This document shows positions 1-64,000 of a stretch of DNA of 64,000 nucleotides, piece after piece. The DNA lies in NCBI RefSeq assembly GCF_003991155.1, contig NZ_CP031293.1; one strand, written 5' to 3'. The stretch is from Escherichia coli (GTDB lineage Bacteria; Pseudomonadota; Gammaproteobacteria; Enterobacterales; Enterobacteriaceae). A program made the position numbers and the translations under genes. The notes beneath the pieces are model-generated. The model made no database searches. It saw only the letters and a program-made list of their open reading frames with translations, and had not been told where the DNA came from. How positions within the stretch are numbered: position 1 is the stretch's first letter; each line of letters starts with the position of its first letter.

Positions 1-729
1 GCGGCGCTTGTCGGCGGTCAGCAGGTCAGGTAAATCGAGGGTCAGAATGAGCCCGTTCAGCGGCTGACGGGCGCGCTTCTCTACCAGCCAGCCCAGGGCA
101 TGTTCCCATAACCGGCGGTGCAAAACATTTGCATCCGGCTGTTCACAGAGCGAGCCATCAATATCGAATATCACCGCCTGTTGCCCGACATGCGGGATGA
201 GATACAGGCGCGGCTCCGCCCCACGCACCGCTTCGGGGATATAAATTATGTCAGACGGAAAACCCTCGCGCAGCAGTGTCGTTTTGCCACTGCCCGCCGG
301 ACCGATAACCATATACCAGGGCAACTGCCACAGGTAGCGGCGGTTGTCGAGATGGCGTTGCAGGCGCAGTAACCAGCGGTCGAGGTAACGCTGCTGGGCG
401 TTCAGCTCCACGCTGAGCGGATCAACGGCCTCTTCGCGCTGCTGTTTTTGCTGTTTTTCAAGCTGTTGCAGGCGCTTCATTACCCGGACAGTAAGCCACA
501 CCAGGGCAATAATCCCCCATGCTGCCGTTGCCAGCCAGCGGTTAGCCAGTGGTTTGAGCCACTGTTCTTCATACAGCGTCCACGTCGGGCCTTTCCACCA
601 GATCCACACCAGCAGGAAAATCCACGCCAGTATCAGCAGCCAGAATGCAGAAACCTTAAACCGGGGCATCGCCGGGCGCAGGGCTGATTTGAGTCCGCTG
701 AATAGTCGGGGTGTTGGTAATCTGAACAC
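1..729 (-). CDS. tssM: TssM/IcmF-like T6SS membrane subunit, N-terminal part (continues beyond window start)
   Basis: Minus-strand frame open from GTG at 729 (GGAG 5 nt upstream) to position 1; translation contains Walker A GPAGSGKTT and an N-terminal hydrophobic segment. Absent from the ORF track because it has no stop in the window. Alternative ATG start at 669. Confidence 0.75.
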   Translation of the reverse strand, partial: MFRLPTPRLFSGLKSALRPAMPRFKVSAFWLLILAWIFLLVWIWWKGPTWTLYEEQWLKPLANRWLATAAWGIIALVWLTVRVMKRLQQLEKQQKQQREEAVDPLSVELNAQQRYLDRWLLRLQRHLDNRRYLWQLPWYMVIGPAGSGKTTLLREGFPSDIIYIPEAVRGAEPRLYLIPHVGQQAVIFDIDGSLCEQPDANVLHRRLWEHALGWLVEKRARQPLNGLILTLDLPDLLTADKRR

Positions 730-747
730 AAAAACTCCTGTTCTCTT

Positions 748-2176
748 TTATTGTTCTGCCGTGAATTTTTGTTCAAGCTGTTCAAGTAACGATGGCTCCC
801 AGTCGGCCACCATCATTTGCAACCCCATCCTGAACAACATCCGGTACTGCTGCTGCGCAAGCTGTACCAGCCCCGCCTCTTCCGTCAACTGGGCGGCAAG
901 GTACTGGCGGTGAAACTGATCGCGGGGATCGCCTTCGGGTAGCATGTCCAGATACCGCAGCGCCGCCTCCAGCCCCTGCTCAGCAAAACAGGCCCTGGCC
1001 GCCTGCGATTCCTCACCGGCCTGCGCAACCGGTGCCACTTTGCAGTCGGGCGAAGCGGACAGCCATTGTTTCGTCTGCTCACTGATAAACGGTGTGCGGT
1101 CATTAAACAGCAGCCCGGTAAGCTGGGGCAGGCGCTCAAGGAAGCGGGTGACCTCATCGCGGATGGCGTCTGCCACCTGTTTGTAACCCAGGCGCAGTGC
1201 CGTCTGTGCAGAAAGGCAGTGACCGTCCAGCCAGTAAGGAGCCAGCAGTACGCTTTTCTCCACCTGCTGCCACAGCGCCATATCCGCGCTGGCAAGCCGG
1301 GACTGGTAATCCGCCACCATATCGGCAGAAACCGCAGCCAGCGGGGTGCGTCCATCGCTTTCCACCTGGGGTGTACTGGTGATGTTCTGCCACAGCGCAT
1401 GGCGGCGCAGACGGTAGCCCTGCGGTGAGTCCGGCTGGCGTTCACATAAAATGGCCGCCACTTTTAACAGCGTGTCACGCCAGGCTTTGTCGTCGTGACT
1501 GTCAACCGTAACCTGGGGGGCCGGGACGGCAGGCGCCGTACTGGCGTTTTGCGAAGCAGCGGATACGGGAGCAGCAACGGTTTGCGCCAGTGTGCCGGTA
1601 TTTGCCGGAGAGGCCGGTGACACGGGCGCAGTACCATTAAACGCGCGCTGGTACAGGGCAAAAAGATCATCCGTCGCCTGTGCCAGTTCCGGGACGTTAT
1701 GCGACTGCCAGCACTGCGCCAGCTTTGCCAGTTCCCCCAGCAGCGCATCGCGCTGTGCCGTGGCTGCACTTTCCGCAAAAGACGTGACGCCCGCCTCAAA
1801 ACGTTTTATCACCTGACTGGCAAAGCGTTTTTTATGCGCCATATTCTGCGGCGCGGCCACCGCCCAGTAATGCTCCACATACAGCGCCAGCAGGCGCAAG
1901 GCCAGGAGCGGATCACCGGCATGTTGCAGGGTTCTCAGCAGATGCGCCAGCAGGCGAAAATCCTTACTCTCCGAAGCCAGAAGGACCAGCCCCCGGTGCT
2001 GGAGTTCAGGGATATCCAGCTGGCTGTGCGCCAGCGATCCCAGCTTGACAATCCCACCGTCGATATACTCCCAGTCCGGGTTATCGTCCTTCAGCGCTGA
2101 TGCCAGTTTCTCTTCCGGCAGGTTTTCCAGCAGGTGCGATACCCAGACATTCGGATCGCGTAAGTCCATTGCCATA
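748..2176 (-). CDS. tssA: TssA (ImpA N-terminal domain) T6SS protein
   Basis: ORF 748..2241; likely start MAMDLRDP at 2176 with GGAGA upstream; ImpA_N-like N-terminus; sits in the T6SS operon. Confidence 0.8.
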
Positions 2177-2179
2177 TTT

Positions 2180-2923
2180 TTATTCTCCCGCCCAGTGGCA
2201 GGCATCGCGCAGGGGTGCAATCGCCCCTGCCAGCCCGTCAATGTTAAAGGTCAGCTTTCCGGCGGCGTTGTCTGCGCCGGTATCCACCGTCAGCGTTTTT
2301 GCGCCAAATAACTGTTTAATTTCATCAATACCGGATAACCCCCGGCTGGACTCCAGCAGGGTGCCGTTCTCGCGTACAAACCAGTGGCTGCGTAATGCCC
2401 GGCTGTCAGCATTCAGGGTAACGGCGATATCATGGACATCCAGAGGGTGCATCAGCGCCACCTGCATCCGGGTAATATTGTCCACGCAACTGAACATCAG
2501 CACCGGGCGCGGCGGAACATGGCCGATAGCCGGGGTGGTTATCACCACCGTCGGGCGTTCCCCCGGCACCTGCGTCACCAGCAGCTCCGTGGTGTTGCCC
2601 TGGCGGCGTTTTTCCTGCTCTGTGGCGCGGGTCCAGGCTTCGCCCACAAAACCAGCTTTGACCAGCGCCCCGTCAAACCCTGACGGGGACAGCGGTTCCA
2701 GCAGGCGGTCATAGCAGTCAAGCCGCTCCAGCGCCGCAGACTCCCGCCGACAGGACTGCATGGCCTGTAACGTGGCTGTCGCATCCGGCGGTGTCGCTGT
2801 GGCGACAGCTACTGCCACACCGGCCATTGACGATGTTTCTGCGGGCGCGGCACTGGCGGGTAAGCCCGCCATCAGGCCCGCGATAAACCATCCTGTCTGC
2901 CGGAAAACGCGCAACCTGCTCAT
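2180..2923 (-). CDS. T6SS-associated secreted/periplasmic protein, VasI-like
   Basis: 247 aa with N-terminal signal peptide (hydrophobic stretch ending ASAAPA); start overlaps clpV stop; operon context. Confidence 0.5.
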   Translation of the reverse strand: MSRLRVFRQTGWFIAGLMAGLPASAAPAETSSMAGVAVAVATATPPDATATLQAMQSCRRESAALERLDCYDRLLEPLSPSGFDGALVKAGFVGEAWTRATEQEKRRQGNTTELLVTQVPGERPTVVITTPAIGHVPPRPVLMFSCVDNITRMQVALMHPLDVHDIAVTLNADSRALRSHWFVRENGTLLESSRGLSGIDEIKQLFGAKTLTVDTGADNAAGKLTFNIDGLAGAIAPLRDACHWAGE

Positions 2924-5658
2924 AAAACCGTTTCATCCTCTGTGACGGACTCGTCGTCCAGAGCATCTTCCACATCTGCTGTGAACGCGCCGTCTGCCGC
3001 CGACAGCCGAATCCGGGCAATCGCCGTGTTGGCTGCCATCTTCTGCAACAGCAGCAGGGAGAGCGGCGGCAGCATGTCGCCGTCAATGACCGATTCGAGC
3101 ATCCTCGCGCCGTTTTCCGCTCGGGTGACGCGGCTCATGATTTCGTCCGTCACTTCCGGTTCAATAATCACTTCTGCGCTAAAGCGGCTGCGCAGCACGT
3201 TATCCAGGCGGGTGAGTTTCCCGGCAATGATGGTGGCGAGTGTCTCTTTCGACAGCGGCAGGTACGGCACCACTTCCATACGCGCCAGCAGGGCAGGTTT
3301 AAAGAAGTCCGCCAGCACCGGATACAGGGCTTCCTGCATGGTTTCCGGGTCATCGGCATGTTCGACAATCACCTGGTAGCCGAGGTTGGAGGTGAGGAAG
3401 AAGACGATATTTTTGCAGTCAATCAGGCGGCCCTCACCGTCGGCCATCTCACCCTTGTCAAATGCCTGGTAGAACAGGTTGAGCACATCCGGGTGCGCTT
3501 TTTCCACTTCGTCGAGAAGTACCACCGAGTACGGTTTCTGGCGGATCGCTTCGGTCAGCACGCCGCCTTCGCCATAGCCGACATAGCCCGGAGGAGAACC
3601 AATCAGCCGCGAAACGGTGTGTTTTTCCTGAAACTCGGACATATTGATGGTGGTGAGGTACTGGCGACCGCCGTAGAGCAGCTCCGCCAGTTGCAGGACG
3701 GTTTCGGTTTTACCCACGCCGCTGGGGCCAGCCAGCAGGAACGCGCCAAGCGGACGTCCCGGACGGCGCAGGTCGGCGCGCGCGGTCAGCAGGTGTTTAT
3801 GCAGGCTGGCAATCGCCAGGTCCTGGCCTTTGATGGTGTCGCCCAGCCATACCGGCAGGTCGGTGATGACTGACATCTCATTCTGCGACAGGCGGTTAAG
3901 CGGCACACCGGTCCATTCGGCAATCACCGCCGCAATCTGTTTTTTATCGACATGCGGGGAAACCAGCAACCGGTCGTTATGCAGGGCGTCCAGTTCGGCA
4001 GTGAGCTGTGCCAGCCGCTGCACCGGGGAAACTGTTTCAGCGGTCTCTTCCGGCTGTACACTGCCAGCTTCATCAGCCGGTGTGGCACCGGTATTATCCT
4101 GCTCTGAATCTGGCGGCGTATCCACTACGACATCTGTGTCCTCTGCCACGCCCAGTAACTTCTGACGCAGCGCGATAATCTCCTGTACCAGCGTCTGTTG
4201 CTGATGCCAGGCGGCCTCCAGTTCATCCAGCGCCGTCAGCGTTTCATCATACTGCACCAGCACTTCGGTCATCCGTGTGGTGTCGGTACGCAGCCCGATG
4301 CGAAGCTCGCGCTCAAGCTGGCGAATTTCCGCCTCCTGCTGGTGGCTCAGGGTGGTCAGCGCCGAGATTTGCTTCGGTGGCGATGACAGGTTGATTGCCA
4401 CACGGGCGCAGGCGGTATCCAGCACATCAATGGCTTTGTCCGGCAACTGACGCCCGGAGAGATAACGCTCACTTAATGTCGCAGCGGCCTGCAAGGCGTC
4501 ATCATCAATCAGCACGCCGTGAGACTGTTCATAGACCGAAGAGAGGCCGCGCAGAATAATGGTGGCTTCGGCGGCACTGGGTTCGCTGACCTTCACCAAC
4601 TGGAAGCGGCGCGACAGGGCGGCATCTTTCTCAAAGTATTTTTTGTATTCGCTCCAGGTTGTGGCGGCGATGGTTTTCAGTTCGCCACGCGCCAGCGCCG
4701 GTTTGAGCAGGTTGGATATATCCAGCCCGCCCTGCTGGTTGCCCGCGCCAATCAGGGTGTGCGCTTCGTCAATAAACAGAATGACCGGCTCCGGGGACGA
4801 TATGACTTCCGCCATCAGCCCCTTGAAGCGTTTTTCAAACTCACCTTTCACCGACGCACCAGCCTGCAATGCGCCCAGGTCAAGGGTCATAATATCGGTG
4901 TTTTTCAGCTTGTCCGGCACCTGGCCTGTCACAATACGCAGCGCCAGCCCTTCAATCAGCGCGCTTTTTCCCACGCCTGCTTCGCCCACCACAACCGGGT
5001 TGTTTTTACGGCGGCGGCAGAGAATGTCGATCATCAGGTCAATTTCATGATCGCGGCACAGCACCGGGTCGAGCCTGCCGTTACGGGCATCTTCGGTCAT
5101 GTTTTTGGCGTAGCGGGCAAGCAGGGTGTCCCCTGTATCCACCACAACACTGACGGCCTTTTCGTCGACCCCCTGCATCGCGGTTTCTGCCGACTCGCGC
5201 GTCCACTGCGCAAAGTCCTGTTGCAGACGATCGCGGTTAATGCCGGTCAGCAGACGTGCGGCCACGCCGGGGACATAACGCAGTGGTGAATGCAGCAGGG
5301 CCAGCAGCAGTACACCGCCACGCAGTTCGCTGTGCTGCATCTCTGCGGAGGCCAGCAGCCCCCCCTCTTTCAGCCACTCGACCAGCATCGGGGAAAATGC
5401 CGGGTAATTGTCTGCTGTGCGCGACGTGGCGTAGTTCTCCACCGTCAGCGCCCGGCGAAGCTCATTCAGGTCGATGTCGGCCCGCTCAGAGATCACCCTT
5501 AAGTCGCTGCGCACTGATGCCAACATCTGCAACAGAACATGCGCCACCGTAATTTCCGATGCCTGCTGACTCATGCACTCCGCTGCCGCCGCTTCCAGCG
5601 CCTGGCGGGAAAACGGATTAAGATGTTTAACCAGTGAGGCCAGATTAATCTGGATCAT
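2920..5658 (-). CDS. clpV: ClpV/TssH AAA+ ATPase
   Basis: 912 aa; two AAA+ modules with Walker A GEAGVGKSA and GPSGVGKTE; Clp N-domain-like N-terminus. Confidence 0.9.
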   Translation of the reverse strand: MIQINLASLVKHLNPFSRQALEAAAAECMSQQASEITVAHVLLQMLASVRSDLRVISERADIDLNELRRALTVENYATSRTADNYPAFSPMLVEWLKEGGLLASAEMQHSELRGGVLLLALLHSPLRYVPGVAARLLTGINRDRLQQDFAQWTRESAETAMQGVDEKAVSVVVDTGDTLLARYAKNMTEDARNGRLDPVLCRDHEIDLMIDILCRRRKNNPVVVGEAGVGKSALIEGLALRIVTGQVPDKLKNTDIMTLDLGALQAGASVKGEFEKRFKGLMAEVISSPEPVILFIDEAHTLIGAGNQQGGLDISNLLKPALARGELKTIAATTWSEYKKYFEKDAALSRRFQLVKVSEPSAAEATIILRGLSSVYEQSHGVLIDDDALQAAATLSERYLSGRQLPDKAIDVLDTACARVAINLSSPPKQISALTTLSHQQEAEIRQLERELRIGLRTDTTRMTEVLVQYDETLTALDELEAAWHQQQTLVQEIIALRQKLLGVAEDTDVVVDTPPDSEQDNTGATPADEAGSVQPEETAETVSPVQRLAQLTAELDALHNDRLLVSPHVDKKQIAAVIAEWTGVPLNRLSQNEMSVITDLPVWLGDTIKGQDLAIASLHKHLLTARADLRRPGRPLGAFLLAGPSGVGKTETVLQLAELLYGGRQYLTTINMSEFQEKHTVSRLIGSPPGYVGYGEGGVLTEAIRQKPYSVVLLDEVEKAHPDVLNLFYQAFDKGEMADGEGRLIDCKNIVFFLTSNLGYQVIVEHADDPETMQEALYPVLADFFKPALLARMEVVPYLPLSKETLATIIAGKLTRLDNVLRSRFSAEVIIEPEVTDEIMSRVTRAENGARMLESVIDGDMLPPLSLLLLQKMAANTAIARIRLSAADGAFTADVEDALDDESVTEDETVL

Positions 5659-5669
5659 ATATTGTGTCC

Positions 5670-6488
5670 TTACCTGGCGAGCAGCCGGTTCAGTTGATGC
5701 AGAATATCCTGCGTCTGACTGTCCAGACGCAGCATGTAGAACAGATAAAACAATGCCAGTACCACCACGCCCCCCATCAGAACATGCTTTATGGTCAGGC
5801 GTTTCATTAACTGATAGCGCCCGCCCTGGGTCTTTTTGTCCTGGTGCAGTAATGGGAAGGGGGCATCGCCACGCAACGTATGCAGGACGTGGTGCAGACG
5901 GCGGTAGATCCGCTCAAACTCCCCCTGATCCTGGACGGCCACTTTGTAGCGCCCGCGAAATCCCAGCGAAAAACAGATAAAGATAAACTCCAGCAGATCC
6001 TGGTAGCGTTTTGGCTCACGGATCAGGCGCTCCAGCAGGATGAAGACCTTCTCCCCCCCCCAGGCTTCATTGTGGAAATGGACCAGCAGCGACTGTTTGA
6101 TCCACTCATTCTTGTTCGACCAGCCGTTACCCAGCGCAGCCTCATCGATAAAAGTGCACAGAACATAGCGAAAAGAGACGATCACGCCAGGCTCATAGCC
6201 CTGCTCCTGGAGTAACTGCTCCACTGCCTGAACGTCGGTCACAACCTGTGCAAAAAGATGTTCCGGCATGGTCTGACTGTTCATCCCGTCCAGGCGCATC
6301 ACCATCCCCAGTAACGGCGTGGCGGCATCGATCATCGGGTTCAGACTGTTACCGCGCAGGGGCAACCGGTACTGGCGGCTGGAAATATCGCCATCGCTGT
6401 CCGGCACCACGGTACTCTGCCTCTCCGGTATATTCCCCATAGCCAGATATTCATTTTCACCGGCTGGCAGGATGAACGGATCGTTCAT
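5670..6488 (-). CDS. tssL: TssL/DotU-family T6SS membrane protein
   Basis: 272 aa, C-terminal transmembrane helix (VLALFYLFYML), operon position between clpV and tssK. Confidence 0.8.
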   Translation of the reverse strand: MNDPFILPAGENEYLAMGNIPERQSTVVPDSDGDISSRQYRLPLRGNSLNPMIDAATPLLGMVMRLDGMNSQTMPEHLFAQVVTDVQAVEQLLQEQGYEPGVIVSFRYVLCTFIDEAALGNGWSNKNEWIKQSLLVHFHNEAWGGEKVFILLERLIREPKRYQDLLEFIFICFSLGFRGRYKVAVQDQGEFERIYRRLHHVLHTLRGDAPFPLLHQDKKTQGGRYQLMKRLTIKHVLMGGVVVLALFYLFYMLRLDSQTQDILHQLNRLLAR

Positions 6489-6492
6489 GGCC

Positions 6493-7836
6493 TTAACCTC
6501 TTATTGCCCACAGTTGTACCCCCAGATCCGGGAAAGTGCCGGAAATATGCAGCGCCAGTGCCCCGGCTTTCATCACGTCCTGCCAGGCAGCTACGCCCTT
6601 GTCGAGTTCGAAGTAAACATAACCGTCGTGATAGGGTAACTGGCGCGGCGCGGCGGTCCGTGGCGTCAGCGGCACGCCCGGCACCTGGACGCTGACCATA
6701 TCGCGGATTTTGTTGGTGGCGGCAATTTTTGACTGCTGGGTAAACTGGTGGATAAGCTGGCTGTGAGGCATTCGCGCACGCACCGCCAGAATAAAGGTGC
6801 CGGACTGCAACAGTGTAGGATCGTTAACGGTGGCGACATAAAACCCATCCGAGAAGACCAGCGGCAGGTTCTGCGCACGCGGCATCAGTACAGTATTGAG
6901 CGCCCGGCGCAGTTCCGGGATCACGGTACTGAATGAGTGGGTCAGATCGCGGTGACTGTACACCTCCACCGGACAGGGAAGACGGCTGTCCTCCGTGAAG
7001 GTCATCAGTTCACCCAGCAGGCGAACAAGATCCAGATAAAAGGTTTCCGGATGCAGGGTATGCAGGTGCGTGCGGTGAGTGAAGTGCATCTGGCTGCGGT
7101 TAAGCATCTGCAACATCATAAACTCGGCCACATCGGCAATGCCACTTTGCTCTGGCGAGCCAATACGCTTTGCCAGTTCGCTGGCGCGGTTGCTGATAAG
7201 CCCCTGCACATCACCGGCAAACCCGCTGAGTACCGGACTGACCCGGATGGCCTGACAGGTGGGAATAAAACTGTCGTCCAGCACCAGCGCGCCATTAGCC
7301 AGCTTGTCACGGATACGGCACAGCGGCAGCGTCACCATTGCGCTGAGATCATCCGCACCGCTGACAATTTTGGGTGCAAGTTGCCCGAGGACAATTTGCT
7401 GAACATCGCCATCATCAGAGTGCAAATCACGGACATCAGCACGGGCCAGGCGGTAACGCTCCGTCCCCTGCCCTGCGCTCTGACGTCCCTCAATTTCACA
7501 GGTAATATCGCTGATGACAGGCAGCGCCAGATAAATGTCATGGCTTCCGGGTTTTGAGAGATCAAGCGGCTGATACGGGACAGGAAGCTGATCCTGCTCC
7601 GGAATGCTGAACACCGTACCATCCGGCATACAGCCTGCTGCGTTGTCGAGCATGAGTTTTCCCTGGGCCAGCAGCTCGGTGTTAATCGACAATGACGTGA
7701 AGCCCCAGGCAAAATCATCCTGTGCGCTGATACGCTGGTTCAGCAAATACTCCTGGTTCCGCTGCTGTTGCTGAAAATGCTGCGGCAGGGCAAACAACCC
7801 TTCCTGCCAGATCACCCTGTTTTTCATGGTCGCCAT
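6493..7836 (-). CDS. tssK: TssK baseplate protein
   Basis: ORF 6493..7938; probable start MATMKNRVIWQEG at 7836 directly after tssJ stop. Confidence 0.8.
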   Translation of the reverse strand: MATMKNRVIWQEGLFALPQHFQQQQRNQEYLLNQRISAQDDFAWGFTSLSINTELLAQGKLMLDNAAGCMPDGTVFSIPEQDQLPVPYQPLDLSKPGSHDIYLALPVISDITCEIEGRQSAGQGTERYRLARADVRDLHSDDGDVQQIVLGQLAPKIVSGADDLSAMVTLPLCRIRDKLANGALVLDDSFIPTCQAIRVSPVLSGFAGDVQGLISNRASELAKRIGSPEQSGIADVAEFMMLQMLNRSQMHFTHRTHLHTLHPETFYLDLVRLLGELMTFTEDSRLPCPVEVYSHRDLTHSFSTVIPELRRALNTVLMPRAQNLPLVFSDGFYVATVNDPTLLQSGTFILAVRARMPHSQLIHQFTQQSKIAATNKIRDMVSVQVPGVPLTPRTAAPRQLPYHDGYVYFELDKGVAAWQDVMKAGALALHISGTFPDLGVQLWAIRG

Positions 7837-7838
7837 TG

Positions 7839-8372
7839 TCAGTTTTCCTCTTTTTTCATTTCGATACTGCTTTGCCTTACATGCACCAGCAAACGGTAGT
7901 GATGGCCTGTACCTTCCACCGCTTCGATTTGTTTCCATTCGGTCGCCTGGTCATCGGAGAAGTAGGCCACGACACCGATAAACTGCGTTTTCTCATCCAG
8001 CTTTACCGGCGGCAGGGTTTTAATGGTGTCCGGCAGCAGGTTAAAGTCCTGGTGGTCGATATAGTTTTTACCCAGCACATCCGGCAGCGGCGTACTGGCG
8101 ATCTGGTCATAGTCGGCTGCCTGCAACTTAGAGTCGTCGCTCATATAAATCAGTTGCACATCAACTGCCGCCGCCTCACCTTCTGCATTAATATTTGTGT
8201 CCGGCTCGGTCAGCAACGTGACCGTCACCTCTGAGGCCTGATCCGCCAGTTTCCCGACCTGAATATCCGGATTCTTGATCACCTGGCCGAGCTTTTTCAC
8301 TGTTTCGCAGCCTGTCAGGGTGAGGCTGAACAGCACCACCATCGTGCAGACGCGAAAGAAGCGCGCGGTCAT
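7839..8372 (-). CDS. tssJ: TssJ outer-membrane lipoprotein
   Basis: 177 aa; signal peptide with lipobox LTGC; T6SS context. Confidence 0.8.
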   Translation of the reverse strand: MTARFFRVCTMVVLFSLTLTGCETVKKLGQVIKNPDIQVGKLADQASEVTVTLLTEPDTNINAEGEAAAVDVQLIYMSDDSKLQAADYDQIASTPLPDVLGKNYIDHQDFNLLPDTIKTLPPVKLDEKTQFIGVVAYFSDDQATEWKQIEAVEGTGHHYRLLVHVRQSSIEMKKEEN

Positions 8373-9667
8373 GCTTCCGGCTCCCGCTGTTTCTCACGCA
8401 GTACCCGGTCATAGACCTGGGCATAGACTTCGTTAAACAGCATTTCAAATCCCTGCTGGCGATCGGACGCCAGTTCTTCGTAATAATGGCTGTACATCTG
8501 CCAGGCTCCGGCGGCGTCCAGCGGCTGGCGAAGTTCATGGCTGCGGCGGTACTGCACAAAACGGCGCATCAGGCTCTGTGGTGAAAACGCATCCAGCAGC
8601 ACGCGGAGCGACTCCACAATCGCCGCCCGGTTGGCCTCTTCGTGATGGCGGATATTGCGCAGGCTTTCGCTGACGGCGGCAGGGGCCGCCAGATGTACCG
8701 GGCTTTTGCCCTCTGCAAACATCACATCAAGCGCGGTGGCGTAATCCATGTTCAGCCGCAGCGGGTTATCTTCCAGCGGGCGCAAATGTTTATCCGACAG
8801 GCTGTTACGGTGCTGTTGTAGATCGAGTAACCCTTTTATTGCCGCCTGTAGGGTTCGTCCGGCCTCTTCGAGAAAACCATCCGCATCCTGCGAGTTGCGT
8901 ACAGCCAGGGTACTACCCAGCCCACGCAGTAGCGGGGTAACAGCAAGATGGAGTTGGGCGATGTCAGTCGGATTAACGGAATCATCATGCTTCTCCTGCG
9001 GATCGGGATACACCGGAGGCAGATCCATAAACGGTTTGTCGATCACACCATCCCTGACGGGAGCCGAAGAGCGGGTTGGGACGATCCCGGAGAGAGGATC
9101 ACCCGCCACCGTCAAACTTTCTGCCTGAAGCGCCTGCAACGGATCGGCTGAAAAACTGTTGGCCACGGTATCTGCAAGCTGGTGTCGCTGGGGCATACCT
9201 GGATATGCAGGCTGGCCGTCCGTTGTCAGCAATGAGTCCGCCAGACGATCACGGTTAGTGACGATAGTTTCAGGTGCTGCCATCTGTTCGCTGTAAGTGA
9301 TCAGTTTTCCTGTGTGGATAAACACCTTCAGCGCCAGTGCCCCCAGCACGATCTCGTCCCCCTGTCGCAGACGTACCAGCCCGGCATCCAGGGCAACCGG
9401 AGCCAGGTTAATCATCAGTCCTGTACCCAGACTCTTCAGACAAAATGCGCCGTCATGCACCACCACCTGGCAGGCACGACCGGCAACGGAACCGGCCCTG
9501 TCCTGTACCGGCCAGTGGCACTCAGGCAGGTTACCGATATCCCCGCCATCAGCAGTAAAGAGGCATTTTGCGGCACGTCCGCTCTCCAGTTCATTACCGT
9601 TCATCACCTGTAATGTCATTGAGAGCCGGGAGGACTGCGTTTTTTCTTCAGCCATATGCGATTCCAT
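8369..9667 (-). CDS. tagH: FHA-domain T6SS protein (TagH-like)
   Basis: ORF 8369..9841; probable start MESHMAEEK at 9667 just after tssG stop; forkhead-associated-like N-terminal region, Pro-rich linker. Confidence 0.65.
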   Translation of the reverse strand: MESHMAEEKTQSSRLSMTLQVMNGNELESGRAAKCLFTADGGDIGNLPECHWPVQDRAGSVAGRACQVVVHDGAFCLKSLGTGLMINLAPVALDAGLVRLRQGDEIVLGALALKVFIHTGKLITYSEQMAAPETIVTNRDRLADSLLTTDGQPAYPGMPQRHQLADTVANSFSADPLQALQAESLTVAGDPLSGIVPTRSSAPVRDGVIDKPFMDLPPVYPDPQEKHDDSVNPTDIAQLHLAVTPLLRGLGSTLAVRNSQDADGFLEEAGRTLQAAIKGLLDLQQHRNSLSDKHLRPLEDNPLRLNMDYATALDVMFAEGKSPVHLAAPAAVSESLRNIRHHEEANRAAIVESLRVLLDAFSPQSLMRRFVQYRRSHELRQPLDAAGAWQMYSHYYEELASDRQQGFEMLFNEVYAQVYDRVLREKQREPEA

Positions 9668-9671
9668 AAAA

Positions 9672-10715
9672 TTAATCCCTGATGTGAAGGGTGACGGAGG
9701 GCGGCGTTTTGGGCTGACCAATAAACGCCGTGCGTCCGATGCAGGAGCGGGAACGATCACCCAGCAGCATTCCTTTTGCCTGTTCCGGAGCCAGATCCAG
9801 CCGGAGATCCCAGGCAAACTGATCGCGCAACAGAAAGGCAATAAACATGGTCAGCGCCTGGTGGTTTTCGCCTTCCGGTAAAAACGAGAGATAGCACGCC
9901 ATGGAAAGATTACTTAACCGCAGCAGAAATTTTCCGCTGCGATCAGGTACTCTGGCACCCAGCGTAAAATTAACGCCAATGACGGAGCGCCCTGGTACGT
10001 ATCCGGCGGTTTTCTTTTTAGCATTACGCACGCCCAGCCGGTTCTGCTGGTCAGGCGCAATGACCACCTTTCGTAACTGCCAGCTTTCAATACTGACATC
10101 CGGCAGATCAAAGCAGTGGCTGACCAGGTTGCACACCACATCCGGCGAGCGCCCCGGCGTTGCCAGAATTCCGGCATACGCGAGCATTTTGCTGTGGTTG
10201 ATGGCAAGCCTGTCACGCACACTCTGGTTGCCCAGCCCAACCAGCGCATACATTCGCTGTGAAAAGACATCCGTCCCACCGTTGCGAAAACAGATGTAAT
10301 AGCGGTACTTACGCCAGGCATGGTAGGCAAATTGCGTCCAGCGGTGGCTGAACAGATCAAGAAATGCTTTCAGCCCTTCTTCATTCTGTGCGGATTCCCG
10401 CGCCATCCGATCCAGGTAATAACCGGGTAGCGGAGACTGGCCGCCGGAGAAACCGAGAAATTTTGTGGTCAGGGTAAACTGCCCGGAATCCCTGCGCTCA
10501 AGCGTGCTCAGGTCGCTACAGGGAAAGGCAATACTGGCGTCAGATTTAAACAGCGCCACTTCCTTTTCTGGCTCGGTGCGCAGGGACGGATCCTGATTCG
10601 GTGCACCATATCGGCGGTACAGTGATTCCATCAGCACATAAAAATTTATCCCGCGCACATCCGGGAGTATTCCCGTTCCCTCTATATCAGGGCGTGCTGG
10701 CCCGTATGTTGCCAT
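9672..10715 (-). CDS. tssG: TssG baseplate protein
   Basis: 347 aa, overlaps tssF 3' end, conserved operon position. Confidence 0.8.
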   Translation of the reverse strand: MATYGPARPDIEGTGILPDVRGINFYVLMESLYRRYGAPNQDPSLRTEPEKEVALFKSDASIAFPCSDLSTLERRDSGQFTLTTKFLGFSGGQSPLPGYYLDRMARESAQNEEGLKAFLDLFSHRWTQFAYHAWRKYRYYICFRNGGTDVFSQRMYALVGLGNQSVRDRLAINHSKMLAYAGILATPGRSPDVVCNLVSHCFDLPDVSIESWQLRKVVIAPDQQNRLGVRNAKKKTAGYVPGRSVIGVNFTLGARVPDRSGKFLLRLSNLSMACYLSFLPEGENHQALTMFIAFLLRDQFAWDLRLDLAPEQAKGMLLGDRSRSCIGRTAFIGQPKTPPSVTLHIRD

Positions 10716-12505
10716 TCCCAGGACTCCTGACTTTCCGTGTTAATAATTTTGAGGCAGTGAAATGAGTTGATGCTGGCATAAAGGGCAAAGAAGTATGAGA
10801 GCACCGTCCCCAGGAAATAGATCTCCCCCTCACAGACAAAGGGTGCGGGGTTAATCCACAGCGTGGTGGAGAGACCGCGGACCGGTATGCCTTTAAACAG
10901 GCGATCGACGGGACGGGATTCCATTTTTTCGATGGCATCCAGCTTCTGGGAGGAAAGCCGGGCCTGCTGCGGGTGATGAATGCCTGGTAAATCAAAAGTA
11001 CGCAGTACCTGAACCAGTGCTTCCCTGTCCAGCAGCGAGAGGTAGTTCAGGTTCATGCTTGAAATCAGCGACCAGTGCATATCACCATCCGTCACCGGGT
11101 ATAACGGGCGGGTTGGCCGGGTGACATTGCTGAAGGAAGCCACTGCCGGGTTTTTATTCACGGCTTCACAGATATCACCCACATGCAGTGACGCGGGCAA
11201 CATCCGGTTGGTGCATACCAGCGAGGCCGTGAACACTTCTCCGTCCAGTAGGGCCTGCTCCGGCAGGCTGCCATCAGCATGGACAAAGGCAATGGAATGA
11301 TCCAGTCCCCGGTGAAACAGTGACGTTTTTGTGCGGTGATGCCAGTAAACGACTTCACGCTGACGGCTGTACTCGATCTGGTGCTGAAAACCCTCAAATT
11401 CAGGCCAAAGGCGATACTTTTCCCCTTTGCTGACCGTTGGAAGTTTGCTGGAAACAGATTTTATCTGAAAAATATCATAGAACTCTGGATACTGTTGGCT
11501 GGCCGTTAATGGGTACTGTGGCGCACTGTCATCGGGCCTCACGGGTTCAGAATGATGGACAAACAGGTTCACTGCTGGTGTGCAATATGGACGAAGTGAA
11601 GCCTTACGCAGCTTAACATCCACCGGAAGAGGCAGATTAAAGTGCAGTCGTAGTGTAAAAGCATGGAGCGGGAAGCCTTTCGGCAACGGTGCAGCCTCCC
11701 GCAGATGAAAGAAGAAAAAGCTCTCCGGATAACAGAAATACTCCTGAAGTACACGGTAGCCATTATGTACGTTTTTCGGCCACGGCAGCAGCGCATCCTC
11801 CCGCTCAAATCCCGCAGCCTCAAGCCACAGATCCGGCAGCGCCACACGGTGATCTCCGGCTACCAGTTCCGCATCCATCAGACGCTCACTAAACCACAGA
11901 TAGAGTTGATGGCGGGTATAATCATCCTCATTTCCCAGCCAGAAGGAGAGCTTATTCAGATCCAGTTCACCGGGAGAAACGTTTCCCTCAGTGAAAAAAT
12001 CTATCTCAATGACACCTTCTTTGAGGGTACTGGTATTCCGTACATCCCTTACCATCAGGGGTTGTAGCCAGATATCACGCGCCAGTGTGAAATAGCAGTT
12101 CGGCAGTGCGGCTTTGTTATCATCATCGGTTAACGCCCCCCGAGCATAAGTTCGCATACTGCTGCCTGTCTGCGTTTTTATCAGCTCGTCGCGGTGTACC
12201 TGGACGGATGATTTCAGTTCCTTACGGGGTTGGTATTCAATCACTGCCATTGCCGGAACCGGGCGTAAATAGTTAGGCCACAACATATTAATCAGGCTAT
12301 GCGTAAATTCCGGGAATTCATCCTCCAGCTTTTGTCGCAAACCGCCCGAGAGAAACGCAAACGCCTCCATCAGGCGTTCCACATCAGGATCACCTTCCTT
12401 TTCAGCCAGAAAGCGGGCCAGATAAGGTTTCTCCTGTGACAGCAGCTTGCCAAGCTGACGTAGATAATCAAGCTCTTCTCGATAGTAACGTTCTTCGAAG
12501 GCCAT
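10682..12505 (-). CDS. tssF: TssF baseplate protein
   Basis: ORF 10682..12577; probable start MAFEERYYREELDYLRQLG at 12505 right after tssE stop. Confidence 0.85.
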   Translation of the reverse strand: MAFEERYYREELDYLRQLGKLLSQEKPYLARFLAEKEGDPDVERLMEAFAFLSGGLRQKLEDEFPEFTHSLINMLWPNYLRPVPAMAVIEYQPRKELKSSVQVHRDELIKTQTGSSMRTYARGALTDDDNKAALPNCYFTLARDIWLQPLMVRDVRNTSTLKEGVIEIDFFTEGNVSPGELDLNKLSFWLGNEDDYTRHQLYLWFSERLMDAELVAGDHRVALPDLWLEAAGFEREDALLPWPKNVHNGYRVLQEYFCYPESFFFFHLREAAPLPKGFPLHAFTLRLHFNLPLPVDVKLRKASLRPYCTPAVNLFVHHSEPVRPDDSAPQYPLTASQQYPEFYDIFQIKSVSSKLPTVSKGEKYRLWPEFEGFQHQIEYSRQREVVYWHHRTKTSLFHRGLDHSIAFVHADGSLPEQALLDGEVFTASLVCTNRMLPASLHVGDICEAVNKNPAVASFSNVTRPTRPLYPVTDGDMHWSLISSMNLNYLSLLDREALVQVLRTFDLPGIHHPQQARLSSQKLDAIEKMESRPVDRLFKGIPVRGLSTTLWINPAPFVCEGEIYFLGTVLSYFFALYASINSFHCLKIINTESQESWEWQHTGQHALI

Positions 12506-12509
12506 CAGA

Positions 12510-12938
12510 TTACTCCACACACCAATGCTGGTGGTTATCCAGCAAAATATCAAATTCCAGAACATCCTGTCGGTCACTGAAATCTATGTACGCTACAATA
12601 TGAAAACCTAGCTCCAGTGGCGCGTGCATTTCCTCTTCGGCAGCACTAACCACCACATCAGAAATGCGGGGTTCGTAACGCAGAATGCTATTTTTAATAG
12701 CCAGAATCATCCAGTCCCGGATGTTCATGGAGTCAGGGGAGCCATCATTAAAATCTACAATCCCAAGCTCCGGAGAACCGTGGCAACTACCAGAACGGGT
12801 GTTGAGTATATTGCGCAGGTTATTGCGAACAGAATGCAACAACGCCACCTTTGGACGTTGACGCGAAGAGGGATTTACCGCCTCACCAATACGCTCAAAC
12901 AAACTTCCTCCCGACTCCCGTTCCGTTACCATGCTCAC
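12510..12938 (-). CDS. tssE: TssE (gp25-like) baseplate protein
   Basis: 142 aa; ATGA overlap with tssC stop; gp25-like size and position. Confidence 0.8.
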   Translation of the reverse strand: MSMVTERESGGSLFERIGEAVNPSSRQRPKVALLHSVRNNLRNILNTRSGSCHGSPELGIVDFNDGSPDSMNIRDWMILAIKNSILRYEPRISDVVVSAAEEEMHAPLELGFHIVAYIDFSDRQDVLEFDILLDNHQHWCVE

Positions 12939-14419
12939 TCCTTGTCCAGACGTCCGACCAGGGATAATTCAAATGAAGCCCCCATGTATTTGAAGTGCGG
13001 ACGTACTGCGATATTGACCTGATACCAGCCCGGTTCACCTTCAACATCAGCAACTTCAATTTTTGCCTGGCGTAATGGCTTGCGGCTGCGAACTTCTGAA
13101 GGCGGGTTTTCCTGGTCAGCCACATACTGACGAATCCAGGTGTTTAACTCGCGTTCAAGATCTCCACGCTCTTTCCATGAACCCAACTGTTCACGCTGAA
13201 GCACTTTAATGTAATGCGCCAGCCTGTTGATAATGAACAGATAAGGAAGCTGAGTGCCCAGTTTGTAGTTAGTCTCGGCTTCTTTTCCTTCCGGCGTATT
13301 GGGGAATACTTTCGGCTTCTGTACTGAATTGGCGGAGAAAAATGCTGCATTGTCAGAGCCTTTACGCATAGTCAGAGTGATGAAACCCTGCTCTGCCAGC
13401 TCATACTCCCGTCTGTCGGTAATGAGAATTTCCGTCGGGACTTTAGCCTGAAGCTGGCCCATAGCCTCATATAAATGCACGGGCAAATCTTTTACAGCAC
13501 CACCACTTTGTGGACCGACAATATTCGGGCACCAGCGCGTTGACATGAAACTCTCAGCCATGTTTGCTGCCAGCAGAAACGCGGTGTTACCCCACAAATA
13601 GTGTTCGTGGTTTTTGCTGACATTTTCATGATAATTAAAGCTTTTCACCGGATTCTCATCAGGCGCATAAGGGTGACGCAACAGGAAACGCGGTGCTGTC
13701 AGACCGAGATTTCGGGAGTCTTCTGACTCACGCAGTGAACGCCATTTGGTGTAAGCCGGGCCTTCGAAAATGGCGGCAACATCCTTGATACCAGGAAGTT
13801 CGGTAAACGAATCCAGGCCAAAGAAATCAGGGGAAACGGAAGACAGGAACGGGCAGTGAGCCATCGCGCTGACTGCGCTGATATATTTCAGCAGCTTCAT
13901 ATCGGCGGCGGTATTATCGAAAGCGTAATTACCAATAACAGCGGCAACTGGCTCCCCACCAAACTGGCCGAAACCACTGGAATAAACATGCCGGTAGTAT
14001 CCTGACTGGGTAATTTCCGGAGCAAATTCAAAATCATCCAGCAGTTCTTCTTTGGTAGCATGCATCAGATGAATTTTGATGTTTTCGCGCGGATCGGCAT
14101 GGTCAACCAGCAGTTTCAGTGAACGCAGGAACGATTCCAGCTCCTGAAACTCCGGGGCATGGAGAATCAAATCCATTTGACGCCCCATGCGCTCATCGAT
14201 GTCAGCAATCATGCCATTGACGGCAAGAATATCGACGGACTCCGCCTCTTCATCACTTTGTAACAGCGCAGTGATAAAAGCAGTCACGCCCTGACGGGCA
14301 ATATCGTAGCTTTCTGATTCCGGTTTAAAACGAGTCTGCGCCATGATTTCATCCAGCAGGGTGGGCGCGGAGACCGGTGCAGCGGAAGCAGATACTTCCG
14401 GTAAGGTAGTTTCTGACAT
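12935..14419 (-). CDS. tssC: TssC/VipB contractile sheath large subunit
   Basis: ORF 12935..14470; probable start MSETTLPEV at 14419 with AAGGA RBS; ~494 aa. Confidence 0.9.
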   Translation of the reverse strand: MSETTLPEVSASAAPVSAPTLLDEIMAQTRFKPESESYDIARQGVTAFITALLQSDEEAESVDILAVNGMIADIDERMGRQMDLILHAPEFQELESFLRSLKLLVDHADPRENIKIHLMHATKEELLDDFEFAPEITQSGYYRHVYSSGFGQFGGEPVAAVIGNYAFDNTAADMKLLKYISAVSAMAHCPFLSSVSPDFFGLDSFTELPGIKDVAAIFEGPAYTKWRSLRESEDSRNLGLTAPRFLLRHPYAPDENPVKSFNYHENVSKNHEHYLWGNTAFLLAANMAESFMSTRWCPNIVGPQSGGAVKDLPVHLYEAMGQLQAKVPTEILITDRREYELAEQGFITLTMRKGSDNAAFFSANSVQKPKVFPNTPEGKEAETNYKLGTQLPYLFIINRLAHYIKVLQREQLGSWKERGDLERELNTWIRQYVADQENPPSEVRSRKPLRQAKIEVADVEGEPGWYQVNIAVRPHFKYMGASFELSLVGRLDKE

Positions 14420-14438
14420 ACTGAAGTCCTTGTACAAG

Positions 14439-14945
14439 TTATTTCCGGCCTGCGAGGCCCAGCTCTGCAATCAGTTGCTCACGGCTCTTTTCGTCATCAA
14501 GCAATGCCTGAAGTTGTGCACGGAACGCAGGGATATTGCCCATTGGCCCCCGAAGCGCCACCAATGCTTCGCGTAGTTCCAGCATTTTGCGCATCTCCGG
14601 CACCTGGGAGGCAATGTTGTCCGGAGAAAGATCGGCCAGCGAGCTGATTTTCAGATTTACGCTCATGCGCGTATCAGGCGTTTCGCTGAGAGCAGACGGA
14701 ACGGTGAAATCACGACCAATCCCTGCCTGATCCAGCACTGCGTTAAAGTTGTTGCGGTTGATGGCAACGGGCTGGCGCTCATCCAGTGGCGTGTTATCTG
14801 CATCACCTGTCAAATTGCCAGTAACCAACAGATTTAGCGGTAATTCCACTTCTGCTGTCTGATTCCCCGTTTTTGGCTTAAATTTAATATTTACTCTTTC
14901 TTTTGGGGCAATACTGCCACCACCGTCATTTCTTCTGCTGCTCAT
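14439..14945 (-). CDS. tssB: TssB/VipA sheath small subunit
   Basis: ORF 14439..15026; probable start MSSRRNDGGGS at 14945 (168 aa). Confidence 0.8.
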   Translation of the reverse strand: MSSRRNDGGGSIAPKERVNIKFKPKTGNQTAEVELPLNLLVTGNLTGDADNTPLDERQPVAINRNNFNAVLDQAGIGRDFTVPSALSETPDTRMSVNLKISSLADLSPDNIASQVPEMRKMLELREALVALRGPMGNIPAFRAQLQALLDDEKSREQLIAELGLAGRK

Positions 14946-15232
14946 AAGAATAATCCATAAGGTTATCATCCAGGCCATGAGCGCAGCATGTTCTGCATTT
15001 AAAAAATACAGCAAATACCAGCCCAATGGCAGTAAAAAAATAAAATTCTACACATTCATAGCGTCACATTCTACGCGCAGAAAAGCATTTGAAAAGAAAA
15101 TTTTCAAGGGGTATCCTTCCACGAAACAATAGGAACAACAAAAGACAAAGAAGCCTGAAACCATGCATGCCAAGCACGCAATGCCCAATAGTGAATTATG
15201 TAACTCATTGATTTTAGATCTTTGATCAAGAA

Positions 15233-15312
15233 ACATAAGGATTTCTTATGACTTACAGAATATATATAAATTCCGTGATTATAATTTGAAATAAAATAAG
15301 GATATCCTTATT
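15233..15312. promoter_or_regulatory. Divergent tssB/hcp promoter region with two ATAAGGAT-centred palindromes
   Basis: CATAAGGATTTCTTATG (15233..15249) and perfect 18-bp palindrome AATAAGGATATCCTTATT (15295..15312) in an AT-rich ~570 bp intergenic region. Confidence 0.35.
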
Positions 15313-15627
15313 TTTATCAAAGTGACAATTAAGAACAACAGAATATAATATATATTCATGATAAAGCCATGCCTTTTATAGATGGTGATTGAAAAACATT
15401 TACCAACCACTAGCGATCATCCACTCGTTGATTAAAGTTTAACTAAACAGAAAGTTTAAAATTTGTAAAAACAATTATTACGACAAGCGTTAATTCGCAT
15501 TGTCTGTAAATCAAGCACAGAGAAATGGTGTGGTTCTAGGCATGGACCGTATCGTTATCTGCCTGCCAGGGATTAATGGCAGGTCATCAGCAAGTTGTTG
15601 TTAAGAACATTCACAAGGAGTTTACAA

Positions 15628-16146
15628 ATGCCAACACCGTGTTATATCTCAATTACTGGTCAGACCCAGGGAAACATCACCGCAGGTGCATTTACTGCTG
15701 ATTCCGTCGGCAATATCTACGTGCAGGGCCATGAAGATGAAATGCTGGTGCAGGAATTCCTGCATAACGTCACCGTCCCGACGGACCCACAATCTGGCCA
15801 GCCAGCCGGACAGCGCGCTCACAAGCCATTTATCTTCACTGTGGCGCTGAACAAAGCAGTCCCCCTGCTGTACAACGCGCTGGCCTCCGGTGAAATGCTG
15901 CCTACCACTGAACTGCACTGGTGGCGTACCTCTGTGGAAGGCAAACAGGAACATTACTTCACTACCCGCCTGACAGACTCGACAATTGTTGATATGAAGT
16001 TGCATATGCCGCACTGCCAGGACCCGGCAAAACGCGAGTTCACCCAGTTACTCGAAGTTTCGCTGGCCTACCGCAAAATCGAGTGGGAACACGTTAAGTC
16101 AGGCACTTCTGGCGCTGACGACTGGCGTGCACCGCTGGAAGCATAA
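15628..16146 (+). CDS. hcp: Hcp (TssD) T6SS tube protein
   Basis: Start MPTPCYISITGQTQG at 15628 with AAGGAG RBS; 172 aa. Confidence 0.9.
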   Translation: MPTPCYISITGQTQGNITAGAFTADSVGNIYVQGHEDEMLVQEFLHNVTVPTDPQSGQPAGQRAHKPFIFTVALNKAVPLLYNALASGEMLPTTELHWWRTSVEGKQEHYFTTRLTDSTIVDMKLHMPHCQDPAKREFTQLLEVSLAYRKIEWEHVKSGTSGADDWRAPLEA

Positions 16147-16156
16147 GTTAAGACAA

Positions 16157-16190
16157 CAGCATCCGACCGTCTGGCCGGGTGCTGTTTTTG
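16157..16190 (+). terminator. Rho-independent terminator after hcp
   Basis: GC-rich hairpin (CAGCATCCG ... CGGGTGCTG) followed by TTTTTG. Confidence 0.5.
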
Positions 16191-16359
16191 TATTACACCG
16201 CAGGAAAAAAGGTTGTCAGTAAGGGGTTACGTTTTTACGGGAGATGGCGGATGCCGGATACTTCGGCGGTAGCGTGCCTGAAATCCAGCGTAACACTGTA
16301 CTGTCACAGCAACTGAACTGTGGAGTGTGTGTTTTCCTGTAAGCATCAGGGAGGTCTAA

Positions 16360-18348
16360 ATGTCATTAAAAGGATTGCGTTTTACGCTGAAAGTGGACGG
16401 CCAAAATGCGGACACCTTCGCCGTGGTAAATTTCTGGCTGATGCAGAATTTCTCGTTTCCATTTGTTATGGATGTAGATGTCGCCAGCAAGGAGTTTGGT
16501 ATTCAAGCAAATAGCTTGCTGGAAAAAAAAGCCACGCTGATCATCTGGCAGGGCCCCAAGGCGCTGCGTTATGTATCGGGTGTAATTGCCAGTTTCGGAA
16601 TGAAAGAAAACAATAACTGGCAGATGCAGTACCGCCTTCGTATCCAGCCACCTCTGTGGCGTAGCGGCCTACGCCAGAATTTCCGTATTTTTCAACAGCA
16701 AGATATTGCAACTATTTCAGCCACCTTACTGGATGAGAATGGTGTAACAGACTGGGAGCCATCCTTAAACAGTGAGCACCCTACTCGCGAGTTCTGCGTA
16801 CAGTATGGCGAAACGGACCTGGCATTTCTGTCACGGCTATGGGCAGAAGAAGGCATTTATTTTTATGATAAGTTAGCCCCGAACGGCCCGGATCAGAAAC
16901 TGACATTATGTGATGATGCAGCAGGTTTGTCGCCAATAGGAACCATTACCTTCAACCCAAATACCCGAACTGAAGCCGACAAGGAGTGCATCAATGCGTT
17001 TCATTACGAAGCTAATGTTCGTCCTTCATCAATACTGAGCAAAGACTACACCTTTAAAACCCCCGGCTGGGAAGGCAAATATATCCGACAGGGCGAGAAT
17101 CTGAACAACCAGTTTGAACAGTATGAAATCTATGACTACCCAGGACGTTTCAAGGATGAACAGCACGGGCAGGATTTTACCCGTTATCAGATGGATGGGT
17201 TGCGTAATGATGCGGAATTAGGCAGCGGTAGCAGCAATTCGCCGAGGCTATGGCCAGGAACCCGTTTCAAACTGGAGAACCATCCACAGAAAACCCTGAA
17301 CCGGGAATGGCAAGTGATCGGTAGCACACTAACGGGCGAACAGCCGCAGGCATTACATGGTAGCCAGGGTTACGGAACCTCGATGCATAACCAGTTTACT
17401 GTTATCCCGGCAGACCGTACCTGGCGTCCACAGCCAATGATGAAGCCAAAGGTAGATGGTCCACAAAGTGCCATTGTCACCGGTCCGGCTGGCGAGGAAA
17501 TTTTCTGCGATGAACATGGCCGGGTACGGGTGAAGTTTCACTGGGACAGAACCAAAACCAAAGATGAGAATAACTCCTGTTGGGTACGAGTGTCACAAGC
17601 CTGGGCTGGAGCCGGATTCGGCAACCTTGCCATTCCGCGTATAGACCAGGAAGTGATTGTCGATTTTCTTAACGGCGATCCCGACCAGCCCATCATCATG
17701 GGACGTACTTATCACCAGGATAACCGCTCTCCCGGTGGTCTGCCTGGCACCAAAACGCAGATGACTATCCGTTCAAAAACCTACAAAGGTGAGGGTTTTA
17801 ACGAACTACGTTTTGAGGATGCGACCAGTAACGAACAGCTTTATATGCACGCCCAGAAGGACATGGTGACAGAGGTACTGCATGACCGGACGACAACAGT
17901 GGATCACGACCATACCGAAACAGTGAAGAATAACCAGACGGTCACAGTAGTTGTTGGTCAGACGGTCAATGTGGGCAGTAAAAAAGAAGGCGGACACGAC
18001 CAGAAAGTGACGGTTGCCCACGACCAGACAGTCACGGTTCAGAACAACCAGACGCTGAATGTCACAGAAAAGCGTGAAAAAAATGTGGGTGGAGACCAGA
18101 AGGTCACTATCACTGGCGGCGATGATGAAACTGTCATGAAGTCGCAAAAGGTAACAGTAAAAGAAAACTATACGCTTGATGTCACCAAAGAAACGAAGAT
18201 TATTTCCGGCGAGTCGATTGAGCTTATCTGTGGCTCCTGCTCCCTGAAAATGGAAAAAGGTGGCAAGGTAACAATCTCCGGCTCAGAGTTTGATTTTACT
18301 GCTGGTGGCCTTGTGCATATCAACGGTAAAGACGTATTTATCAACTGA
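16360..18348 (+). CDS. vgrG: VgrG (TssI) spike protein, no C-terminal extension
   Basis: 662 aa; gp27/gp5-like; C-terminal beta-helical repeats (VTVAHDQTVTVQNNQTLNVTEKREKNVGGDQKVTITGGDDETV). Confidence 0.9.
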   Translation: MSLKGLRFTLKVDGQNADTFAVVNFWLMQNFSFPFVMDVDVASKEFGIQANSLLEKKATLIIWQGPKALRYVSGVIASFGMKENNNWQMQYRLRIQPPLWRSGLRQNFRIFQQQDIATISATLLDENGVTDWEPSLNSEHPTREFCVQYGETDLAFLSRLWAEEGIYFYDKLAPNGPDQKLTLCDDAAGLSPIGTITFNPNTRTEADKECINAFHYEANVRPSSILSKDYTFKTPGWEGKYIRQGENLNNQFEQYEIYDYPGRFKDEQHGQDFTRYQMDGLRNDAELGSGSSNSPRLWPGTRFKLENHPQKTLNREWQVIGSTLTGEQPQALHGSQGYGTSMHNQFTVIPADRTWRPQPMMKPKVDGPQSAIVTGPAGEEIFCDEHGRVRVKFHWDRTKTKDENNSCWVRVSQAWAGAGFGNLAIPRIDQEVIVDFLNGDPDQPIIMGRTYHQDNRSPGGLPGTKTQMTIRSKTYKGEGFNELRFEDATSNEQLYMHAQKDMVTEVLHDRTTTVDHDHTETVKNNQTVTVVVGQTVNVGSKKEGGHDQKVTVAHDQTVTVQNNQTLNVTEKREKNVGGDQKVTITGGDDETVMKSQKVTVKENYTLDVTKETKIISGESIELICGSCSLKMEKGGKVTISGSEFDFTAGGLVHINGKDVFIN

Positions 18349-18358
18349 GGCGTGAAAA

Positions 18359-19540
18359 ATGGAATTTCGTAATCTTACGCCGTTTTCAGTAATGCAATAT
18401 GCAATGGACGACAAACACAACGAGCGTCATTGTGTGGTCGCCATGAAAACCGGCTTCCGGCTGAAGCAGGACGAGAATGGTCAGTGGCAGGCACAACTGA
18501 TGGAAAACCCGCCATTGCCGCTCTGTGTGGAGGATGAGTATGCCGGGGAGATGAACACCTCTCCGGTACTGCGTGAAAGTGACCTTGCTCCTCTGAAACC
18601 CGCCTGTGACATCATCATCAACGGAACAGCTTATACGCCGGGAGGCGCTGCCGTGCCAGAAATGACGGCAGGCGTTCTTATGCTCTCATCGACAGGTGAG
18701 GTGCTGACAGACAAAAAACTGCGGATAACAGGCCAGCGTTTCTACAGGTACCAGCCGTTAATCCGCCAGTGGTATGAAACTGAACCGGAACCCTTCACCT
18801 CCCTGCCGCTTGACTACCGTTACGCTTTCGGCGGCGAATGCCGCGTGGAGGCAGGCAGCGAATATGCCAGCCGCGTCCCCGAAGAATATCGCCTGACCGA
18901 AGACCAGCGTCGGGAACACCCAAACCAGGAGAATCCACCACTGGCGCATATGGCCTGTCCGGTCAATCCACTCGGATTAGGCTATATGCAGCAGTGGTAT
19001 CTGCGGGCCTGTCAGGTTCAGCAGGTTGAAGCGCCCCGCATCATCGCCGTGGACAGCCCATTCACACTCAAACAGTTCACAGACTGTCTCGAAGGGAAAG
19101 CAGACTGGTTTGCCCCCGAATTTCAGCCAGCCGGTTTTGGCTGTATCGGGCGCGCCTGGCTGCCACGGTTATCTCTTGCTGGCACCTATGACCAGGAGTG
19201 GCTGGAAACACAACACCCCGACCTGCCGGATGATTTTGATTTTAACTACTGGAACTGCGCCCCGGATGACCAGCGCATCCCTTTTCCTCTGCCAGGACTG
19301 GGATTTGTACTGACGGGTTTTCGCCCGGAGGGCGATATCCGGTTCACCCTGCCCGCACATGAAGGACGCCTTCTGTTGCGCGCCATGAGCGGGCATCGAA
19401 TGCCATTACCCATGTTGCTGGATACGGTGGAAATCAATACTGACACCCTGACCGTGGCGCTGACCTGGCGCTTTCTGCTGCCCAACAGCACACCACCGGT
19501 GCGGGTACTGGAAGCCCGCTACAGAACAAGGAGCGCCTAA
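18359..19540 (+). CDS. DUF2169-family adaptor protein
   Basis: 393 aa between vgrG and PAAR-Rhs, the typical position for this adaptor family. Confidence 0.65.
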   Translation: MEFRNLTPFSVMQYAMDDKHNERHCVVAMKTGFRLKQDENGQWQAQLMENPPLPLCVEDEYAGEMNTSPVLRESDLAPLKPACDIIINGTAYTPGGAAVPEMTAGVLMLSSTGEVLTDKKLRITGQRFYRYQPLIRQWYETEPEPFTSLPLDYRYAFGGECRVEAGSEYASRVPEEYRLTEDQRREHPNQENPPLAHMACPVNPLGLGYMQQWYLRACQVQQVEAPRIIAVDSPFTLKQFTDCLEGKADWFAPEFQPAGFGCIGRAWLPRLSLAGTYDQEWLETQHPDLPDDFDFNYWNCAPDDQRIPFPLPGLGFVLTGFRPEGDIRFTLPAHEGRLLLRAMSGHRMPLPMLLDTVEINTDTLTVALTWRFLLPNSTPPVRVLEARYRTRSA

Positions 19541-19542
19541 GG

Positions 19543-22500
19543 ATGGCCGACAACTTTACAGCCCGTAAGCACGGACAATGGAAAGTCATCAGCACCAAAC
19601 CGGATGTCTGTAAAACACCACGCGGAGATTCCACACCGCCTGTCCCCTACCCTGTCACAGCCAATATGGCTGAAGCAGTGATGGTGGTGCAGTCGGTGAA
19701 GCTGAACGGCTGCCCGGCAGTGGTCCTAAACCAGAGCACCATCCCTCAGACAAAGGGCGATGCCGCAGGTGCGGCAAAAGGTGTCAGCAGCGGTACAGTG
19801 GGTGATGTCTGCGAGCCGCTGGACCACAGCGAGACAGTATTTTTTGGCGGCAAGCCGATACTGCGTCACCACGATGAGTTCTGGATGAACAGCCGTAACA
19901 CCATCGGCCTAATCGTGGGCCAGCCGCCACCGGCAGGCGTGCCTGCGGAAGAAGCGGACCCGCCGGATGAACCGGAGACGGAAGAAGAGGAAGAAAAGAG
20001 CAGCTGGCTGGACTGGGTGCAGACAGGACTGGATATTGCCGGGTTTGCACCGGGCTTTGGTTTTTTTGCCGATATGCTGAATGCGGGTATCAGCCTGGCG
20101 CGTGGTAATTATGCTGACGCGTTTATGTCTGTGGCGGCCTCACTTCCGGGGATAGGTGATGCGGCAGCGGCTGGCAGGATGGCAGTTAAAGGACGAAAAG
20201 CAGCAAAGGCGGCTAAAGAAGCCGCCGAACGAGCCGCAAAGAAAAAGCTGGAGAAGGAGGCGGCAATGCGCTCCCGTGCGCTGAGAAAAGCCCAGAAGAA
20301 AGCGGCAGCTAAAAAGAAAGGGGGTATCGTTAAGGGGAAAGCGAAAAATAACAAAGGCAAAGGTAAGGGTGCGGAAAGCAGTGATTGTACCAAACCCGGC
20401 GAACCCGTGGACGCCGGAACCGGCGACTTTCTCCAGCACTTCAGCGTTCTTTCCCTTCCCGGCTCACTTCCTCTCACGCTTTCCCGGTTTTACCGTTCTC
20501 AGGCACAACATGGCGGCATCTTTGGTCCCAAATGGACCGATGAATGGTCCGTATCCCTGAAGGTACACACTGACGGCAACCTGCACTTCACTGACGGTGA
20601 AGGGGTGGAACTGTACTACCCCATTCCGCAGGACGGCATTTTTGAGGGTGCAGCGAACTCCCGCCAGGCACACTACCGGCTGACGGGCGACATGAGCGGA
20701 GAACTGTCGTTGTCCGACCGCCGCACACAGCAGACACAGATTTTTTCTCAGGCAGGCACAGGTACTTATTTGCTGTCTGCCCTTCATGACAATTACGGCA
20801 ACCGGATTGATTTTATCCGCACGGACGGCCTGCTGACAGAAATCCGCCACAGCGACGGCTACACGCTCGCGCTTGCCTGGCTACAGCAGCAACTAATGAG
20901 CATTGACCTGGCAACACCGCGGCGTCAGCGCCTTGTCACCTGTCAGTACGATGATAATGGTTATCTGGCAGAGTGCGATACTTTCCAGTTTTCTCATCTG
21001 TGGCATGAATACACGACTGAAGGGTTTATGACCCGCTGGCGGGATACGGATAAAACCTGCGTGGATATCCGTTACGACCCGCAGGGGCGCGCCATCAGCA
21101 CCCTGTCAACCGAAGGCTATTACGACGACCGTTTTATCTATAACGATGAAGAGCACTGTACCACCTACGTGGATGCAGAAGGCGGCGAAACCCGTTACTG
21201 GTATAACGAAGACGGCCTGGTCACCCACAGCACCGACCCGCTGGGCCGTGAAGAGATTACAGTATGGGAAAACACGCAACTTCAGTCGCGCACCGACGCG
21301 CTGGGGCGTAAAACAGCGTATGAATATAACGATGAGGGCGATATCTGGCATGTTGCCCTGCCGGGCGGCTACAGCCTCTATTACGACTACAACGACGCCG
21401 GGCAGTTAACCCGCCTGACCCTGCCGGGCGACCAGGTATGGCTGTGGGACTACGACGATAAGGGCAGCATGGTCTGCCTGACCGACCCGCAGGGCCGGAA
21501 ACAGCAGTTCAGCTACAGCCAACAGGGTGATTTACTGGCGCGGATTATGCCGGGCGGAGCCACCTGGCGCTGGAGCCATGACGCCCTGCACCAGGTGCGC
21601 GAGACCACTGCGCCGGACGGCGGCGTCACGCAGACTGAACAGGATATGCTGGGCCGCCTGCTGAGTGTGAAAGACCCGCTGGGCTTCACCACGCAGTTCC
21701 GCCACAGCAAAACCCACGCTGGGCCGCTGGGCAGCGTGGAAGAAATTAACCGCCCGGATGGCGTGCGGGAACTGATGCGCCAGAACAGTGAAAAGCTGCC
21801 GGAGAGCTTCACCGATGGCGAAGGCAAAACCACCCGCTACGAATATGGTGCATTTGACCTGTTAACGGCAGTTATCCGCCCGGATGGTGAACGGCTGGAG
21901 TGCCGCTACGACAAGCTGACCCGCCTGACCGAAATCACCAACGCGGAAGGTGAGCACTACCGTCTGGAATATGATAAAGCCGGGCAGCTTATCGCGGAAA
22001 CCGACTTCACCGGGCGCACACTGACCTACAGCTACGATGCGGCAGGCCGCTGTACCCGCACCACCTTCCCGGACGGCACTCACCTGAACCGCCGCTACAA
22101 CGTGACCGACCAGGTAACGGACGAGGAAGTCACCCAGGGCGACAGCAACCGTACCCTGAGCGCCACCACCTTCCTCTATGACACGCTGTGCCGCCTGGTG
22201 GAGGCGAAAAACGATGATGCCATCGTTACGTATGAATATGACAGTGCCAGCAGGGTTGTGGCCGAGACAATCAACGGCAGGCGTACAGAATACAGTTACG
22301 ACAATAATCTCGACACAGTTTCACAGCGCACCACCGCAGGCATCACAGAGCACTTCACCCGCAACCTGATGGGCTATCTGACCACCTGGCAGATAGCCGA
22401 CCATGCCCCGCTGACATTTGAACATGACCTGCGCGGCATGGAAACGTCCCGACGCAGCGAGGCCGGGTTTTACCAGACGCTGGCTTACACCCGCACAGGA

Positions 22501-23961
22501 ATGCCAACGAAGCAGAATGCCGGGGACCACCGGGCCGGCTCGGATGAGCGGAATAAAAGCCTGAAGCGCCAGTGGCTGTATGACAAAGCGTATAATCTGA
22601 CCGCAATCGCCGACTCGCTGCGCGGCTCCATGTTCAACACCATCACGGCGAACGACCAGATAAGCCACGCCACCTGGACGGGTGATTCCAGTCAGTTTCC
22701 GCTGTGTGAGGAACTGTTCACTTACGACAAAAACCTGAACATCACCCGCCGCCAGACCCGGGTGAATGACATACTGGAAAGCGAAACGCACCAGCAGAAC
22801 CGGCATGGACGGGTGATATCAAGTGAGCATGAAGGCTGGCGGCACTCAACGCACCGCATCAATCCGCAGACAGGAAAACCGGAAGAAGGGAAATTTGTCC
22901 GGGTGGTGAACGCCCATAACGTCACCTGGAAATACGATGTTAACGGCAGGCTGATACAGAAGCTGGTCGATAAAGGCGGTTACCGACCGCTGGAATGGCG
23001 CTACAGATGGGACGCGCGCAGCCAGCTAACCGGGCTGGAAACCCCGGATGGTGAACGCTGGGAATACAAATACGACCCCTTCGGCAGGCGCATCAGCAAG
23101 CGCTGCACCAACCGCGACAAACCCGGTATGGATTTTCACTGGAATGGCGACCAGTTGACGGAGGAAATTCCGGTCGGCGCTGACAGTAGTCCTGATACTG
23201 AAAACAGCATCCGCTGGATATATGAGCCGGGAAGTTTTACACCGATTGCGCGTTATGAGAAGGGGCAACTGCATTATGCAGTGACGAACACGGTTGGCCG
23301 CGTACAGGAACTGCTGACAGAAAACGGCCTGATAGTCTGGAAAGGCAAGCAGCAGCTATGGGGCCGTGAGGAAGGCAGAAATAAGAAAGATGCGCCCACA
23401 TGCCGGTTACGTTTTCCGGGGCAGTACGAGGATGTGGAATCAGGGTTGTACTATAACCGGTTCCGGTACTATGATTGCGAGACAGGACAATATCTGTGTG
23501 CTGATCCGTCAGGATTGGACGGAGGGATTAATCCATATGGGTATGTGCATAATCCATTAGGGTGGGCAGACCCTTTTGGGCTAGCCAAAAAGAACGCTCA
23601 GAATACAGTTTTCAGATATCTGAGTGCAGACGATCGTATTCGATATGAGAATGGTCAAAGTTTATTACCTAAAGGTGAGTTTGGTTCAATAGTTGAACAT
23701 GTTGATGGAAAAAATACAGGACATATTTCTGCATCGCTTACCAAGTGTGCAGCTAAAATATTTGATTCGGGCAATGGGTATATAGAAATTGATGTTCAAA
23801 AAATTATCGACAGTGGTATATCATTTATTGATCACAAGAATGTTATGCAAGCGGTTCGTCGTAGCGGCTCTTTAACTAACAGGAGAGATGCCGAAAGAGC
23901 ACTAGAAGTTCTCTTCAAAGGTGAAATTCCCTTTGATGCAATTATTCGTCATGTTATATAA
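19543..23961 (+). CDS. rhs: PAAR-like/Rhs repeat effector with variable C-terminal toxin domain
   Basis: 1472 aa; N-terminal PAAR-like region, Lys/Ala-rich linker, YD repeats, core ending in DPSGLDGGINPYGYVHNPLGWADPFGL, then ~125 aa unique C-terminus. Confidence 0.9.
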   Translation: MADNFTARKHGQWKVISTKPDVCKTPRGDSTPPVPYPVTANMAEAVMVVQSVKLNGCPAVVLNQSTIPQTKGDAAGAAKGVSSGTVGDVCEPLDHSETVFFGGKPILRHHDEFWMNSRNTIGLIVGQPPPAGVPAEEADPPDEPETEEEEEKSSWLDWVQTGLDIAGFAPGFGFFADMLNAGISLARGNYADAFMSVAASLPGIGDAAAAGRMAVKGRKAAKAAKEAAERAAKKKLEKEAAMRSRALRKAQKKAAAKKKGGIVKGKAKNNKGKGKGAESSDCTKPGEPVDAGTGDFLQHFSVLSLPGSLPLTLSRFYRSQAQHGGIFGPKWTDEWSVSLKVHTDGNLHFTDGEGVELYYPIPQDGIFEGAANSRQAHYRLTGDMSGELSLSDRRTQQTQIFSQAGTGTYLLSALHDNYGNRIDFIRTDGLLTEIRHSDGYTLALAWLQQQLMSIDLATPRRQRLVTCQYDDNGYLAECDTFQFSHLWHEYTTEGFMTRWRDTDKTCVDIRYDPQGRAISTLSTEGYYDDRFIYNDEEHCTTYVDAEGGETRYWYNEDGLVTHSTDPLGREEITVWENTQLQSRTDALGRKTAYEYNDEGDIWHVALPGGYSLYYDYNDAGQLTRLTLPGDQVWLWDYDDKGSMVCLTDPQGRKQQFSYSQQGDLLARIMPGGATWRWSHDALHQVRETTAPDGGVTQTEQDMLGRLLSVKDPLGFTTQFRHSKTHAGPLGSVEEINRPDGVRELMRQNSEKLPESFTDGEGKTTRYEYGAFDLLTAVIRPDGERLECRYDKLTRLTEITNAEGEHYRLEYDKAGQLIAETDFTGRTLTYSYDAAGRCTRTTFPDGTHLNRRYNVTDQVTDEEVTQGDSNRTLSATTFLYDTLCRLVEAKNDDAIVTYEYDSASRVVAETINGRRTEYSYDNNLDTVSQRTTAGITEHFTRNLMGYLTTWQIADHAPLTFEHDLRGMETSRRSEAGFYQTLAYTRTGMPTKQNAGDHRAGSDERNKSLKRQWLYDKAYNLTAIADSLRGSMFNTITANDQISHATWTGDSSQFPLCEELFTYDKNLNITRRQTRVNDILESETHQQNRHGRVISSEHEGWRHSTHRINPQTGKPEEGKFVRVVNAHNVTWKYDVNGRLIQKLVDKGGYRPLEWRYRWDARSQLTGLETPDGERWEYKYDPFGRRISKRCTNRDKPGMDFHWNGDQLTEEIPVGADSSPDTENSIRWIYEPGSFTPIARYEKGQLHYAVTNTVGRVQELLTENGLIVWKGKQQLWGREEGRNKKDAPTCRLRFPGQYEDVESGLYYNRFRYYDCETGQYLCADPSGLDGGINPYGYVHNPLGWADPFGLAKKNAQNTVFRYLSADDRIRYENGQSLLPKGEFGSIVEHVDGKNTGHISASLTKCAAKIFDSGNGYIEIDVQKIIDSGISFIDHKNVMQAVRRSGSLTNRRDAERALEVLFKGEIPFDAIIRHVI

Positions 23962-23980
23962 AATAGGAAGGAGTGGAATA

Positions 23981-24274
23981 ATGCCTGCACTATCTGAGTA
24001 CTCGAATGTACACAACACTGTTTTTAATATTTTGATTTGTAAAGGATATCGATTGTGGCATGAAAAAAAACAAGAAAGATATTATGCCGAAAAAGATGGT
24101 TGGGATTTTGTAGCCAATAGCCCGTGTGCTCTCTTGGGGCTCATTGCTATTTATGAATATAAAAAACCCGATCATTATTATGAGTACTGGTGGAAAGATG
24201 AAGGATTACATTTAGAAAAAAACATTAGTGAAATCGCTCCTGAATATAACTCAATCATTTTAAAAAATAATTAG
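23981..24274 (+). CDS. Putative immunity protein for Rhs C-terminal toxin
   Basis: Start MPALSEYS at 23981 with AGGAAGGAG RBS, immediately after rhs stop; AT-rich small ORF. Confidence 0.5.
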   Translation: MPALSEYSNVHNTVFNILICKGYRLWHEKKQERYYAEKDGWDFVANSPCALLGLIAIYEYKKPDHYYEYWWKDEGLHLEKNISEIAPEYNSIILKNN

Positions 24275-24289
24275 TTGTATACTACTATG

Positions 24290-26030
24290 ATGATGACTCG
24301 GTAATAATAACAAACGAAACCCTCAACGGCAGACGGACGGAATATGGCCACGACGCAGAACAGGATTATGTCACCCGGCGCACCACCGCAGGCATTACGG
24401 AACGTTTCACCCGCGGGTTGATGGGTGAGCTGACATCGTGGCAGATAGCCGACCATGCGCCGCTGGCATTTGAATATGACCTGCGCGGCCAGGAAACATC
24501 CAGACAAAGCGAGGCCGGATTTTACCAGACGCAGGGCTACACGCAGACAGGAATGCTGACAACGCAGCGTTCGGGAAGCCAGGCAGAGCCGGAGGCGAAG
24601 AATAAAGACCTGCAACGCCAGTGGCTGTACGACCATGCGTATAACCTGACGATGATATCGGACACGCTGCGCGGGACGATGGTCAACAGCGTGACAGCGA
24701 ACGACCAGATAAGCCATGCCACCTGGACGGGCAGCAGTAATATGCCGATGAGTGAGGAACGCTTCCTCTACGACAAAAACCTGAATATCACCGCCGCCAG
24801 ACCTGGGTGAACGAGGTACTGGAGAGCGAGACACATCAGCAGCAACAGCATGGCCGGGTGGCGTCGCGTGGACACAAAGAATGGCGACACTCAACGCACC
24901 GGATTAACCCGGACACTGGCAAGCCGGAGGAAGGGAAATTTGTCCGGGTGGTCAACGCGCACGGTATCACCTGGAAGTACGATATTAACGGTCGTCTGGT
25001 GGAGAAGCTGGTCGATAAAGGTGGCTATCGCCCTCTCCAGTGGCGTTACAAATGGGATTCACGCAGCCAGTTGACCGGGCTGGAAACACCGGATGGTGAA
25101 CGCTGGGAGTATAAATACGACCCGTTCGGCAGGCGCATCAGCAAACGCTGTACCAGCCACGATAAACCCGGTATGGATTTTCACTGGAACGGCGACCAGT
25201 TGACGGAGGAAATTCCGGTTGGTGTGGATGGCAAACCGGAAGACGAAAACGCCATCCGCTGGATATACGAGCCGGGAGATTTCACGCCGTTTGCGCGTTA
25301 TGAGAAGGGGCAACTGAATTATGCGGTGACGGACACGGTTGGACGAGTACAGGAACTGCTGACCGAAGACGGCCTGATTGTCTGGAAAGGCAAGCAGCAG
25401 CTATGGGGACGTGAGGAAGGCATCAATAAGGGCGATGCACCCACCTGTCGGTTACGTTTTCCGGGGCAGTATGAGGACACAGAATCGGGACTGTACTATA
25501 ACCGGTTCCGGTACTATGATTGCGGGACGGGGCAGTATATCTCTTCAGATCCGATTGGGCTGAGAGGGGGAATAAAACCATATGGCTATGTTCATAGTCC
25601 ATTAAATTATATTGACCCATTAGGTTTAGCTAACGCTAAAGTTATAGATAATGTTTTGCATATTGTGGATAAATTTGGAGTAAATGGGGCTGCTCCTGAT
25701 ACTGCAGCATCCAGAGAATTGGCTGAGTTTGTAAAAAGATGGAACGAGCAGATAGTGGCGAATGGTGGTTCAATGGCCAGACGTTCTGTTTGTAAAGAAG
25801 TCAGAAAAGCAGCAAGTGAAGCCGCCGCTGCTGAGAGAAAACTTAACCCAAGTTTATATGCTAATGGTGAAGTGGCGGGGCATATTCCAGATGTTGGATG
25901 GGGTGGAAAAATTGATGGTCCGTTTATGCCGTTAAGTCCAAAAGTAAATTCTTATATTGGTGGGTTAACTCAAGCAGTGCCTGTTGGTACAACTTATACA
26001 TCGGTAAGAATAGTGGACATTATACTATGA
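24290..26030 (+). CDS. Orphan rhs C-terminal cassette 1 (core fragment + distinct toxin tip), frameshifted near 24793
   Basis: Nucleotide and protein similarity to 22270..23580 of the main rhs; 1-bp deletion (atcaccgccgccagac vs atcacccgccgccagac) breaks the frame; ORF 24807..26030 carries DPLGL followed by a different C-terminus. Confidence 0.75.
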
Positions 26031-26554
26031 AAAAATTAAAAGAATTGATTAACGATATTTTGGTTGATTTAAAAATAAATATAACGGAATTACCTGTCAC
26101 TTTACACAGCCATGATAAAGTACCCACGCTAAAAAAAGATTACTATAGAAATCTTAGCCCTATGCTAAAGGTTAGATTTGGTATGTTCTCTAGTTGGAAG
26201 AATGCAACACATGGGGATTGGCTTTCAATAGAAGAGATGATGGAAATTTGGCGTGATGATTTGGTAATAAATGACCGATTGTGGCGAATTAAGGAGAATC
26301 AGATAGCTGCTCGTAATAATTGGGACAATGATGCTTCTTCGCTTTTCAAAAATAATAGATTATCACTTTTTGCTGGAAGTGAGTCTACCTATGAACGAAT
26401 ATATCTGCTTTGGTTAGATAGTGAAATTGAACCTGAGATATGGGTATATGACTGCAATGGTGAATCGAGATATAAAAATCTAGAGTCTTATTTAAATGCA
26501 TATATAAATGACGATGTTAGTGCTAGTAATGAGTCATGGAGAGCCAAATACTGA
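26027..26554 (+). CDS. Putative immunity protein for orphan toxin 1
   Basis: 175 aa, ATGA overlap with toxin stop, AT-rich. Confidence 0.5.
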   Translation: MKKLKELINDILVDLKINITELPVTLHSHDKVPTLKKDYYRNLSPMLKVRFGMFSSWKNATHGDWLSIEEMMEIWRDDLVINDRLWRIKENQIAARNNWDNDASSLFKNNRLSLFAGSESTYERIYLLWLDSEIEPEIWVYDCNGESRYKNLESYLNAYINDDVSASNESWRAKY

Positions 26555-26704
26555 CGCAGCGACAGTCACCCAGTTAGAGTGAGAGCATGAAAAATATGTT
26601 TTTATACAATATTTTATCGCTATATTTTTGTCATCTGTTTTTGCGCGAAAATCACTCGACAATTTGCATGATATAACCAATTACTCATTAAATTTACCTG
26701 CAGC

Positions 26705-28310
26705 CTAGTAGGGCTGTCTGACCACCTGGCAGATAGCGGACCATGCCCCGCTGACATTTGAGCATGACCTGCGCGGCATGGAAACCTCCCGACGCAGCGG
26801 GGCCGGATTTTACCAGACGCTGGCTTACACGCGCACAGGGATGCCAGCGAAGCAGAATGCCGGGGACCACCAGGCCGGGCCGCATGAGCGAAATAAAAGC
26901 CTGGAGCGGGAATGGCTTTACGACAAAGCGTATAACCTGACCGCAATCGCCGACTCGCTGCGCGGCTCCATGTTCAACACCATCACGGCAAACGACCAGA
27001 TAAGCCACGCCACCTGGACGGGTGATTCCAGCCAGTTTCCGCTGTGCGAGGAGCTGTTCACTTACGATAAAAACCTGAACATCACCCGCCGCCAGACCCG
27101 TGTGAATAACGTCCTGGAAAGCGAAACGCACCAGCAACAGCAGCATGGCCGGGTGATATCCAGTGAGCATGAAGGCTGGCGGCACTCAACGCACCGCATC
27201 AATCCGCAGACAGGAAAACCGGAAGAAGGGAAATTTGTCCGGGTGGTGAATGCCCATAACATCACCTGGAAATACGATGTTAACGGCAGGCTGGTACAGA
27301 AGCTGGTCGATAAAGGTGGCTACCGCCCTCTCGAATGGCGCTACAGATGGGATGCAAGAAGCCAGCTAACCGGACTGGAAACCCCGGATGGCGAACGCTG
27401 GGAATATAAATACGACCCGTTTGGCAGGCGCATCAGCAAACGCTGCACCAACCGCGACAAACCCGGCATGGATTTTCACTGGAACGGCGACCAGCTAACG
27501 GAGGAAATTCCGGTTGGCGTTAACGGTAAACCGGAAGACGAAAACGCCATCCGCTGGATATACGAGCCGGGAGATTTCACGCCGTTTGCGCGTTATGAGA
27601 AGGGGCAACTGAATTATGCGGTGACGGACACGGTTGGACGAGTACAGGAACTGCTGACCGAAGACGGCCTGATTGTCTGGAAAGGCAAGCAGCAGCTATG
27701 GGGACGTGAGGAAGGCATCAATAAGGGCGATGCACCCACCTGTCGGTTACGTTTTCCGGGGCAGTATGAGGACACAGAATCGGGACTGTACTATAACCGG
27801 TTCCGGTACTATGATTGCGAGACGGGGCAGTATATCTCTTCAGATCCCATAGGATTACTTGGGGGGATAAATCCTTATGGATATGTTCGTAACTCGCTGG
27901 AATTGATTGACCCTTGGGGGCTAGACAGTAAACGCGCTCGACTCCTCAAACAAAAAGGATTCCAAGAACATCATATTATCAGCGATAAAAACAGCTTAAC
28001 CAAAAACCATCCATTGTTGAAGGCCGCGGCATACGACCTACAGAAAATGAAAAACAAGATTTTCTTACCTACAAAATGTGAACTTCATGCAACTCGATCC
28101 ATTCATAAAGGGAGGCATCAAAAAAAGGTAAGTGAAAACCTGGCAAATGAAATGGACAAAGTGTTAGAACACGGGAGAAAACATGGGTGGACGCAAAAAC
28201 AATACAGTGACGCACTTGACGAAATAGTTGCTAAAGAAAGAGCCCTCTTGAAATCTGGCCATAGAGCTTTAAATAAAAACAGACGTGCATGGTCTGTTTT
28301 ACTAACTTAA
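26705..28310 (+). CDS. Orphan rhs C-terminal cassette 2 with HNH/AHH-like nuclease tip
   Basis: Similarity to main rhs from ~22380 onward; core ends DPWGL; C-terminus has EHHIIS ... H ... H pattern resembling the AHH-type HNH nuclease toxin domain. Confidence 0.7.
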
Positions 28311-28322
28311 CAGAGAAAATAT

Positions 28323-28880
28323 ATGTATAGATGGACAATCCCAGAACAATATGCCAATAAGTATATTGGAGAATATCAATATGAATCTTTTGATTACTTA
28401 CTTTTTTCTCATAGCACACCAATTGAAAGAGTTGAGAATATCAATCCAGTCATTATCTACGCGATGCCCGATGAAATGATAAATAAATATGATTGCTTGC
28501 CAAATAGTTCATTGATCCCCGTAGTTAATGAACGACTAAAGGACTTCCTGGAAACACATGCCAAAGGTAATGTTGAGTTTCATAAAATAGACCTTCACAC
28601 GAACAATGGACTCAAAGATGGTTTTTATCTTTTGAATACACTCACAAAACTACCGTTAATTGATATGCAGCACTCTCATTGCCAGTATATTCCCGGAACA
28701 ACAGCGATCATGGGGTTTGAACAGGTTTTTTTTATTGAAGAGCCTCCGGAAGATTTTTGCATTGCACGATGCGCAGAATATTCATCTTATCTTATGTTAT
28801 CTGATTCATTAGTAAAAAAAATGAAAAAAGAAAAATTTAAAGGAATTTCATATTCGAAAGTTCCTGTTCACCGAGGTTAA
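28323..28880 (+). CDS. Putative immunity protein for orphan toxin 2
   Basis: 185 aa ORF 13 nt after the toxin stop; AT-rich. Confidence 0.5.
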   Translation: MYRWTIPEQYANKYIGEYQYESFDYLLFSHSTPIERVENINPVIIYAMPDEMINKYDCLPNSSLIPVVNERLKDFLETHAKGNVEFHKIDLHTNNGLKDGFYLLNTLTKLPLIDMQHSHCQYIPGTTAIMGFEQVFFIEEPPEDFCIARCAEYSSYLMLSDSLVKKMKKEKFKGISYSKVPVHRG

Positions 28881-28966
28881 AATAATTGGACATATAACAA
28901 ATATATTAAATCGGTAGCATCTCCAGGGAAGGATCATCGTATTCGTATGCCGTAGGCACGCCGTAA

Positions 28967-29360
28967 TCTGGTATAACGAAGACGGCCTGCTCACCCGCAG
29001 CACCGACCCGCTCGGTCGGGAAGAGATTACGGTATGGGAGAACACGCAACTCCAGTCACGCACCGATGCACTGGGGCGTAAAACAGCGTATGAATACAAC
29101 GATGAGGGCGATATCTGGCACGTCGCCCTGCCGGGTGGTTACAGTCTGTACTATGACTACAACGACGCCGGACAGTTAACCCGCCTGACCCTGCCGGGCG
29201 ACCAGGTATGGCAGTGGGATTACGACGATAAGGGCAGCATGGTCTGCCTGACCGACCCGCAGGGCCGGAAACAGCAGTTCAGCTACTGCGCACAGGGGGA
29301 TTTACTGGCGCGGATTATGCCGGGCGGAGCCACCTGGCGCTGGAGCCATGACGCCCCAGG
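28967..29360 (+). pseudogene. Internal rhs core fragment
   Basis: Translation WYNEDGLLTRSTDPLGREEITVWENTQLQSRTDALGRKTAYEYNDEGDIWHVALPGG matches the main rhs at ~21185..21585; no start or stop context. Confidence 0.8.
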
Positions 29361-29384
29361 GAACAGGGAAAGATCACGTAACGC

Positions 29385-30658
29385 TGCTTTTTTGTACTAA
29401 ATAATTCGCATTTTATGTTTAAAAATTGAGATATTCCTCATTACCTAAAGCTTTTTTTTATTGCTTATACATGATCAAATACTCCTTACATAATTAAGGA
29501 GAACAAAATGGAACTTAAAAAATTGATGGAACATATTTCTATTATCCCCGATTACAGACAAGCCTGGAAAGTGGAACATAAATTATCGGATATTCTACTG
29601 TTGACTATTTGTGCCGTTATTTCGGGTGCAGAAGGCTGGGAAGATATAGAGGATTTTGGGGAAACACATCTCGATTTTTTGAAGCAATATGGTGATTTTG
29701 ATAATGGTATTCCTGTTCACGATACCATTGCCAGAGTTGTATCCTGTATCAGTCCTGCAAAATTTCACGAGTGCTTTATTAACTGGATGCGTGACTGCCA
29801 TTCTTCAGATGATAAAGACGTCATTGCAATTGATGGAAAAACACTCCGGCATTCTTATGACAAGAGTCGCCGCAAGGGTGCGATTCATGTCATTAGTGCG
29901 TTCTCAACAATGCACAGTCTGGTCATCGGACAGATCAGGACGGATGAGAAATCCAATGAAATTACAGCTATCCCTGAACTTCTTAACATGCTGGATATTA
30001 AAGGAAAAATCATCACAACTGATGCGATGGGTTGCCAGAAAGATATTGCAGAGAAGATACAAAAACAGGGCGGTGATTATTTATTCGCTGTAAAAGGAAA
30101 TCAGGGGCTGCTTAATAAAGCCTTTGAGGAAAAATTTCCACTGAAAGAATTAAATAATCCAGAGCATGACAGTTACGCCATTAGTGAAAAGAGTCACGGC
30201 AGAGAAGAAATCCGTCTTCATATTGTTTGCGATGTCCCTGATGAACTTATTGATTTCACGTTTGAATGGAAAGGACTGAAGAAATTATGCGTGGCAGTCT
30301 CCTTTCGGTCAATAATAGCAGAACAAAAGAAAGAGCCAGAAATGACGGTCAGATATTATATCAGTTCTGCTGATTTAACCGCAGAGAAGTTCGCCACAGC
30401 AATCCGAAACCACTGGCACGTGGAGAATAAGCTGCACTGGCGTCTGGACGTGGTAATGAATGAAGACGACTGCAAAATAAGAAGAGGAAACGCAGCAGAA
30501 TTATTTTCAGGGATACGGCACATTGCTATTAATATTTTGACGAATGATAAGGTATTCAAGGCAGGGTTAAGACGTAAGATGCGAAAAGCAGCCATGGACA
30601 GAAACTATCTCGCGTCAGTCCTTGCGGGGAGCGGGCTTTCGTAATCTTGCCCTGGGGT
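29385..30658 (+). mobile_element. ISAs1-family (H-repeat) insertion sequence, copy 1
   Basis: Near-identical ~120 bp leader and 3' end shared with copy 2; contains intact transposase ORF; boundaries approximate. Confidence 0.7.
29508..30644 (+). CDS. ISAs1-family transposase (H-repeat-associated protein)
   Basis: 378 aa, recognisable H-rpt/ISAs1 transposase sequence ([18 protein letters not shown]...). Confidence 0.85.
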
Positions 30659-30813
30659 TTTGGGCTAACGAAATGGAAAATTTAACATAAATTTAATTCA
30701 TGCTCTTGCCCTGATTTCGGGCTGACATAATAGTGAAGATTTTAACACAAATTTAATTCATGTCCTCATCCCAGTATAGACTTTAATTTTATTTTTTTGA
30801 TAAGGTACTACAT

Positions 30814-31647
30814 ATGGCTTTCGTTTCTGCGTTAGTTAATTTGCGTTATGATTTAAACAAATATATTGTAGAGTTACGACGCATTTCAAATCTTGCCGCG
30901 ACATTTCTTATGGAAGATGATTTTATTAAGAATTTCTATCTTAATGAAGTTGAAATAAGCATAAATAATTATAATTTTAGATTCAATAACGAGCGAAACC
31001 CATTCAAGCAAAGGGAAATAGTTTTTGAACTTAAAGAAGAAGTTGAGTTGGAAAAAAAAGAATATGATATATTAAGAATGAAAGATCATGTTACTTATAT
31101 GGTAACTGATATGTTTGAAGAACAAGGCGTGTTAAAATATGTAAAAATATTTGGAGGGGTTGCTACAGGAGGAATAGAACTTTTCACTGCCTATGGGTAT
31201 TATCAATTGGGTAAAACATTACACCTTAGAAGATTACGTGGGATAGCAATTGTTTTTGCTTCTTATGGCGTTGATAATATATGGGAGTCAGTCTCTCCTT
31301 TGATTTTTGAAGAAGCGAATGCAGGGCCTCTTAGACGTGTTATTCGGGGAATTGCTGGTGAGTTTGGAATAAGTGAAGATGATTCTGATTTAGGGTATAG
31401 TTTTGTTGAATTTTCATTGTCCTTATATAATACTTTTAATGCAAGAAAATTGTTTCCGAATGAAAATAGGTTAGTTATAGGTGTGGGAAGAAAAAGGCCA
31501 GGGACTGGTAGGCTTTTTAATAATGTAAGCTGGGATTATGCATCTAAATGGTCAAAAATGAATACAAATATGAAGATTTGGAATTTAGGGTATAGCGCTT
31601 ATAAAGCCAAACTGGAATTTTATGATGAGAAATATAAATTTAAATAA
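30814..31647 (+). CDS. Hypothetical protein, AT-rich, between the two ISAs1 copies
   Basis: 277 aa ORF with two hydrophobic segments (YVKIFGGVATGGIELFTAYGYY; GIAIVFASYGV); no family recognised. Confidence 0.4.
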   Translation: MAFVSALVNLRYDLNKYIVELRRISNLAATFLMEDDFIKNFYLNEVEISINNYNFRFNNERNPFKQREIVFELKEEVELEKKEYDILRMKDHVTYMVTDMFEEQGVLKYVKIFGGVATGGIELFTAYGYYQLGKTLHLRRLRGIAIVFASYGVDNIWESVSPLIFEEANAGPLRRVIRGIAGEFGISEDDSDLGYSFVEFSLSLYNTFNARKLFPNENRLVIGVGRKRPGTGRLFNNVSWDYASKWSKMNTNMKIWNLGYSAYKAKLEFYDEKYKFK

Positions 31648-31723
31648 TATTTCACATTACGTACTTTTAAAAAAGTATAATTATTAGCCGGTTAATTCAA
31701 TTATATAACACAGCCTCATTGCG

Positions 31724-31966
31724 CTAAAATAAAATTCGTATACCAAGTTTTATCAGCTTTAACTGAGTGATGATCTTTACATTATTGTTTTTTGCATCTG
31801 AGCATAAAATCATGACACTAAATATTGAAAACACAGCAGACATAAAGAAAAAAGCGGCCCCTCTTTCCAAGAGGATTCCGAGAATGAAAGCAAAAAATGC
31901 CACTGCCGGAAACCATAGCGACAAAGCGTCTTTTGCAGAGTCATATATCACATCTATTAGTGTCAA
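31724..31966 (-). CDS. Hypothetical small membrane protein
   Basis: 80 aa ORF with two predicted transmembrane helices; coding status uncertain. Confidence 0.25.
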   Translation of the reverse strand: MTLIDVIYDSAKDALSLWFPAVAFFAFILGILLERGAAFFFMSAVFSIFSVMILCSDAKNNNVKIITQLKLIKLGIRILF

Positions 31967-32169
31967 ATCTTTAGTTAAATTTGGATGAAGAGTTTTTTAA
32001 TATTTTTAAAATTATGCCTAAGACTGAATAACTCGTTATATTTAAAACCGTTAGTAATAATTTTACGCCTTACTTTTTCCAGTTTCATTTATTATCACTC
32101 CTTGAGATCTTTAAATTATTATAGTGTATTTTTTAAGTGAGTCAATGCATCAGAGAAAGATCATCAGAA

Positions 32170-33445
32170 GAACTCTTTTTGTACTAAATAATTCGCATTT
32201 TATGTTTAAAAATTGAGATATTCCTCATTGTCTGAAGCTGTTTTTTATTGCTTATACATGATCAAATACTCCTTACATAATTAAGGAGAACAAAATGGAA
32301 CTTAAAAAATTGATGGAACATATTTCTATTATTCCCGATTACAGACAAGTCTGGAAAGTGGAACATAAATTGTCTGATATTCTACTGCTGACTATTTGTG
32401 CCGTTATTTCGGGTGCAGAAGGTTGGGAAGATATAGAGGATTTTGGGGAAACACATCTCGATTTTTTAAAACAATACGGTGATTTTGAAAATGGTATTCC
32501 TGTTCACGATACCATTGCCAGAGTTGTATCCTGTATCAGTCCTGCAAAATTTCACGAGTGCTTTATTAACTGGATGCGTGACTGCCATTCTTCAGATGAT
32601 AAAGACGTCATCGTAATTGATGGAAAAACACTCTGGCATTATTATGACAAGAGTCGCCGCAAGGGAGCGATTCATGTCATTAGTGCGTTCTCAACAATGC
32701 ACAGTCTGGTCATCGGACAGATCAAGACGGATGAGAAATCCAATGAGATTACAGCTATCCCAGAACTTCTTAACATGCTGGATATTAAAGGAAAAATCAT
32801 CACAACTGATGCGATGGGTTGCCAGAAAGATATTGCAGAGAAGATACAAAACAGGGAGGTGATTATTTATTCGCTGTAAAAGGAAACCAGGGGCGGCTAA
32901 ATAAAGCCTTCGAGGAAAAATTTCCGCTGAAAGAATTAAATAATCCAGAGCATGACAGTTACGCAATGAGTGAAAAGAGTCACGGCAGAGAAGAAATCCG
33001 TCTTCACATTGTTTGCGATGTCCCTGATGAACTTATTGATTTCACGTTTGAATGGAAAGGTCTGAAGAAATTATGCGTGGCAGTCTCCTTTCGGTCAATA
33101 ATAGCAGAACAAAAGAAAGAGCCAGAAATGACGGTCAGATATTATATCAGTTCTGCTGATTTAACCGCAGAGAAGTTCGCCACAGCAATCCGAAACCACT
33201 GGCACGTGGAGAATAAGCTGCACTGGCGTCTGGACGTGGTAATGAATGAAGACGACTGCAAAATAAGAAGAGGAAACGCCGCAGAATTATTTTCAGGGAT
33301 ACGGCACATCGCTATTAATATTTTAACGAATGATAAGGTATTCAAGGCAGGGTTAAGACGTAAGATGCGAAAAGCTGCCATGGACAGAAACTATCTCGCG
33401 TCAGTCCTTGCGGGGAGCGGGCTTTCGTAATCTTTCCCTGGAGTG
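32170..33445 (+). mobile_element. ISAs1-family insertion sequence, copy 2 (transposase frameshifted)
   Basis: Same leader and ends as copy 1; direct orientation; boundaries approximate. Confidence 0.7.
32295..33430 (+). pseudogene. ISAs1-family transposase, frameshifted
   Basis: Split into ORFs 32295..32879 and 32819..33430; 1-bp deletion in an A-run near 32850 relative to copy 1 (acaaaaacagggcgg vs acaaaacagggagg). Confidence 0.8.
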
Positions 33446-35448
33446 AGTATTTTGATTTACTGAAATATCTTATTAGAAACGGATATATTGATGAAACATA
33501 TAATGACTATATAACATATTTCTATGAAAACAGTTTAAACCGGAGTGACAAAGCTTTTTTAAGAAGTATTTCCGATAAAAAAGGGAAAGATTTTTCTTAT
33601 GCTTTGAATAACCCCTCATTAATAGCAAGTCGATTACAACTTTATGATTATAGCCAGCAAGAAACGTTAAATTTTGATTTGTTGGATCACCTCTTGGATT
33701 CATTGACTCAACATACAACACAACTTAAGACATTTATATCTCAACTGAAAAAAGATAAAAATCTCCGATTTATTAAAGAGTACATGGACACTGAACGTAA
33801 TATTTCAAGGTTAATCCCTTTATTAAATCAGCAGTGGAGTGATTTTTTTCAATTGATGTTGAATGAAAAATTATATACACAACAACAAATAAAATCATAT
33901 TCCCTGGACAGTCTTTATTTTTCAAATCAAGACACTTTATTAAAAGTCAACCATAATGGCTGTCTATCACAGTATATATCTGAACATAAAACATATCTAA
34001 ATATAGAACAGCCTCAAATTCAAATGCTAATAGATAAGTTTAAATGTTTAGATATTTTATTTAAGAATTTATCATATAACAACTCAGAAGCATCTTTATT
34101 TTCAGCCGTATATAAAGAGTCACTTTATGAACTTAATTATCATAATTTAAAAGAGCTTATTTGCTATGAATACAAATGTGCAGACGAAGATAAAATCAAA
34201 CACCAAAACTTCACCATATTACTAAGCAATGCATCAACATATCTTTATAAAAAGATAGATAAAAATATCGAAAAATATATAGCTATAGTTCTCGAAAATT
34301 GTGAGAATAGTATAGCTGATGCTGAAAATGCAGTTGTTGTAATTATTAATAAATCAGGAATTGATGAGGAAATAAAAAAATCATACATAGCAAAACTCAA
34401 TAATAGATTGAGTGACTTAAGTAAAATAGATGAATCAAATATGTGGTCTTACTTATTAGACCAACGAAAAATAGAGTATACTGCTGAGAATATTATTTTT
34501 TATTTTTCTCAGCATAGTGAATTAGATGAAACAATAATTAAATTTATAGATAGCGAAAAATCTATTACACTAGACTATTATAGTGGGTTTACAGACGATA
34601 TCAAAGAGAGATTTTTCGACAAGGTCATCATTTGTGAACAAATTAGCGATAACAAATACTTCGAGATATTATCTTCATTAGACTATTGCTATGAATCATT
34701 TGATATATCCGGTTTGCAGGATGCGAAGATAAAAGTACTTATCGACACTAATATAATTCGAATGTCCATTCTGAATCTAGAGTTTCTAAGAACTACATAT
34801 CCTAATAACCTTATGCATTATATAAATAAAAATATAATCGACTATATTAAACTACAGACAGGTGAATCTGCTGTTAGTGACACAAATGAAATTTTGAACG
34901 TCTTAGAATTAGATATTGATGATTCACAAAAAGAAAAGCTATCAATGATAGTAGATACTCCAATCTCTATTCAAAATAATAAATACTCAACTCTCTTTAA
35001 GAAACACATCCTCACAAATAAATTAGATATAAATGACATCCCTTATCTCATAGAAAATTATGGCACATTAGTAGCACTTCAATCGACAATTCTAATCATT
35101 TTAAGTGGTCACGTCAATGAGGTAAAAGATCATGCTGATAAATTATCGATTAACTTGTTAGAGGTCTTAATAAAGGATGCTCATTTTATCCATGATGATA
35201 ATGTAGAATTATTTGTAAAGCAGATAACTAACATGAATAAAATACAAATCAAGAAGTTTCTAAAACTGATTAATTCTTCTGAGTTAACTATCTTATTAGA
35301 TAAAAAATTGGCATCGATAAAAATAAGCTCGTCTAATGAAAAAATACTTAAGAGTTTCATAACAAATGGATTAATAAAATCCTACAGCCAAAGTACTGAA
35401 GATCCTGAATCATACATAATAGATTTCCCTGAGGAGTTTCTTGATTAA
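33439..35448 (+). CDS. AT-rich hypothetical protein, probably 5'-truncated at the ISAs1 end
   Basis: Frame open from the IS junction (33439) to 35448 (669 codons); no in-frame ATG in the first ~110 codons; Asn/Lys/Ile/Tyr-rich; no family recognised. Confidence 0.5.
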   Translation, partial: WSEYFDLLKYLIRNGYIDETYNDYITYFYENSLNRSDKAFLRSISDKKGKDFSYALNNPSLIASRLQLYDYSQQETLNFDLLDHLLDSLTQHTTQLKTFISQLKKDKNLRFIKEYMDTERNISRLIPLLNQQWSDFFQLMLNEKLYTQQQIKSYSLDSLYFSNQDTLLKVNHNGCLSQYISEHKTYLNIEQPQIQMLIDKFKCLDILFKNLSYNNSEASLFSAVYKESLYELNYHNLKELICYEYKCADEDKIKHQNFTILLSNASTYLYKKIDKNIEKYIAIVLENCENSIADAENAVVVIINKSGIDEEIKKSYIAKLNNRLSDLSKIDESNMWSYLLDQRKIEYTAENIIFYFSQHSELDETIIKFIDSEKSITLDYYSGFTDDIKERFFDKVIICEQISDNKYFEILSSLDYCYESFDISGLQDAKIKVLIDTNIIRMSILNLEFLRTTYPNNLMHYINKNIIDYIKLQTGESAVSDTNEILNVLELDIDDSQKEKLSMIVDTPISIQNNKYSTLFKKHILTNKLDINDIPYLIENYGTLVALQSTILIILSGHVNEVKDHADKLSINLLEVLIKDAHFIHDDNVELFVKQITNMNKIQIKKFLKLINSSELTILLDKKLASIKISSSNEKILKSFITNGLIKSYSQSTEDPESYIIDFPEEFLD

Positions 35449-35493
35449 TGCTAATCTTTAACAAGATGTCATAAATACACTTCAACAAAGAAA

Positions 35494-35526
35494 AAACCAC
35501 CAGCATCTCAATTGCTGGTGGTTTTT
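35494..35526 (+). terminator. Rho-independent terminator
   Basis: AAAAAACCACCAGCA-loop-TGCTGGTGGTTTTTC hairpin with T-tract. Confidence 0.6.
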
Positions 35527-35582
35527 CTTCTCCTAATTATCAGGAATCACCTCACGTAGCGGTCGGATGCAGTAGAAAAATT

Positions 35583-35676
35583 GGTGGTCATTCTGGTGGT
35601 CTTGACAATCTCGATTTTTTGTTTTAGCTTACCAATCAGCCAGTTAATGGCTACGGCGATCCCAGTCAGAGGAGCC
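35583..35676 (+). repeat. Island-end repeat copy 1, ending in the tRNA-Asn 3'-terminal 15-mer
   Basis: ~94 bp near-identical to 48837..48930 and to the reverse complement of 63231..63325; ends CCAGTCAGAGGAGCC, matching the tRNA-Asn acceptor/T-arm 3' end. Confidence 0.8.
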
Positions 35677-35682
35677 CAATTT

Positions 35683-35714
35683 CTGAAAAACCCGCTTTTA
35701 TAGCGGGCTTTTCG
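35683..35714 (-). terminator. Terminator downstream of cbl
   Basis: GCCCGCT-ATAAAAG-AGCGGGT hairpin followed by T-run on the minus strand. Confidence 0.5.
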
Positions 35715-36665
35715 CTATATCTGATAATCAATTTCCTCTTCACTGTTTTCCATCACCTGGCGCTTGATATCCTCAACTGACAGTCCTGCATTACAAAGTT
35801 CCAGAAAGCGCCAGACATAGTTACGTTGAAGTTGCCCTCGCTTCAGTCCCAACCAGACAGTATTAGCATCGAAAAGATGCCTCGTATCCAGACGGATTAA
35901 ATTCTTTTCCTCTTGTTCACCACTGGATTGTTCGGCAACTAATCCGATCCCCAGCCCAAGAGCAACATAGGTTTTAATGACATCAGAATCCTGCGCACTT
36001 AATACAATATCTGCCAGCAAACCTTTGCGGGCAAATGCGTCATCAATACGTGAGCGCCCCGTAATCCCCTGTCGGTAAGTAATTAACGGCCACTTCGCTA
36101 TTGATTCCAGCGTCAACGGTGTAATTTGCGTCAAGGGATGATCGAGTGGAACAAGCAAACTATGGTGCCAACGAAACCACGGGAAGGCGACGAGCTGCGG
36201 GTCATTACTCAAACGCTCGCTGGCGATACCAATATCAGCTTCGCCATTTTGCAACAACGTCGCAATTTCCTGTGGTGTACCCTGGATTAGCTCCAGCCGA
36301 ACCTCCGGGAAAAGTTCGCGAAAAGCTTTAATGACCTCAGGCAAGCTATAACGTGCCTGAGTATGCGTCGTTGCAATAGTGAGAACGCCAGACGTATCGT
36401 TGGTAAACAGGTCTGCAAGCCGACGAACATTACTGGCTTCATTCAGAATACGTTCTGCAATGACCAGTAATGCTTTGCCCGGTTCAGTCATGCCCAGCAG
36501 TCGCTTACCTCGTCGAACAAATATTTCGATGCCAAGTTCATCCTCCAGTTCCCGAATATGACGGCTAACGCCTGACTGTGAGGTAAAAAGCATATTCGCA
36601 ACCTCTGTCAGGTTGTAATCCTGACGTGCAGCCTCGCGGATTATCTTTAGTTGTTGGAAATTCAC
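35715..36665 (-). CDS. cbl: LysR-family regulator Cbl (CysB-like)
   Basis: 316 aa; sequence recognised as E. coli Cbl (MNFQQLKIIREAARQDYNLTEVANMLFTSQSGVSRHIRELE...). Confidence 0.9.
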   Translation of the reverse strand: MNFQQLKIIREAARQDYNLTEVANMLFTSQSGVSRHIRELEDELGIEIFVRRGKRLLGMTEPGKALLVIAERILNEASNVRRLADLFTNDTSGVLTIATTHTQARYSLPEVIKAFRELFPEVRLELIQGTPQEIATLLQNGEADIGIASERLSNDPQLVAFPWFRWHHSLLVPLDHPLTQITPLTLESIAKWPLITYRQGITGRSRIDDAFARKGLLADIVLSAQDSDVIKTYVALGLGIGLVAEQSSGEQEEKNLIRLDTRHLFDANTVWLGLKRGQLQRNYVWRFLELCNAGLSVEDIKRQVMENSEEEIDYQI

Positions 36666-36766
36666 GGTAAACTCCGGGCAGTTCAGATATCCCGTTATTG
36701 TTAAAGTCTAATGCCCGGCATAACAAATAATAAAAACCCGCATCTTATTCCATCCCGATATAACGC

Positions 36767-37684
36767 TTAGCTCACCAATTGCCACTGCCTTTTTTCCATC
36801 ACTGGAGAATTCATCACTGACATTAACAACTCTTTCACTGCTTGCGCCTGTGGTGATAAGTTCGCTCTGGCGGGTAAATTTAATGACAAAGAGAGACTCA
36901 TGGAAGGAGTGGTAATGCGTGACATCCAACCATTTACTGCGCCACATAACGAACGCGCGGCCGATTCGGGTAATACTGCAACGCCCATGCCGCTGGCAAT
37001 CGCTGCGGTAAGCGTGGCAATAGACTCAATTTCACCAATGACTTTTGCCGTGAGTCGCCGTAGGGAAAAAGCCTCATCAACACGAAGTCTAATAGCACTG
37101 TAATCACTTGGGAGAAAAAGGTTCATTTGCGCAATAGCATTAACATCAACGCTTTGCCCCGGGCAATCTTGAGTTCCTACCAGAAAAAGATCTTCTTTCA
37201 GTAAAGCCTGACTGGATACACCAGCCACAGGGGAATGCTCATAAATCACCGCCATATCGAGTTGGTGATTTATCAGTTTTTCGTTAAGTACTGCACCGCT
37301 ATTTTCATGAAGATAAATAACGACCTCCGGGAATTCAGCGCGAACCGCCTGTAATAAGGGCATGGTGATGGATGACGCAGCGGTTCCTGGCGCAAAGCCA
37401 ATCGAGACTTGCCCCGATAATGCCTGACCAACGTTATGCACCGCCAGTTGGGCCTGCTCACACTGACGTAAAATGGCCCGCGCATGGGTATAGAGAATTT
37501 TTCCGGCGTCAGTTGGCGTAACACCCCGTTTTGTGCGAATCAAAAGTTGTTGATTTAACTCACCTTCCAGTGTGGCAACCTGCTGACTGAGCGCTGGTTG
37601 TGCGATATGCAATACTTCAGCAGCCTGGGTCAGGCTACCAATATCTACAATTTTTACGAAGTATTTCAGGCGTCTGAAGTTCAT
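36767..37684 (-). CDS. nac: LysR-family nitrogen assimilation control protein Nac
   Basis: Start MNFRRLKYFVKIVDIGSLTQAAEVLHIAQPALSQQ at 37684 (305 aa); recognised as Nac. Confidence 0.9.
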   Translation of the reverse strand: MNFRRLKYFVKIVDIGSLTQAAEVLHIAQPALSQQVATLEGELNQQLLIRTKRGVTPTDAGKILYTHARAILRQCEQAQLAVHNVGQALSGQVSIGFAPGTAASSITMPLLQAVRAEFPEVVIYLHENSGAVLNEKLINHQLDMAVIYEHSPVAGVSSQALLKEDLFLVGTQDCPGQSVDVNAIAQMNLFLPSDYSAIRLRVDEAFSLRRLTAKVIGEIESIATLTAAIASGMGVAVLPESAARSLCGAVNGWMSRITTPSMSLSLSLNLPARANLSPQAQAVKELLMSVMNSPVMEKRQWQLVS

Positions 37685-37738
37685 GTTGCCTCCGGTTTTT
37701 AAGAATCGGCCCAAGTGCCGCCATTACTTACAACCAGA

Positions 37739-37754
37739 TTGCAAGATGCTTGCC
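37739..37754 (-). promoter_or_regulatory. sigma54 (-24/-12) promoter for nac
   Basis: Minus-strand TGGCAAGCATCTTGCA matches TGGCAC-N5-TTGCA with correct GG-to-GC spacing, ~55 nt upstream of the nac start. Confidence 0.6.
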
Positions 37755-37870
37755 AGTTTTATTTTGGCGTTGATGTACAAGCTAACCAACTGTCAAATAA
37801 GAGATTATGATAGTTTTGTCACTCGATCTTTTTATTAGAACTCGCGTTCTCTGCCCCAAGACATAAAGGT

Positions 37871-37887
37871 ATGCACCACGATGGTTC
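37871..37887. promoter_or_regulatory. Putative NtrC enhancer half-palindrome upstream of nac
   Basis: TGCACCACGATGGTTCA resembles the TGCACC-N5-GGTGCA NtrC site consensus. Confidence 0.3.
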
Positions 37888-38008
37888 ATTACCAAAAAGA
37901 TTGAAAGCTCACCATTTTGTCGAAATTGGCAGCAAACAAACAAAAAAATGCATTTCACCCTTTGACATCACCATGCACTGCCATTAATATGCGCCCCGTT
38001 CACACGAT

Positions 38009-38084
38009 TCCTCTGTAGTTCAGTCGGTAGAACGGCGGACTGTTAATCCGTATGTCACTGGTTCGAGTCCAGTCAGAGGAGCCA
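38009..38084 (+). tRNA. asnV: tRNA-Asn (anticodon GTT)
   Basis: 76 nt TCCTCTGTAGTTCAGTCGGTAGAACGGCGGACTGTTAATCCGTATGTCACTGGTTCGAGTCCAGTCAGAGGAGCCA; cloverleaf consistent, anticodon GTT at 38042..38044; gene symbol inferred from position next to nac. Confidence 0.9.
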
Positions 38085-38250
38085 AATTTTAGTCTTGAGA
38101 CATCTCTATAAGTCTCAGGATAGTTAAAAAACAAGAACTTATCTTTACCCGGTTGTCTCGCAAGAGGCTGCTGGGTTTCTTGACATCCATAGTTTTTAGG
38201 GGCCTAATCAGGGGCCTCACGGTTCGGTGAGCAAACGGAGCCCCCACGCT

Positions 38251-39513
38251 ATGGCATTAACAGACACCGCTATTCGCAAGACTAAACCCTCTGACAAACC
38301 CTTCAAAATGACGGACAGTTCTGGACTGTACCTGTTGATCAAACCTAACGGCTCAAAACTCTGGTATATGAAGTACCGCATCGACGGCAAAGAGAAGAAA
38401 CTGGCCTTTGGCCCCTACCCGGAGATCTCCCTGTTGCAGGCTCGCCGCCTGCGCGAAACAGCACGCAATAACATTCATGCAGGCGTCGATCCGGCTGCGG
38501 TGAAGCAAACCGAGAAACAGAAGAGGAAAAACGGGCAGACGTTCAGCCAGATCGCCATCAACTGGCATAGCGAGCATAAACGCTGGTCTGAGCATTACGC
38601 GAAAACGGTTATGCGCAGGCTGGAAATGTACGTTTTCCCGGATATCGGGGATCGCCTTATCGAGGAGATCGAAACGGAGGATTTGTTATTCACGTTGCGC
38701 AAGGTAGAGAGTAAAGGCTTTCTGGAAATCACCGCGCGGCTGAAAAACTACGTCACCGATATCATGCACTACGCGATGAAAAAGAAACTGCTCAAAGCGA
38801 ACCCGGCGCTGTATCTGGACGGTGAGTTTGCCGCGCCAGAAACCAGTCACTACCCGGCCCTGTCGCTGGACAAATTGCCTGAGCTTTTAACCCGGACGGA
38901 TAGCTACTGCGGCAGGCTGCTGACAAAATACGCGCTTAAGCTGTCGCTGATTTTTTTTGTGCGCTCCAGCGAACTACGCTTTGCGCGCTGGAGTGAGATC
39001 GACTGGCAGCAGAAGTTATGGATAATCCCGGAAGAGCGCGAACAGATCGAAAACGTGCGCTTCTCTTACCGGGGGTCGAAAATGAAAATCCAGCACATTG
39101 TGCCGCTGTCGGATCAGGCGATTGCGATACTGAAACAGATCGAGGCCCTCTCCGGGCATCTGGCCTTTATTTTTCCCGGCGAATACGACCAGGACAAGTG
39201 CATGAGCGACAACACCGTCAACAAGGCGCTGCGCGTGATGGGTTACGACACCAAAAAGGATATCTGCGGGCATGGCTTCCGGGCAATGGCCTGTAGTGCG
39301 CTGAGCGAATCGGGATTATGGAGCAAAGAAGCCATTGAAAAGCAGATGAGCCACCAGGAAAGAAACAGCGTCCGTGCTGCCTATATTCACAAGGCTGAAT
39401 ATCTGGAGGAACGGATCGAGATGATGCAGTGGTGGTCAGATTATCTTGATGCAAACAGTGACGGGTATGTCTCGGCTTACCAGTATGCCCGCCGCCTAAA
39501 ACAGGCGTCGTAA
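38251..39513 (+). CDS. int: P4-like tyrosine integrase
   Basis: ORF 38227..39513; probable start MALTDTAIRKTKP at 38251; phage-integrase family features; lies directly 3' of the tRNA. Confidence 0.85.
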   Translation: MALTDTAIRKTKPSDKPFKMTDSSGLYLLIKPNGSKLWYMKYRIDGKEKKLAFGPYPEISLLQARRLRETARNNIHAGVDPAAVKQTEKQKRKNGQTFSQIAINWHSEHKRWSEHYAKTVMRRLEMYVFPDIGDRLIEEIETEDLLFTLRKVESKGFLEITARLKNYVTDIMHYAMKKKLLKANPALYLDGEFAAPETSHYPALSLDKLPELLTRTDSYCGRLLTKYALKLSLIFFVRSSELRFARWSEIDWQQKLWIIPEEREQIENVRFSYRGSKMKIQHIVPLSDQAIAILKQIEALSGHLAFIFPGEYDQDKCMSDNTVNKALRVMGYDTKKDICGHGFRAMACSALSESGLWSKEAIEKQMSHQERNSVRAAYIHKAEYLEERIEMMQWWSDYLDANSDGYVSAYQYARRLKQAS

Positions 39514-39636
39514 GTTAACAAAGCATCAGAGGGGGAAAAGGTATATTCCCCCTTTGTGCGTTTCAAATGTCGATGCTGACTGTAGCTTTTAAACTAAATT
39601 ACTGGATAAAAAGTAGCTTTTAAGCTACTATCTTTT

Positions 39637-39954
39637 ATGAAAACGATAAAGACCTACATAACTGCCGACGGGCGAGATCTGTATGCAGAGTTTTTTAAAG
39701 GGTTACGCGACCCCATCGCGAAGGCAAAGATCGCTTCCCGGATCAACCGGATGGCTTCGGACAATTTTGGCGACCATAAGCCCTGCCGGGAAGGTGTCTG
39801 GGAACTCAGGATAGATCAAGGGGCTGGGTATCGGGTTTATTACAGCCTGGTGGATGGAGAAGTCGTCCTGTTGATTCTGGCTGGCGACAAGCGTACGCAG
39901 GATGCAGATATAGATGAGGCTATTCGCTGCCTCAAAGACTATTTGAAGAGGTGA
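39637..39954 (+). CDS. RelE/ParE-superfamily toxin, HigB-like
   Basis: 105 aa; 3 nt before the antitoxin-like gene; toxin-first order typical of HigBA. Confidence 0.6.
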   Translation: MKTIKTYITADGRDLYAEFFKGLRDPIAKAKIASRINRMASDNFGDHKPCREGVWELRIDQGAGYRVYYSLVDGEVVLLILAGDKRTQDADIDEAIRCLKDYLKR

Positions 39955-39957
39955 TGT

Positions 39958-40266
39958 ATGGCGAAAGAACGTTTATATGATGATGTCATGGTGGAAGCGC
40001 TCCGGGAAGATCCTGCTTTTGCTCAGGCCTATCTGCATCAGGCATTTCTGGATATGGATGAAGATGGCGGTCAGGAAGCTTTTTTACTCGCGTTACGCCA
40101 TGTTGTTGAAGCGCGGGGAGGAATGGCGACGGTTGCCCAGAAAGCCGGTGTATCGCGTGAATCACTGTACCGCACGCTCTCCCCGACCGGCAACCCGACA
40201 CTGAAAACACTCCGCAGCGTCGTCCACGCCGCAGGTTTTCAGTTCTCTGCGCTGGCAAGTGCCTGA
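39958..40266 (+). CDS. HigA-like antitoxin (HTH)
   Basis: 102 aa; sequence resembles addiction-module antidote proteins (GVSRESLYRTLSPTGNPTLKTL helix-turn-helix region). Confidence 0.6.
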   Translation: MAKERLYDDVMVEALREDPAFAQAYLHQAFLDMDEDGGQEAFLLALRHVVEARGGMATVAQKAGVSRESLYRTLSPTGNPTLKTLRSVVHAAGFQFSALASA

Positions 40267-40388
40267 GTAGTTTTACATTTTGCAGCGATAATATAAATTG
40301 TAAATCATAATCCCTCCGTTGCTCTGTTCTGAGCAACGGATTACTTTGCATATTATCTGCTTTGCTAATCCATCAATTTTTAATTACC

Positions 40389-40682
40389 TTACATGGAAGC
40401 AACATACTCCATTAAATTATCTAATAAAAAATCAACCTTACTTATACCTTCATTTACATTATCGGCATAGATAAGTTCTACGAGCTTCATCCAACTTAAA
40501 TTGGAACGTACATTGTATTGTAAAAGGAGCCACTCTCTAAATCCCTCTAACATTTTACCGTCAAAGGAAAAATCCATCCCTAGTATAAAAGCCACAGTGT
40601 TTTCATAGTTATTTTCAAGTAGATACATATCGATATGCTTCTTAAAAAAAACAATTTTTTTTAGGAGGATATTTTTATTCAT
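40389..40682 (-). CDS. Putative immunity protein for orphan rhs toxin
   Basis: 97 aa, start 3 nt after the toxin stop, AT-rich. Confidence 0.5.
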   Translation of the reverse strand: MNKNILLKKIVFFKKHIDMYLLENNYENTVAFILGMDFSFDGKMLEGFREWLLLQYNVRSNLSWMKLVELIYADNVNEGISKVDFLLDNLMEYVASM

Positions 40683-40684
40683 AA

Positions 40685-41400
40685 TTAAAATCCAAAATTG
40701 ATTGCATCAGGATATTGCCATAACTCTTTATATTCTTGTAATGGTAAACCGTCTGAGCCAGTAAAGGCATCATAAACCCGACCATCTTTTACTACAACGT
40801 CGTGATATGCCCAACCGGGATTCGTGCCTCTGTATTTACCTAATGAAGGAGCTCCGAAATCAGGTCTAATTCTTGCAATATCACCACCGATTTTCTTTTG
40901 TACCCACAATGCAAAATCTTCACAACCATTCCAGTTCTCAGAATTTTTAATATCCGCAGCCTTCCATACACAATCAGCGTTAAGGCCTAATGGATCAATC
41001 CAATTTAACGGATCTTTGACGTAACTGTATGGATTAATACCTCCCAACACCCCGGTTGGATCTGCCGAAATATACTGCGCAGTATCAGGATCATAGTACC
41101 GGAACCGGTTATAGTACAGTCCTGATTCGGCATCTTCATACTGCCCCGGAAAACGCAGGCGGCAGTCAGGTGCATCATCCCTGTTCCTGCCTTCTTCCCG
41201 GCCCCAGAGCTGTTGTTTTCCCCGCCAGACAATGGTGCCGCCCTCGGTCAGCAGTTCCTGGACACGGCCGACCGTATCCGTCACCGCGTAATGCAACAAG
41301 CCTTTCTCATAACGCGCCAGCGGTGTAAAACTTCCCGGTTCGTATATCCAGCGGATGGCGTTTTCATCATCTGGCTTGCCGTCCTGGCTGACCGGAATTT
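40685..41400 (-). CDS. Orphan rhs C-terminal cassette with Cys/His/Asp-containing toxin tip
   Basis: ORF 40685..41299, rhs-core similarity extends to ~41400; DPLGL motif then a unique ~95 aa C-terminus. Confidence 0.7.
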
Positions 41401-41442
41401 CTTGGTTAGATGACCGTCAGTTAAATGGATATTATCATTCCA

Positions 41443-41784
41443 TTAAAAATCGGAATGATCCATATATTCTATATGCTCATCAGAAAGTCCATCTGGATAT
41501 AACTCTCTTGGATAATCACTATCTAAAATTGCTAGGAAGTTATTTATAGTATTTTCCAATGCCTCATCTACTGTTTTTCCCCAGCCAATAGCACCTTCGG
41601 GACAATCATCAAATTTCCGTTTAATCATTACATTTGTAATCCCCATGTAACTCCCATCCTGAGACTCTCGTATTTTTATTTTTACTTTTGCGCTAGGGAT
41701 AACACCAAACATCCAAATTACAAACTCGGCTTCAACTTTCTCTACTTTAGATACACTGCGTATTTTCATTTGATGCCAGCCCAT
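41443..41784 (-). CDS. Putative immunity protein for Rhs2 toxin
   Basis: ATG start MGWHQMKIRSV at 41784 with AGAGGA RBS, 11 nt after the Rhs2 stop. Confidence 0.5.
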   Translation of the reverse strand: MGWHQMKIRSVSKVEKVEAEFVIWMFGVIPSAKVKIKIRESQDGSYMGITNVMIKRKFDDCPEGAIGWGKTVDEALENTINNFLAILDSDYPRELYPDGLSDEHIEYMDHSDF

Positions 41785-41794
41785 ATCTTTTCCT

Positions 41795-44700
41795 CTATAA
41801 ACGACCAAAAGAGACAATTTCCCCTGTATCTACCGCAACATCAATATATCTTCCGTTCTTTCTATATCTCCACACATTTTCAGTATAACCAGAAACTTTG
41901 GTTGGTTTTATTCTTCTCAAGTTCTCAGAAAAAACCTTAGCTTTATTTAGATATTGCTCTACCGTTTCTGCACCAACTTCACGACCATGTTTTCTGAAGT
42001 GCTCCAGTAATGACTCTGCCGGAGTATCCCAACTTCCTTTACTCCATAGTTTTTTACAATTTACTTCTTGCAGGAATGCAAATAATGCCGATAAACCTAA
42101 AGGGTCAATATAACTAAATGGGTTCTGTACATATGAATATGGATTTAATCCCCCAAGTAACCCAATGGGATCTGCCGAAATATACTGCGCCGTATCAGGA
42201 TCATAGTACCTGAACCGGTTATAGTACAGTCCTGATTCCGTATCTTCGTACTGCCCCGGAAAACGCAGGCGGCAGTCAGGCGCATCATCCTTGTTTCTGC
42301 CTTCTTCCCGGCCCCAAAGTTGCTGTTTTCCCCGCCAGACAATCGTGCCGTCTTCGGTCAGCAACTCCTGGACACGACCGACCGTATCCGTCACCGCGTA
42401 ATGCAGCAAGCCTTTCTCATAACGTGCCAGCGGTGTAAAACTTCCCGGTTCATATATCCAGCGAATGGCATTTTCATATTCTGGTTTGCCATCAGTACCA
42501 ACAGGAATTTCTTCGGTTAACTGATCGCCATTCCAGTGGAAATCCATTCCGGACTTATCACGGTTGGTACACCGTTTGCTGATGCGCCTGCCAAACGGGT
42601 CGTATTTATACTCCCAGCGTTCCCCCTCCGGCGTTTCAAGCCCGGTAAGCTGACTTCTGGCATCCCAGCGATAGCGCCATTCGAGCGGACGATAGCCGCC
42701 TTTATCGACCAGTTTCTCCACCAGGCGACCATTAGCATCGTACGTCCAGGTAATATTGTGCTCATTCACCACCCGGACAAATTTTCCCTCTTCCGGCTTT
42801 CCTGTGTCCGGGTTGATGCGGTGTGTCTGATGCCGCCAGCCTTTGTGCTCTCTGGAAACAACTCTTCCATGCCGCAACTGCTGGTGTGTCTCGCTTTCCA
42901 GCACCTCATTTACCCATGTCTGGCGGCGGGCAATATTCAGGTTTTTGTCATAAGTGAACAGTTCCTCACACAGCGGAAACTCCCGGGAATCGCCCGTCCA
43001 GGTGGCATGGCTTACCTGGTCGTTAACCGTCATATTGTTGAAGGCTGATCCCCGCAGCGAGTCTGATATTACCGTCAGGTTGTACGCCTTGTCATACAGC
43101 CACTGGCGCTCCAGGCTTTTGTTCCGTTCGTACGGCCCGGCCTGGTGGTCCCCGGCATTCTGCTTCGCTGGCATCCCTGTGCGCGTGTATGCCAGCGTCT
43201 GGTAAAACCCGGCCTCGCTCCGCCTGGACGTTTCCAGGCCGCGCAGGTCGTGCTCAAATGTCAGCGGGGCATGGTCCGCTATCTGCCAGGATGCCAGATG
43301 CCCCATCAGGTTTCGGGTAAAGCGTTCTGTGATACCTGCTGTGGTGCGCTGTGTGACCGTATCCAGGTCAGGGTCGTAACGGTATTCTGTGCGCCTGCCG
43401 TTCAGCGTTTCGGCAACAATCTGGTTTGCATCGTTATATTCAAATGTAACGGTGGCATCGTCATTCTTCGCTTCCACCAGACGACGCTGCGTGTCGTAAC
43501 GAAATGTGGTGACACTCAGAGTTCGGTCACTGTTGCCCTGTGTGACTTCCTCGTCCGTCACCTGGTCATTCACGTTGTAGCGGCGGTTAAGGTGAGTGCC
43601 GTCCGGGAAGCTGGTGCGAATACAACGCCCGACGGCATCGTAGGTGTAGTTCAGCGTGCGTCCGGTGAAGTCTGTTTCTGCTACAAGCTGCCCGGCTTTA
43701 TCATATTTAAGACGGTAGCGCTCGCCTTCGGCGTTGGTAATTTCGGTCAGGCGGGTCAGTTTATCGTAGCGACACGCCAGCCGCTCGCCGTCAGGACGCA
43801 CCAGAGCCGTGAGCAGATCGAATGCACCGTATTCGTAACGGGTGGTTTTGCCCTCGCCATCGGTAAAGCTTTCCGGTAGCTTTTCGCTGTTCTGGCGCAT
43901 CAGTTCCCGCACGCCGTCCGGGCGCTGGATTTCTTCCACGCAGCCCTGTGGCCCGGCGTGGATTTTGCTGTGACGAAACTGCGTGGTGAAGCCAAGTGGG
44001 TCTTTCACACTTAACAGTCGGCCCAGCATATCCTGTTCGGTCTGCGTGATGCCGCCGTCTGGCGCAACAGTCTCGCGCACCTGATGCAGGGCGTCATGAC
44101 TCCAGCACCAGGTGGCCCCGCCCGGCAGAATCCGTGCAAGCAAATCACCCTGTTCACTGTAGCTGAACTGCTGTTTCCGGCCCTGAGGGTCGATCAGGCT
44201 GATTATGCTGCCCCGATCATCATAGACCCATTGCCACGCCTGATTATCAGTTGTCGACAGCCGGGTTAACTGACCGGTATCATTATACTCGTAGAACAGG
44301 CCATAGCCGCCCGGCAGGGCAACCTGGATAACCTCACCTTCCCGGTTATAGCGGTACGCCGTGGTACGCCCCAGCGCATCGGTGCGTGACTGAAGCCGGG
44401 CATTATTCCAGACGGTAATTTCTTCCCGCCCCAGCGGATCGATACAGCGGGTGACCAGGCCGTCCTCGTTATACCAGTAACGGGTTTCGCCCCCTTCTGC
44501 ATCCAGGTAGGTGGTGCATTTTTCATCATCGTTATAGATAAAGCGGTCATCGAAGTAGCCTTCCGTTGACAGTGTGCTGACAGCGCGCCCCTGCGGATCA
44601 TAGCGGATATCCACACAGGTTTTGTCCGTATCCCGCCAGCGGGTCATAAAGCCTTCTGATGTGTACTCATGCCATAAATGCGAGAACTGGAAGGTATCGC

Positions 44701-45985
44701 ATTCTGCCATAAAACCATTGTCATCATACTGGCAGGTCACAAGACGCTGACGCTGCGGCGTTGCCAGGTCAATGCTCATCAGCTGAGCCTGTTGCCAGGC
44801 AAGGGCGAGCATATAGCCATCGCTGTGACGGATTTCTGTCAGCAGACCATCAGTGCGGATAAAATCAATCCGGTTGCCATAATTATCGAAGACAGCGGAC
44901 AACCGCCAGACGCCATTGCCTGCCGGGGAAAAGAGCTGTGTCTGCTGCGAACGGCGATCGAAAACGCTCACGCCATCGCGCAGGCTTCCCGTCAGCCGGT
45001 AGTACGCCTGGCGTGAGTTCACTGCACCGCGAAAGATACCGTCCTGCGGCAGGCGGTAATACAGTACAACGCCTTCACTGTCGGTAAAATGCAGCCGGTT
45101 ACCCTGTATCGTCAGCGACGCTGACCACTCATCGGTCCATTTCGGGCCGAAAATCCCGGTCCCCCTGGCCTGTGAGCGGTAAAAACGCGAGAGCGTCAGC
45201 GGCAGGGAACCCGGCAGCGAAAGCACGCTGAAATGCTGGAGAAAATCGCCGGTGCCAATATCCACAGGCTCACCGGGTTTGGTGCACAACTGAGCACCAA
45301 CACATTTACTCTGATCACCAGTTCCCTCGGTTTCACCTTTAATATTTGCGCCATCCTGGCCTTCGGGTATGACATCATCCGCCAACTTTTCTGCGTCACT
45401 GACAACATCGTCTGCTTTGTTTACCTTCAGCAGATCGGCGGTGAATTTCCCCGCCGCTGCTTCTTCTCGTGCCAGTTTACTGGCAGTCCGCATCGCTCTA
45501 AGACCCACGAACCCGCCTCGGGCCAGACCATATCCTCCCAGCGCCAGCGAGCCATGGTCATAAATCATGCCGCCAATTTCCTGGTTCCTGTTGCTCATTT
45601 CCAGACGGTACATGTCCAGATTGAAATCTCCCGCATGCTCCCGGAGATCTCCGCCCATGTTGTACATATCCTCGCCAATATCATCCATGCCCATCGCAGA
45701 AAGCATGGCGCCGTTCATCTGCATTTCTCCGGCATACTGCATGGTGGCCCCCTGGCCTATCATCGTCGCCATATCCGGGAACTGGTTCCAGAATGCTTTG
45801 GCAGCACCAATAGCCAAATCAAGCTGGACTGCCGAAGCTTCAATTTTCGCCCGACTTTCATCCATCTGGATCATCAACATCATGTCCCAGATACTTTGCT
45901 CTTCTTTTGTTTCTGGCTCTGGCGCAGGGTCAGCTTCGCTGGCGGAAATAGCGGCTTCAGGGGGCTGACCGATAATTAAACCCGT
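41795..45985 (-). CDS. rhs: Rhs repeat effector 2, 5'-truncated by the IS3-family element
   Basis: ORF 41795..45883; frame stays open upstream to the IS end (~45985) and encodes ...GLIIGQPPEAAISASEADPAPEPETKEE, matching the linker after the PAAR domain of Rhs1; YD repeats; DPIGLLGGLNPYSYVQNPFSYIDPLGL then a unique C-terminus. Confidence 0.85.
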   Translation of the reverse strand, partial: TGLIIGQPPEAAISASEADPAPEPETKEEQSIWDMMLMIQMDESRAKIEASAVQLDLAIGAAKAFWNQFPDMATMIGQGATMQYAGEMQMNGAMLSAMGMDDIGEDMYNMGGDLREHAGDFNLDMYRLEMSNRNQEIGGMIYDHGSLALGGYGLARGGFVGLRAMRTASKLAREEAAAGKFTADLLKVNKADDVVSDAEKLADDVIPEGQDGANIKGETEGTGDQSKCVGAQLCTKPGEPVDIGTGDFLQHFSVLSLPGSLPLTLSRFYRSQARGTGIFGPKWTDEWSASLTIQGNRLHFTDSEGVVLYYRLPQDGIFRGAVNSRQAYYRLTGSLRDGVSVFDRRSQQTQLFSPAGNGVWRLSAVFDNYGNRIDFIRTDGLLTEIRHSDGYMLALAWQQAQLMSIDLATPQRQRLVTCQYDDNGFMAECDTFQFSHLWHEYTSEGFMTRWRDTDKTCVDIRYDPQGRAVSTLSTEGYFDDRFIYNDDEKCTTYLDAEGGETRYWYNEDGLVTRCIDPLGREEITVWNNARLQSRTDALGRTTAYRYNREGEVIQVALPGGYGLFYEYNDTGQLTRLSTTDNQAWQWVYDDRGSIISLIDPQGRKQQFSYSEQGDLLARILPGGATWCWSHDALHQVRETVAPDGGITQTEQDMLGRLLSVKDPLGFTTQFRHSKIHAGPQGCVEEIQRPDGVRELMRQNSEKLPESFTDGEGKTTRYEYGAFDLLTALVRPDGERLACRYDKLTRLTEITNAEGERYRLKYDKAGQLVAETDFTGRTLNYTYDAVGRCIRTSFPDGTHLNRRYNVNDQVTDEEVTQGNSDRTLSVTTFRYDTQRRLVEAKNDDATVTFEYNDANQIVAETLNGRRTEYRYDPDLDTVTQRTTAGITERFTRNLMGHLASWQIADHAPLTFEHDLRGLETSRRSEAGFYQTLAYTRTGMPAKQNAGDHQAGPYERNKSLERQWLYDKAYNLTVISDSLRGSAFNNMTVNDQVSHATWTGDSREFPLCEELFTYDKNLNIARRQTWVNEVLESETHQQLRHGRVVSREHKGWRHQTHRINPDTGKPEEGKFVRVVNEHNITWTYDANGRLVEKLVDKGGYRPLEWRYRWDARSQLTGLETPEGERWEYKYDPFGRRISKRCTNRDKSGMDFHWNGDQLTEEIPVGTDGKPEYENAIRWIYEPGSFTPLARYEKGLLHYAVTDTVGRVQELLTEDGTIVWRGKQQLWGREEGRNKDDAPDCRLRFPGQYEDTESGLYYNRFRYYDPDTAQYISADPIGLLGGLNPYSYVQNPFSYIDPLGLSALFAFLQEVNCKKLWSKGSWDTPAESLLEHFRKHGREVGAETVEQYLNKAKVFSENLRRIKPTKVSGYTENVWRYRKNGRYIDVAVDTGEIVSFGRL

Positions 45986-45992
45986 CGTATTA

Positions 45993-47244
<1,252 letters not shown>

Positions 47245-47493
47245 CCACTACACATAGCAAGGGGAAAAGGTGGATGGGAGCCAACTAAGTTACAAAATTT
47301 TGATCCTGAATTTGGCAGAAAACTACAAGCAATAAATAACGCGTTAAGGAATGGACGGATAGAATTTGCTCATGCACAGGTTTTTTTACGCAATGATGGC
47401 TCTGTTAATGCTGCAGTAGGCATTGGTAGCGGAATACAGTGGAATACCTGGTAATAATAGTATGTGTATATAACGAATAAAGGAGTCCATTTT

Positions 47494-48426
47494 ATGGCAG
47501 CAAGCAAAACAAAAAACAGACTGGAAAAAATGCTTCCTCGCGTTTATAGCTGGGCACAGAGCGGCAGCCAATCAGTAACCGCCCCTGAGTTTAACTATAT
47601 GGAACAATATATTAATGGTCAATCTGAACTTTTCATGGCATTAATTCATTTATATGGACTTGGCATGAGTGAAGCTGCATTAAGCTTACTGGAAGCCAAA
47701 CAGTCTATGGCTTCTTCTGTTATCCATATGAGTTATGGATTCTCTCGAATGCTTCATTCTGATGGCATTAATATATTGAGTTTAAAAGAAAGCAAGGCAA
47801 CTATTACTTCAGGCTTGGATTTCGTCACACATAGTATGCTTGGAGCAATTGCGCTGGGTATGCCCGCTCTGACGAAAAAATTTCACCAGATTGTTTTTAC
47901 TGCTCTTGAGAAAGGGTATGGCATTGTAAATGCGCATGAAGATCCTGGCCCAGAAACTTTACGCTATGCTGCTATGGGACTTTCCATCATTAATGACTGG
48001 CTACAGATCCCCCTGGATTTAGATAAGCTGGGACTGCCACGCGATCCGGCCTGGGGGCTTCTGGTCAAACACTGGAATAACCCTGATCCCGTTAAATTAC
48101 AATCGGTTCTGTATGATGCCTGTGATATCCATATAGAACGTATCGCGTTAACAGAACGTGAAGTTTATACCGGTAACTTTGAATTTGGCTCTCCGTTTGA
48201 AGCCGTTCACCCAACAGAGATTCTGGCGGTATTGCGCCTGAGAGACATGCTGAATCTGCCCAATCCGACATTAGACCATCCGCTGATGAACACACCTTAT
48301 GCCCAAATCACCACCACTCCGGGCCAGGTCACTCAGCCGGACAGTCTGCTAGAAACCTTTCTGGCTAAGGCCCGTGAACGGGATCCAGAGGTCATGGCCG
48401 AATGGGATCGGGTTCAGGTGGATTAA
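47494..48426 (+). CDS. Hypothetical protein (possible immunity or adaptor)
   Basis: ORF 47464..48426; probable start MAASKTKNRLEK at 47494 with AAAGGAG RBS; no family recognised. Confidence 0.5.
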   Translation: MAASKTKNRLEKMLPRVYSWAQSGSQSVTAPEFNYMEQYINGQSELFMALIHLYGLGMSEAALSLLEAKQSMASSVIHMSYGFSRMLHSDGINILSLKESKATITSGLDFVTHSMLGAIALGMPALTKKFHQIVFTALEKGYGIVNAHEDPGPETLRYAAMGLSIINDWLQIPLDLDKLGLPRDPAWGLLVKHWNNPDPVKLQSVLYDACDIHIERIALTEREVYTGNFEFGSPFEAVHPTEILAVLRLRDMLNLPNPTLDHPLMNTPYAQITTTPGQVTQPDSLLETFLAKARERDPEVMAEWDRVQVD

Positions 48427-48453
48427 TTTGGTACTGGATACAAAGGATAGATA

Positions 48454-48717
48454 ATGAAACCATTAATAACGCTTGGGGATAAAACATCTCATGGTGGTGT
48501 TGTAATTAGTGCCAGTGCAAATTTTTTGCATGAGGGACAGCCTGTCGCCTGTGATGGTGACCAGGTAACTTGTCCGATAGAAGGCCATGGGCCAGCAAAA
48601 ATCATAGCATCTGGACAGGGGTTTTCTATAAATGGGAAACAGGCTGCACATGATGGCGATAAAACAACCTGTGGGGCAACGCTGATAGCCAGTCATTTTA
48701 TTGTGCGTCATAAGTAA
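48454..48717 (+). CDS. Stand-alone PAAR-domain protein
   Basis: 87 aa with three PAAR-like motifs (LGDKTSHGG; CDGDQVTC; HDGDKTTCG). Confidence 0.8.
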   Translation: MKPLITLGDKTSHGGVVISASANFLHEGQPVACDGDQVTCPIEGHGPAKIIASGQGFSINGKQAAHDGDKTTCGATLIASHFIVRHK

Positions 48718-48836
48718 CTAATACCAAAATAACTCTATGATTAAAAAGGCTGATATATATGCTGGAAGTAGACAGACTACCGGAAACAGTACGACGGTGA
48801 CAGGGTGAACCAAAGGGTTAGGCGCATTTTAAAAAG

Positions 48837-48930
48837 GTGGTCATTCTGGTGGTCTTGACAAACTCGATTTTTTGTTTTAGCTTATCAATCAGCCTGTTAA
48901 AGGCTAAGGCGATCCCAGTCAGAGGAGCAA
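48837..48930 (+). repeat. Island-end repeat copy 2 with tRNA-Asn 3'-end 14-mer (probable attR of the asnV island)
   Basis: Near-identical to 35583..35676; ends CCAGTCAGAGGAGC (one mismatch to the tRNA 3' end after that). Confidence 0.8.
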
Positions 48931-49243
48931 AATTCTAAAAATTCGCTTTTTTAGCGCAATATCACTGACCTTAGTTGAGCATTGCTTTTTAATGGATAGC
49001 GGGTTTTTGACATCTTAAGCGCCCTCGACCTTTATGGTTGAGGGCGTTTTGCTATGAACGCCATCACCATTTTCCCCTCGATTATAAAACTTGAGTAATT
49101 CAGTAGTCTCCCCTCTTGCAACTCACACCCAAAACTGCTTAACGAAAAGTTATTAATTTTCAATCATATTGCTATCAGGATTTATATTTTTTCGCTGTGC
49201 TAGAAAGGGCGCATTTATGTTAGCTCGTTCAGGGAAGGTAAGC

Positions 49244-57223
<7,980 letters not shown>

Positions 57224-57244
57224 TTTTCCGCTATAATTTCTTAA

Positions 57245-57273
57245 AGAGTGCTCCATTCGGGGCACTCTTTTTT
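57245..57273 (+). terminator. Rho-independent terminator after yeeJ
   Basis: AGAGTGCTCC-ATTC-GGGGCACTCT followed by TTTTT. Confidence 0.7.
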
Positions 57274-57483
57274 ACATTCCCTCTACAGAACTTGCCCTTC
57301 TCTCACAGAAAATGAATAAATAAAAATGCGATACCGCCAGATTCGCGTTCGGTGTGACTATGGTTGTATCCGGTGAGTACAGCTTTGATCCAAAGGCTGG
57401 CTTCTGTGATGATTAACCAGCCTCAGGGTATTGATGACACCACCGTTCATAACAGATCGGCATTACTTTGCATACGTACTGCT

Positions 57484-58536
57484 TCATATTCTCGCCAAAA
57501 CACTTTTTAATGCCTTTGCGAATTCATCCAGACTTATATTGTCAATTTTTTGCCCAACGACGACTGACTCCGAAACATCGGCCATTGCTGGCCATCGCGT
57601 TTTGTAATCAGCATAAATTGCAACAACGGGGGTATTATAGGCACTTGCCATATGTAATATTGAGGTGTCAGGAGTTATTGCGATATAAGCATCTTTTATG
57701 ATTGCTGCTGAACGTTTAATCGAGGGTGATAAGGATAAACGGTAGACATTATTATAACAATCCACTAACACCCTGGCTTTTTCTTCCCCTTTTGGTCCAT
57801 GAACGATCACTATTGGTATATCTGTTTCACTTTGAATTTTTTCTATTATATTTTCTGCAATCGATAATAAAAATGTACGTTCCTGCGAGCTACCTTCTAA
57901 ATTAAGCGCAATGTAAGATCCTAACGATCGCATTTCCTCGCGCACCTCATCGAGTACATCCTTACTTAGTGGCAATTCATATATTGGCCTGACTGCTGGA
58001 AAACCCGCCTCACGCATCATAAATGCCCATGTCATGGGCACAGGAGCCCGGAGATTCTGATCCATCCGGGACGCGCTCTTACACAAAGGGGAATAGCACT
58101 TCATGGTTAAACCAACAACCTGAAAATTCGTTTTTGCTTTCAACTGACTGATAAATATCATCGTTTTCAGGTTCTTTTTACGCATCGCCTCTATACAAAG
58201 ATCCGGCGTACCGTATTGCTGTGTTATGTTCTTCGCTAAATCTTTTATTTCTTTTAATGTTGCGTGATCCTGCATAGTCATTGTGACTAATGTTAATTTA
58301 GTCTGTTCAAGTTTGAGCGCGTTAAAGACTTCTAAATTAATTGTCGACGTAACAATTAAAAGATGCTTAATTTTATGCAATTCAAGCGCCCTAATAACTG
58401 GAAAGATGGCCATAGCATCGCCAATCTGATCGGGAATATGGATAACAACAAACTCTGTTTTTTCAATATTGAAATTAAAAGCTTTATAATCGTAGTAACT
58501 AAATGCAATACGTCTCAACAATGATGCTAAAAACAT
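57484..58536 (-). CDS. yeeL: Glycosyltransferase family 9 (heptosyltransferase-like) protein, YeeL
   Basis: ORF 57484..58599, probable start MFLASLLRRIAF at 58536; uninterrupted. Confidence 0.7.
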   Translation of the reverse strand: MFLASLLRRIAFSYYDYKAFNFNIEKTEFVVIHIPDQIGDAMAIFPVIRALELHKIKHLLIVTSTINLEVFNALKLEQTKLTLVTMTMQDHATLKEIKDLAKNITQQYGTPDLCIEAMRKKNLKTMIFISQLKAKTNFQVVGLTMKCYSPLCKSASRMDQNLRAPVPMTWAFMMREAGFPAVRPIYELPLSKDVLDEVREEMRSLGSYIALNLEGSSQERTFLLSIAENIIEKIQSETDIPIVIVHGPKGEEKARVLVDCYNNVYRLSLSPSIKRSAAIIKDAYIAITPDTSILHMASAYNTPVVAIYADYKTRWPAMADVSESVVVGQKIDNISLDEFAKALKSVLARI

Positions 58537-58850
58537 AACTAACCCCGCTTCCCTACTGGTTATAATGCAATGCAGTTTATCAGACTCATCAGGGCGCAAT
58601 TTTGTGCATATGCGGACTTTTATGTTTCATATCTCGAATCTGTGGATCCTCTGCTTAATCCTTAAACAACACCAGCAACTCCTGCGCTTTCATCTACCAT
58701 CGAATTTTTCATGTTGCCGTTAATCAGCCATAAAATCATTTGCAGATGCGCTCTGTCGAGGTAGTCTCATAAGGTTCGTTTATAGATCGACGGCAATGTG
58801 AGTTACCTTTTCCATACTAATTATAAAAAGACAGTACAAACAGGATCATT

Positions 58851-60167
58851 ATGGACTCCACGCTCATCTCCACTCGTCCCGATGAAGGGACGCTTTCGTT
58901 AAGTCGCGCCCGACGAGCTGCGTTAGGCAGTTTCGCTGGTGCCGTCGTCGACTGGTATGATTTTTTACTCTATGGCATTACCGCCGCACTGGTGTTTAAT
59001 CGCGAGTTTTTCCCGCAAGTAAGCCCGGCTATGGGAACGCTCGCCGCATTTGCCACCTTTGGTGTCGGATTCCTGTTCCGTCCGCTCGGCGGTGTCATTT
59101 TCGGTCACTTTGGCGACCGACTGGGACGTAAGCGCATGTTAATGCTGACCGTCTGGATGATGGGTATCGCGACAGCCTTGATTGGTATTCTTCCTTCATT
59201 CTCGACTATTGGGTGGTGGGCCCCCATTTTACTGGTGACGCTGCGTGCCATTCAGGGATTTGCCGTCGGCGGCGAATGGGGAGGCGCGGCGTTACTTTCC
59301 GTTGAAAGTGCACCGAAAAATAAAAAAGCCTTTTACAGTAGCGGTGTACAAGTTGGCTACGGAGTAGGTTTACTGCTTTCGACAGGACTGGTTTCATTGA
59401 TCAGTATGATGACGACTGACGAACAGTTTTTAAGCTGGGGCTGGCGGATTCCTTTCCTGTTTAGCATCGTACTGGTACTGGGGGCATTGTGGGTGCGTAA
59501 TGGCATGGAGGAGTCCGCGGAATTTGAACAACAGCAACATAATCAAGCGGCCGCGAAAAAACGCATCCCGGTTATCGAAGCACTATTACGACATCCCGGT
59601 GCTTTCCTGAAGATTATTGCGCTACGACTGTGCGAGTTGCTGACGATGTACATCGTTACCGCCTTTGCACTTAATTATTCAACCCAGAATATGGGGTTAC
59701 CGCGCGAACTTTTCCTTAATATTGGTTTGCTGGTCGGTGGATTAAGCTGCCTGACAATTCCCTGTTTTGCCTGGCTTGCCGATCGTTTTGGTCGCCGCAG
59801 GGTTTATATCACAGGCGCGTTGATCGGAACGTTGAGCGCATTTCCTTTCTTTATGGCGCTTGAAGCACAATCTATTTTCTGGATAGTTTTCTTCTCCATA
59901 ATGCTGGCAAACATTGCGCATGACATGGTGGTGTGCGTGCAACAACCGATGTTTACCGAAATGTTTGGTGCCAGTTATCGCTATAGTGGCGCTGGAGTCG
60001 GATATCAGGTTGCCAGTGTGGTTGGCGGTGGATTTACACCTTTTATTGCCGCTGCACTCATCACTTACTTTGCCGGGAACTGGCATAGCGTCGCTATTTA
60101 TTTGCTGGCTGGATGCCTGATTTCCGCAATGACCGCTTTGTTGATGAAAGACAATCAACGCGCTTAA
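58851..60167 (+). CDS. shiA: Shikimate transporter (MFS)
   Basis: 438 aa, 12-TM major facilitator; recognised as ShiA. Confidence 0.9.
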   Translation: MDSTLISTRPDEGTLSLSRARRAALGSFAGAVVDWYDFLLYGITAALVFNREFFPQVSPAMGTLAAFATFGVGFLFRPLGGVIFGHFGDRLGRKRMLMLTVWMMGIATALIGILPSFSTIGWWAPILLVTLRAIQGFAVGGEWGGAALLSVESAPKNKKAFYSSGVQVGYGVGLLLSTGLVSLISMMTTDEQFLSWGWRIPFLFSIVLVLGALWVRNGMEESAEFEQQQHNQAAAKKRIPVIEALLRHPGAFLKIIALRLCELLTMYIVTAFALNYSTQNMGLPRELFLNIGLLVGGLSCLTIPCFAWLADRFGRRRVYITGALIGTLSAFPFFMALEAQSIFWIVFFSIMLANIAHDMVVCVQQPMFTEMFGASYRYSGAGVGYQVASVVGGGFTPFIAAALITYFAGNWHSVAIYLLAGCLISAMTALLMKDNQRA

Positions 60168-60268
60168 TAGCCTGGCGAAGATCATCCGATCTTCGCCTTA
60201 CACTTTTGTTTCACATTCCTGTGACATACTATCGGAAGTGCGGTAATTGTATGGAACAGGAGACACAC

Positions 60269-61723
60269 ATGAATAATAAGGGCTCCGGTCTGACCCCAGC
60301 TCAGGCACTGGATAAACTCGACGCGCTGTATGAGCAATCTGTAGTCGCATTACGCAACGCCATTGGCAAATATATTAGAAGTGGCGAATTACCTGATGAA
60401 AACGCCCGCAAACAAGGTCTTTTTGTCTATCCATCACTGACCGTAACCTGGGACGGTAGCACAACCAATCCCCCCAAAACGCGCGCATTTGGTCGTTTTA
60501 CTCACGCAGGCAGCTACACCACCACGATTACTCGCCCTACTCTCTTTCGTTCGTATCTTAATGAACAACTTACGTTGCTGTATCAGGATTATGGTGCGCA
60601 TATCTCGGTGCAACCCTCGCAGCATGAAATCCCTTATCCTTATGTCATCGATGGCTCTGAATTGACACTTGATCGCTCAATGAGCGCTGGGTTAACTCGC
60701 TACTTCCCGACAACAGAACTGGCGCAAATTGGCGATGAAACTGCAGACGGCATTTATCATCCAACTGAATTCTCCCCGCTATCGCATTTTGATGCGCGCC
60801 GCGTCGATTTTTCCCTCGCGCGGTTGCGCCATTATACCGGTACGCCAGTTGAACATTTTCAGCCGTTCGTCTTGTTTACCAACTACACACGTTATGTGGA
60901 TGAATTCGTTCGTTGGGGATGCAGCCAGATCCTCGATCCTGATAGTCCCTACATTGCCCTTTCTTGTGCTGGCGGGAACTGGATCACCGCCGAAACCGAA
61001 GCGCCAGAAGAAGCCATTTCCGACCTTGCATGGAAAAAACACCAGATGCCAGCATGGCATTTAATTACCGCCGATGGTCAGGGTATTACTCTGGTGAATA
61101 TTGGCGTGGGACCGTCAAATGCTAAAACCATCTGCGATCATCTGGCGGTGCTACGCCCGGATGTCTGGTTGATGATTGGTCACTGTGGTGGCTTACGTGA
61201 AAGCCAGGCCATTGGAGATTATGTACTTGCACACGCTTATTTACGCGATGACCACGTTCTTGATGCGGTACTGCCGCCCGATATTCCTATTCCGAGCATT
61301 GCTGAAGTGCAACGTGCGCTTTATGACGCTACCAAGTTAGTCAGCGGCAGGCCCGGAGAGGAAGTTAAACAGAGGCTACGTACTGGCACTGTGGTAACCA
61401 CAGATGACAGGAACTGGGAATTACGTTACTCAGCTTCTGCACTTCGTTTTAACTTAAGCCGGGCCGTAGCAATTGATATGGAAAGTGCAACCATTGCCGC
61501 GCAAGGATATCGTTTCCGCGTGCCATACGGGACACTACTGTGTGTTTCAGATAAACCGTTGCATGGTGAGATTAAACTTCCCGGTCAGGCTAACCGTTTT
61601 TATGAAGGCGCTATTTCCGAACACCTGCAAATTGGCATTCGGGCGATCGATTTGCTGCGCGCAGAAGGCGACCGACTGCATTCACGTAAATTACGAACCT
61701 TTAATGAACCGCCGTTCCGGTAA
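60269..61723 (+). CDS. amn: AMP nucleosidase
   Basis: Start MNNKGSGLTPAQALDKLDALYEQ at 60269 with AGGAG RBS (484 aa); recognised as Amn. Confidence 0.9.
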   Translation: MNNKGSGLTPAQALDKLDALYEQSVVALRNAIGKYIRSGELPDENARKQGLFVYPSLTVTWDGSTTNPPKTRAFGRFTHAGSYTTTITRPTLFRSYLNEQLTLLYQDYGAHISVQPSQHEIPYPYVIDGSELTLDRSMSAGLTRYFPTTELAQIGDETADGIYHPTEFSPLSHFDARRVDFSLARLRHYTGTPVEHFQPFVLFTNYTRYVDEFVRWGCSQILDPDSPYIALSCAGGNWITAETEAPEEAISDLAWKKHQMPAWHLITADGQGITLVNIGVGPSNAKTICDHLAVLRPDVWLMIGHCGGLRESQAIGDYVLAHAYLRDDHVLDAVLPPDIPIPSIAEVQRALYDATKLVSGRPGEEVKQRLRTGTVVTTDDRNWELRYSASALRFNLSRAVAIDMESATIAAQGYRFRVPYGTLLCVSDKPLHGEIKLPGQANRFYEGAISEHLQIGIRAIDLLRAEGDRLHSRKLRTFNEPPFR

Positions 61724-61782
61724 TAAGTTCTGTTCCTTTTTATCAGGAATAGATGTGAAGGATTTAGTAAGTCATCCAGCAA

Positions 61783-61808
61783 ATAGCCTGCAATAAAGCA
61801 GGCTGTTT
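61783..61808 (+). terminator. Rho-independent terminator after amn
   Basis: AGCCTGC-AATAAA-GCAGGCT hairpin followed by T-rich tail. Confidence 0.6.
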
Positions 61809-62064
61809 GCTTCCTGGGGCGGATACGAGTTTTATTATAGCCTTAATGATTTCCATATATTAAAAGCAAGTATGCTTTCAAAACACAATTATAAAAAAAT
61901 CCGCCAACGACATTAGTTTTTATGAGATTAAATATAATATTATGGCTTTAGAATATTTTTATTTCTAATAGACGAGATTTTTCCTGTTATGATATAATAT
62001 GCCGAATTAACACATGTTAACGATTTACCAGTAATGTAAATAAATTTTCGAGGAGATCATTCCA

Positions 62065-62781
62065 GTGGGACGTAAATGGGCCAATATTGTTGCTAAAAAA
62101 ACGGCTAAAGACGGTGCAACGTCTAAAATTTATGCAAAATTCGGTGTAGAAATCTATGCTGCTGCTAAACAAGGTGAACCCGATCCAGAATTAAACACAT
62201 CTTTAAAATTCGTTATTGAACGAGCAAAGCAGGCACAAGTTCCAAAGCATGTTATTGATAAAGCAATTGATAAAGCCAAAGGCGGCGGAGATGAAACGTT
62301 CGTGCAGGGCCGTTATGAAGGCTTTGGTCCTAATGGCTCAATGATTATCGCCGAGACCTTGACTTCAAATGTTAACCGTACGATTGCTAACGTTCGCACA
62401 ATTTTCAATAAAAAAGGCGGCAATATCGGAGCGGCAGGTTCTGTCAGCTATATGTTTGACAATACGGGTGTGATTGTATTTAAAGGAACAGACCCTGACC
62501 ATATTTTTGAAATTTTACTTGAAGCTGAAGTTGATGTTCGTGATGTGACTGAAGAAGAAGGTAATATTGTTATTTATACTGAACCTACTGACCTTCATAA
62601 AGGAATCGCGGCTCTAAAAGCAGCTGGAATCACTGAGTTCTCAACAACAGAATTAGAAATGATTGCTCAATCTGAAGTTGAGCTTTCCCCAGAAGATTTA
62701 GAAATCTTTGAAGGGCTTGTTGATGCCCTTGAAGATGACGACGATGTTCAAAAAGTTTATCATAACGTCGCAAATCTCTAA
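62065..62781 (+). CDS. yeeN: YebC/PmpR-family transcriptional regulator YeeN
   Basis: 238 aa; GTG start with GAGGAG RBS; recognised as YeeN. Confidence 0.85.
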
Positions 62782-62793
62782 TTATATTTTAAA

Positions 62794-62823
62794 GAAATCT
62801 GTCTTTATGGCAGATTTCTTTAA
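62794..62823 (+). terminator. Rho-independent terminator after yeeN
   Basis: AGAAATCTG-loop-CAGATTTCT followed by TTTAAT. Confidence 0.6.
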
Positions 62824-62839
62824 TCTCATATAATTCTTA

Positions 62840-63130
62840 TAAAGAATATAATATCCAGCTCGTCATATTGATTATAAAACCCACGCTCCCAGAGAAATAA
62901 TATTTATTAAAATTCCAGGCCTTCTTTTTCTGATTACAGAAGGCAAAGTGGCAATTACGTATAGTTTCCCGATAAAGACGTGACAGCAACATCCCGCATA
63001 AGGCATTTTTCTCTTTATCTTTGTACGGTGCTTCATGGAACAGAGTTTTTGACCTTGCGAATCGTGATGTCTGTTGGGGGGCAATTTGCTCACTGAAGCG
63101 TGAGACTCGATTAAGCACACGAAACACAGA
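62840..63130 (-). pseudogene. Decayed integrase 5' remnant next to the tRNA-flank sequence
   Basis: Reverse complement of 62990..63228 resembles the asnV-to-int leader and the first int codons (ttcagtgagcaaattgcccccca / acagacatcacgattcgcaaggtc vs ttcggtgagcaaacggagccccca / acagacaccgctattcgcaagact); frame broken. Confidence 0.4.
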
Positions 63131-63230
63131 AATCAAAAAACCCGGTCACTTTTTTACAAGGTAACCGGGTAAAAATGATTTTATTTTTTAACTGTCTTGA
63201 GACTCATAGAGATGTCTCAAAACTAAAATT

Positions 63231-63325
63231 TGGCTCCTCTGACTGGGATCGCCGTAGCCTTTAACAGGCTGATTGATAAGCTAAAACAAAAAATCGAGTT
63301 TGTCAAGACCACCAGACTGACCACC
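63231..63325 (-). repeat. Island-end repeat copy 3 with truncated tRNA-Asn 3' end (pseudo-tRNA / attR)
   Basis: Reverse complement matches copies 1 and 2; 63231..63246 is the tRNA 3' 16-mer; it is followed on the minus strand by the same flank that follows asnV (aattttagt[c/t]ttgagacatctc). Confidence 0.8.
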
Positions 63326-63496
63326 ATTTTTATTAGCGTATATTTTCGCTATGGGCATACTGTCTATTCATTTAACACATGCACGTCTTATTAGAGCGAA
63401 AAGTGTACATTTCAAAAATGCTTTAATAGGATTTCTAGCTATGATGCTAAAGTATCACTACTTTTATGGATATAAACTAGACAGGAATGATGTGTT

Positions 63497-64000
63497 ATGA
63501 AGTCCAGATTTGGACCAAATGGGGTGCATTTATTCGACCGAAATACAGGTCTGAACGTCCTCCTGGAGGAGTTACGCCCAAAGGAATCTGTTTGGTCCAT
63601 TTCTCCACGCCAGGTCTCGATTGCACTTACCAATCTTTGTGACCTTCGCTGCGCACATTGTTTTGCGCCCAAGCATAAGGCATTGCTACATACTGACCAA
63701 GTGCTTACTTGGTTAAAAGAACTGGATACTGAAGGATGCCTCGGTATCGGATTTGGTGGTGGAGAACCAACACTGCATCCTGATTTCGTCGAAATATGTA
63801 AACGGGCTGCTGGGGAAACTCATCTTGCAGTCACATTTACGACTCATGGTCACCGTCTGACCCAGCCATTGGTTAAAAAACTCAAAGGCTCGATCCACTT
63901 TGCGCGCATTAGCGTTGACGGGATAGGTCATACCTACGAAGAACAACGTGGAAGGCAGTTTTCAAGTTTACTCAGAGGCATTGAGTCGATCGCGAAATTG
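63497..64000 (+). CDS. Radical SAM domain protein, N-terminal part (continues beyond window end)
   Basis: ATG at 63497; frame open to the window end; CDLRCAHC (CxxxCxxC) cluster motif and GGGEP glycine-rich motif. Confidence 0.65.
   Translation, partial: MKSRFGPNGVHLFDRNTGLNVLLEELRPKESVWSISPRQVSIALTNLCDLRCAHCFAPKHKALLHTDQVLTWLKELDTEGCLGIGFGGGEPTLHPDFVEICKRAAGETHLAVTFTTHGHRLTQPLVKKLKGSIHFARISVDGIGHTYEEQRGRQFSSLLRGIESIAKL

What the first reader, a model, noticed from the sequence alone, without database searches (positions are those of the whole stretch)
1..19540. Complete 13-component T6SS core set in two divergent operons
Every core component is present (tssA, B, C, hcp, E, F, G, clpV, vgrG, J, K, L, M) plus tagH, a VasI-like gene and a DUF2169 adaptor. 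Genes are tightly packed with overlapping stops and starts. The cluster looks intact and functional rather than novel; it frames the effector loci downstream.
Basis: partly seen in the sequence, partly recalled or inferred. Interest (0 to 1): 0.3.

Follow-up and report, generated by a model that had tools for sequence, protein, structure and literature searches.

The report
Ordinary intact E. coli T6SS-2 cluster
This is a normal, intact-looking type VI secretion (contractile toxin-injecting) gene cluster of the well-known E. coli "T6SS-2" type. One core gene, tssM, is cut off by the window edge, and the only unusual points are its rare tRNA-Asn island location and its mosaic ancestry.

Summary
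Curated HMMs assign every listed ORF to the named family above the curated cut-off: TssA, VasI, TssH/ClpV, TssL, TssK, TssJ, TagH, TssG, TssF, TssE, TssC and TssB on the minus strand, and Hcp, VgrG and DUF2169 on the plus strand. None has an internal stop.

Two corrections apply. tssM is not complete in the window: only its first 213-243 codons of about 1143 are present. Only 2 of 12 minus-strand junctions truly overlap.

The window is 100% identical to E. coli CREC-544 and 27 other complete genomes. There tssM is full length and is followed by vasL, a second hcp, a P4-type integrase and tRNA-Asn (asnT).

Gene order matches the canonical E. coli T6SS-2 at aspV and the Vibrio cholerae large cluster minus vasH.

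New details:
- The cluster sits on a ~46-kb asnT island with a 17-bp att-like repeat at 35662-35678.
- Only 28 of 5426 complete E. coli genomes carry it.
- It is a chimera. The tssM-to-tssH part is E. coli-like (92-94% nt). The rest is closest to Citrobacter and Lelliottia (80-87% nt).

Verdict: ordinary and already annotated. Low interest.

The parts
1..729 (-). tssM, 5' part only (membrane-complex subunit). The gene continues ~2.8 kb beyond the window start.
   Evidence: TIGR03348 at 147 bits, model positions 2-219 of 1168. Walker A motif GPAGSGKT. Full 1143-aa ORF in identical genomes. The start is uncertain: RefSeq uses the CTG at 639, there is an ATG at 669, and a GTG at 729 lies 5 nt after AGGAG.
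748..2175 (-). tssA
   Evidence: TIGR03362 at 489 bits, full length. Pfam ImpA_N + T6SS_VasJ.
2180..2923 (-). vasI (tagO) accessory gene
   Evidence: TIGR03360 at 257 bits. Pfam VasI at 180 bits.
2920..5658 (-). tssH / clpV AAA+ ATPase. It contains the mosaic breakpoint at about 4950-5250.
   Evidence: TIGR03345 at 1122 bits. Two Walker A and two Walker B motifs. Sliding-window identity.
5670..6440 (-). tssL (DotU type, no peptidoglycan-binding domain)
   Evidence: TIGR03349 at 209 bits. Pfam finds DotU only.
6493..7836 (-). tssK baseplate subunit
   Evidence: TIGR03353 at 419 bits.
7839..8342 (-). tssJ outer-membrane lipoprotein
   Evidence: TIGR03352 at 126 bits. Lipobox LTGC.
8369..9655 (-). 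tagH (FHA-domain accessory protein)
   Evidence: TIGR03354 at 351 bits. Pfam T6SS_FHA_C.
9672..10715 (-). tssG baseplate subunit
   Evidence: TIGR03347 at 319 bits.
10682..12505 (-). tssF baseplate subunit
   Evidence: TIGR03359 at 532 bits.
12510..12932 (-). tssE baseplate subunit (gp25-like)
   Evidence: TIGR03357 at 111 bits.
12935..14419 (-). tssC sheath large subunit
   Evidence: TIGR03355 at 677 bits. 71% aa identity to V. cholerae VipB.
14439..14945 (-). tssB sheath small subunit
   Evidence: TIGR03358 at 168 bits.
14946..15627 (.). Divergent AT-rich control region (34% GC) between tssB and hcp
   Evidence: 8 sigma-70-like sites against 3.2 expected; the best is GTGACA-16-TATAAT at 15322-15349. 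No sigma-54 site. No good Fur box, best 12/19. 20-bp perfect palindrome at 15294-15313.
15628..16146 (+). hcp (tssD) tube protein
   Evidence: TIGR03344 at 208 bits.
16156..16189 (+). Terminator-like hairpin plus U-run after hcp
   Evidence: -20.5 kcal/mol, z = -3.5, followed by UUUUU.
16360..18348 (+). vgrG (tssI) spike, no C-terminal toxin domain
   Evidence: TIGR03361 at 605 bits. Pfam Phage_GPD, Phage_base_V and Gp5_trimer_C.
18359..19540 (+). DUF2169 adaptor/chaperone gene
   Evidence: PF09937 at 222 bits, full length.
19543..23961 (+). PAAR-like Rhs toxin, the presumed cargo of the VgrG/DUF2169 pair.
   Evidence: Pfam Tox-PAAR-like (109 bits), DUF6531 and RHS repeats. TIGR03696 Rhs core. 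The C-terminal 150 aa have no Pfam match.
35662..35678 (+). 17-bp att-like repeat of the tRNA-Asn 3' end; right boundary of the island that carries the T6SS
   Evidence: CCAGTCAGAGGAGCCcA, 1 mismatch, 0.00 expected by chance. The conserved island terminus is seen again at 63247-63330. asnT plus integrase lie at the left end in the source genome.

Best explanation
Window 1-19540 is most of an intact type VI secretion gene cluster of the E. coli T6SS-2 kind. This is the Vibrio cholerae-like layout, called subtype i1 from general knowledge.

Inferred mechanism, from established knowledge of the families:
- TssJ, TssL and TssM form the envelope-spanning membrane complex.
- TssE, F, G and K plus the VgrG trimer form the baseplate.
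- TssA primes and caps polymerisation of the Hcp tube inside the TssB/C sheath.
- Sheath contraction fires Hcp and VgrG, with the attached toxin, into a neighbouring cell.
- ClpV (TssH) then disassembles the contracted sheath.
- TagH, VasI and, outside the window, VasL are accessory factors.

The cargo encoded immediately downstream is a 1472-aa PAAR-like Rhs toxin. The DUF2169 protein is predicted to load it onto VgrG.

Transcription is most likely sigma-70 dependent from the 682-bp AT-rich divergent spacer. A leaky terminator after hcp would give excess Hcp over VgrG.

Shown here: gene identities, intactness, synteny, island context and mosaic ancestry. Inferred: assembly, firing, toxin loading, regulation and antibacterial role.
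For: - Family assignments are all above curated cut-offs. There are no internal stops, and starts are ordinary except for tssM.
- The ATPase, lipobox and Walker motifs are present.
- Gene order is identical to E. coli T6SS-2 at aspV in two sub-lineages: hcp2-vasL-tssM-tssA-vasI-tssH-tssL-tssK-tssJ-tagH-tssG-tssF-tssE-tssC-tssB <> hcp-vgrG-(DUF2169-PAAR or Rhs). The reviews say T6SS-2 clusters carry an FHA gene and Rhs elements (PMC10711316, PMC6730261).
- The order also matches the V. cholerae large cluster, with TssC 71% and TssH 58% identical. The exception is vasH, which is present in V. cholerae and absent here.
- The DUF2169 gene sits directly before a Tox-PAAR-like (DUF4150-type) effector.
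- tssM is full length in the source genome.
- The sequence is 100% conserved over 19.5 kb in 28 genomes from humans, livestock, pets and wastewater. Only one of them has an IS insertion, in tssF.
Against: - No expression or secretion data exist for this locus.
- tssM cannot be judged from the window alone.
- The 34% GC control region suggests H-NS silencing under laboratory conditions (inference).
- No activator is encoded in the island: no vasH, and no PpkA/PppA partner for TagH.
- The 100% identity among carriers probably reflects one recent clone rather than long-term purifying selection.
- The Rhs C-terminal toxin domain has no recognisable family, so the target is unknown.
Confidence: 0.9

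Rival explanations
1. The cluster is genetically intact but cryptic. It would be a horizontally acquired, H-NS-silenced passenger of the asnT island that is not fired in its E. coli host.
For: - The control region is AT-rich at 34% GC, against 56% in the operon.
- No dedicated activator is encoded.
- The chimeric composition could mismatch interacting parts, for example E. coli-like TssM/TssA with Citrobacter-like TssJ/K/L.
- One carrier has already lost tssF to ISCro1.
Against: - All 16 genes are open and full length in 27 of 28 carriers.
- The breakpoint keeps the ClpV N-domain with its TssC partner.
- Silencing by H-NS is usual for active T6SSs and is conditional (general knowledge).
Confidence: 0.25
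2. The system is used mainly against eukaryotic host cells as a virulence or colonisation factor, as reported for T6SS-2 of NMEC RS218, APEC and EHEC, rather than for interbacterial killing.
For: - It is the same T6SS-2 architecture, with two Hcp genes, as the RS218/APEC locus (PMC4224132 abstract).
- Carriers include clinical isolates.
Against: - The encoded cargo is a PAAR-like Rhs followed by small immunity-like ORFs.
- Orphan Rhs-CT modules follow, including an AHH nuclease with an Imm11 immunity protein. This is the signature of antibacterial effector/immunity arrays.
- Carriers come largely from wastewater and healthy livestock.
Confidence: 0.15
3. The cluster is degenerate: a pseudogenised remnant that only looks complete.
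For: - tssM is incomplete in the window.
- T6SS-2 degeneration is documented in EHEC O157:H7 and avian strains (PMC12981562; PMC10562709).
Against: - The truncation is a window-edge effect. tssM is 1143 aa without stops in the identical genomes.
- No internal stops occur in any gene.
- All HMM alignments are end to end.
Confidence: 0.03

Closest known systems
E. coli T6SS-2 cluster at the aspV-yafV locus, in two sub-lineages (O104:H4/EDL933-like 'A' and APEC O1/ST131-like 'B')
   Same: Gene content and order are identical, including tagH, vasI, vasL, two hcp genes and a divergent hcp-vgrG-effector arm. The tssM-tssA-vasI-tssH part is 88-96% aa and 92-94% nt identical to sub-lineage A.
   Different: - It lies on an integrase-bearing asnT island, not at aspV.
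- tssK, G, F, E, C, B and vgrG are only 46-76% aa identical to A and 62-81% to B.
- It lacks the small ORF found between tssC and tssB in A.
- Only 28 of 5426 genomes carry it.
T6SS clusters of Citrobacter sedlakii, C. youngae, Lelliottia spp. and the gut isolate MGYG-HGUT-00110
   Same: They are the best matches for tssL through tssB, vgrG and DUF2169: 77-95% aa and 80-87% nt, in the same order. MGYG-HGUT-00110 also has the DUF2169 gene (86%) and a related PAAR-Rhs.
   Different: tssA (69-73%) and vasI (64-73%) are much more distant than the E. coli versions. No sampled species reaches 90% nt, so no donor can be named.
Vibrio cholerae large T6SS cluster (VCA0107-0123, vipA..vasL)
   Same: The order tssB-C-E-F-G-tagH-J-K-L-H-vasI-tssA-tssM is the same. 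TssC is 71% identical, TssH 58% and TssF 41%.
   Different: V. cholerae has the sigma-54 activator VasH between tssH and vasI. Here vasI overlaps tssH by 4 bp, and no sigma-54 promoter is found in the control region.
DUF2169 adaptor with a DUF4150/PAAR-like effector (e.g. Agrobacterium Atu3641-Tde2; recalled from the literature, not re-read here)
   Same: The vgrG - DUF2169 - PAAR-like effector gene order is the same.
   Different: The effector here is a 1472-aa Rhs cage protein with an unclassified C-terminal toxin. The interaction is untested.
tRNA-Asn integrating islands with a P4-type integrase and 17-bp att repeats (Yersinia HPI type)
   Same: The island has an integrase next to asnT and a 17-bp repeat of the tRNA 3' end at the far end. 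HPI uses the same asnT site (PMC10562709).
   Different: The cargo is a T6SS plus Rhs array instead of yersiniabactin genes. IS3 and ISEc1 insertions and a truncated relE suggest that the island is decaying.

Membership tests
Canonical T6SS (13 core components TssA-M) | TssA, B, C, D (Hcp), E, F, G, H (ClpV), I (VgrG), J, K and L are each present as a full-length ORF matching the family model | tested here: met
   NCBIfam equivalog or subfamily models all score above their curated cut-offs with near end-to-end model coverage. No internal stops.
Canonical T6SS (13 core components TssA-M) | Full-length TssM | tested here: inconclusive
   The window holds only the first ~213-243 aa: 147 bits against a cut-off of 388, model positions 2-219 of 1168. 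In genomes 100% identical over the region the ORF is 1143 aa with no stop and is annotated tssM.
Canonical T6SS (13 core components TssA-M) | Hcp secretion and sheath contraction (functional definition) | not testable with these tools
   This needs secretion assays or imaging.
E. coli T6SS-2 (Journet and Cascales classification, as used in PMC10711316 and PMC10562709) | Characteristic gene organisation, including the FHA gene, vasI/tagO, and Rhs downstream of vgrG | tested here: met
   Gene-for-gene colinearity with two aspV T6SS-2 loci. A PAAR-Rhs lies downstream.
E. coli T6SS-2 (Journet and Cascales classification, as used in PMC10711316 and PMC10562709) | Sequence clustering with E. coli T6SS-2 proteins | tested here: inconclusive
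   The left third does cluster with them (88-96% aa to sub-lineage A). The baseplate and sheath genes are nearer to Citrobacter/Lelliottia than to either E. coli sub-lineage. No formal tree was built.
E. coli T6SS-2 (Journet and Cascales classification, as used in PMC10711316 and PMC10562709) | Usual chromosomal site between aspV and yafV | tested here: not met
   The cluster lies between asnT/mtfA and cbl on an integrase island. This is a habit of the family rather than a defining feature.
V. cholerae-type (subtype i1) T6SS | Synteny and high TssB/C similarity to the V. cholerae large cluster | tested here: met
   Same order. TssC is 71% identical and TssB 53%. The 'i1' label itself comes from general knowledge, not from a tree built here.
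V. cholerae-type (subtype i1) T6SS | VasH sigma-54 enhancer-binding activator and sigma-54 promoters | tested here: not met
   There is no gene between tssH and vasI. VasH is present in V. cholerae L064. No TGGCAC-N5-TTGCW match lies in 14946-15627.
DUF2169 adaptor / PAAR-like effector module | A DUF2169 protein encoded between vgrG and a DUF4150/Tox-PAAR-like effector | tested here: met
   PF09937 at 222 bits. PF13665 at 109 bits at the N-terminus of the next ORF. The gaps are 10 and 2 bp.
DUF2169 adaptor / PAAR-like effector module | Physical VgrG-adaptor-effector complex required for secretion | not testable with these tools
   This needs pull-down and secretion assays.
tRNA-Asn integrative genomic island | Tyrosine integrase adjacent to the tRNA, and a direct repeat of the tRNA 3' end at the distal boundary | tested here: met
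   A P4-type integrase (Arm-DNA-bind_3, Phage_int_M, Phage_integrase) lies 167 bp from asnT. A 17-bp repeat with 1 mismatch lies at 35662-35678, with 0.00 expected by chance.

The most novel reading that the evidence does not exclude
The cluster could be an undescribed, mobile and chimeric version of T6SS-2. In this reading, a Citrobacter/Lelliottia-like T6SS arrived in one E. coli lineage on an asnT-integrating island. Its tssM-tssA-vasI-clpV(AAA) segment was exchanged with an E. coli-type T6SS-2. The junction falls inside clpV, so that the ClpV N-domain stays with its TssB/C partners. This would be a natural example of module swapping between the membrane-complex and baseplate/sheath halves of a T6SS.
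Probability: 0.5. Interest if true: 0.3.

Novelty: already known. Interest (0 to 1): 0.12.

Why it matters
It matters little as a discovery. The genes, their order and their likely mechanism are textbook T6SS, and PGAP already annotates them in 28 public genomes.

The modest added value is epidemiological and evolutionary:
- E. coli can carry a T6SS-2-type machine at a second site, an asnT island.
- In its carriers this is the only T6SS-2-like locus that megablast detects.
- Its structural genes are a patchwork of E. coli-like and Citrobacter-like segments.

The last point bears on how interchangeable T6SS sub-assemblies are. The cluster also defines the delivery machine for the Rhs effector and orphan arrays further along the window.

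Tried and rejected
- **Sigma-54 promoter scan** (TGGCAC-N5-TTGCW, up to 2 mismatches). It gave 37 hits against 43 expected in the window and none in the tssB-hcp spacer. V. cholerae-style VasH control is rejected.
- **Fur-box scan of the spacer.** The best match was 12/19, so there is no support for Fur control as in EAEC Sci-1.
- **Rfam on the whole window.** Nothing was found inside 1-24000.
- **Tandem repeats.** None in 1-24000.
- **Dispersed repeats.** Only short chance-level pairs were found, apart from the CCGGCACCTG motif.
- **The 20-bp palindrome in the spacer.** It was tested for conservation in 14 related loci and found in none. It is therefore not proposed as a conserved operator.
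- **Literature searches** for a T6SS at asnT or aspV. No description of this island was found.
- **Pfam on the Rhs C-terminal toxin and the adjacent small ORFs.** No family was found.
- **Pseudogene or degenerate reading.** Rejected.
- **AR Bank #0349 as the source strain.** It was assumed at first, but the window departs from it after 31540. It matches CREC-544 exactly over 1-19540 and 31000-55000.
Full report
**Observation**

The six-frame ORF map of 1-24000 shows a continuous run of minus-strand ORFs from the window start to 14945. Plus-strand ORFs run from 15628 onward.

The translated ORFs were scanned against NCBIfam and Pfam. Each ORF received one clear assignment, above the curated cut-off and covering the model nearly end to end:

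| Gene | Coordinates | Bits |
|---|---|---|
| TssA | 748-2175 | 489 |
| VasI | 2180-2923 | 257 |
| TssH/ClpV | 2920-5658 | 1122 |
| TssL (DotU) | 5670-6440 | 209 |
| TssK | 6493-7836 | 419 |
| TssJ | 7839-8342 | 126 |
| TagH | 8369-9655 | 351 |
| TssG | 9672-10715 | 319 |
| TssF | 10682-12505 | 532 |
| TssE | 12510-12932 | 111 |
| TssC | 12935-14419 | 677 |
| TssB | 14439-14945 | 168 |
| Hcp | 15628-16146 | 208 |
| VgrG | 16360-18348 | 605 |
| DUF2169 | 18359-19540 | 222 |

The next ORF (19543-23961) is a Tox-PAAR-like / DUF6531 / RHS-repeat protein. None of the genes has an internal stop. E-values run from 1e-32 to 0, so chance is not an issue.

**Corrections to the observation**

1. tssM is cut by the window edge. 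The minus-strand frame below tssA is open all the way to base 1. It matches only positions 2-219 of the 1168-position TssM model, at 147 bits against a cut-off of 388. The window therefore holds 12 complete core genes and about a fifth of the 13th.
2. With realistic starts, only two junctions overlap: vasI/tssH by 4 bp and tssG/tssF by 34 bp. The rest are gaps of 2-52 bp. The impression of pervasive overlap comes from maximal ORFs that extend to upstream TTG or GTG codons.
3. Downstream of hcp lies a stable hairpin followed by a U-run (-20.5 kcal/mol, z = -3.5). A further 213 bp separate hcp from vgrG. 'Two operons' is therefore the gene layout, not a demonstrated transcript map.

**Source and context**

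- Region 1-19540 is 100.0% identical to 28 complete E. coli chromosomes.
- The window matches strain CREC-544 (NZ_CP024826.1) exactly over both stretches compared, 1-19540 and 31000-55000. It departs from AR Bank #0349 after 31540.
- In these genomes RefSeq annotates exactly the genes listed above.
- There tssM is complete (1143 aa, no stops).
- It is followed by a VasL-domain gene (ImpA_N + VasL), a second hcp, three hypothetical genes, an IS3, a relE fragment and a P4-type tyrosine integrase. tRNA-Asn (asnT) next to mtfA comes last.
- The 17-bp 3' end of tRNA-Asn recurs with one mismatch at window 35662-35678, just before cbl. Chance expectation is 0.00.
- The ~60 bp preceding that repeat resemble the sequence preceding another such repeat at 63230-63246.

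The T6SS and the Rhs loci that follow it are therefore the cargo of an asnT-integrated island of about 46 kb. This is the site used by the Yersinia high-pathogenicity island in other E. coli (PMC10562709).

**What kind of T6SS**

Gene order is identical, gene for gene, to the E. coli T6SS-2 cluster at aspV-yafV. Two sub-lineages of that cluster were fetched for comparison. L003 represents the O104:H4/O157-like form, called 'A' here. L004 represents an ST131/APEC-like form, called 'B'. The literature also distinguishes these two T6SS-2 sub-lineages, and it defines T6SS-2 by this organisation with an FHA gene and Rhs (PMC10562709, PMC10711316, PMC6730261).

The same order occurs in the V. cholerae large cluster, with TssC 71% identical. 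V. cholerae, however, has the sigma-54 activator VasH between tssH and vasI. Here those two genes overlap by 4 bp, and no sigma-54 promoter motif is present in the control region.

The 682-bp tssB-hcp spacer is 34% GC. It is enriched in sigma-70-like hexamer pairs, with 8 found against 3.2 expected. It is poorly conserved among relatives, at 48-59% identity. I infer sigma-70 promoters and probable H-NS sensitivity. This is inference only.

**Rarity and mosaic ancestry**

Only 28 of 5426 complete E. coli genomes carry this version. The next-best matches to the tssG-tssB segment are about 74% identical. Carriers show a single matching place per genome, so they have no second T6SS-2-like locus detectable by megablast.

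Protein comparisons and a 600-bp sliding nucleotide identity on a six-way alignment show a chimera:

- **From tssA to about 4950-5250, inside tssH.** The sequence is 92-94% identical to E. coli T6SS-2 sub-lineage A. TssM is 91% aa identical, TssA 88% and VasI 96%. Identity to Citrobacter and Lelliottia is only 64-86%.
- **From that point through vgrG.** The best matches are Citrobacter sedlakii, C. youngae, the gut isolate MGYG-HGUT-00110 and Lelliottia, at 80-87% nt. TssK is 93% aa identical, TssC 95% and TssG 91%. Identity to sub-lineage A drops to 57-73% nt over most of this stretch (about 80-84% across tssJ and the adjacent end of tagH). TssE is 46% aa identical, TssG 56%, TssF 59% and TssB 58%.
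- **The junction.** It corresponds to ClpV residues ~136-236. The ClpV N-domain is known to recognise TssC, and it travels with the Citrobacter-like sheath genes. This observation fits co-adaptation but may be chance.
- **The donor.** No sampled species exceeds 90% nt, so no donor can be named.
- **GC content.** It falls from 58-62% in tssM-tssH to 48-52% in tssF-tssB, in line with the two-part origin.

**Mechanism (inferred from the families)**

- TssJ (lipobox LTGC), TssL (C-terminal transmembrane helix, no peptidoglycan-binding domain) and TssM (Walker A GPAGSGKT) form the membrane complex.
- TssE, F, G and K plus VgrG form the baseplate.
- TssA coordinates polymerisation of the Hcp tube and the TssBC sheath.
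- Contraction expels Hcp, VgrG and the toxin.
- ClpV recycles the sheath. Both its AAA domains have Walker A and B motifs.
- TagH has no kinase or phosphatase partner in the island, as in V. cholerae and the aspV loci.
- DUF2169 is predicted to load the PAAR-like Rhs protein onto VgrG. This gene order recurs in E. coli sub-lineage B and in the Citrobacter-like loci.
- Downstream orphan Rhs C-terminal modules include an AHH nuclease with an Imm11 partner. They point to an antibacterial role.

None of these steps has been shown experimentally for this locus.

**Verdict**

The caveats are the window-edge truncation of tssM, the overstated overlaps and the untested function.

The system is a member of a thoroughly known family, and it is already annotated in public genomes. 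The asnT-island location, the restriction to what is probably one lineage, and the chimeric make-up are small, real additions. I could not find them described. They do not raise the finding above low interest.

Noticed in passing
window 600-760 (minus strand): The RefSeq start of tssM corresponds to a CTG at 639. A GTG at 729 sits 5 nt after an AGGAG and only 18 bp after the tssA stop, and an ATG lies at 669. The annotated TssM N-terminus may be 10-30 residues too short.
   Followed up: partly
window 15294-15313: A perfect 20-bp palindrome, AAATAAGGATATCCTTATTT, lies in the middle of the divergent tssB-hcp control region. It sits just upstream of the best sigma-70-like site (GTGACA-16-TATAAT, 15322-15349). 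It is absent from 14 related loci, so it may be a lineage-specific operator or chance.
   Followed up: partly
window 2563, 4914, 6678, 14597 (+ strand): The 10-mer CCGGCACCTG occurs four times in one orientation: in vasI, tssH, tssK and tssB. On the coding strand it reads CAG GTG CCG G, encoding Q-V-P. The vasI/tssH pair, 2351 bp apart, is the direct repeat reported to have caused a 2.4-kb tagO-tssH deletion in an avian strain (PMC10562709).
   Followed up: partly
window 35662-35678, 38009-38084, 48915-48931, 63230-63246: There is a series of tRNA-Asn-associated islands. An att-like repeat closes the T6SS island at 35662. asnW at 38009 starts a second island of ~10.9 kb, closed by a repeat at 48915. 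It presumably corresponds to the island that, in AR Bank #0349, carries an integrase, RelE/ParE, a reversed Rhs and a DUF2169 fragment; that region of CREC-544 itself was not annotated here. A further exact repeat lies on the minus strand at 63230, with no tRNA called there, and is preceded by the same ~60-bp island terminus seen at 35600-35660.
   Followed up: partly
window 23500-28880: The main Rhs C-terminal ~150 aa and the small ORFs after it (23981-24271, 24421-24807) have no Pfam family. Two orphan Rhs C-terminal modules follow: 24807-26030 with a 175-aa partner, and 26778-28310 carrying an AHH nuclease with an Imm11 protein at 28323-28880.
   Followed up: partly
window 46063-46185: A full-length isrC Hfq-binding sRNA (Rfam RF01387, 145 bits) lies inside the second asn-tRNA island.
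   Followed up: no
NZ_CP150994.1 (strain CUVET16-465), region homologous to window 9000-14945: One of the 28 carrier genomes has an ISCro1 (IS66-like) insertion splitting tssF. The system is therefore already being inactivated in at least one isolate.
   Followed up: no
window 1-14945: GC content falls from 58-62% (tssM, tssA, vasI, tssH) to 48-52% (tssF, tssE, tssC, tssB). This parallels the mosaic boundary found by sequence identity.
   Followed up: yes
window 31541 onward, compared with L002 (AR Bank #0349): The window is identical to AR Bank #0349 up to 31540 and then goes out of register. It matches CREC-544, MRY15-117 and MRY15-131 exactly over 31000-55000. The carriers therefore differ in the IS/Rhs-rich part of the island.
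   Followed up: partly

Follow-up and report, generated by a model that had tools for sequence, protein, structure and literature searches.

The 64,000-nucleotide stretch of Escherichia coli chromosome analysed here (the window) contains, between two divergent T6SS gene sets, a perfect 22-bp palindrome, Pal2 (AAAATAAGGATATCCTTATTTT, 15293-15314), and an imperfect dyad, Pal1 (CATAAGGATTTCTTATG, 15234-15250). With a probability of about one half, Pal2 is plausibly a single activator-type regulator site lying upstream of the hcp promoter, the arms of which have been lengthened by template switching. The palindrome would be the version found here of a conserved element located upstream of the hcp-side T6SS promoter. 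Its 14-bp core, TAAGGATATCCTTA (15297-15310), would be bound by a dimeric helix-turn-helix regulator, the gene of which is at another place in the chromosome. The centre of the site is about 52 bp upstream of the predicted hcp start, and the adjacent -35 is weak and variable, which suggests an activator-dependent promoter; the site would fall within upstream space shared with the divergent tssB promoter. The symmetry outside the core (22 bp in the window, 36 bp in sister strains) would not be part of the operator, and would result from replication template switching, by which a quasi-palindrome is progressively corrected. Pal1 is plausibly a separate, weakly conserved dyad, and its likeness to Pal2 is recent and probably incidental.

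Results

The tssB-hcp control region and its genomic setting

The window is 100% identical to NZ_CP029747 and to other records. Gene coordinates were taken from the RefSeq annotation of a 100%-identical record, and translation and start codons were checked. The left edge of the control region is formed by the tssB CDS (14439-14945, minus strand, ATG at 14945), which encodes the T6SS sheath small subunit and heads the set tssBCEFG-tagH-tssJKL-tssH-vasI-tssA-tssM-vasL. The right edge is formed by the hcp CDS (15628-16146, plus strand), which encodes a protein identical to WP_016159310.1 and heads the set hcp-vgrG-DUF2169-PAAR/Rhs. With its vasI, vasL and tagH genes, the window cluster presumably fits the i1/"T6SS2" class. 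The divergent arrangement of tssB and hcp assumed in the original prediction is confirmed by the annotation. The control region had been delimited there to 15027-15627 (600 bp), and has to be extended: because the annotated tssB starts at 14945, on the minus strand, and hcp at 15628, the intergenic region spans 14946-15627, or 682 bp. The AT-richness noted in the same prediction is real. The GC content of the region is 34% overall, with a minimum of 24% at 15200-15399 and about 50% in the flanks, and no other part of the locus is as AT-rich as the intergenic centre.

The intergenic region is present in 28 of 5,426 complete E. coli genomes, at 99.9-100% identity in all. About 2,190 other E. coli genomes host a related cluster, which can be aligned to the region only in the 170 bp immediately preceding hcp (about 70% identity). 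This common cluster occurs in O157/O55 strains. We infer that it represents the i1/"T6SS2" class, because O157/O55 carriers are ST11, the sequence type discussed for T6SS^i1 in a survey.

The TssB protein of the window is closest to Citrobacter proteins (90% identity). The T6SS island (window positions 1-34000 and 35700-39500) adjoins the core genes cbl and nac, with a P4-type integrase (38227-39513), ISAs1 and IS3 transposases and Rhs fragments. The rarity of the region, its Citrobacter likeness, and the integrase and IS sequences nearby are consistent with horizontal acquisition. In two relatives featuring the same intergenic type (L040 and L041) the cluster is apparently truncated directly after tssB, and a DUF554 gene or an integrase is found in place of tssC. 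No regulator gene was found in the T6SS island, and an island-encoded regulator was accordingly discarded as a candidate; cbl and nac are adjoining core genes, the proximity of which reflects the insertion site.

AT-rich DNA on an acquired island, as found here (24-34% versus about 50% GC), is the setting expected of an H-NS-silenced promoter. H-NS silencing is documented for other T6SS clusters, and silencing of this region would fit both its composition and the literature precedent.

Sequence and statistics of the two palindromes

Pal2 is the longest perfect palindrome of the 64-kb window. The second-longest, the 16-bp TGCAGGAATTCCTGCA, is located within the hcp CDS (15749-15764). In 20,000 Markov-1 simulations of the intergenic region, perfect palindromes of at least 22 bp were obtained in 0.075% of cases (P ~8e-4), and Pal2 is non-random. 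The palindrome had been described as AATAAGGATATCCTTATT at 15295-15312; this sequence is found exactly there, but perfect symmetry extends two bases further on each side. Beyond the 22 bp, imperfect arms reach 15285-15321, and correspond to a 36-bp perfect palindrome in five relatives (L009, L032, L035, L042 and L043).

Pal1 had been placed at 15233-15249. The sequence exists, one base to the right, and is imperfect, as its 8-nt arms, separated by a 1-nt centre, are complementary at 7 of 8 positions. Its half-sites, TAAGGA and TAAGAA, are 1 nt apart, versus 2 nt in Pal2. Pal1 alone is not significant, because dyads of equal quality appear in 70% of shuffles. The 8-mer ATAAGGAT, found in both palindromes, recurs outside Pal2 with P ~0.03. 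The distance between the two sites, given earlier as about 45 bp, is 44 bp edge to edge and 61.5 bp centre to centre. TAAG[GA]A half-sites number six in the window region, versus about one expected, and five are clustered at 15236-15335. One of them, TAAGAA at 15330-15335 (plus strand), is an extra half-site located inside an invariant AATTAAG between the predicted -35 and -10 of hcp. Further copies of the 14-bp core were searched in the window, and none above chance was found.

Two GATC sites are located to the left of Pal1. One is included in the block TTTAGATCTTT (15213-15223), invariant within the lineage; the other, at 15224, immediately precedes the dyad. A GATC is found at the aligned place also in S. 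houtenae, C. freundii and one metagenomic relative.

Palindrome length varies within the lineage

Ten distinct lineage variants, 90-97.5% identical to the window type, were compared. The 14-bp core and the TTTTTATCAA that follows it are invariant in all 10. The left flank of the core is hypervariable (7 of 16 columns), and Pal1 is as variable as its background (5 of 17 columns, versus 27% overall). An invariant run of 14 within the variable centre is not exceptional (P = 0.70, permutation). In sister strains at about 90% identity the Pal1 position reads CATAAGAAATATTTATG, and the shared ATAAGGAT is confined to the sub-lineage featuring 22- and 36-bp palindromes. As these distant members carry CATAAGAAATATTTATG, the 8-mer that Pal1 shares with Pal2 is recent, and restricted to one sub-lineage.

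The perfect palindrome measures 14 bp in six variants, 22 bp in two (the window included) and 36 bp in five; the 36-bp sequence is TTTGATAAAAATAAGGATATCCTTATTTTTATCAAA. The window and L009 differ at 18 positions, two of which (15290 A>T and deletion of 15292) complete the 36-bp palindrome. The 36-bp state thus corresponds to a substitution plus a 1-bp deletion, by which the left arm becomes the exact complement of the right arm. A tree of the region built with the palindrome masked, and resting on few differences, places the 14-bp type at the base and the 36-bp type on two branches, a distribution that could result from recombination instead of recurrent templated mutation. Metagenomes scanned with a flanking 25-mer yielded two contigs only, both of the 36-bp type.

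An independent case was found in C. koseri L017, where a 31-bp perfect odd palindrome, TTTAAGGAATATCTG-a-CAGATATTCCTTAAA, lies at the conserved box that in this species occupies the position of Pal2. It spans approximately positions 1603-1633 of L017 (intergenic positions 368-398), and the box makes up one arm. At the same site the palindrome is imperfect in sister C. koseri strains. L017 also hosts an inverted repeat with 18-nt arms in the hcp leader.

Quasi-palindrome template-switch mutagenesis is established in E. coli, and compound changes that perfect a repeat are its signature (PMC7202029). Pal2 exhibits this mark of a template-switch hotspot, as compound changes templated by the opposite arm raise the complementarity of the arms. 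The similarity with Lovett-type QP reporters lies in imperfect inverted repeats being perfected through compound templated changes; the difference is that Pal2 is a natural polymorphism of a putative promoter element, deduced by comparison and not from observed mutation events. We conclude from the alignments that the putative functional unit does not exceed the 14-bp core, the longer Pal2 arms being most likely mutational by-products.

A box at the position of Pal2 is conserved across genera

In all, 23 distinct orthologous tssB-hcp intergenic regions were compared, and 18 non-redundant orthologs were used for motif and promoter scans. Sequences derived from mainstream E. coli, six Citrobacter species or strains, Enterobacter huaxiensis, Lelliottia, Buttiauxella, Hafnia, Salmonella houtenae and metagenomic contigs. 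Conservation is strong at the ends next to the two genes, and the intergenic centre is mostly unalignable, with conserved islands.

Conservation in orthologous regions had been proposed as the check on the palindromes, and the outcome is mixed. The exact palindrome motif was absent from 6, and then from 21, orthologous regions, despite Hcp proteins being 91-95% identical, and outside the lineage of the window ATAAGGAT is missing from all the orthologous intergenic regions compared. What is kept is a degenerate box, TTTAAGGAATATCT(C/G)A, found at the position of Pal2 in mainstream E. coli, C. koseri, E. huaxiensis, Lelliottia and others, with which the 14-bp core aligns. At the position of Pal1 only a weak conserved dyad, CATAA-N7-TTATG, is seen. 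In other genera the sequence at the position of Pal1 is unrelated to that at the position of Pal2. Since Pal2 coincides with the cross-genus box, a protein-binding cis-element at this place is plausible. The box is located about 47 bp (46-50 bp among genera) upstream of the conserved TATAAT/TTATTCATGAT block. So variable a distance is loose for contact with RNA polymerase, which is a point against an activator site.

Predicted promoters and the hcp leader

The best sigma-70-like site detected in the region by consensus scan, matching 11 of 12 consensus positions, is a predicted hcp promoter (15322-15349, plus strand) made of GTGACA (-35, 15322-15327), a 16-nt spacer and TATAAT (-10, 15344-15349). 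A promoter-like element at this place passes the consensus scan in 8 of 18 orthologs. The -10 and the downstream block ATATAATATTTATTCATGAT are kept across genera, and the -35 is variable, 4 of its 6 columns differing within the lineage. A kept -10 associated to a weak, variable -35 suggests that the hcp promoter may be activator-dependent. The centre of Pal2 corresponds to about -52.5 relative to the predicted hcp start, which we infer to be near 15356.

For tssB, the best positionally conserved promoter-like element, identified by consensus scan in 12 of 18 orthologs, is predicted at 15068-15095 (minus strand), with TTTTCA as -35 (15095-15090), a 16-nt spacer and TAGAAT as -10 (15073-15068). 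The tssB-proximal 170 bp (14946-15115), strongly conserved across genera, include this minus-strand TAGAAT. A third partial copy of the motif, CATAAGGTTATC, is found just upstream of the tssB ATG, at 14956-14967. The predicted divergent promoters are about 295 bp apart. As both palindromes sit between these positionally conserved promoter-like elements, they are predicted to lie in untranscribed DNA.

The hcp 5' leader features two hairpins (15530-15550 and 15561-15584) supported by covariation in 19 orthologs. In the second, GCCTGCC-N10-GGCAGGT, one pair is C-G, U-A or U-G depending on the species. The presence of two covarying leader hairpins argues, independently, that hcp transcription starts far upstream. 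The loop usually includes GGA, and the Shine-Dalgarno sequence is AAGGAG; the combination suggests a putative CsrA-type binding pair. The hairpins did not match any Rfam family.

Candidate binding proteins

The motif was originally thought to match no known regulator box. Its core does have the geometry, TAAG-N6-CTTA, of the dimer sites of NarL/FixJ (LuxR-type) proteins such as RcsB, RcsAB and UvrY, but the match is statistically not compelling. The published RcsB box is a 14-bp sequence, TN(G/A)GAN4TC(T/C)NA; most of the mapped boxes are less than 100 bp upstream of a TSS or ATG, and mutational data indicate that AGG halves weaken binding (PMC7913699). Pal2 would likewise be less than 100 bp upstream of the hcp start, which is predicted and unmapped. 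The Pal2 core matches the consensus at 6 of 8 positions, featuring G for A at position 5 and C for T at position 10. Pal1 scores 4/8, the ortholog box TAAGGAATATCTCA 7/8 and an adjacent box of E. huaxiensis 8/8, all comparison boxes having been picked after seeing the sequence. Matches of at least 7/8 occur somewhere in about 60% of shuffled regions. In the roughly 50 bp aligned with Pal2 they are found in 11 of 18 non-redundant orthologs; the comparators are post hoc, and as the ortholog sequences are homologous, these matches are not independent. Several orthologs have two RcsB-like boxes 13 bp apart. The resemblance to RcsB sites is weak evidence, given the 6/8 score of Pal2 and the frequency of chance matches to the consensus.

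The RcsAB box of K-12 rcsA, TAAGGATTATCCGA, verified in K-12 at -264, is matched by TAAGGAATATCTCA at 11 of 14 positions. It is a 14-bp pseudo-palindrome, the left half of which, TAAGG, is found also in the Pal2 core. The UvrY/GacA box (TGTAAG-N6-CTTACA), verified in the csrB site TGTGAGAGATCTCTTACA, has the same TAAG-N6-CTTA architecture as Pal2, in the same orientation, and both enclose a palindromic central hexamer (GATATC in Pal2 versus AGATCT). In Pal2 the flanking TG/CA are replaced by AA/TT, and in the 14-bp type by AT/AC. UvrY is not known to bind strongly outside csrB and csrC.

A literature search on the promoters mapped in E. coli for this T6SS class, and on its regulators, found nothing specific. 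In other systems, RcsB directly binds and footprints on a Serratia T6SS promoter (PMC5565961), and a fusion to an E. cloacae T6SS operon showed 45-233-fold dependence on sdiA (PMC4444967). The Rcs-dependent T6SS-1 of ExPEC, cited in a review, appears to belong to a different T6SS class. In Klebsiella the effect of RcsB on T6SS is negative and indirect. The SdiA box that has been proposed does not generalise, according to a review, and provides no usable consensus. A regulator of the LuxR/NarL type, with RcsB first, would be the most likely binder of the Pal2 core; RcsB is the best-fitting known candidate and SdiA the second. Confidence in this assignment is low.

Discussion

Alternative explanations

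In the original prediction Pal1 and Pal2 formed a paired operator for a dimeric regulator. Read this way, they would be two copies, centred on ATAAGGAT, of one operator bound cooperatively by a dimeric or tetrameric protein controlling both operons. The recurrence of the 8-mer in the two sites, the 61.5 bp between centres, which are near six helical turns, the excess of TAAG[GA]A half-sites and the location of both sites between the predicted divergent promoters all agree with such a pair. The arrangement looks unlikely all the same. The 8-mer is shared in the 22/36-bp sub-lineage only, Pal1 being CATAAGAAATATTTATG in sister strains; Pal1 varies as its background does, and dyads as good are frequent in shuffles; the half-site spacing differs by 1 nt; orthologs carry unrelated sequences at the two positions, and the conserved box is at the Pal2 position only. 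What survives of the earlier proposal is an operator-like site at Pal2, made plausible by the cross-genus box, and what falls is the reading of two copies of one motif. It is somewhat less improbable, though still doubtful, that the palindrome is purely mutational, the product of template switching at a hairpin-prone AT-rich stretch in an H-NS-coated acquired region, the core being kept by shared ancestry. The length polymorphism among near-identical strains, the independent perfect case in C. koseri, the non-significant invariant run, the 24% GC of the centre and the documented H-NS silencing of T6SS clusters are all accommodated. Not so the box TTTAAGGAATATCT, which is kept across genera where the surrounding sequence is unalignable, at a roughly fixed offset from the conserved -10; moreover, both independent palindromes are built on this one box, and not elsewhere in the equally AT-rich 300 bp.

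A role of DNA structure is very unlikely. Extrusion of the 22-36-bp palindrome as a cruciform or hairpin would modulate the divergent promoters, and arm length would tune T6SS between strains. Negative supercoiling arises between promoters that are transcribed divergently, natural strains differ in palindrome length, and the predicted stability of the single-strand DNA hairpin increases from -1.6 to -5.2 to -12.5 kcal/mol in the 14-, 22- and 36-bp types. Stems are nearly all A-T, however, with two G-C pairs per arm, 22-36 bp are short for stable extrusion in vivo, and the basal lineage members and other genera lack a long palindrome. Hardly credible is a further set of identities, that is, a Fur box, a weak bidirectional terminator or an RNA element. 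The E. coli sci1 T6SS of EAEC, under a Fur/Dam switch, offers a precedent, as GATC sites and AT-rich operators are found in its control region, upstream of tssB; Fur also regulates several T6SS clusters of E. coli and Salmonella. In the window, the half-site AATAAGGAT is loosely like the Fur half-site GATAATGAT, and two GATC sites are just left of Pal1. Yet sci1 belongs to a different T6SS class, and only one GATC is conserved here within the lineage. The best match to the 19-bp Fur consensus GATAATGATAATCATTATC is 12/19, reached or beaten in 87% of shuffles, and no positionally conserved site of at least 14/19 was found in any ortholog (best 13/19). A scan for G+C-rich stems followed by T-runs detected 0 terminator-like sites, Rfam covariance models gave 0 matches at E <= 1, and Pal2 is upstream of both predicted promoters. 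Mobile or repeated elements (MITE, REP, IS end) were discarded too, as the sequence was found at a single locus per genome across 2,219 E. coli genomes. A NAC/LysR-type ATA-N9-TAT motif fits Pal1 in the window; it was set aside, being seen by eye in a minority of orthologs and expected by chance about once per region on a rough estimate.

Significance

The activator-type site with lengthened arms remains the preferred explanation of Pal2. Palindrome length polymorphism is the most interesting aspect of the locus, the rest being most likely one ordinary cis-regulatory site, present in degenerate form across Enterobacteriaceae. A bolder view, which we regard as quite improbable, is that the polymorphism (14/22/36 bp, and 31 bp in C. 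koseri) reflects a recurrent templated switch, heritably retuning T6SS through regulator affinity or cruciform propensity, or else that the box is the target of a not-yet-described class-specific regulator recognising TAAGGA half-sites. The 14/22/36-bp series provides a clean natural example of a quasi-palindrome being perfected at a putative regulatory site, and illustrates how a conspicuous perfect palindrome can make the functional element look larger than it is. Should the 14-bp core be a real operator, it would be a concrete, mutable target for studying how this widespread enterobacterial T6SS class, the regulation of which is poorly mapped and which includes the common E. coli i1/"T6SS2" cluster with its related box TAAGGAATATCTCA, is switched on.

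Follow-up and report, generated by a model that had tools for sequence, protein, structure and literature searches.

A predicted ADP-ribosyltransferase-fold toxin related to RhsF-CT, with its probable cognate immunity gene, at the tip of a type VI secretion Rhs effector of Escherichia coli

The stretch of Escherichia coli DNA analysed here (64,000 nucleotides of contig NZ_CP031293.1; hereafter the window) encodes an Rhs protein with an unassigned C-terminal tip, followed by a small open reading frame. This raises the question of what kind of toxin the tip is and whether the small gene protects against it. Sequence comparisons and structural models indicate, with a probability of about 0.8, that the tip is an ADP-ribosyltransferase (ART)-fold toxin homologous to RhsF-CT of Chromobacterium violaceum and that it is paired with a cognate immunity gene. 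Coordinates below are window positions, and the features of the effector locus all lie on the plus strand.

The Rhs effector gene (19543..23961) starts with ATG and encodes 1472 aa, which matched the NCBIfam models for YD repeats, the RHS core and the Rhs-associated core. The N-terminal domain (aa 15-122; 19585..19908) is PAAR-like (DUF4150/PIPY; Pfam Tox-PAAR-like PF13665, E = 4.4e-32), and a PVPYP motif could be read within it from the translation. A sequence-only reading of this DNA had called the product a PAAR-Rhs effector; the Rhs and T6SS effector part of that name is borne out, but the domain is not a canonical PAAR. The Rhs shell starts at DUF6531 (aa 286-359; 20398..20619; PF20148, E = 1.3e-18). 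The Rhs-associated core (TIGR03696 match, aa 1273-1347; 23359..23583) ends with the residues PLGWADPFGL, which fit the PxxxxDPxGL boundary, and DPFGL itself occupies aa 1343-1347 (23569-23583), in agreement with the core boundary placed at ~23575 by that reading. Self-cleavage after L1347 is inferred from known Rhs biology and from this conserved motif, which marks the predicted autoproteolytic boundary.

The neighbourhood of the gene is that of a type VI secretion system (T6SS). Upstream lie an ORF for the effector carrier, the VgrG spike protein (16360..18348; named "type VI secretion system tip protein VgrG" by RefSeq in the identical E. coli locus L001), and the gene of a DUF2169 accessory protein (18359..19540). 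The latter is named by RefSeq, and no NCBIfam model matched its ORF. PAAR-like "PIPY" domains need DUF2169 chaperones for capping VgrG (PMC11883445), and the DUF2169 protein is assigned the role of such a spike-tip chaperone here. In the identical RefSeq locus, tssH, icmH/dotU, tssK, tssJ, tagH, tssG, tssF, tssE, tssC and tssB are on one strand, and the genes for Hcp, VgrG, the DUF2169 protein and Rhs are on the opposite strand of the same cluster. This gene content supports the view that the Rhs protein is a polymorphic-toxin effector within a T6SS cluster (Hcp, VgrG, DUF2169, Rhs). For the Rhs gene and the small ORF behind it, the RefSeq product names in the identical loci are "PAAR-like domain-containing protein" and "hypothetical protein".

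Past the boundary, the toxin domain comprises aa 1348-1472 (AKKNAQ...IRHVI; 23584..23958), exactly the ~125 aa that had been estimated. The GC content, ~0.55 in the core, drops to ~0.36 at 23550 and is back at ~0.57 past 24300. Searches with the single toxin sequence were empty in NCBIfam, PADLOC, PHROGs and the PDB (phmmer), and a tblastn search of plasmids with the toxin gave no match. Pfam returned DUF7587 alone (E = 0.06-0.1). This assignment was not adopted: DUF7587 was hit by 20 of 56 family members at E ≤ 0.1 and by two at E ≤ 1e-3, it gave no functional information, and we found no paper naming it. It is understandable that the toxin went unrecognised before, because single-sequence searches fail. 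A HMMER scan of 1.84 billion representatives, however, yielded 100 relatives of the domain at E ≤ 1e-3 (counted as 50%-identity representatives), 68 of them at E ≤ 1e-10. In nearly all of these the domain forms the extreme C-terminus of host proteins of about 100 to 2281 aa. Among the carriers are Rhs proteins, short orphan fragments, and Rhs proteins whose HINT/intein-like pre-toxin module ends in VHN.

The family profile revealed a characterised homologue. Searched against the PDB with hmmsearch, it matched a single chain, 9zdm_B ("Probable Rhs-family protein", 126 aa), with E = 3.2e-12 over profile positions 8-125; 9ZDM was detected by the family profile only and not by the first single-sequence phmmer search of the PDB. 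The E. coli domain itself aligned with 9zdm_B at 30% identity over 115 aa (BLASTP, E = 7e-7), and hhalign gave a probability of 97.8%. The 9ZDM entry is the complex of RhsF-CT and RhsFi from C. violaceum (CV_1431/CV_1430; bioRxiv 10.64898/2025.12.06.692724; J Biol Chem 2026;302:113216, PMC13324451). RhsF mediates T6SS-dependent killing, its C-terminal domain is toxic in E. coli, and RhsFi neutralises RhsF-CT by occluding the pocket with R102/W103 (bioRxiv 10.64898/2025.12.06.692724; PMC13324451). Toxicity was lost in the R1403A, Y1456A and E1497A mutants and partly lost in S1445A (bioRxiv 10.64898/2025.12.06.692724; PMC13324451). In the journal version, RhsF-CT ADP-ribosylated a single-stranded RNA oligonucleotide in vitro in an NAD+-dependent manner, and RhsFi blocked this reaction (PMC13324451). 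The authors reported no BLAST relatives of RhsF-CT (PMC13324451). The two toxins are alike in being C-terminal T6SS Rhs domains of about 120 aa with an ART fold, each with a small cytoplasmic immunity gene directly downstream. They differ in the carrier, which has a FIX domain in RhsF as opposed to the PAAR-like/PIPY N-terminus and DUF2169 chaperone in E. coli.

Conservation in the family supports the same relationship at the level of single residues. Three residues are invariant in 56 of 56 aligned members: R11 (E. coli R1358; 23614-23616), S49 (S1396) and E108 (E1455; 23905-23907). The arginine is preceded by Tyr or Phe in 52 of the 56, and the invariant serine sits in an I-S-A-S context, so that S1396-A-S1398 (23728-23736) forms a Ser-x-Ser motif whose second serine, S51, is found in 47 members. 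The aromatic position 60 (E. coli F1407; 23761-23763) is F in 35 members, Y in 20 and G in one. In the alignment with RhsF, R1403 pairs with R1358, S1445 with S1396, Y1456 with F1407 and E1497 with E1455. The essential Y1456 of RhsF is thus a phenylalanine in the E. coli domain, which keeps the aromatic ring but not the hydroxyl. A D-H-x-N-V segment (H84 in 48 and N86 in 44 of the 56) is conserved in the E. coli subfamily, whereas RhsF has a gap there.

As read from the alignment, the Arg / Ser-x-Ser / Glu pattern is the R-S-E (cholera-toxin-like) ART signature minus the usual Q/E-x-E. A [Q/E]-x-E motif at the catalytic glutamate was not found in the 56-sequence alignment; invariance is limited to the glutamate itself, and the residue two positions before it is Ala in 49 members. 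By this sequence criterion the E. coli domain is no textbook R-S-ExE or R-S-QxE enzyme. Because the serine is invariant and only the aromatic ring is kept at the tyrosine position across the family, conservation suggests that Arg / Ser / aromatic / Glu, and not a strict R-Y-E triad, make up the working active site. An AlphaFold2 model of the toxin built from the family alignment had a pLDDT of 94.3 and a pTM of 0.86, with the arginine on a strand at 8-12 and the Ser-x-Ser motif on a strand at 47-51. Foldseek matched this model in the PDB to pertussis toxin S1, cholera toxin A1, EcPltA, CARDS, Scabin/ScARP, DarT and TreTu with probabilities of about 1.0. On the strength of the model, we are confident that the domain adopts the ART fold with its split β-sheet core. 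The sequence-only reading had recognised no known toxin motif in the C-terminus and had left it unassigned. That part has to be revised: the pattern present in all 56 members, the ART-fold model and the hhalign match to 9ZDM give a confident link to a characterised toxin family.

Comparison with other ARTs places the domain further. It has no detectable sequence homology with the nucleobase ARTs of the pierisin group (ScARP, Scabin, pierisin) or with DarT1; it is much smaller and has Ala-x-Glu instead of their QxE. The main guard of the E. coli pair would also be a binding immunity protein and not a hydrolase as for those enzymes. TreX/TriX, an Rhs toxin system of Xenorhabdus bovienii (PDB 8S2M; PMC11606950), showed 12% identity and no profile match with the E. 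coli domain. TreX has an R-S-ExE motif, modifies arginines of FtsZ and needs thioredoxin (PMC11606950), and its relatives differ in target; its ExE is absent from the E. coli domain. RhsP2 of Pseudomonas aeruginosa (PDB 7RT7) resembles the E. coli toxin as an Rhs-borne ART and modifies RNA, and the RhsF authors compared the atypical triad of RhsF with that of RhsP2 (PMC13324451).

Gene neighbourhoods bear on the target. Two metagenomic contigs carry a gene for a NADAR closely behind the toxin-immunity pair and in the same orientation. In L014, the toxin gene (888-3242 of that contig) is followed by a 248-aa ORF (3255-4001) and by the NADAR gene (3989-4432; PF08719, from precomputed hits), which overlaps the preceding ORF by 13 nt. 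In L021, the toxin gene (8-784) is followed by an E. coli-type immunity gene (816-1178) and by the NADAR gene (1224-1745; PF08719, E = 1.3e-39); here the toxin is 43% and the immunity protein 49% identical to those of E. coli. The source organisms of the two contigs are unrelated (GC 0.33 and 0.575); the two toxins are 48% and the two NADARs 49% identical. A NADAR gene is thus present at two of about 19 distinct loci, and none was found at the E. coli locus or at about 17 others. Because NADAR genes number at most a few per genome, this is far above chance by a rough estimate (around 1e-4), in a small sample. NADARs are hydrolases of ADP-ribose on guanine and, for some members, on cytidine; they reverse the products of ScARP, Scabin and DarT1 and act as antitoxins for such enzymes (PMC11543638, PMC11125620, PMC12945103).

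Three observations together favour a nucleic acid as the target of the E. coli toxin: the NADAR linkage, the family's basic charge and the action of RhsF-CT on RNA. We consider this reading somewhat better than an even bet. That the modification is linked to a base falls a little short of even odds. With only 30% identity to RhsF-CT, in which the DHxNV segment is missing, the E. coli toxin could differ from it in target. A protein target, as is known for TreX, is unlikely in view of the three observations that favour a nucleic acid. It is more improbable still that the domain is mainly an NAD+ glycohydrolase, which would kill by depleting NAD+ and not by transferring ADP-ribose. With a nucleic-acid target preferred, a fuller proposal is that the family ADP-ribosylates nucleobases of RNA or DNA (guanine or cytosine) and meets two defences: a binding immunity protein of a new α/β family, which would plug the NAD+ pocket with its conserved Trp-Trp-Lys/Arg stretch, and, in some lineages, a NADAR hydrolase that is co-transferred and would erase the modification. 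This combined proposal is tentative, with the odds rather against it.

The small AT-rich ORF behind the toxin (23981..24274) encodes an acidic protein of 97 aa. Its ATG lies twenty bases past the rhs stop codon and 7 nt downstream of a Shine-Dalgarno sequence, AGGAAGGAG (23965..23973); the low GC content and strong ribosome-binding site had been noted correctly before. A longer reading from a GTG at 23921 (117 aa) has no support, as the homologues are of 95-105 aa and start with MPALSEY. The protein has homologues in 56 clusters at 90% identity, all unnamed and 93-114 aa long with one exception of 72 aa. They occur in Enterobacteriaceae, Xenorhabdus, Caballeronia, Flavobacterium, Moraxella, Prosthecobacter, Minicystis and Polyangiaceae. 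Some stand alone or in arrays of small ORFs where no toxin is present, as orphan immunity genes do. The N-terminus MPALSEYSNV and the stretch Y69-W70-W71-[K/R]72 are conserved in the alignment, with W70 and W71 in 41 of 41 sequences. The predicted structure (pLDDT 91) is α-β-β-β-α, and no signal peptide was found in the 97-aa protein. It differs from RhsFi, a six-helix protein to which it is unrelated: comparison with 9ZDM chain A gave no sequence match, and the model showed no six-helix fold.

The position of this gene is conserved. A genome scan for close relatives of the toxin, with one genome per species, gave eight loci, seven of them with an intact toxin, and in all seven a homologue of the 97-aa protein is encoded immediately 3' of the toxin (phmmer E-values of 1e-33 to 1e-43), consistent with the toxin/immunity layout that had been proposed. 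The seven are from Pectobacterium, Superficieibacter, Yersinia nurmii, Xenorhabdus, a Saccharospirillaceae bacterium, the actinomycete Spirilliplanes and the myxobacterium Minicystis. This gene order recurs at a Caballeronia Rhs locus and at three metagenomic loci (metagenomic members with 34-43% identity). The neighbourhood census is small, with eight genome loci and six metagenome loci from narrower alignments. These data support the ORF as a cognate immunity gene of a distinct family. It is very improbable that it is instead an adaptor, a chaperone or a chance ORF: it stays directly 3' of the toxin across carriers (Rhs, Rhs with HINT, short orphans) and phyla, its homologues occur as orphans and in toxin-free arrays as immunity genes do, and it is acidic opposite a basic toxin (median pI of 4.9 for the immunity proteins and 9.2 for the toxins). 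A chaperone is moreover already provided for delivery, by DUF2169.

More divergent toxin members have other small proteins encoded downstream. The divergent member P0087 is followed by a 120-aa ORF for which the PDB held no relative; this ORF and those of roughly 175 aa downstream of a "LIKGGID" subgroup look like other immunity families. The toxin family is thus served by several immunity families, as is common for polymorphic toxins; the unrelated immunity proteins in use number at least two or three.

Of 5426 complete E. coli genomes, 28, from varied hosts, match the stretch 23560-24290 with 100% identity, and 16 further E. coli genomes carry a related Rhs core (81-82% identity) without the present tip, so that the Rhs tip is polymorphic. 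Two orphan rhs 3' fragments lie downstream in the window, each GC-rich and then AT-rich and each followed by a small ORF; one of them is frameshifted, and IS elements are also present at the locus. Such orphan fragments are the usual trace of toxin-tip displacement. The 97-aa ORF behind the second Rhs fragment (40389..40682) was considered as a second copy of the immunity gene and rejected, its sequence being unrelated. These downstream fragments and IS elements would fit a decayed module, a displaced toxin tip without current function, but this is hardly credible for a toxin copy that continues the reading frame of a full-length Rhs encoded behind VgrG and DUF2169, retains all invariant residues of the family and occurs unchanged in 28 genomes of varied host origin.

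For the active toxin that we favour, the following mechanism can be proposed. Judging from the domain content, the PAAR-like/PIPY domain, aided by the DUF2169 chaperone encoded upstream, would cap the VgrG spike (PMC11883445). The Rhs shell would enclose the toxin and, as the conserved motif implies, cleave itself after DPFGL, between L1347 and A1348. T6SS firing would then deliver the toxin into the cytoplasm of a neighbouring cell, in line with an immunity protein that has no signal peptide. There, NAD+ would be bound via R1358, S1396 and the aromatic F1407, residues singled out by conservation and by their alignment with the mutated residues of RhsF. E1455 would catalyse the transfer of ADP-ribose onto a cytoplasmic target, most likely a nucleic acid. 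The acidic 97-aa immunity protein would bind the basic toxin and obstruct its active site, and its invariant Tyr-Trp-Trp-Lys/Arg stretch is a speculative candidate for the plug, by analogy with R102/W103 of RhsFi.

What is new here is the placing of RhsF-CT in a large multi-phylum family of which an E. coli T6SS effector is also a member, together with an active-site pattern unlike the published R-Y-E, a distinct immunity family and the links to NADAR. RhsF-CT is thus not isolated but part of a broad family of about 100 clusters, found in several phyla and on several delivery scaffolds. The general picture of Rhs effectors is unchanged, and the finding is useful rather than surprising: a function can now be proposed for a toxin tip that 28 complete E. 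coli genomes carry without annotation from RefSeq or Pfam. The NADAR linkage offers a concrete, testable lead toward the target chemistry of the family. If the combined proposal is true, this would be the first Rhs/T6SS toxin class with NADAR as back-up immunity, and the chemistry of the RhsF family would be defined.

The window held further rhs material beside the main 1472-aa Rhs effector. An orphan rhs 3' fragment (window 24300-26554) shared homology with the core of the main Rhs, starting at about residue 935, and contained a frameshift near 24807. It carried its own AT-rich C-terminal domain, for which Pfam gave no match, and the 175-aa ORF downstream of the fragment (26027-26554) is presumably its immunity gene. 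A second orphan rhs fragment (26778-28880) ended in an AHH (HNH/EndoVII) nuclease as its C-terminal domain (PF14412, E = 6e-15), after which an Imm11-family gene was found (28323-28880). Between the T6SS/Rhs array and cbl-nac (29508-33430) lay a transposase (ISAs1/ISEc1), a gene for a DUF4225 protein (30814-31647) and a second ISAs1 copy, which was frameshifted.

At 38009-45883 the order was tRNA-Asn, integrase, RelE/ParE pair and then a second Rhs locus, which is encoded on the minus strand. This locus encoded a 1362-aa Rhs (41795-45883, minus strand), whose N-terminal 200 residues had no NCBIfam match, together with a 124-aa ORF (41443-41817), an orphan tip (40685-41299) and a 97-aa ORF (40389-40682). 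Its toxin tips had no match in Pfam and were unrelated to the toxin of the main Rhs. A 2684-aa member of the intimin/invasin family of inverse autotransporter adhesins occupied 49169-57223, and its top NCBIfam model was the IatC N-terminal region.

In a related locus from Nannocystis (L009, 4614-7216), the toxin domain was in two pieces (profile positions 6-82 and 75-126) separated by ~1.2 kb, with an intact immunity gene 3' of the second piece, and this arrangement suggests that the toxin gene was interrupted by an insertion. In Prosthecobacter (L029, 2498-5182), the immunity-gene homologue was an orphan flanked by ORFs of 498 and 288 aa that both matched aldehyde dehydrogenase; its position looks like that of an insertion into or between these two.

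Divergent toxins of the '...LIKGGID' subgroup (loci L018, L023, L024 and L025, and the NCBI contig of family member P0085) were followed by an ORF of ~172-183 aa that differs from the 97-aa immunity type. The ORFs of L023-L025 shared an LRP[F/Y] motif, and these longer ORFs probably represent a second immunity family. Downstream of the toxin of another divergent member, P0087, lay a 120-aa ORF that looks helical and contains SLRPY.

DUF7587 (PF24494), an uncharacterised Pfam family that no paper in the literature was found to mention, matched 20 of the 56 toxin-family members weakly, two of them at E <= 1e-3. The matches covered the C-terminal half of the toxin domain, including the catalytic Glu, so that DUF7587 is possibly a distant relative with an ART fold.

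Follow-up and report, generated by a model that had tools for sequence, protein, structure and literature searches.

The 64-kb stretch of Escherichia coli DNA analysed here (hereafter the window) carries a T6SS island with tssB/C/E/F/G, hcp, vgrG, DUF2169, a gene for a 1472-aa PAAR-Rhs protein, and orphan Rhs tips with their immunity genes. All of these lie upstream of an AT-rich DUF4225 cassette, which is the last unit of the island and is bracketed by two IS copies of the ISAs1 family. Between the IS copies the G+C content is 31%, compared with 49% window-wide, and the cassette block itself (30786-32135) has 30.7%. The region lies near a tRNA-Asn integration hotspot, and a search of 28800-35800 gave no Rfam match. 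The features of the locus are as follows.

28323..28880: imm11-family immunity gene, belonging to the orphan Rhs tips
28968..29356, + strand: orphan Rhs mid-core fragment of 389 bp forming the left flank of IS copy 1, with 93% identity to 21198-21586 of the window's main PAAR-Rhs gene
29357..29363, + strand: CAGGGAA, a 7-nt stretch that separates the end of the Rhs homology from IS copy 1 and exactly repeats the initial 7 nt of the IS left end
29364..30654, + strand: copy 1 of the ISAs1-family H-repeat (ISEc1-like), 1291 bp, with the terminal inverted repeat CAGGGAAAGATCACG.../...CGTAATCTTGCCCTG
29508..30644, + strand: intact transposase gene of copy 1, 378 aa (RefSeq: 'ISAs1-like element ISEc1 family transposase')
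30655-30714 and 30715-30774, + strand: a stacked pair of ~60-bp remnants derived from the right end of a second ISAs1 element, of Salmonella type
30786..32135: conserved DUF4225 effector/partner block of 1.35 kb, shared with IS-free relatives
30814..31647, + strand: intact gene for a DUF4225-family T6SS effector of 277 aa (Pfam PF13988)
31724..32088, - strand: putative immunity gene of a 121-aa two-TM partner family, a pseudogene here (DNA alignment with the related loci L003 and L013)
32118..32145, - strand: sigma-70-like promoter upstream of the partner gene, TTGACT-16-TATAAT, an 11/12 consensus match (consensus scan; pattern match only)
32151..33440, + strand: copy 2 of the ISAs1-family H-repeat, 1290 bp, in which the left terminus is a variant one and the transposase gene is frameshifted (RefSeq 'frameshifted')
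33441..35448, + strand: 3' 54% of a gene for a 1242-aa Tmn-like (KAP/YobI-type NTPase) defence protein, cut by IS copy 2

The two IS copies are direct repeats of ~1.29 kb that are 97% identical and have unlike left ends. As is typical of the ISAs1 family, they are ~1.3 kb long, have one gene for a ~378-aa DDE_Tnp_1 transposase and end in imperfect terminal inverted repeats. The copy 1 transposase shares 60% identity with that of the Salmonella locus L005, which bears DDE_Tnp_1_assoc and DDE_Tnp_1. The first-pass annotation had described two direct copies, the first intact and the second inactivated by a 1-bp deletion, and this was borne out: the copy 2 transposase gene is split into 32295..32879 and 32819..33430 by the loss of one base from an A-run (A4 at 32848-32851 versus A5 in copy 1). 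The overall extent of 29385-33445 given there did not hold, as the terminal inverted repeats delimit the copies at 29364-30654 and 32151-33440. For the left-end variant of copy 2, matches in thousands of E. coli genomes fix the start exactly at 32151. Both left-terminus variants are widespread in E. coli, each on its own, and H-repeat elements occur in 5200 of 5426 E. coli genomes (median, 4 places). Inspection of the flanking sequences revealed no target duplication at the ends of either copy or around the whole unit; its absence at each copy fits adjacent deletions or recombination after insertion. One candidate, AGTGAGT on both sides of copy 2, was rejected because the left occurrence is offset by 8 nt and the boundary is fixed at 32151. 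The CAGGGAA in front of copy 1 may have been left behind by the left end of an earlier IS.

Directly to the right of copy 1, positions 30671-30714 match the final 43 bp of the Salmonella L005 ISAs1 element (7620-7662) at 88.6% identity, and the two ~60-bp units share 77% identity with one another. A direct repeat of ~23 bp had been noted here. It does exist (30674-30702 and 30734-30762, 86% identical), but it is the core of the ~60-bp tandem unit homologous to an ISAs1 right end. Such stacking hints at repeated insertion of ISAs1 elements at each other's ends, or at recombination with them.

Within the cassette, the 277-aa ORF at 30814..31647 was confirmed. It had been assigned to no recognisable family, with nothing to identify it, but the protein matches PF13988 over the full length of the model (E=1.2e-32; residues 72-249, model positions 2-164 of 165), and RefSeq too annotates it as DUF4225. 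Full-length homologues measure 275-284 aa and the ORF aligns end to end with its orthologues; the homologues also include a 1973-aa protein with a C-terminal DUF4225 match. The two hydrophobic segments reported for the ORF are mild, glycine-rich helices only, with maximum Kyte-Doolittle 19-residue means of 1.14 and 0.92, below the usual TM range. An AlphaFold2 model based on a 32-sequence alignment was all-helical and poor (mean pLDDT 58.7, pTM 0.45). When this predicted structure was compared with AFDB50 using Foldseek, DUF4225 proteins made up 47 of the top 50 matches, with low TM-scores, and the remaining three were labelled 'uncharacterized' or 'putative membrane'. Against PDB sequences, a profile search found no match below E=0.45, and the predicted model and the structure searches offered no clue to the mechanism. 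Neither the toxin nor the 80-aa and 37-aa ORFs on the opposite strand had a match in NCBIfam or PADLOC, and no second copy of the toxin or partner gene was found in the window. The toxin gene is without the usual hcp or vgrG neighbour, and a consensus scan predicted no + strand promoter between it and IS copy 1.

The 80-aa two-helix ORF on the - strand (31724..31966) had been listed as a small membrane protein in its own right; the ORF exists, but it represents the 3' two thirds of a broken 121-aa gene. The other piece encodes 37 aa (31975..32088), and DNA alignment with L003 and L013 identified the 1-bp deletion that splits them as a T7-to-T6 contraction (T6 at 31993-31998). A single frame with an internal stop was rejected, since the deletion places the two ORFs in different frames. 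Among the 30 E. coli genomes that bear the unit, the gene is frameshifted in 28 and intact at 121 aa (WP_075861615.1) in two, strains 980-2 and UID2309220003; genome annotation leaves it uncalled in 28 of the 30. In an alignment of the partner family, 22 columns are invariant, and the proteins have two TM helices. A basic N-terminal region of ~55 residues (12 K+R) precedes the helices, which are joined by a very short loop (0 K+R) and followed by a basic C-terminal tail (4 K+R), so that both ends are predicted to be cytoplasmic. Searches gave no match for the family in Pfam (alignment search), NCBIfam or PADLOC. In addition to the promoter-like site, an AAGGAG Shine-Dalgarno sequence can be read 8 nt before the partner ATG at 32088.

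The possibility that these ORFs are unconserved was not borne out, as both the toxin and the partner family are conserved across Enterobacterales loci. The block at 30786..32135 shows 78% nucleotide identity to 3798-5154 of L003 (Enterobacteriaceae MGYG-HGUT-00110) and 71% to 7996-9145 of Salmonella L005. Rhs fragments homologous to 28968..29356 also lie upstream of the cassette in these two loci, and in L003 the DUF4225 cassette follows the Rhs fragment without an IS. In all seven loci that were fully read (38-79% identity), a convergent ORF of 121-129 aa is found directly downstream of DUF4225. We surveyed the neighbourhoods of DUF4225 in 25 species-representative Enterobacterales genomes. 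Partner-family ORFs are present on the opposite strand just downstream of DUF4225 in 21 of the 25 loci, 15 of which have tandem partner copies (2-4), and three of the four loci without a partner are contig ends. The gene directly upstream is hcp in 20 of the 25 and vgrG in one (Enterobacter L016), the latter also in the Enterobacter loci L007 and L011. Two distant members differ: in L040 the convergent neighbour, a two-TM protein of 121 aa, shows no detectable sequence similarity to the partner family, and in L041 a multi-TM neighbour is encoded on the same strand as DUF4225. The convergent arrangement is therefore common but not universal. The cargo does not recur next to H-repeats in the surveyed species, where all 25 loci lack an ISAs1 transposase within 6 kb of DUF4225, although in the Salmonella relative an element of ISAs1 type closely precedes the DUF4225 gene. 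Given this case, a recurrent link between ISAs1 and the cassette, or the Rhs-array end, is possible.

On the right, the Tmn-like reading frame is open directly from the junction with IS copy 2, and 33441..35448 shares 97% identity with the 3' portion of the E. coli F163 gene (L002 10280..14008). The full-length F163 homologue (1242 aa) matches the PADLOC Tmn model through residues 247-489 (E=5e-61), and the window's remaining C-terminal 668 codons gave no match to that model; the window ORF is a truncated Tmn remnant. The entire IS-cassette-IS unit is present in 30 of 5426 complete E. coli genomes, at one place each. In all 30 this place is chromosomal, with the Rhs array on one side and cbl on the other, and no plasmid carries the unit. 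These genomes differ by just 0-2 substitutions over 1.5 kb, which indicates that there has been little time for decay so far. They represent a single E. coli lineage, in which 28 genomes keep the T6SS and the other two form a T6SS-deleted branch.

The layout had been likened to a composite transposon, and the part of that description concerning two bracketing direct copies stands. A unit that arrived by transposition, with the two ISAs1 copies jointly moving the DUF4225 cassette, would be in keeping with two direct elements of the same family around a compositionally distinct 1.5-kb segment and with the 25-nt inverted repeat (80% complementary) formed by the outermost ends (copy 1 left, copy 2 right). 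Both transposase genes are intact in two genomes, and an ISAs1 element lies upstream of DUF4225 in the Salmonella relative. However, no target duplication surrounds the unit or either copy, and the outer flanks are unrelated: the left flank, ...CATGACGCCC(CAGGGAA), is Rhs core and the right flank, GAGTGAGTATTTTG, is the middle of the Tmn-like gene. These two flanks are contiguous nowhere, and the upstream Tmn sequence in F163, ...GTTATCAAAGG, is absent from all IS junctions in the window. Moreover, the copies are 3% diverged with different left termini, and the unit occupies a single chromosomal locus in all 30 genomes. The cassette follows the same Rhs fragment in the IS-free L003, cassettes of relatives are found at the Rhs-array end or beside hcp or vgrG without ISAs1, and none of the 25 other species has ISAs1 near DUF4225. 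The composite-transposon reading is thus largely refuted, and we consider it very improbable. Rather, two different ISAs1/H-repeat variants would have inserted independently on either side of the cassette and caused adjacent deletions. The lost DNA would include what lay between the Rhs fragment and the cassette, as well as the 5' half of the Tmn-like defence gene. Two homopolymer contractions would later, in the window's lineage, have broken the immunity gene and the copy-2 transposase gene and left the toxin gene intact.

Taken together, we interpret the AT-rich block 30786-32135 as an orphan T6SS effector/immunity cassette bracketed by two separate H-repeat insertions, not as a composite transposon, with a probability of roughly 0.8. 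A DUF4225 protein encoded after hcp has been described as a T6SS1-dependent antibacterial effector (Jana et al. 2022, mSystems 7:e00723-22, PMC9765294). This Vibrio protein, DUF4225^18764, is toxic only in the periplasm and non-toxic in the cytoplasm, causes lysis, and is neutralised by the adjacent-encoded small TM protein Imm4225; the domain is also fused to PAAR, VgrG, Hcp, Rhs and CDI-type delivery domains (PMC9765294). The cassette family combines a full-length Pfam match, linkage to the T6SS (hcp, vgrG, PAAR) and an adjacent small TM gene. By analogy with the Vibrio member, the DUF4225 toxin would be loaded on Hcp or VgrG and injected into the periplasm of neighbours, lysing them, and the convergent gene would encode a 121-aa inner-membrane protein as putative cognate immunity. 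Strict co-occurrence with DUF4225, the tandem paralogue arrays and the analogy with Imm4225 suggest that the partner is most likely the cognate immunity protein for the toxin and would act within the membrane. A convergent arrangement of effector and immunity genes is unusual, which counts against this role.

The first-pass annotation had proposed a toxin/immunity or defence pair. It was right in kind about the former, with a DUF4225 protein and a conserved membrane partner that is very probably immunity; the latter found no PADLOC match. An intracellular toxin-antitoxin or anti-phage defence pair, unrelated to secretion, might be suspected from a two-gene, AT-rich, IS-flanked module beside a Tmn remnant and near the tRNA-Asn hotspot. 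Yet neither protein matches PADLOC, DUF4225 directly follows hcp in 20 of 25 species and vgrG in Enterobacter, and the 1973-aa homologue has the domain at its C-terminus. Considering also that the tested family member is harmless in the cytoplasm and toxic in the periplasm, and that the domain is fused to delivery domains (PMC9765294), we give such a pair hardly any credence.

Whether the orphan effector/immunity cassette still works is a separate matter. It may be as described by descent but non-working in this lineage, a decaying relic in which the toxin ORF is intact for want of time. The cassette is cut off from hcp and vgrG, its partner gene is frameshifted in 28 of 30 genomes, and the promoter scan predicted nothing on the + strand ahead of the toxin gene. 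The 0-2 substitutions over 1.5 kb among the 30 genomes point the same way, as do the surrounding scars, namely the Rhs fragment, the IS-end remnants, the truncated Tmn gene and the frameshifted transposase gene. In the T6SS-positive branch (28 genomes) an intact toxin gene accompanies a split immunity gene, and it is the T6SS-deleted branch (2 genomes) that has the immunity gene intact; an intact toxin with a frameshifted immunity gene in 28 T6SS-keeping genomes is hard to square with an actively delivered effector. On the other hand, the toxin ORF has its full length, with end-to-end alignment to its orthologues, and read-through from IS copy 1, which points the same way, could express it. 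As for the partner, a strong promoter-like site and a Shine-Dalgarno sequence precede the split gene, and translation of its 80-aa TM part might restart 8 nt after the 37-aa ORF terminates. Furthermore, orphan effectors distant from hcp or vgrG are commonly functional (PMC9765294). On balance, we consider a non-working cassette unlikely, though a reading to be taken seriously.

If the partner is indeed immunity, either its 80-aa TM fragment would be enough for protection or the orphan effector would be silent, as this T6SS-positive E. coli lineage tolerates a frameshift in the partner gene. Enterobacterial DUF4225 effectors have a conserved opposite-strand partner that is usually unnamed or uncalled by annotation and that forms tandem arrays, like immunity genes. 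We tentatively suggest that the convergent 121-129-aa two-TM proteins could be an undescribed immunity family for these effectors, working inside the membrane; in that case, the toxin target would be the inner membrane. Were the immunity role confirmed, a topology with almost nothing periplasmic would narrow the DUF4225 mode of action towards a membrane target. Through the analysis a 'hypothetical' AT-rich segment gains a functional assignment, and the notion of a mystery cargo carried by a transposon is corrected. The practical value is small: the cassette is ordinary bacterial-warfare gene clutter, and the toxin family is already known.

The closest known system is DUF4225^18764/Imm4225^18764 of Vibrio parahaemolyticus CFSAN018764. 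Like the Vibrio toxin, the window protein is a stand-alone PF13988 protein of ~280 aa with orthologues directly after hcp, the sequence link between the two being the Pfam domain only. In both systems a small multi-TM protein is encoded beside the 3' end of the toxin gene, and Vibrio DUF4225 modules can likewise be orphan or auxiliary, with mobility genes alongside. Unlike the Vibrio system, the window cassette is located at the distal end of a PAAR-Rhs orphan array and not beside hcp. The partner also differs from Imm4225, with 121 aa, 2 TM helices, a ~55-residue cytoplasmic N-terminal region and a convergent orientation compared with 89 aa, 3 TM helices and a 'downstream' position. The bracketing elements have counterparts in E. 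coli K-12, where work of the C. W. Hill laboratory in the 1990s reportedly associated the H-repeat (H-rpt, ISEc1; ISAs1 family) with RhsB, RhsC and RhsE. The H-repeats of the K-12 Rhs loci are 1.29 kb long with a 378-aa DDE transposase, lie downstream of the Rhs core/tip in AT-rich DNA and are often defective. In contrast to known H-repeats at Rhs loci, two left-end variants here bracket one T6SS cassette, and next to copy 1 there are stacked 60-bp remnants from the right end of a third variant, a Salmonella-like one. Finally, the locus resembles orphan Rhs-CT/immunity arrays in that the cassette follows PAAR-Rhs and orphan tips in AT-rich DNA with recombination scars, but its terminal cassette is not an Rhs tip: an independent effector gene of the cargo type, which has a start codon of its own, is paired there with an immunity gene encoded on the other strand.

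The 277-aa protein, for which the first-pass annotation had found no recognisable family, matched Pfam DUF4225 across the whole model (E=1.2e-32), in agreement with its RefSeq name. The two hydrophobic segments described earlier are present, but as glycine-rich helices whose hydropathy is only moderate (maxima 1.14 and 0.92). Its AF2 model was poor (pLDDT 58.7); Foldseek hits were DUF4225 proteins almost without exception, and the PDB gave no relative with an E-value under 0.45. In the sole experimental study on DUF4225 (Jana et al. 2022, PMC9765294), a Vibrio parahaemolyticus member encoded after hcp was a T6SS1-dependent antibacterial effector, harmless in the cytoplasm but able to lyse E. 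coli once targeted to the periplasm. The adjacent gene encodes Imm4225 (89 aa, three TM helices), which confers immunity, and the domain is widespread, either stand-alone or fused to PAAR, VgrG, Hcp, Rhs or CDI-type delivery domains (PMC9765294).

The window is E. coli chromosome; 25 complete RefSeq genomes match the segment at 100% identity and five more at ≥99.9%. According to the RefSeq annotation of one of these 30 genomes (L001) and our ORF map, the order runs from T6SS core genes through hcp, vgrG and DUF2169 to a 1472-aa PAAR-Rhs gene. Next come orphan Rhs tips with their own immunity genes, ISAs1 copy 1, the DUF4225 gene and the frameshifted ISAs1 copy 2, followed by a "hypothetical protein" gene, cbl, nac and tRNA-Asn.

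Features of the window (coordinates, strand where assigned, description)
~1-24400: T6SS island, with vgrG and DUF2169 at 16360-19540
24807-26554: further orphan Rhs pieces
26778-28880: orphan Rhs C-terminal fragment (510 aa; Rhs-associated core and C-terminal tip), then an imm11-family immunity gene (185 aa)
29364-30654: ISAs1 copy 1, 1291 bp, limits from terminal inverted repeats
30655-30714 and 30715-30774: two ~60-bp units, 77% identical to each other
30814-31647, + strand: DUF4225 gene
31724-32088, - strand: partner gene
32151-33440: ISAs1 copy 2, 1290 bp, limits from terminal inverted repeats
33441-35448, + strand: "hypothetical" ORF, the 3' 54% of a 1242-aa Tmn-like (KAP/YobI-type NTPase) defence gene
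38009-48426: second island, with an integrase, a RelE/ParE-type TA pair, an IS3 element and a truncated DUF2169 gene
41795-45883, - strand: 1362-aa Rhs protein of the second island, with small ORFs downstream
49169-57223, + strand: very long ORF, 2684 aa

The T6SS island was rare, being found in only 28 of 5426 complete E. coli genomes at ≥99% identity; beyond these, the closest vgrG in E. coli was ~72% identical to that of the window. It is probably a horizontally acquired cluster. The second island, past cbl, nac and tRNA-Asn, is described from the annotation of L001.

Reading seven loci in full (L003, L005, L007 with two tandem pairs, and L009 to L012), with DUF4225 homologues 38-79% identical, revealed in every case an opposite-strand ORF of 121-129 aa that abuts or overlaps the 3' end of the DUF4225 gene. 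None of these ORFs had a Pfam match. We then searched 25 loci, from one genome per species, with an HMM of this partner family; they came from Enterobacter, Kosakonia, Mixta, Winslowiella, Edaphovirga, Erwinia, Phytobacter, Photorhabdus, Pectobacterium and Brenneria. Partner ORFs were detected in 21 loci, only on the opposite strand and just downstream of DUF4225, and three of the four loci without a match were contigs ending at that point. Two to four tandem partner copies occurred in 15 of the 21, a pattern typical of immunity genes. The gene immediately upstream of DUF4225 was hcp at 20 of the 25 loci and vgrG at the Enterobacter locus. Judged from these sequences, DUF4225 and its partner form a conserved effector/partner cassette. 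In L040, a very distant member, hcp and DUF4225 are likewise accompanied by a convergent 121-aa two-TM ORF, but this ORF shows no detectable similarity to the partner family; in another distant member (L041), the neighbour of DUF4225 is a multi-TM protein on the same strand.

In Enterobacter cancerogenus (L007, 8001-10846) the pair is tandemly duplicated after vgrG, with a 3' fragment of vgrG between the copies, and several Photorhabdus species (L026, L035) carry one DUF4225 gene followed by up to four partner paralogues.

Twenty-two columns of the partner-family alignment are invariant, and they include the motifs K-I-x-T-N-G-F near the N-terminus and K-L-x-K-L-x-x-R near the C-terminus. Two TM helices are joined by a loop of ~6 residues, and the concentration of K and R in the N-terminal region (12) and the tail (4) predicts a cytoplasmic location for both ends. 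We infer that the partner is a putative immunity protein of the DUF4225 effector. At 365 nt, the gene in the window is 1 nt short of the 366-nt partner gene; alignment with L003 (Enterobacteriaceae MGYG-HGUT-00110) and E. coli strain 980-2 shows that the missing base belongs to a T-run (T6 instead of T7, 31993-31998). Thus, the 80-aa membrane ORF reported earlier exists, but as a fragment of the split partner gene, beside a 37-aa ORF (31975-32088). Upstream of the latter are AAGGAG and a sigma-70-like site (32145-32118, 11/12 consensus, a pattern match only).

The intact partner protein (WP_075861615.1) is annotated in two of the 30 genomes, 980-2 and UID2309220003, which also have an intact copy-2 transposase gene and carry an IS3 element in place of the main part of the T6SS island. 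A 6.9-kb comparison of the window with 980-2 showed only four substitutions and the two homopolymer indels. Both frameshifts (31993-31998 and 32848-32851) occur in exactly the 28 genomes with the island's vgrG and DUF2169, a co-occurrence that reflects one phylogenetic split and so proves no association. The T6SS-positive lineage does, however, retain an intact toxin gene next to a putative immunity gene that is broken. This may be tolerated if the orphan effector is unexpressed or unloaded, and no + strand promoter was predicted upstream of the toxin gene. The 80-aa TM fragment, re-initiated 8 nt past the stop of the 37-aa ORF, could also suffice for immunity, or the partner may not be the immunity protein.

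Regarding the flanking elements, the two direct ISAs1 copies proposed from the sequence were borne out (97% identity), as was the inactivation of copy 2 by a 1-bp deletion that splits its transposase gene (A4 at 32848-32851 versus A5 in copy 1). The first 25 nt of copy 2 are unlike those of copy 1. In thousands of other E. coli genomes, matches to this variant start precisely at position 32151, so it represents a true alternative H-repeat terminus. The short direct repeat noted previously also exists; it belongs, however, to the two ~60-bp units, each of which finishes like an IS terminus, ...TTAATTCATG(N7-10)CCCTG/CCCAG. Over 44 aligned positions, the first unit matches the final 43 bp of the Salmonella-type ISAs1 right end at 88.6% identity, and homology with L003 begins only 3' of both. 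By these matches, 30655-30774 consists of stacked Salmonella-type ISAs1 right-end remnants directly after copy 1. A regulatory role of the repeat in the cassette was rejected, as the units are IS-end remnants. Together with CAGGGAA, a 7-nt copy of the IS left tip directly outside copy 1 (29357-29363), the remnants suggest that elements repeatedly inserted at ISAs1 ends, or that such ends recombined.

On the right flank, the truncated Tmn-like ORF is 97% identical to the 3' part of a 1242-aa ORF in E. coli F163 for which the PADLOC Tmn model gave a hit at E=5e-61. There, the intact gene is preceded by a 1197-aa MkoC-like AAA protein, both genes lying (L002, 6614-14008) in an integrase island at tRNA-Asn. 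Comparison with F163 indicates that the window has lost the 5' half of the Tmn-like gene and the AAA gene.

The first-pass annotation had likened the layout to a composite transposon. That two ISAs1 copies brought the cassette here as such a unit is highly improbable, even though they bracket it in direct orientation. There is no target duplication at either copy or around the whole unit, and the flanks are unrelated: on the left, 389 bp from the middle of an Rhs core (93% identity to 21198-21586 in the main Rhs gene), on the right, the interior of the Tmn-like gene. The F163 sequence just 5' of the Tmn-gene junction is found at no IS junction of the window. Moreover, the copies are different H-repeat variants, and the IS-cassette-IS unit occurs once per genome, always at the same locus. 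Within 6 kb of DUF4225, ISAs1 transposase genes were absent from all 25 species loci. In the IS-free L003, a homologous Rhs fragment is followed after ~1.3 kb by the homologous cassette (shared block, window 30786-32135), which implies that copy 1 and the remnants replaced pre-existing DNA and did not deliver the cassette.

It has long been known that H-repeats tend to occupy the AT-rich tails of Rhs loci. The order in Salmonella (L005), from Rhs array to ISAs1-type element to cassette, fits this habit; its transposase shares 60% protein identity with that of copy 1, and there may be a regional insertion preference. The locus is of modest interest for its conserved, unnamed convergent partner family and the frameshift of this partner within a T6SS-positive lineage. 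Overall, the toxin belongs to a known family and lies in a typical, scarred tail of a T6SS/Rhs island, with ordinary H-repeats on both sides.

Follow-up and report, generated by a model that had tools for sequence, protein, structure and literature searches.

The closest described system to the locus examined here is Tmn, whose recognition as a defense system traces to a 2020 Science paper, as cited in PMC13001434. In the alleles tested, full-length Tmn is a membrane-anchored decamer with cytosolic arms that bind T2 RIIB, a phage trigger (PMC13001434). Its ATPase, which depends on Walker A, then brings about Mg2+ export, plasmolysis, and ATP collapse (PMC13001434; Wu et al. 2026 preprint), and mutations in Walker A and in the NTPase domain abolish defense (PMC13001434). 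Distal-arm fragments of Tmn-25 can be expressed and retain weak binding to the RIIB trigger (PMC13001434). Septu type I has been reported to synergize with Tmn, and the published phylogeny of Tmn distinguishes clades Ia-IX. Here, we analyzed a 64,000-nt stretch of an Escherichia coli genome (contig NZ_CP031293.1; hereafter the window), in which an AT-rich open frame is very probably the 3' remnant of a tmn gene, formed recently and most likely non-functional.

The frame lies on the + strand at 33439-35448 and translates into 669 sense codons followed by one terminal stop. Its first Met is codon 116 (nt 33784), such that the frame is start-less for 55 codons until a TTG (33604) and for 115 until an ATG (33784). 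GC content is 27.8% in the frame vs 48.9% in the window as a whole, 54.4% in the T6SS block, and 47.4% in cbl-nac, and the translation is rich in Ile, Leu, Ser, Lys, Asn, and Asp. The initial annotation had described a 669-codon frame open from an IS junction, with no in-frame ATG in its first ~110 codons, a biased residue composition, and an AT-richness unlike the flanking T6SS and core genes; all of this was borne out. Such a low GC content would fit an origin in low-GC bacteria. At this composition, stops are expected about every 11.5 codons and the probability of 669 open codons arising by chance is ~4e-27, while ORFs in the other five frames reach 83 codons at most. Thus, the frame did not arise by chance and is a genuine coding remnant.

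From which gene does it derive? Direct family scans of the remnant alone against Pfam, NCBIfam, and PADLOC gave no significant match, and it was identified solely through its homologues and an intact E. coli allele. There are 271 homologues, many with E~1e-125, and most are ~1000-1160 aa long and carry Pfam PF20693. The PF20693-bearing proteins, which include Bacillus and Enterobacter members, align over 97-100% of the remnant at 37-44% identity. The intact E. coli allele is 99.5% identical and encodes 1242 aa, of which the window frame represents residues 575-1242. An exact-sequence look-up of P0001, whose cluster comprises 825 sequences, matched no contig. The intact allele is called by the PADLOC Tmn model PDLC02220 (E=5.2e-61) and in several genomes bears the PGAP name 'YobI family P-loop NTPase'. 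Its Pfam YobI-ATPase match spans the full model (1-363/363, E=3.7e-113) at residues 53-423, and this domain contains Walker A (73-80), Walker B (267-275), and one strong hydrophobic segment (~199-221), with membrane segments called at a Kyte-Doolittle cut-off of 1.6 in a 19-residue window. Reading the sequence by eye, we also noticed a second, weaker hydrophobic candidate at ~152-172, below that cut-off.

Judged from these comparisons, the AT-rich frame is what survives of an anti-phage gene already known, Tmn/YobI, which encodes a membrane ATPase, and represents its back half. The initial annotation had recognized no family, and here it can be corrected: PF20693 homologues and the PADLOC call on the intact allele identify the family as Tmn/YobI. 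Its other suggestions fared better. The idea of a horizontally acquired defense gene proved right, the intact protein being a Tmn encoded between Mokosh and Septu, and the suspected missing N-terminal NTPase corresponds to the YobI-ATPase domain upstream of the truncation at residue 575. Moreover, homologues are plentiful, and neither the 1242-aa allele nor the shorter distant relatives share the start position of the window frame.

In genomes with the intact allele, the asnU defense island runs from integrases through Mokosh II MkoC, Tmn, and Septu PtuAB to cbl. Two att-like repeats flank the Septu (ptuAB) cassette in these genomes, and the cassette is absent in the window. The remnant itself (33442-35448, +) is 99.5% identical over 2007 nt to positions 9001-11007 of the intact-allele locus L002; it is collinear with the 2007 nt at the 3' end of the intact allele, and this homology starts exactly at the end of an ISEc1 element. 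A terminator-like hairpin of 15 pairs (35491-35527), 43 nt past the tmn stop, is also present downstream of intact tmn in L002. Further downstream, an att-like repeat (35576-35680, +) that includes a 15-nt copy of the tRNA-Asn 3' end (35662-35676) forms the right edge of the island.

On its upstream side, the remnant meets the second of two copies of ISEc1, an ISAs1-family element. Copy 2 (32176-33441, +) has a frameshifted transposase (ORFs 32295-32879 and 32819-33430; PGAP 'ISAs1 family transposase, frameshifted'), and a search for its terminal inverted repeats (seed 7) yielded no convincing pair, nor was a target duplication identified. With 97% identity and one gap, it matches copy 1 (29389-30658, +), whose 378-aa transposase (29508-30644) is intact and which may have been a partner in recombination. 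The AT-rich segment between the two copies (30659-32175, +) holds a DUF4225 gene (30814-31647) and no tmn sequence, and the left flank of copy 2 is accordingly non-tmn. Across thousands of E. coli copies in >5,000 genomes, ISEc1 homology ends at query 300-301, equivalent to window 33440/33441, and homology to intact tmn in L002 begins at window 33440. The junction is therefore located within a 2-nt GG overlap (33440-33441), in agreement with the earlier claim that the 5' end of the frame abuts an ISAs1 copy. Because the transposase stop (33428-33430) and the remnant are in different frames, the two do not form a fusion protein.

Is this a simple insertion? The initial annotation attributed the missing N-terminus to IS insertion. 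The loss is real, but a plain insertion does not account for it, as the 5' half is found neither across the IS nor elsewhere. We sought the 5' 1,722 nt of tmn in the window and in the 30 genomes with the truncated allele and found it absent everywhere, and a simple IS insertion with both halves kept was rejected on these grounds. Additionally, these 30 carriers have no separately encoded YobI NTPase half at >=~85% nucleotide identity. Mokosh II, the Tmn front half, Septu I, and the integrases are all absent from the truncated lineage. By this comparison of gene content, an IS-associated deletion or replacement removed mkoC and the integrases as well.

Both alleles are rare. Among 5,426 complete E. 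coli genomes, 14 carry the intact 1242-aa allele and 30 carry the truncated one, with an identical junction in all 30; the tmn 5' 1,722 nt is restricted to the 14. Strains 94-3024 and SY038 are among those with the intact allele, and 2016C-3878 and AR Bank #0349 among those with the truncated one. The junction recurs in 30 complete genomes that were assembled independently, which rules out an assembly artefact. The inter-IS segment is confined to the same 30 genomes, and the junction, this segment, and the Rhs/T6SS configuration are common to them at >=99.9% identity, which points to a single truncation event that was inherited clonally. Members of this group diverge beyond window position 47252, and the left boundary falls outside the window. 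The frame is open throughout its 669 codons, free of frameshifts and stops, in 30/30 carriers. Relative to L002 9001-11007, the remnant has 10 differences, 7 nonsynonymous and 3 synonymous, and, with the protein P0002 as outgroup, at least 4 of the 7 nonsynonymous ones read as derived in the remnant. This pattern is compatible with relaxed constraint, with counts too small for dN/dS.

The history of the locus can be summarized as follows. In the ancestor, a tRNA-Asn-linked defense island encoded a full Tmn of 1242 aa at its right end, adjoining cbl. In one E. coli lineage, ISEc1 came to sit at tmn codon 574/575, and everything upstream of codon 575 has been lost, comprising tmn codons 1-574, the Mokosh gene mkoC, and the integrases. 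The vacated space is now taken up by ISEc1, the DUF4225 gene, the second ISEc1, Rhs orphan genes, and the T6SS cluster. The remnant would retain the distal solenoid arm only.

What does the remnant still encode? With the residues before 575, it has lost the entire YobI-ATPase domain, including both Walker motifs and the membrane segment, and the greater part of the proximal arm. It keeps the last portion of the proximal arm, followed by the distal alpha-solenoid arm and, at the C-terminus, a small alpha/beta element. No 19-residue window in the remnant reaches the membrane-segment cut-off (maximum 1.51). The AlphaFold2 model (pLDDT 89.3) is an elongated all-alpha solenoid of 43 helices with a terminal beta-hairpin. 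A Foldseek search of this model against the PDB returned no match at E<=1e-3 (TM-scores 0.1-0.24), and the best matches were generic HEAT/ARM alpha-solenoids (CAND1, karyopherins, beta-catenin), a likeness of architecture and not of demonstrated homology. With regard to the features of Tmn, the helical C-terminal arms are present, and the YobI-ATPase domain with its Walker motifs and the two NTPase-inserted TM helices are absent. The locus is thus best regarded as a fragment of a Tmn member and not as a functional member. The remaining distal arm is the proposed phage-sensor part. Lacking an ATPase, a membrane anchor, an oligomerization hub, a promoter of its own, and a start codon, the remnant would be incapable of Tmn defense, and its intact frame presumably reflects the recency of the event rather than selection.

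Some observations run against a dead gene. The frame is fully open in 30 genomes, and PGAP accepts a 'hypothetical protein' CDS of 554 aa (WP_223718429.1; 33784-35448, +; locus 9485-11149) that opens at the first in-frame ATG. A transcript could arise by read-through from the IS or from a chance AT-rich promoter. By analogy with the weakly binding distal-arm fragments of another Tmn, the remnant may also keep some residual binding activity. The strongest competing explanation builds on these points: translation from an internal start, either TTG 33604 or ATG 33784, would yield a soluble distal-arm protein that has its own function, perhaps as a decoy or sponge for a phage trigger or as a dominant-negative partner of an incoming Tmn. 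The confident AlphaFold2 model suggests that such a solenoid could fold autonomously, and arm-only fragments of Tmn-25 have sufficient stability for co-IP. However, a promoter scan found 18 promoter-like sites vs 14.5 +/- 3.9 in shuffled sequence, which is no excess, and the Shine-Dalgarno context of ATG 33784 is weak (aaagagtacATG). Moreover, the distal arm alone binds RIIB weakly and strong binding requires both arms. Because the 30 copies are near-identical, their conservation is uninformative on selection. We also considered homologues of ~715-785 aa without PF20693 as a natural stand-alone C-terminal protein and rejected this for the two inspected. P0040 corresponds to the downstream portion of a gene that a frameshift in an A-run has split, and the 418-aa YobI-ATPase ORF stands directly before it; P0008 arose by a separate truncation near residue 530 and has upstream stops and an adjacent, unrelated chimeric fragment. 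The inspected C-terminal-only Tmn ORFs therefore represent no conserved stand-alone family, and we assign a low probability to an own-function protein.

Orphan Rhs C-terminal tips are thought to serve as recombining silent cassettes. The remnant occupies the att-proximal edge of the tRNA-Asn hotspot, with orphan Rhs fragments in an array and ISEc1 (H-repeat) elements beside it, and Tmn specificity reportedly resides in the variable arms. By extension, the remnant could be a silent reservoir of sensor-arm sequence that recombines into Tmn genes arriving at the same tRNA-Asn site. However, there is no sign of mosaic Tmn alleles, and a single allele type (99.5% identical) is seen among the 5,426 genomes. 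The plasmid-borne E. coli Tmn has no detectable similarity to this region, making exchange with the common Tmn type implausible. We give the silent-cassette idea a very faint chance. Taken more broadly, a distal-arm fragment that is expressed and active alone, whether as a soluble trigger-binding decoy or modulator or as a sensor cassette recombining with incoming Tmn at the Asn-tRNA hotspot in the manner of orphan Rhs tips, is decidedly improbable.

Finally, it is next to negligible in probability that the ORF is a complete stand-alone gene with a natural 5' end near the IS by chance, or that the junction is artefactual: the PGAP CDS call is the one point in favor of the former, but the intact allele runs 574 codons further upstream with identity uninterrupted at the boundary and the window frame is start-less at its beginning, and the assemblies sharing the junction come from different laboratories.

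The preferred reading, a dead tmn remnant, has practical value for annotation. WP_223718429.1, present in ~30 complete E. coli genomes, merits the label of a truncated tmn pseudogene. C-terminal Tmn fragments of this kind escape Pfam, NCBIfam, and PADLOC because the models recognize the N-terminal NTPase only. The locus is also a clear case of defense-island erosion at the Asn-tRNA hotspot near cbl.

How does this locus compare with known systems? The intact allele resembles Tmn in its full YobI-ATPase domain with Walker A/B and a hydrophobic insertion, its single-gene organization, its length of ~1240 aa, its helical C-terminal region, and its place in a defense island with Septu type I adjacent. 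The window copy differs in that residues 1-574 are gone, and with them all that ATP hydrolysis, membrane anchoring, and hub assembly require. The intact allele aligns with the tested plasmid-type E. coli Tmn at ~26% identity over residues 25-624 only, and in the distal arm there is no detectable similarity. To our knowledge, no member of this tmn allele group has been tested experimentally. With respect to B. subtilis YobI/PF20693, homologues covering the whole remnant carry PF20693, whereas the remnant itself contains no part of it. KAP-family NTPases (F-plasmid PifA) and STAND/Avs proteins likewise combine a P-loop NTPase with a helical-repeat sensor of a phage protein but belong to NTPase families other than that of Tmn, from which they are set apart here by absent Pfam, NCBIfam, and PADLOC matches only. 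A further parallel is with IS-truncated defense genes and pseudogene remnants in tRNA-linked islands. An IS-truncated tmn remnant is an ordinary finding of an already known kind that raises no new biological question, and nothing about the present case is unusual among such remnants: it shares with them a boundary at an IS terminus, the loss of island genes, a clonal distribution, and the label 'hypothetical protein'.

The AT-rich frame at 33439-35448 (+) translates as 669 sense codons followed by a single stop. As the initial annotation stated, it has no ATG in the first ~110 codons: an in-frame ATG first occurs at codon 116 (nt 33784), and among alternative starts a TTG at 33604 comes earliest. 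A sequence of such base composition should contain a stop roughly once per 11.5 codons, the chance of 669 open codons is ~4e-27, and the longest opening in the other frames of the interval is 83 codons. Therefore, the frame is a real coding sequence. Its G+C content is 27.8%, compared with 48.9% for the whole window, 54.4% for the upstream T6SS block, and 47.4% for cbl-nac, and the low GC that had been said to set it apart from flanking T6SS and core genes is thus borne out.

Judged by its homologues, the window locus represents part of a Tmn/YobI family gene, and that family is already known. By itself, the remnant has no match in NCBIfam, PADLOC, or Pfam. A homologue search with it recovered 271 proteins, mostly of 1000-1160 aa and one of them named "YobI family P-loop NTPase." For most, the alignment spans 97-100% of the remnant with 36-44% identity (E about 1e-125), and Pfam PF20693 (YobI-ATPase) lies in the N-terminal region missing from the window. 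The 2007-nt remnant is present in 44 of 5,426 complete E. coli genomes, in 30 at 99.9-100% identity and in 14 at 99.5%. The latter 14 encode an intact tmn CDS of 3,729 nt and 1242 aa, which PGAP calls "YobI family P-loop NTPase" in several records; the first 1,722 nt of this gene were found in those 14 genomes only, and in neither the other 30 nor the window. The remnant corresponds to residues 575-1242 of the intact protein, so the 3' 54% of tmn is retained. The intact protein contains YobI-ATPase at residues 53-423 (full-length model match, E=3.7e-113), with Walker A (GPYSAGKS, 73-80) and Walker B (VIVFEDIDR, 267-275) motifs and a strongly hydrophobic segment at ~199-221, and PADLOC calls it Tmn (E=5.2e-61). 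Thus, the orthologous intact allele has the NTPase and membrane segment that the remnant lacks because those parts were deleted. The proposal of a truncated accessory gene, and the suspicion that an N-terminal NTPase was missing, were both correct.

Where was the 5' half lost? Upstream there are two copies of ISEc1 (ISAs1-family): copy 1 at 29389-30658 (+) encodes an intact 378-aa transposase, and copy 2 at 32176-33441 (+), 97% identical to it, has a single gap that frameshifts the transposase. With a junction-spanning query, ISEc1 matches in >5,000 E. coli genomes end at query 300-301 (window 33440-33441), and homology to intact tmn starts at window 33440. These boundaries place the junction to a 2-nt GG overlap, with the ORF directly abutting the IS as first described. 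The copy 2 transposase stop (33428-33430) is in a different frame from the remnant, and therefore no fusion protein is encoded. A search of copy 2 for terminal inverted repeats found none that were convincing, and its left flank is unrelated to tmn. Since the 5' half of tmn is missing beyond the IS, the loss reflects an IS-associated deletion or replacement; the initial annotation was right to place the loss of the N-terminus at the IS, but not to attribute it to plain insertion. The 1.5-kb inter-IS segment is confined, among complete E. coli genomes, to the 30 that carry truncated tmn, and the Rhs configuration is present in exactly the same 30, which argues for a single event passed down one lineage. 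An AT-rich 277-aa DUF4225 gene (30814-31647, +), flanked by the two ISEc1 copies and downstream of an Rhs orphan/imm11 array, may be an Rhs-associated orphan module.

In SY038 and 94-3024, intact tmn lies in an island beside the tRNA-Asn downstream of yeeO (asnU), in the order two tyrosine integrases, MkoC (1197 aa, Mokosh type II, PADLOC E=5.5e-92), Tmn, convergent PtuB/PtuA (Septu), and cbl-nac. The PADLOC call and this position between Mokosh and Septu genes support the earlier suggestion of a horizontally acquired defence gene. At one intact-allele locus (L002, from NZ_CM185151.1), the three defence systems are adjacent over L002 3613-14641, and a second such locus has an identical layout. 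Two ~100-nt att-like repeats (L002 11150-11239 and 14925-15055) flank the Septu cassette in the intact-allele genomes, and the cassette is absent from the window lineage. To the left of tmn in the window are ISEc1, the DUF4225 gene, the second ISEc1, orphan Rhs fragments, and the T6SS cluster. To the right are a native terminator-like hairpin (35491-35527) and an att-like repeat (35576-35680, +), which includes a 15-nt copy of the tRNA-Asn 3' end (35662-35676) and leads directly into cbl. There is nothing unusual in the truncation of a defence gene by an IS within a tRNA-linked island.

The window has two further att-like copies, at 48830-48956 (+) and 63226-63333 (-). At least two of the three (35662, +; 63246, -) end in the 15-nt sequence CCAGTCAGAGGAGCC, the true tRNA-Asn (38009-38084) has the same ending, and the repeats mark edges of islands at Asn-tRNA sites. 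A second island, at the tRNA-Asn after nac (38227-39513 onward, +), carries a P4-type integrase, a RelE/ParE toxin-antitoxin pair, an Rhs core protein of 1362 aa accompanied by orphan tips (minus strand, 41795-45883), an IS3 copy, and a DUF2169 fragment; a T6SS-effector region thus appears to have been split by IS3. The window matches NZ_CP041996.1 at 100% identity over 1-33481 and at 99.99% onward to 47252, the end of an IS3 copy, after which it diverges from both NZ_CP041996.1 and NZ_CP029747.1. Past this point, the window contains a 2684-aa ORF (49169-57223) and further ORFs that, by position and size, appear to be GT9, shiA, amn, and yeeN. This block lies between asnT and asnW in an intact-allele genome, and NZ_CP041996.1 and NZ_CP029747.1 have integrase remnants, asnW-yeeO-asnU, and ldtA instead. 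Thus, large Asn-tRNA island/IS3 rearrangements vary within the 30-genome group. About 20 kb upstream of the window, a SIR2-family gene and a TIR-domain gene in a tRNA-Ser island by mtfA (2822-4886 of the NZ_CP041996.1 region) are probably a further defence system in the same hotspot region.

Does the remnant retain a function? It has neither the ATPase, membrane anchor, and hub nor the bulk of the proximal arm, and a promoter and start codon of its own are also missing. Within and around it, promoter-like sites number 18, no enrichment over shuffled sequence (14.5 +/- 3.9), and its internal ATG has a weak ribosome-binding context. For these reasons, we consider it very probably a non-functional pseudogene whose open frame reflects recency. 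Because the 30 copies hardly differ, nothing about selection can be read from their conservation. The remnant differs from the intact allele by 10 substitutions, 7 of them nonsynonymous and at least 4 of these derived on the remnant side as judged against an 80%-identical protein (P0002), a pattern compatible with relaxed constraint in counts too small to test. Given the same promoter and ribosome-binding results, expression as a soluble arm fragment with a decoy or dominant-negative role seems unlikely. By analogy with the neighbouring Rhs orphan tips, the remnant might be a silent cassette. This is highly improbable, since a single tmn allele type was seen in E. coli chromosomes, and the common plasmid-borne Tmn is only ~26% identical to the intact allele over residues 25-624, with nothing detectable in the distal arm. 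On this comparison, the intact-allele lineage has diverged from the plasmid-type Tmn on which experiments were done. We know of no experimental test of this lineage.

The ORF is neither a natural stand-alone gene nor an artefact of assembly: the intact allele is longer, and 30 complete genomes have the same junction. Nor do the two short homologues without PF20693 that were inspected, P0040 and P0008, support a natural C-terminal-only Tmn family. P0040 represents the portion of a gene that follows a frameshift in an A-run; a 418-aa YobI-ATPase ORF lies 14 nt upstream. In gut metagenome contigs (L007, 5940-6000), this homologue is split into the 418-aa ORF and a 783-aa arm ORF at a homopolymer stretch (A7/A6/T5). 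Nine contigs from several samples share the split, which may be a genuine frameshift, possibly phase-variable, or a sequencing error that recurs. P0008 was truncated independently: it begins at ~residue 530, 45 residues upstream of the breakpoint in E. coli, and has stop codons upstream (metagenome contig L010, 4860-8160). On this contig, by smpB, a chimeric ORF of AAA_21 C-terminal and restriction-endonuclease-like pieces precedes the remnant, another case of Tmn decay in an island.

The pseudogene reading corrects an annotation: WP_223718429.1, "hypothetical protein," is truncated Tmn. It also brings a caution, as Tmn C-terminal fragments go undetected by current defence-system HMMs.

Tmn is a single-protein defence system described in a 2026 preprint (PMC13001434), which credits its first description to Gao et al. 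2020. It forms a membrane-anchored decamer with an essential NTPase hub, as defence is lost in Walker A mutants and in several mutants of the NTPase domain (PMC13001434). An AlphaFold2 model of the remnant, built with a 40-sequence alignment, has a mean pLDDT of 89.3 and forms an elongated all-alpha solenoid of 43 helices with a small terminal beta-hairpin. Foldseek against the PDB gave no match at E<=1e-3, and the weak top matches were generic HEAT/ARM solenoids such as CAND1, karyopherins, and beta-catenin. The predicted solenoid agrees with the ARM-like and HEAT-like repeats described for the Tmn distal arm (PMC13001434). Tmn's cytosolic arms, proximal and distal, together bind phage T2 RIIB, and the fragments 604-C and 812-C, which contain the distal arm alone and to which the remnant is equivalent, gave weak RIIB recovery (PMC13001434). 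Finally, Tmn and Septu type I, reported there to be functionally synergistic (PMC13001434), are physical neighbours in the intact-allele island.

Follow-up and report, generated by a model that had tools for sequence, protein, structure and literature searches.

We analysed a window of 64,000 nucleotides of Escherichia coli DNA (GCF_003991155.1, NZ_CP031293.1), which was 100% identical to E. coli strain E50, and used the E50 annotation as the basis for the island parts that lie outside the window. The window contains three copies of a 79-bp sequence (the arm), each running into the final 16 nt of tRNA-Asn (the core), and one intact tRNA recovered by ARAGORN. Across about 110 kb of the matching genome we counted exactly four intact tRNA-Asn genes, none with the arm, and three arm-plus-core junctions, and therefore three islands (I1, I2 and I3) and one free tRNA. 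At the end opposite the repeat, each island has an intact tRNA-Asn and, after it, a 421-codon tyrosine recombinase gene.

In the original prediction, copy 1 closed the T6SS/Rhs region, copy 2 closed the island that starts at the intact tRNA, and copy 3, facing the opposite way, closed an island past the window end. All three assignments hold. The T6SS/Rhs region is I1; in E50 its own tRNA-Asn, on the mtfA side, and its integrase are located about 10 kb ahead of window position 1. The 10.8-kb I2 has its own integrase, and its gene order is int, a RelE/ParE toxin with its antitoxin, Rhs fragments, IS3, a hypothetical gene and PAAR. The 18-kb I3 is inverted, and its tRNA-Asn, on the minus strand and adjoining yeeO, and its integrase pseudogene lie 18 kb past the window end in E50. 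The left ends of I1 and I2 are 98.2% identical over 1.65 kb. The chromosomal block between I2 and I3 follows the K-12 order, whereas the cbl-nac block between I1 and I2 no longer occupies its K-12 position. The islands of the window showed no module for conjugation and no oriT module.

Features of the three junctions and of the islands and chromosomal blocks around them (window coordinates).
Feature	Position	Strand	Description
Island I1 (T6SS/Rhs), window part	1-35661	+	whole island 45,644 bp
Copy 1, whole unit	35583-35677	+	79-bp arm + 16-nt core
Copy 1 arm	35583-35661	+	79-bp conserved right arm (P' arm) of I1
Copy 1 tandem GGTGGTC repeats	35583 and 35595	+	12 bp start to start
Copy 1 TTGACA	35602	+	
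Copy 1 TAGCTT	35625	+	
Copy 1 palindrome	35639-35651	+	GCCAGTTAATGGC
Copy 1 core	35662-35677	+	tRNA-Asn last 16 nt, 1 substitution (GAGCCC)
cbl-nac chromosomal block, between I1 and I2	35678-38008	.	asnU 3' flank to asnV 5' flank
Intact tRNA-Asn(GTT)	38009-38084	+	attL of I2; asnV-type 5' flank (nac side)
Island I2	38085-48914	+	10,830 bp, wholly within the window
I2 left arm, core to int	38085-38250	+	2 hairpin-like elements; tandem GGGGCCT at 38199 and 38211
I2 tyrosine integrase, 420 aa	38251-39513	+	Arm-DNA-bind_3, Phage_int_M, Phage_integrase (Pfam)
Copy 2, whole unit	48836-48930	+	79-bp arm + 16-nt core
Copy 2 arm	48836-48914	+	79-bp right arm of I2
Copy 2 palindrome variant	48892-48904	+	GCCTGTTAAAGGC
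Copy 2 core	48915-48930	+	tRNA-Asn 3' 16-mer, 1 substitution (GAGCAA)
Chromosomal block yeeJ-yeeL-shiA-amn-yeeN	48931-63084	.	K-12 order
asnW 3' flank	63085-63230	-	present in K-12 too
Copy 3, whole unit	63231-63325	-	79-bp arm + 16-nt core
Copy 3 core	63231-63246	-	tRNA-Asn 3' 16-mer, perfect
Copy 3 arm	63247-63325	-	79-bp right arm of I3
Island I3, first 675 bp	63326-64000	-	whole island 18,019 bp

The tRNA-Asn 3' 16-mer, CCAGTCAGAGGAGCCA, had four matches in the window at up to two mismatches, one of them inside the tRNA; the chance expectation was 0.04 matches, and none of 100 shuffles reached four. All three arms start with GGTGGTC-N5-GGTGGTCTTGACA, and the similarity between copies ends abruptly upstream of the first GGTGGTC. 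Pairwise, the arms differ at 5, 5 and 2 of the 79 positions, copies 2 and 3 being the closest pair. The attL/attR direct repeat is 20 bp long (one mismatch in I1, one in I2 and none in I3). The 79-bp arm has no homology to the 5' portion of the tRNA or the flank upstream of it. Thus, three tRNA-Asn-ended copies without the rest of the tRNA are present as predicted, at coordinates that had been given correctly to within one base. The Rfam search of the window recovered only the intact tRNA and isrC and no family for the copies, the fold energies of the copies against shuffled controls gave no RNA-structure signal (z = -0.80, 0.25 and -0.36), and ARAGORN called none of the three as a tRNA; a structured RNA gene or tRNA-like element was rejected on these results.

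The genome of K-12 has no islands here and carries intact asnU, asnT and asnW at the positions of copies 1, 2 and 3, which gives the empty sites that a comparison with an island-free genome had been expected to define. Directly after the core, copy 1 continues into the K-12 asnU 3' flank and terminator, copy 2 into the asnT 3' flank and then yeeJ, and copy 3 into the asnW 3' flank; in this comparison the island boundary coincides with the repeat at all three copies. The prediction that the copies are attR-type ends is borne out by the K-12 flank resuming right after the 16-mer and by the same arm ending other asn islands, including pks. We conclude that the three repeats are very probably the attR junctions of three islands in the asn-tRNA cluster (asnT, asnW, asnU and asnV).

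The integrases of I1 and I2 are 98.3% identical to each other and 52–53% identical to those of the HPI (CFT073) and of pks. The NCBIfam integrase model gave 253.6 bits, under its cut-off of 434 bits. The I3 integrase is a pseudogene with an internal stop and is only about 53% identical to I1/I2; the islands that had been described as related have integrases of two lineages. Arm and integrase similarity do not co-vary, given that copies 2 and 3 differ at only 2 of 79 positions while their integrases are about 53% identical; recombination may thus have swapped or homogenised the arms, and the independent integrations may number fewer than three. We found no PHROGs match to an excisionase among five small or unannotated ORFs screened in I1–I3. 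Since, in addition, two cores are substituted and one integrase is a pseudogene, it is doubtful that the islands are mobile today.

A junction of this kind would form if the island attP consisted of the left arm next to int, the core (the last 16–20 bp of tRNA-Asn) and the 79-bp right arm, and if a heterobivalent tyrosine integrase of the P4 type catalysed recombination between this core and the 3' end of a tRNA-Asn gene. The attL product would then be an intact tRNA followed by int, and the attR product would run from the 79-bp arm through the displaced 3' end of the former tRNA into the pre-existing chromosomal flank, so that the 79 bp would represent the conserved recombination arm of the element. 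The tandem GGTGGTC repeats and the GCCA-N5-TGGC palindrome are most likely, as predicted sites, bound by the arm-binding domain of the integrase and by accessory proteins. The left arm yielded no site of the GGTGGTC type, and GGTGGTC is for that reason only a putative integrase arm site.

We then considered the distribution of the junction. In E. coli it was detected in 312 genomes by megablast and in 814 out of 5426 genomes by blastn, the latter giving 957 places with at most five per genome and a single place on a plasmid. All 957 places span at least 80% of the 95-bp query and include the tRNA end. Across strains the same junction abuts all four asn flanks: the asnU flank in 101 genomes, the asnT flank in 184 and the asnW flank in 94, with asnV-flank junctions seen too. 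The cargo that it closes comprises T6SS/PAAR, Rhs, defence genes and the colibactin island. In a scan of about 100,000 genomes, one per species, with a motif taken from the arm alone and excluding the 16-mer, we obtained 95 matches, all hosts being Enterobacterales: 82 were followed by a perfect tRNA-Asn 16-mer (81 at +79 and one at +78), and another 6 carried the 16-mer there with 1–3 mismatches. The cross-species conservation of GGTGGTC-N5-GGTGGTCTTGACA is partly circular because this motif was the search pattern, whereas no such circularity affects its invariance in the E. coli set derived by BLAST.

The flanks of the islands indicate that the region has been reshuffled. The tRNA/attR pairs of I1 and I2 have 5' and 3' flanks from different asn loci; this mismatch implies a rearrangement after integration, in which the cbl-nac block moved from between asnU and asnV to asnT. 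A block made of I1, the asnU 3' flank, cbl-nac, the asnV 5' flank and a tRNA now lies at asnT. By the simplest route, recombination between asnU and asnV would have deleted a circle that was re-inserted at the tRNA/int repeat at asnT. Between yeeO and ldtA we found a hybrid unoccupied tRNA with the asnU 5' flank and the asnV 3' flank. Strains G3/10 and A33 have cognate asnU islands in K-12 gene order, and the asnU 5' flank is joined to a left arm of the I1/I2 type in 35 genomes.

An origin of the copies outside any island has little in its favour. That they belong to a dispersed intergenic element of the REP/MITE kind, resembling the tRNA-Asn end by chance, fits their small size, their lack of coding sequence and their three occurrences in 28 kb, but the probability is practically negligible: the low copy number per genome, the chromosomal position of all but one of the 957 places and their reach through the tRNA core argue against it, as does the 16-mer, which lay outside the search pattern and yet recurs at a fixed distance in the species scan. 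Moreover, the inspected places all lie within the asn-tRNA cluster, and the copies have neither an RNA-structure signal nor an Rfam family. The scatter over non-tRNA loci by which the original prediction was to be refuted was seen neither in E. coli nor in the species scan. REP/MITE membership was rejected, as many copies at unrelated intergenic sites were not found. It is likewise very improbable that the copies are tRNA-Asn pseudogenes, that is, former asnU, asnT and asnW genes whose 5' two-thirds were deleted without any mobile element. They do sit at the exact K-12 positions of these genes with the same 3' flanks, and two have mutated CCA-proximal bases; however, independent deletions plus identical insertions would be needed at three loci, where the same 79-bp replacement is unlike the tRNA or its upstream flanks. 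Other genera also conserve the 79 bp, at a constant spacing from the core, and four intact tRNA-Asn genes are still present, each moved to the distant end of an insert that carries an integrase.

Two other readings concern the history of the junctions. Copy 3 could mark a junction within a tandem array (right arm, core and left arm of a second, decayed island) instead of one between island and chromosome, a reading that has a substantial chance of being right, somewhat short of even. About 150 bp after the copy 3 core are 77–84% identical to the I1/I2 left arm, arm-core-left-arm junctions occur in other genera too, and tandem accretion is known for Klebsiella asn islands (PMC4891358). Against this, K-12 has the same flank next to an intact asnW and no island, no integrase coding remnant was detectable in the flank, and the likeness could also mean that the element captured its left arm from an asnW-like locus. 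The asnW 3' flank is probably what remains of the left end of an older island, and because K-12 has it without an island we treat it as chromosomal flank for present purposes. The other reading takes I1 and I2 as the two parts of a single ancestral island at asnT (T6SS with PAAR/Rhs accessory genes), split by cbl-nac and a second int copy through homologous recombination at island sequences (int, RelE, IS3 and Rhs), with three junctions but not three integrations and with copy 1 derived from a different, G3/10-like asnU island. This is a tentative proposal, and it is probably not what happened. It is favoured by the right end of I2 (hypothetical gene, PAAR, arm and yeeJ), which resembles that of the single asnT T6SS island of O145 RM9873, by the near-identical left ends of I1 and I2, and by copy 1, which is only 2 of 79 bp from the G3/10 asnU junction, the G3/10 integrase being of the other lineage. 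Several IS3 and Rhs repeats are on hand for recombination, and an IS3-IS3 deletion variant is known in strain AR Bank #0349. Conversely, it takes more steps than a single excision of the asnU-asnV interval with its re-insertion, the split alone leaves the clean hybrid tRNA between yeeO and ldtA unexplained, and no intermediate genome was identified.

As a refinement of the original prediction, the stretch downstream of copy 3 is not plain chromosome but probably an old left-arm-like relic, which is shared with K-12.

We think it unlikely, although conceivable, that the 79-bp arm also carries a conserved, outward-facing predicted sigma-70 promoter. The putative promoter has a perfect TTGACA, a 17-bp spacer that is constant although its sequence varies, and a -10 element TAnnnT in 80 out of 80 distinct arms; the putative -35 abuts the second of the tandem GGTGGTC repeats. 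If true, the promoter would point across the core to int in the excised circle or in tandem arrays, so that int expression would be integrase-controlled and confined to the circular form; from an integrated copy it would yield a short transcript spanning the palindrome, the orphan 3' fragment of the tRNA and the terminator of the old tRNA.

Finally, we compared the junctions with known asn-tRNA islands. Islands at asn-tDNA, among them the Yersinia high-pathogenicity island (HPI), ICEKp and the GIE492 group of Klebsiella, are bounded by 17–20-bp repeats containing the final 16 nt of the tDNA; any of several asn copies can serve as target, the loci are integration hot spots with tandem accretion, and excision was shown for GIE492 (PMC4891358). 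The phage collection contained no record with DNA similarity. P4 and P4-like integrases have the same domain architecture as the I2 integrase, including the N-terminal arm-DNA-binding domain, and P4 likewise has its attP adjoining int and integrates into the 3' end of a tRNA gene, although its tRNA target differs. The EARL (ROD21-like) islands also lie at Asn-tRNA genes of Enterobacteriaceae, and some occupy the att site belonging to another asn island (PMC6035254); they are defined by ROD21-type attL/int, RDF and H-NS-like genes and repeats of 24–37 bp, against 20 bp in the window. The HPI integrase (CFT073) is 70% identical to that of I3 and 52% to those of I1/I2. The HPI of E. coli has lost its right repeat (PMC8209727), and its arm is therefore not comparable; a Yersinia pestis locus of the species scan (L074) has arm and core and is a candidate for the HPI end.

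A close counterpart is the pks (colibactin) island, which also lies at asn tRNA genes between 16–17-bp direct repeats (17 bp in PMC8209727) and has tRNA-Asn plus integrase at its other end. In CFT073 its clbA-side end has GGTGGTC-N5-GGTGGTCTTGACA, TTTAGCTTA, the GCCA..TGGC palindrome, GGCGATC and the tRNA-Asn 16-mer at +79. This end is 78.6% identical to copy 3, and its arm differs from the window arms at 19–23 of 79 positions. The integrase of pks shares 71% identity with the I3 pseudogene but only 53% with I1/I2, and the cargo of pks is colibactin, in contrast to the T6SS/Rhs/PAAR and toxin-antitoxin genes of the window islands. The pks flanks are chimeric too (a yeeO-side tRNA with an ldtA-side attR), in agreement with the inversion of the asnW-asnU-asnV region published alongside pks (PMC8209727). 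The junction is of a well-known kind, and it is the gene order around the junctions that is reshuffled here.

The only tRNA that ARAGORN recovered in the window is a tRNA-Asn(GTT), and the last 16 nt of this gene (CCAGTCAGAGGAGCCA) recur three times; the chance expectation for such 16-mer matches is about 0.04. Each of these cores is preceded by 79 bp, the right arm, with the sequence GGTGGTCAkTCTGGTGGTCTTGACAAwCTCGATTTTTTGTTTTAGCTTAyCAATCAGCCwGTTAAwGGCTAmGGCGATC, and the three arms differ pairwise at 5, 5 and 2 positions. Likeness among the copies stops sharply upstream of the first GGTGGTC, and the 79 bp showed no relationship to the tRNA 5' part or the tRNA promoter region. The predicted repeats ending in the tRNA-Asn 3' terminus are real, and their exact units are listed in the table. 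We rejected a truncated tRNA pseudogene, and also a structured RNA, since folding of the three copies gave no structure signal and an Rfam search of the copies returned no family. A distant BLAST search of the junction against a phage collection gave no match.

Several complete E. coli chromosomes match the window at 100% identity, such as that of strain E50 (NZ_CP121199.1; record position minus 2,905,704 gives the window position). In K-12, which served as the island-free comparison genome, the order is mtfA-asnT-yeeJ-yeeL-shiA-amn-yeeN-asnW(-)-yeeO(-)-asnU-cbl(-)-nac(-)-asnV-ldtA. At each copy K-12 has an intact asn gene, and its sequence restarts directly after the 16-mer, which answers the proposed comparison with empty att sites. 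Together with the island layouts in E50, these flanks support the original prediction that the three copies are attR ends of tRNA-Asn islands. A core scan of about 110 kb of E50 found four intact, arm-free tRNA-Asn genes and three arm-plus-core junctions, and therefore three islands (I1, I2 and I3, closed by copies 1, 2 and 3) and one free tRNA.

Copy 1 closes the T6SS/Rhs region, as had been proposed, since I1 ends there (mtfA-tRNA-int-RelE'-IS3-T6SS cluster-Hcp/VgrG-PAAR/Rhs-ISAs1-copy 1). Copy 2 likewise closes the island that starts at the intact tRNA (tRNA-int-RelE/antitoxin-Rhs-IS3-hypothetical-PAAR-copy 2), and the inverted island expected beyond the window end is I3 (yeeO-side tRNA(-)-int with an internal stop-integrase-domain gene-HigA-HTH-ash-DUF2169-IS3-Rhs-large hypothetical gene-DUF6375-radical SAM-copy 3). 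Between attL and attR each island has a 20-bp direct repeat (CCAGTCAGAGGAGCCAAATT), perfect in I3 and with a single substitution in each of the other two. A PHROGs search for an excisionase recognised none among five small or unannotated island ORFs and two already annotated ones. Rfam also matched isrC, an sRNA that binds Hfq, over its full length at 46063-46185 (+; 145 bits), where the IS3-family element of I2 has its 5' end. A sister strain, AR Bank #0349 (L001), lacks the DNA between the IS3 elements of I2 and I3 (window 46067-64000 and beyond), including yeeJ, shiA, amn, yeeN and copies 2 and 3, which is consistent with a derived form that arose by IS3-IS3 deletion.

Coordinates and properties of the junctions, islands, right-arm blocks and integrases (window positions unless another record is named)
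Feature	Position	Strand	Description
Copy 1, unit	35583-35677	+	
Copy 1, 16-mer core	35662-35677	+	One mismatch; 3' side: K-12 asnU 3' flank (terminator, then cbl)
Copy 2, unit	48836-48930	+	
Copy 2, 16-mer core	48915-48930	+	One mismatch; 3' side: K-12 asnT 3' flank, then yeeJ
Copy 3, unit	63231-63325	-	
Copy 3, 16-mer core	63231-63246	-	Perfect; 3' side: K-12 asnW 3' flank, then yeeN
Intact tRNA-Asn(GTT)	38009-38084		5' side: K-12 asnV 5' flank, nac side
I1	1-35661, entirely I1		45,644 bp; E50 annotation, core scan
I2	38085-48914		10,830 bp; E50 annotation, core scan
I3	63247 onward		18,019 bp; inverted; E50 annotation, core scan
Hybrid free tRNA-Asn	E50 record 2988794-2988869; L004 19795-19870		
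Integrase genes compared	window 38251-39513; L005 5889-7151; L004 16547-17809		
I1 vs I2 integrase			98.3% protein identity
I1/I2 vs HPI, pks and I3 integrases			52-54% protein identity
I3 pseudogene vs CFT073 HPI and pks integrases			70-71% protein identity
I3 pseudogene vs G3/10 asnU-island integrase			96.9% protein identity
Right arm, first block	arm 0-24		Two GGTGGTC repeats, 12 bp start to start; TTGACA directly after the second
Right arm, second block	arm 25-40		Variable sequence, constant length
Right arm, third block	arm 41-49		TTTAGCTTA
Right arm, fourth block	arm 53-68		ATTAGCCAGTTACTGGC
Right arm, fifth block	arm 69-78		AAAGGCGATC
Core	arm 79-94		tRNA-Asn core
GCCA-N5-TGGC palindrome, copy 1	35639-35651		
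GCCA-N5-TGGC palindrome, copy 2	48892-48904		
GCCA-N5-TGGC palindrome, copy 3	63257-63269		

The I2 integrase contains Arm-DNA-bind_3, Phage_int_M and Phage_integrase domains, an architecture of the heterobivalent, P4 type; an NCBIfam search with it gave just one domain model, below cut-off. The left ends of I1 and I2 share 98.2% DNA identity over 1,654 bp. The two integrase lineages are only about 53% identical in protein sequence, yet their right arms differ at only 2-5 of 79 positions. In particular, copies 2 and 3 show 2 arm differences in 79 despite integrases of the two lineages, and copy 1 differs from the G3/10 junction also at 2 of 79. Right arms and integrases have not diverged together: either one arm is used by both lineages, or arms have been exchanged through recombination. 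Because the arms do not follow the integrase split, three junctions need not mean three independent integrations.

We divided the right arm into blocks from 80 distinct arms, numbered from the first base. The outer four pairs of the palindrome (GCCA/TGGC) were kept in 77-78 of the 80 and its centre varies; relative to copy 1, both bases of one pair have changed in copies 2 and 3, and the symmetry is kept (GCCA..TGGC to GCCT..AGGC). We infer that the tandem repeats and the palindrome are binding sites for the Int arm domain and accessory factors. No GGTGGTC-type sites were found in the left arm, the island DNA between core and int. A tandem GGGGCCT lies there just upstream of the int start codon (at 38199 and 38211; 38199-38217), with the 12-bp start-to-start spacing of the right-arm pair and a different sequence. 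The arm also contains TTGACA-N17-TAGCTT, which resembles an outward promoter; in all 80 arms the spacer measures 17 bp and the -10 has the form TAnnnT. A promoter/terminator consensus scan around copies 2 and 3 did not call it, because its -10 agrees with the consensus at just 3 of 6 bases, and the promoter idea therefore stays speculative.

The roughly 150 bp on the 3' side of the copy 3 core (63085-63230, -) are 77-84% identical to the I1/I2 left arm, and K-12 has the same left-arm-like asnW 3' flank (L003, about 17880-18027). Most probably an older island left this flank behind as a fixed relic of its left end, and copy 3 would then count, formally, as a junction of tandem accretion; alternatively, an element captured an asnW-like flank. 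By BLAST, left-arm homologues occur at about 10 loci in other genera, where arm-core-left-arm junctions are present; a regular-expression search for the left-arm block 3' of cores in other genera returned nothing. A 45-bp blastn match at the asnW flank was dropped as an int fragment, since tblastn of the I2 integrase against the flank found no coding remnant.

The E50 order runs mtfA-tRNA-[I1]-arm-(asnU 3' flank)-cbl-nac-(asnV 5' flank)-tRNA-[I2]-arm-(asnT 3' flank)-yeeJ...yeeN-(asnW 3' flank)-arm(-)-[I3](-)-tRNA(-)-yeeO-(asnU 5' flank)-tRNA-(asnV 3' flank)-ldtA. Compared with K-12, the sole displaced block is that from the asnU 3' flank to the asnV 5' flank, and asnW has both its own flanks. 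The cbl-nac block (35678-38008) is found at asnT with an island on either side, not between asnU and asnV, and a hybrid unoccupied tRNA-Asn (asnU 5' flank, asnV 3' flank) is found between yeeO and ldtA. The copy 1-cbl junction occurred at an identity of at least 99.5% in about 30 of 5,426 genomes.

The simplest explanation of this order is a two-step route. Recombination between asnU and asnV would leave the hybrid free tRNA and release a circle [I1-arm-cbl-nac-tRNA], which would then re-insert at the tRNA/int repeat of asnT; I1 would then have started out as an island at asnU, and I2 as the one at asnT. Other strains have cognate asnU islands with the K-12 order intact, and the asnU 5' flank is joined to an I1/I2-type left arm in 35 genomes. 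Alternatively, homologous recombination could have divided a single asnT island into I1 and I2, a less likely reading suggested by the likeness of the I2 right end to that of the O145 asnT T6SS island. Rearrangement of the asn cluster has a precedent: in B2 strains an inversion of the asnW-asnU-asnV region accompanies the pks island (PMC8209727), and CFT073 shows this too, its yeeO-side tRNA-int-pks island ending beside ldtA.

We searched 5,426 complete E. coli genomes for the 95-bp unit; megablast found it in 312 and blastn in 814, at 957 places, one of them on a plasmid. All 957 cover at least 80% of the query and therefore reach through the tRNA core. With at most five copies per genome and the tRNA-Asn end always attached, we rejected a dispersed repeat unrelated to tRNA-Asn, and the predicted link stands. 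Searches with the unit plus 95 bp of flank found the junction at asnU in 101 genomes, at asnT in 184 and at asnW in 94, and asnV-flank junctions are also present in other strains. In O145 the junction closes a T6SS/PAAR island, in Combat11I9 an Rhs island, in 2018-06-4CC and in DA33133 islands with defence genes, and in G3/10 a cognate yeeO-asnU-int-...-Rhs-arm-cbl island. It also closes the colibactin island of CFT073, whose clbA-side end is 78.6% identical to copy 3 with equal block structure. These comparisons point to a conserved island end that closes unrelated cargo. The E. coli asn loci act as defence-island hot spots. The asnV islands with this junction (A33, L108 12549-31200; DA33133, L105 1-6000; L008 1-5500) carry anti-phage-looking cargo, namely an ATP-dependent nuclease with UvrD-type helicase, a CHAT-domain protein and an ABC-three-component system.

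We also scanned one genome per GTDB species with the arm-only pattern GGTGGTC-N5-GGTGGTCTTGACA; the tRNA end lies outside this pattern, so the association of arm and tRNA-Asn is unbiased. A perfect tRNA-Asn 16-mer accompanied 82 of the 95 matches (81 at exactly +79, one at +78), and in 6 more it stood at +79 with 1-3 mismatches. Among the other 7, 2 were cut by contig ends and 3 were more degraded. One of the last two, in an Anaerolineales MAG, was due to chance. The second, in Morganella morganii (L056 178-280), has a tRNA-Phe 3' end (GAGTCCGGGCACCA) in place of tRNA-Asn at about the usual distance from the motif; the arm sites thus seem to be retained in a relative that targets another tRNA. 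In this species set, conservation at the pattern positions is circular, but these positions do not vary in the E. coli set obtained by BLAST either. Hosts across Enterobacterales included Citrobacter, Klebsiella, Serratia, Pectobacterium, Dickeya, Erwinia, Yersinia and Morganella. A Yersinia pestis locus (L074) was checked as the HPI right border, and this assignment was not established.

Our analysis gives exact borders for three islands of this E. coli lineage, including the 45.6-kb T6SS/Rhs island. A single 79-bp right arm, always equally far from the core, is common to asn islands of very different cargo, with integrases down to 52% identity, the colibactin island and many Enterobacterales genera among them, and offers a practical marker to find and delimit asn-tRNA islands, decayed ones too. 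Like the pks-associated inversion before them, the chimeric flanks, as a second case, show the four asn tRNA genes and their islands as a recombination scaffold, one that reorders core genes such as cbl-nac. A non-exhaustive literature search found no description of the fixed 79-bp arm or of the cbl-nac transposition.

Finally, by all sequence features compared, the three junctions are built in the standard way of asn-tDNA islands. Those of Klebsiella are flanked by repeats of 17-20 bp, which contain the final 16 nt of the tDNA; each of the four asn copies can serve as target, and the islands have been shown to excise (PMC4891358). For the pks island the repeats measure 17 bp (PMC8209727), and EARL/ROD21-like islands likewise target Asn-tRNA genes (PMC6035254). 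The biology is ordinary and the current understanding of how asn islands work stays unchanged: the kind of element is already known, and what is new are these particular islands and the I1/I2 integrase lineage.
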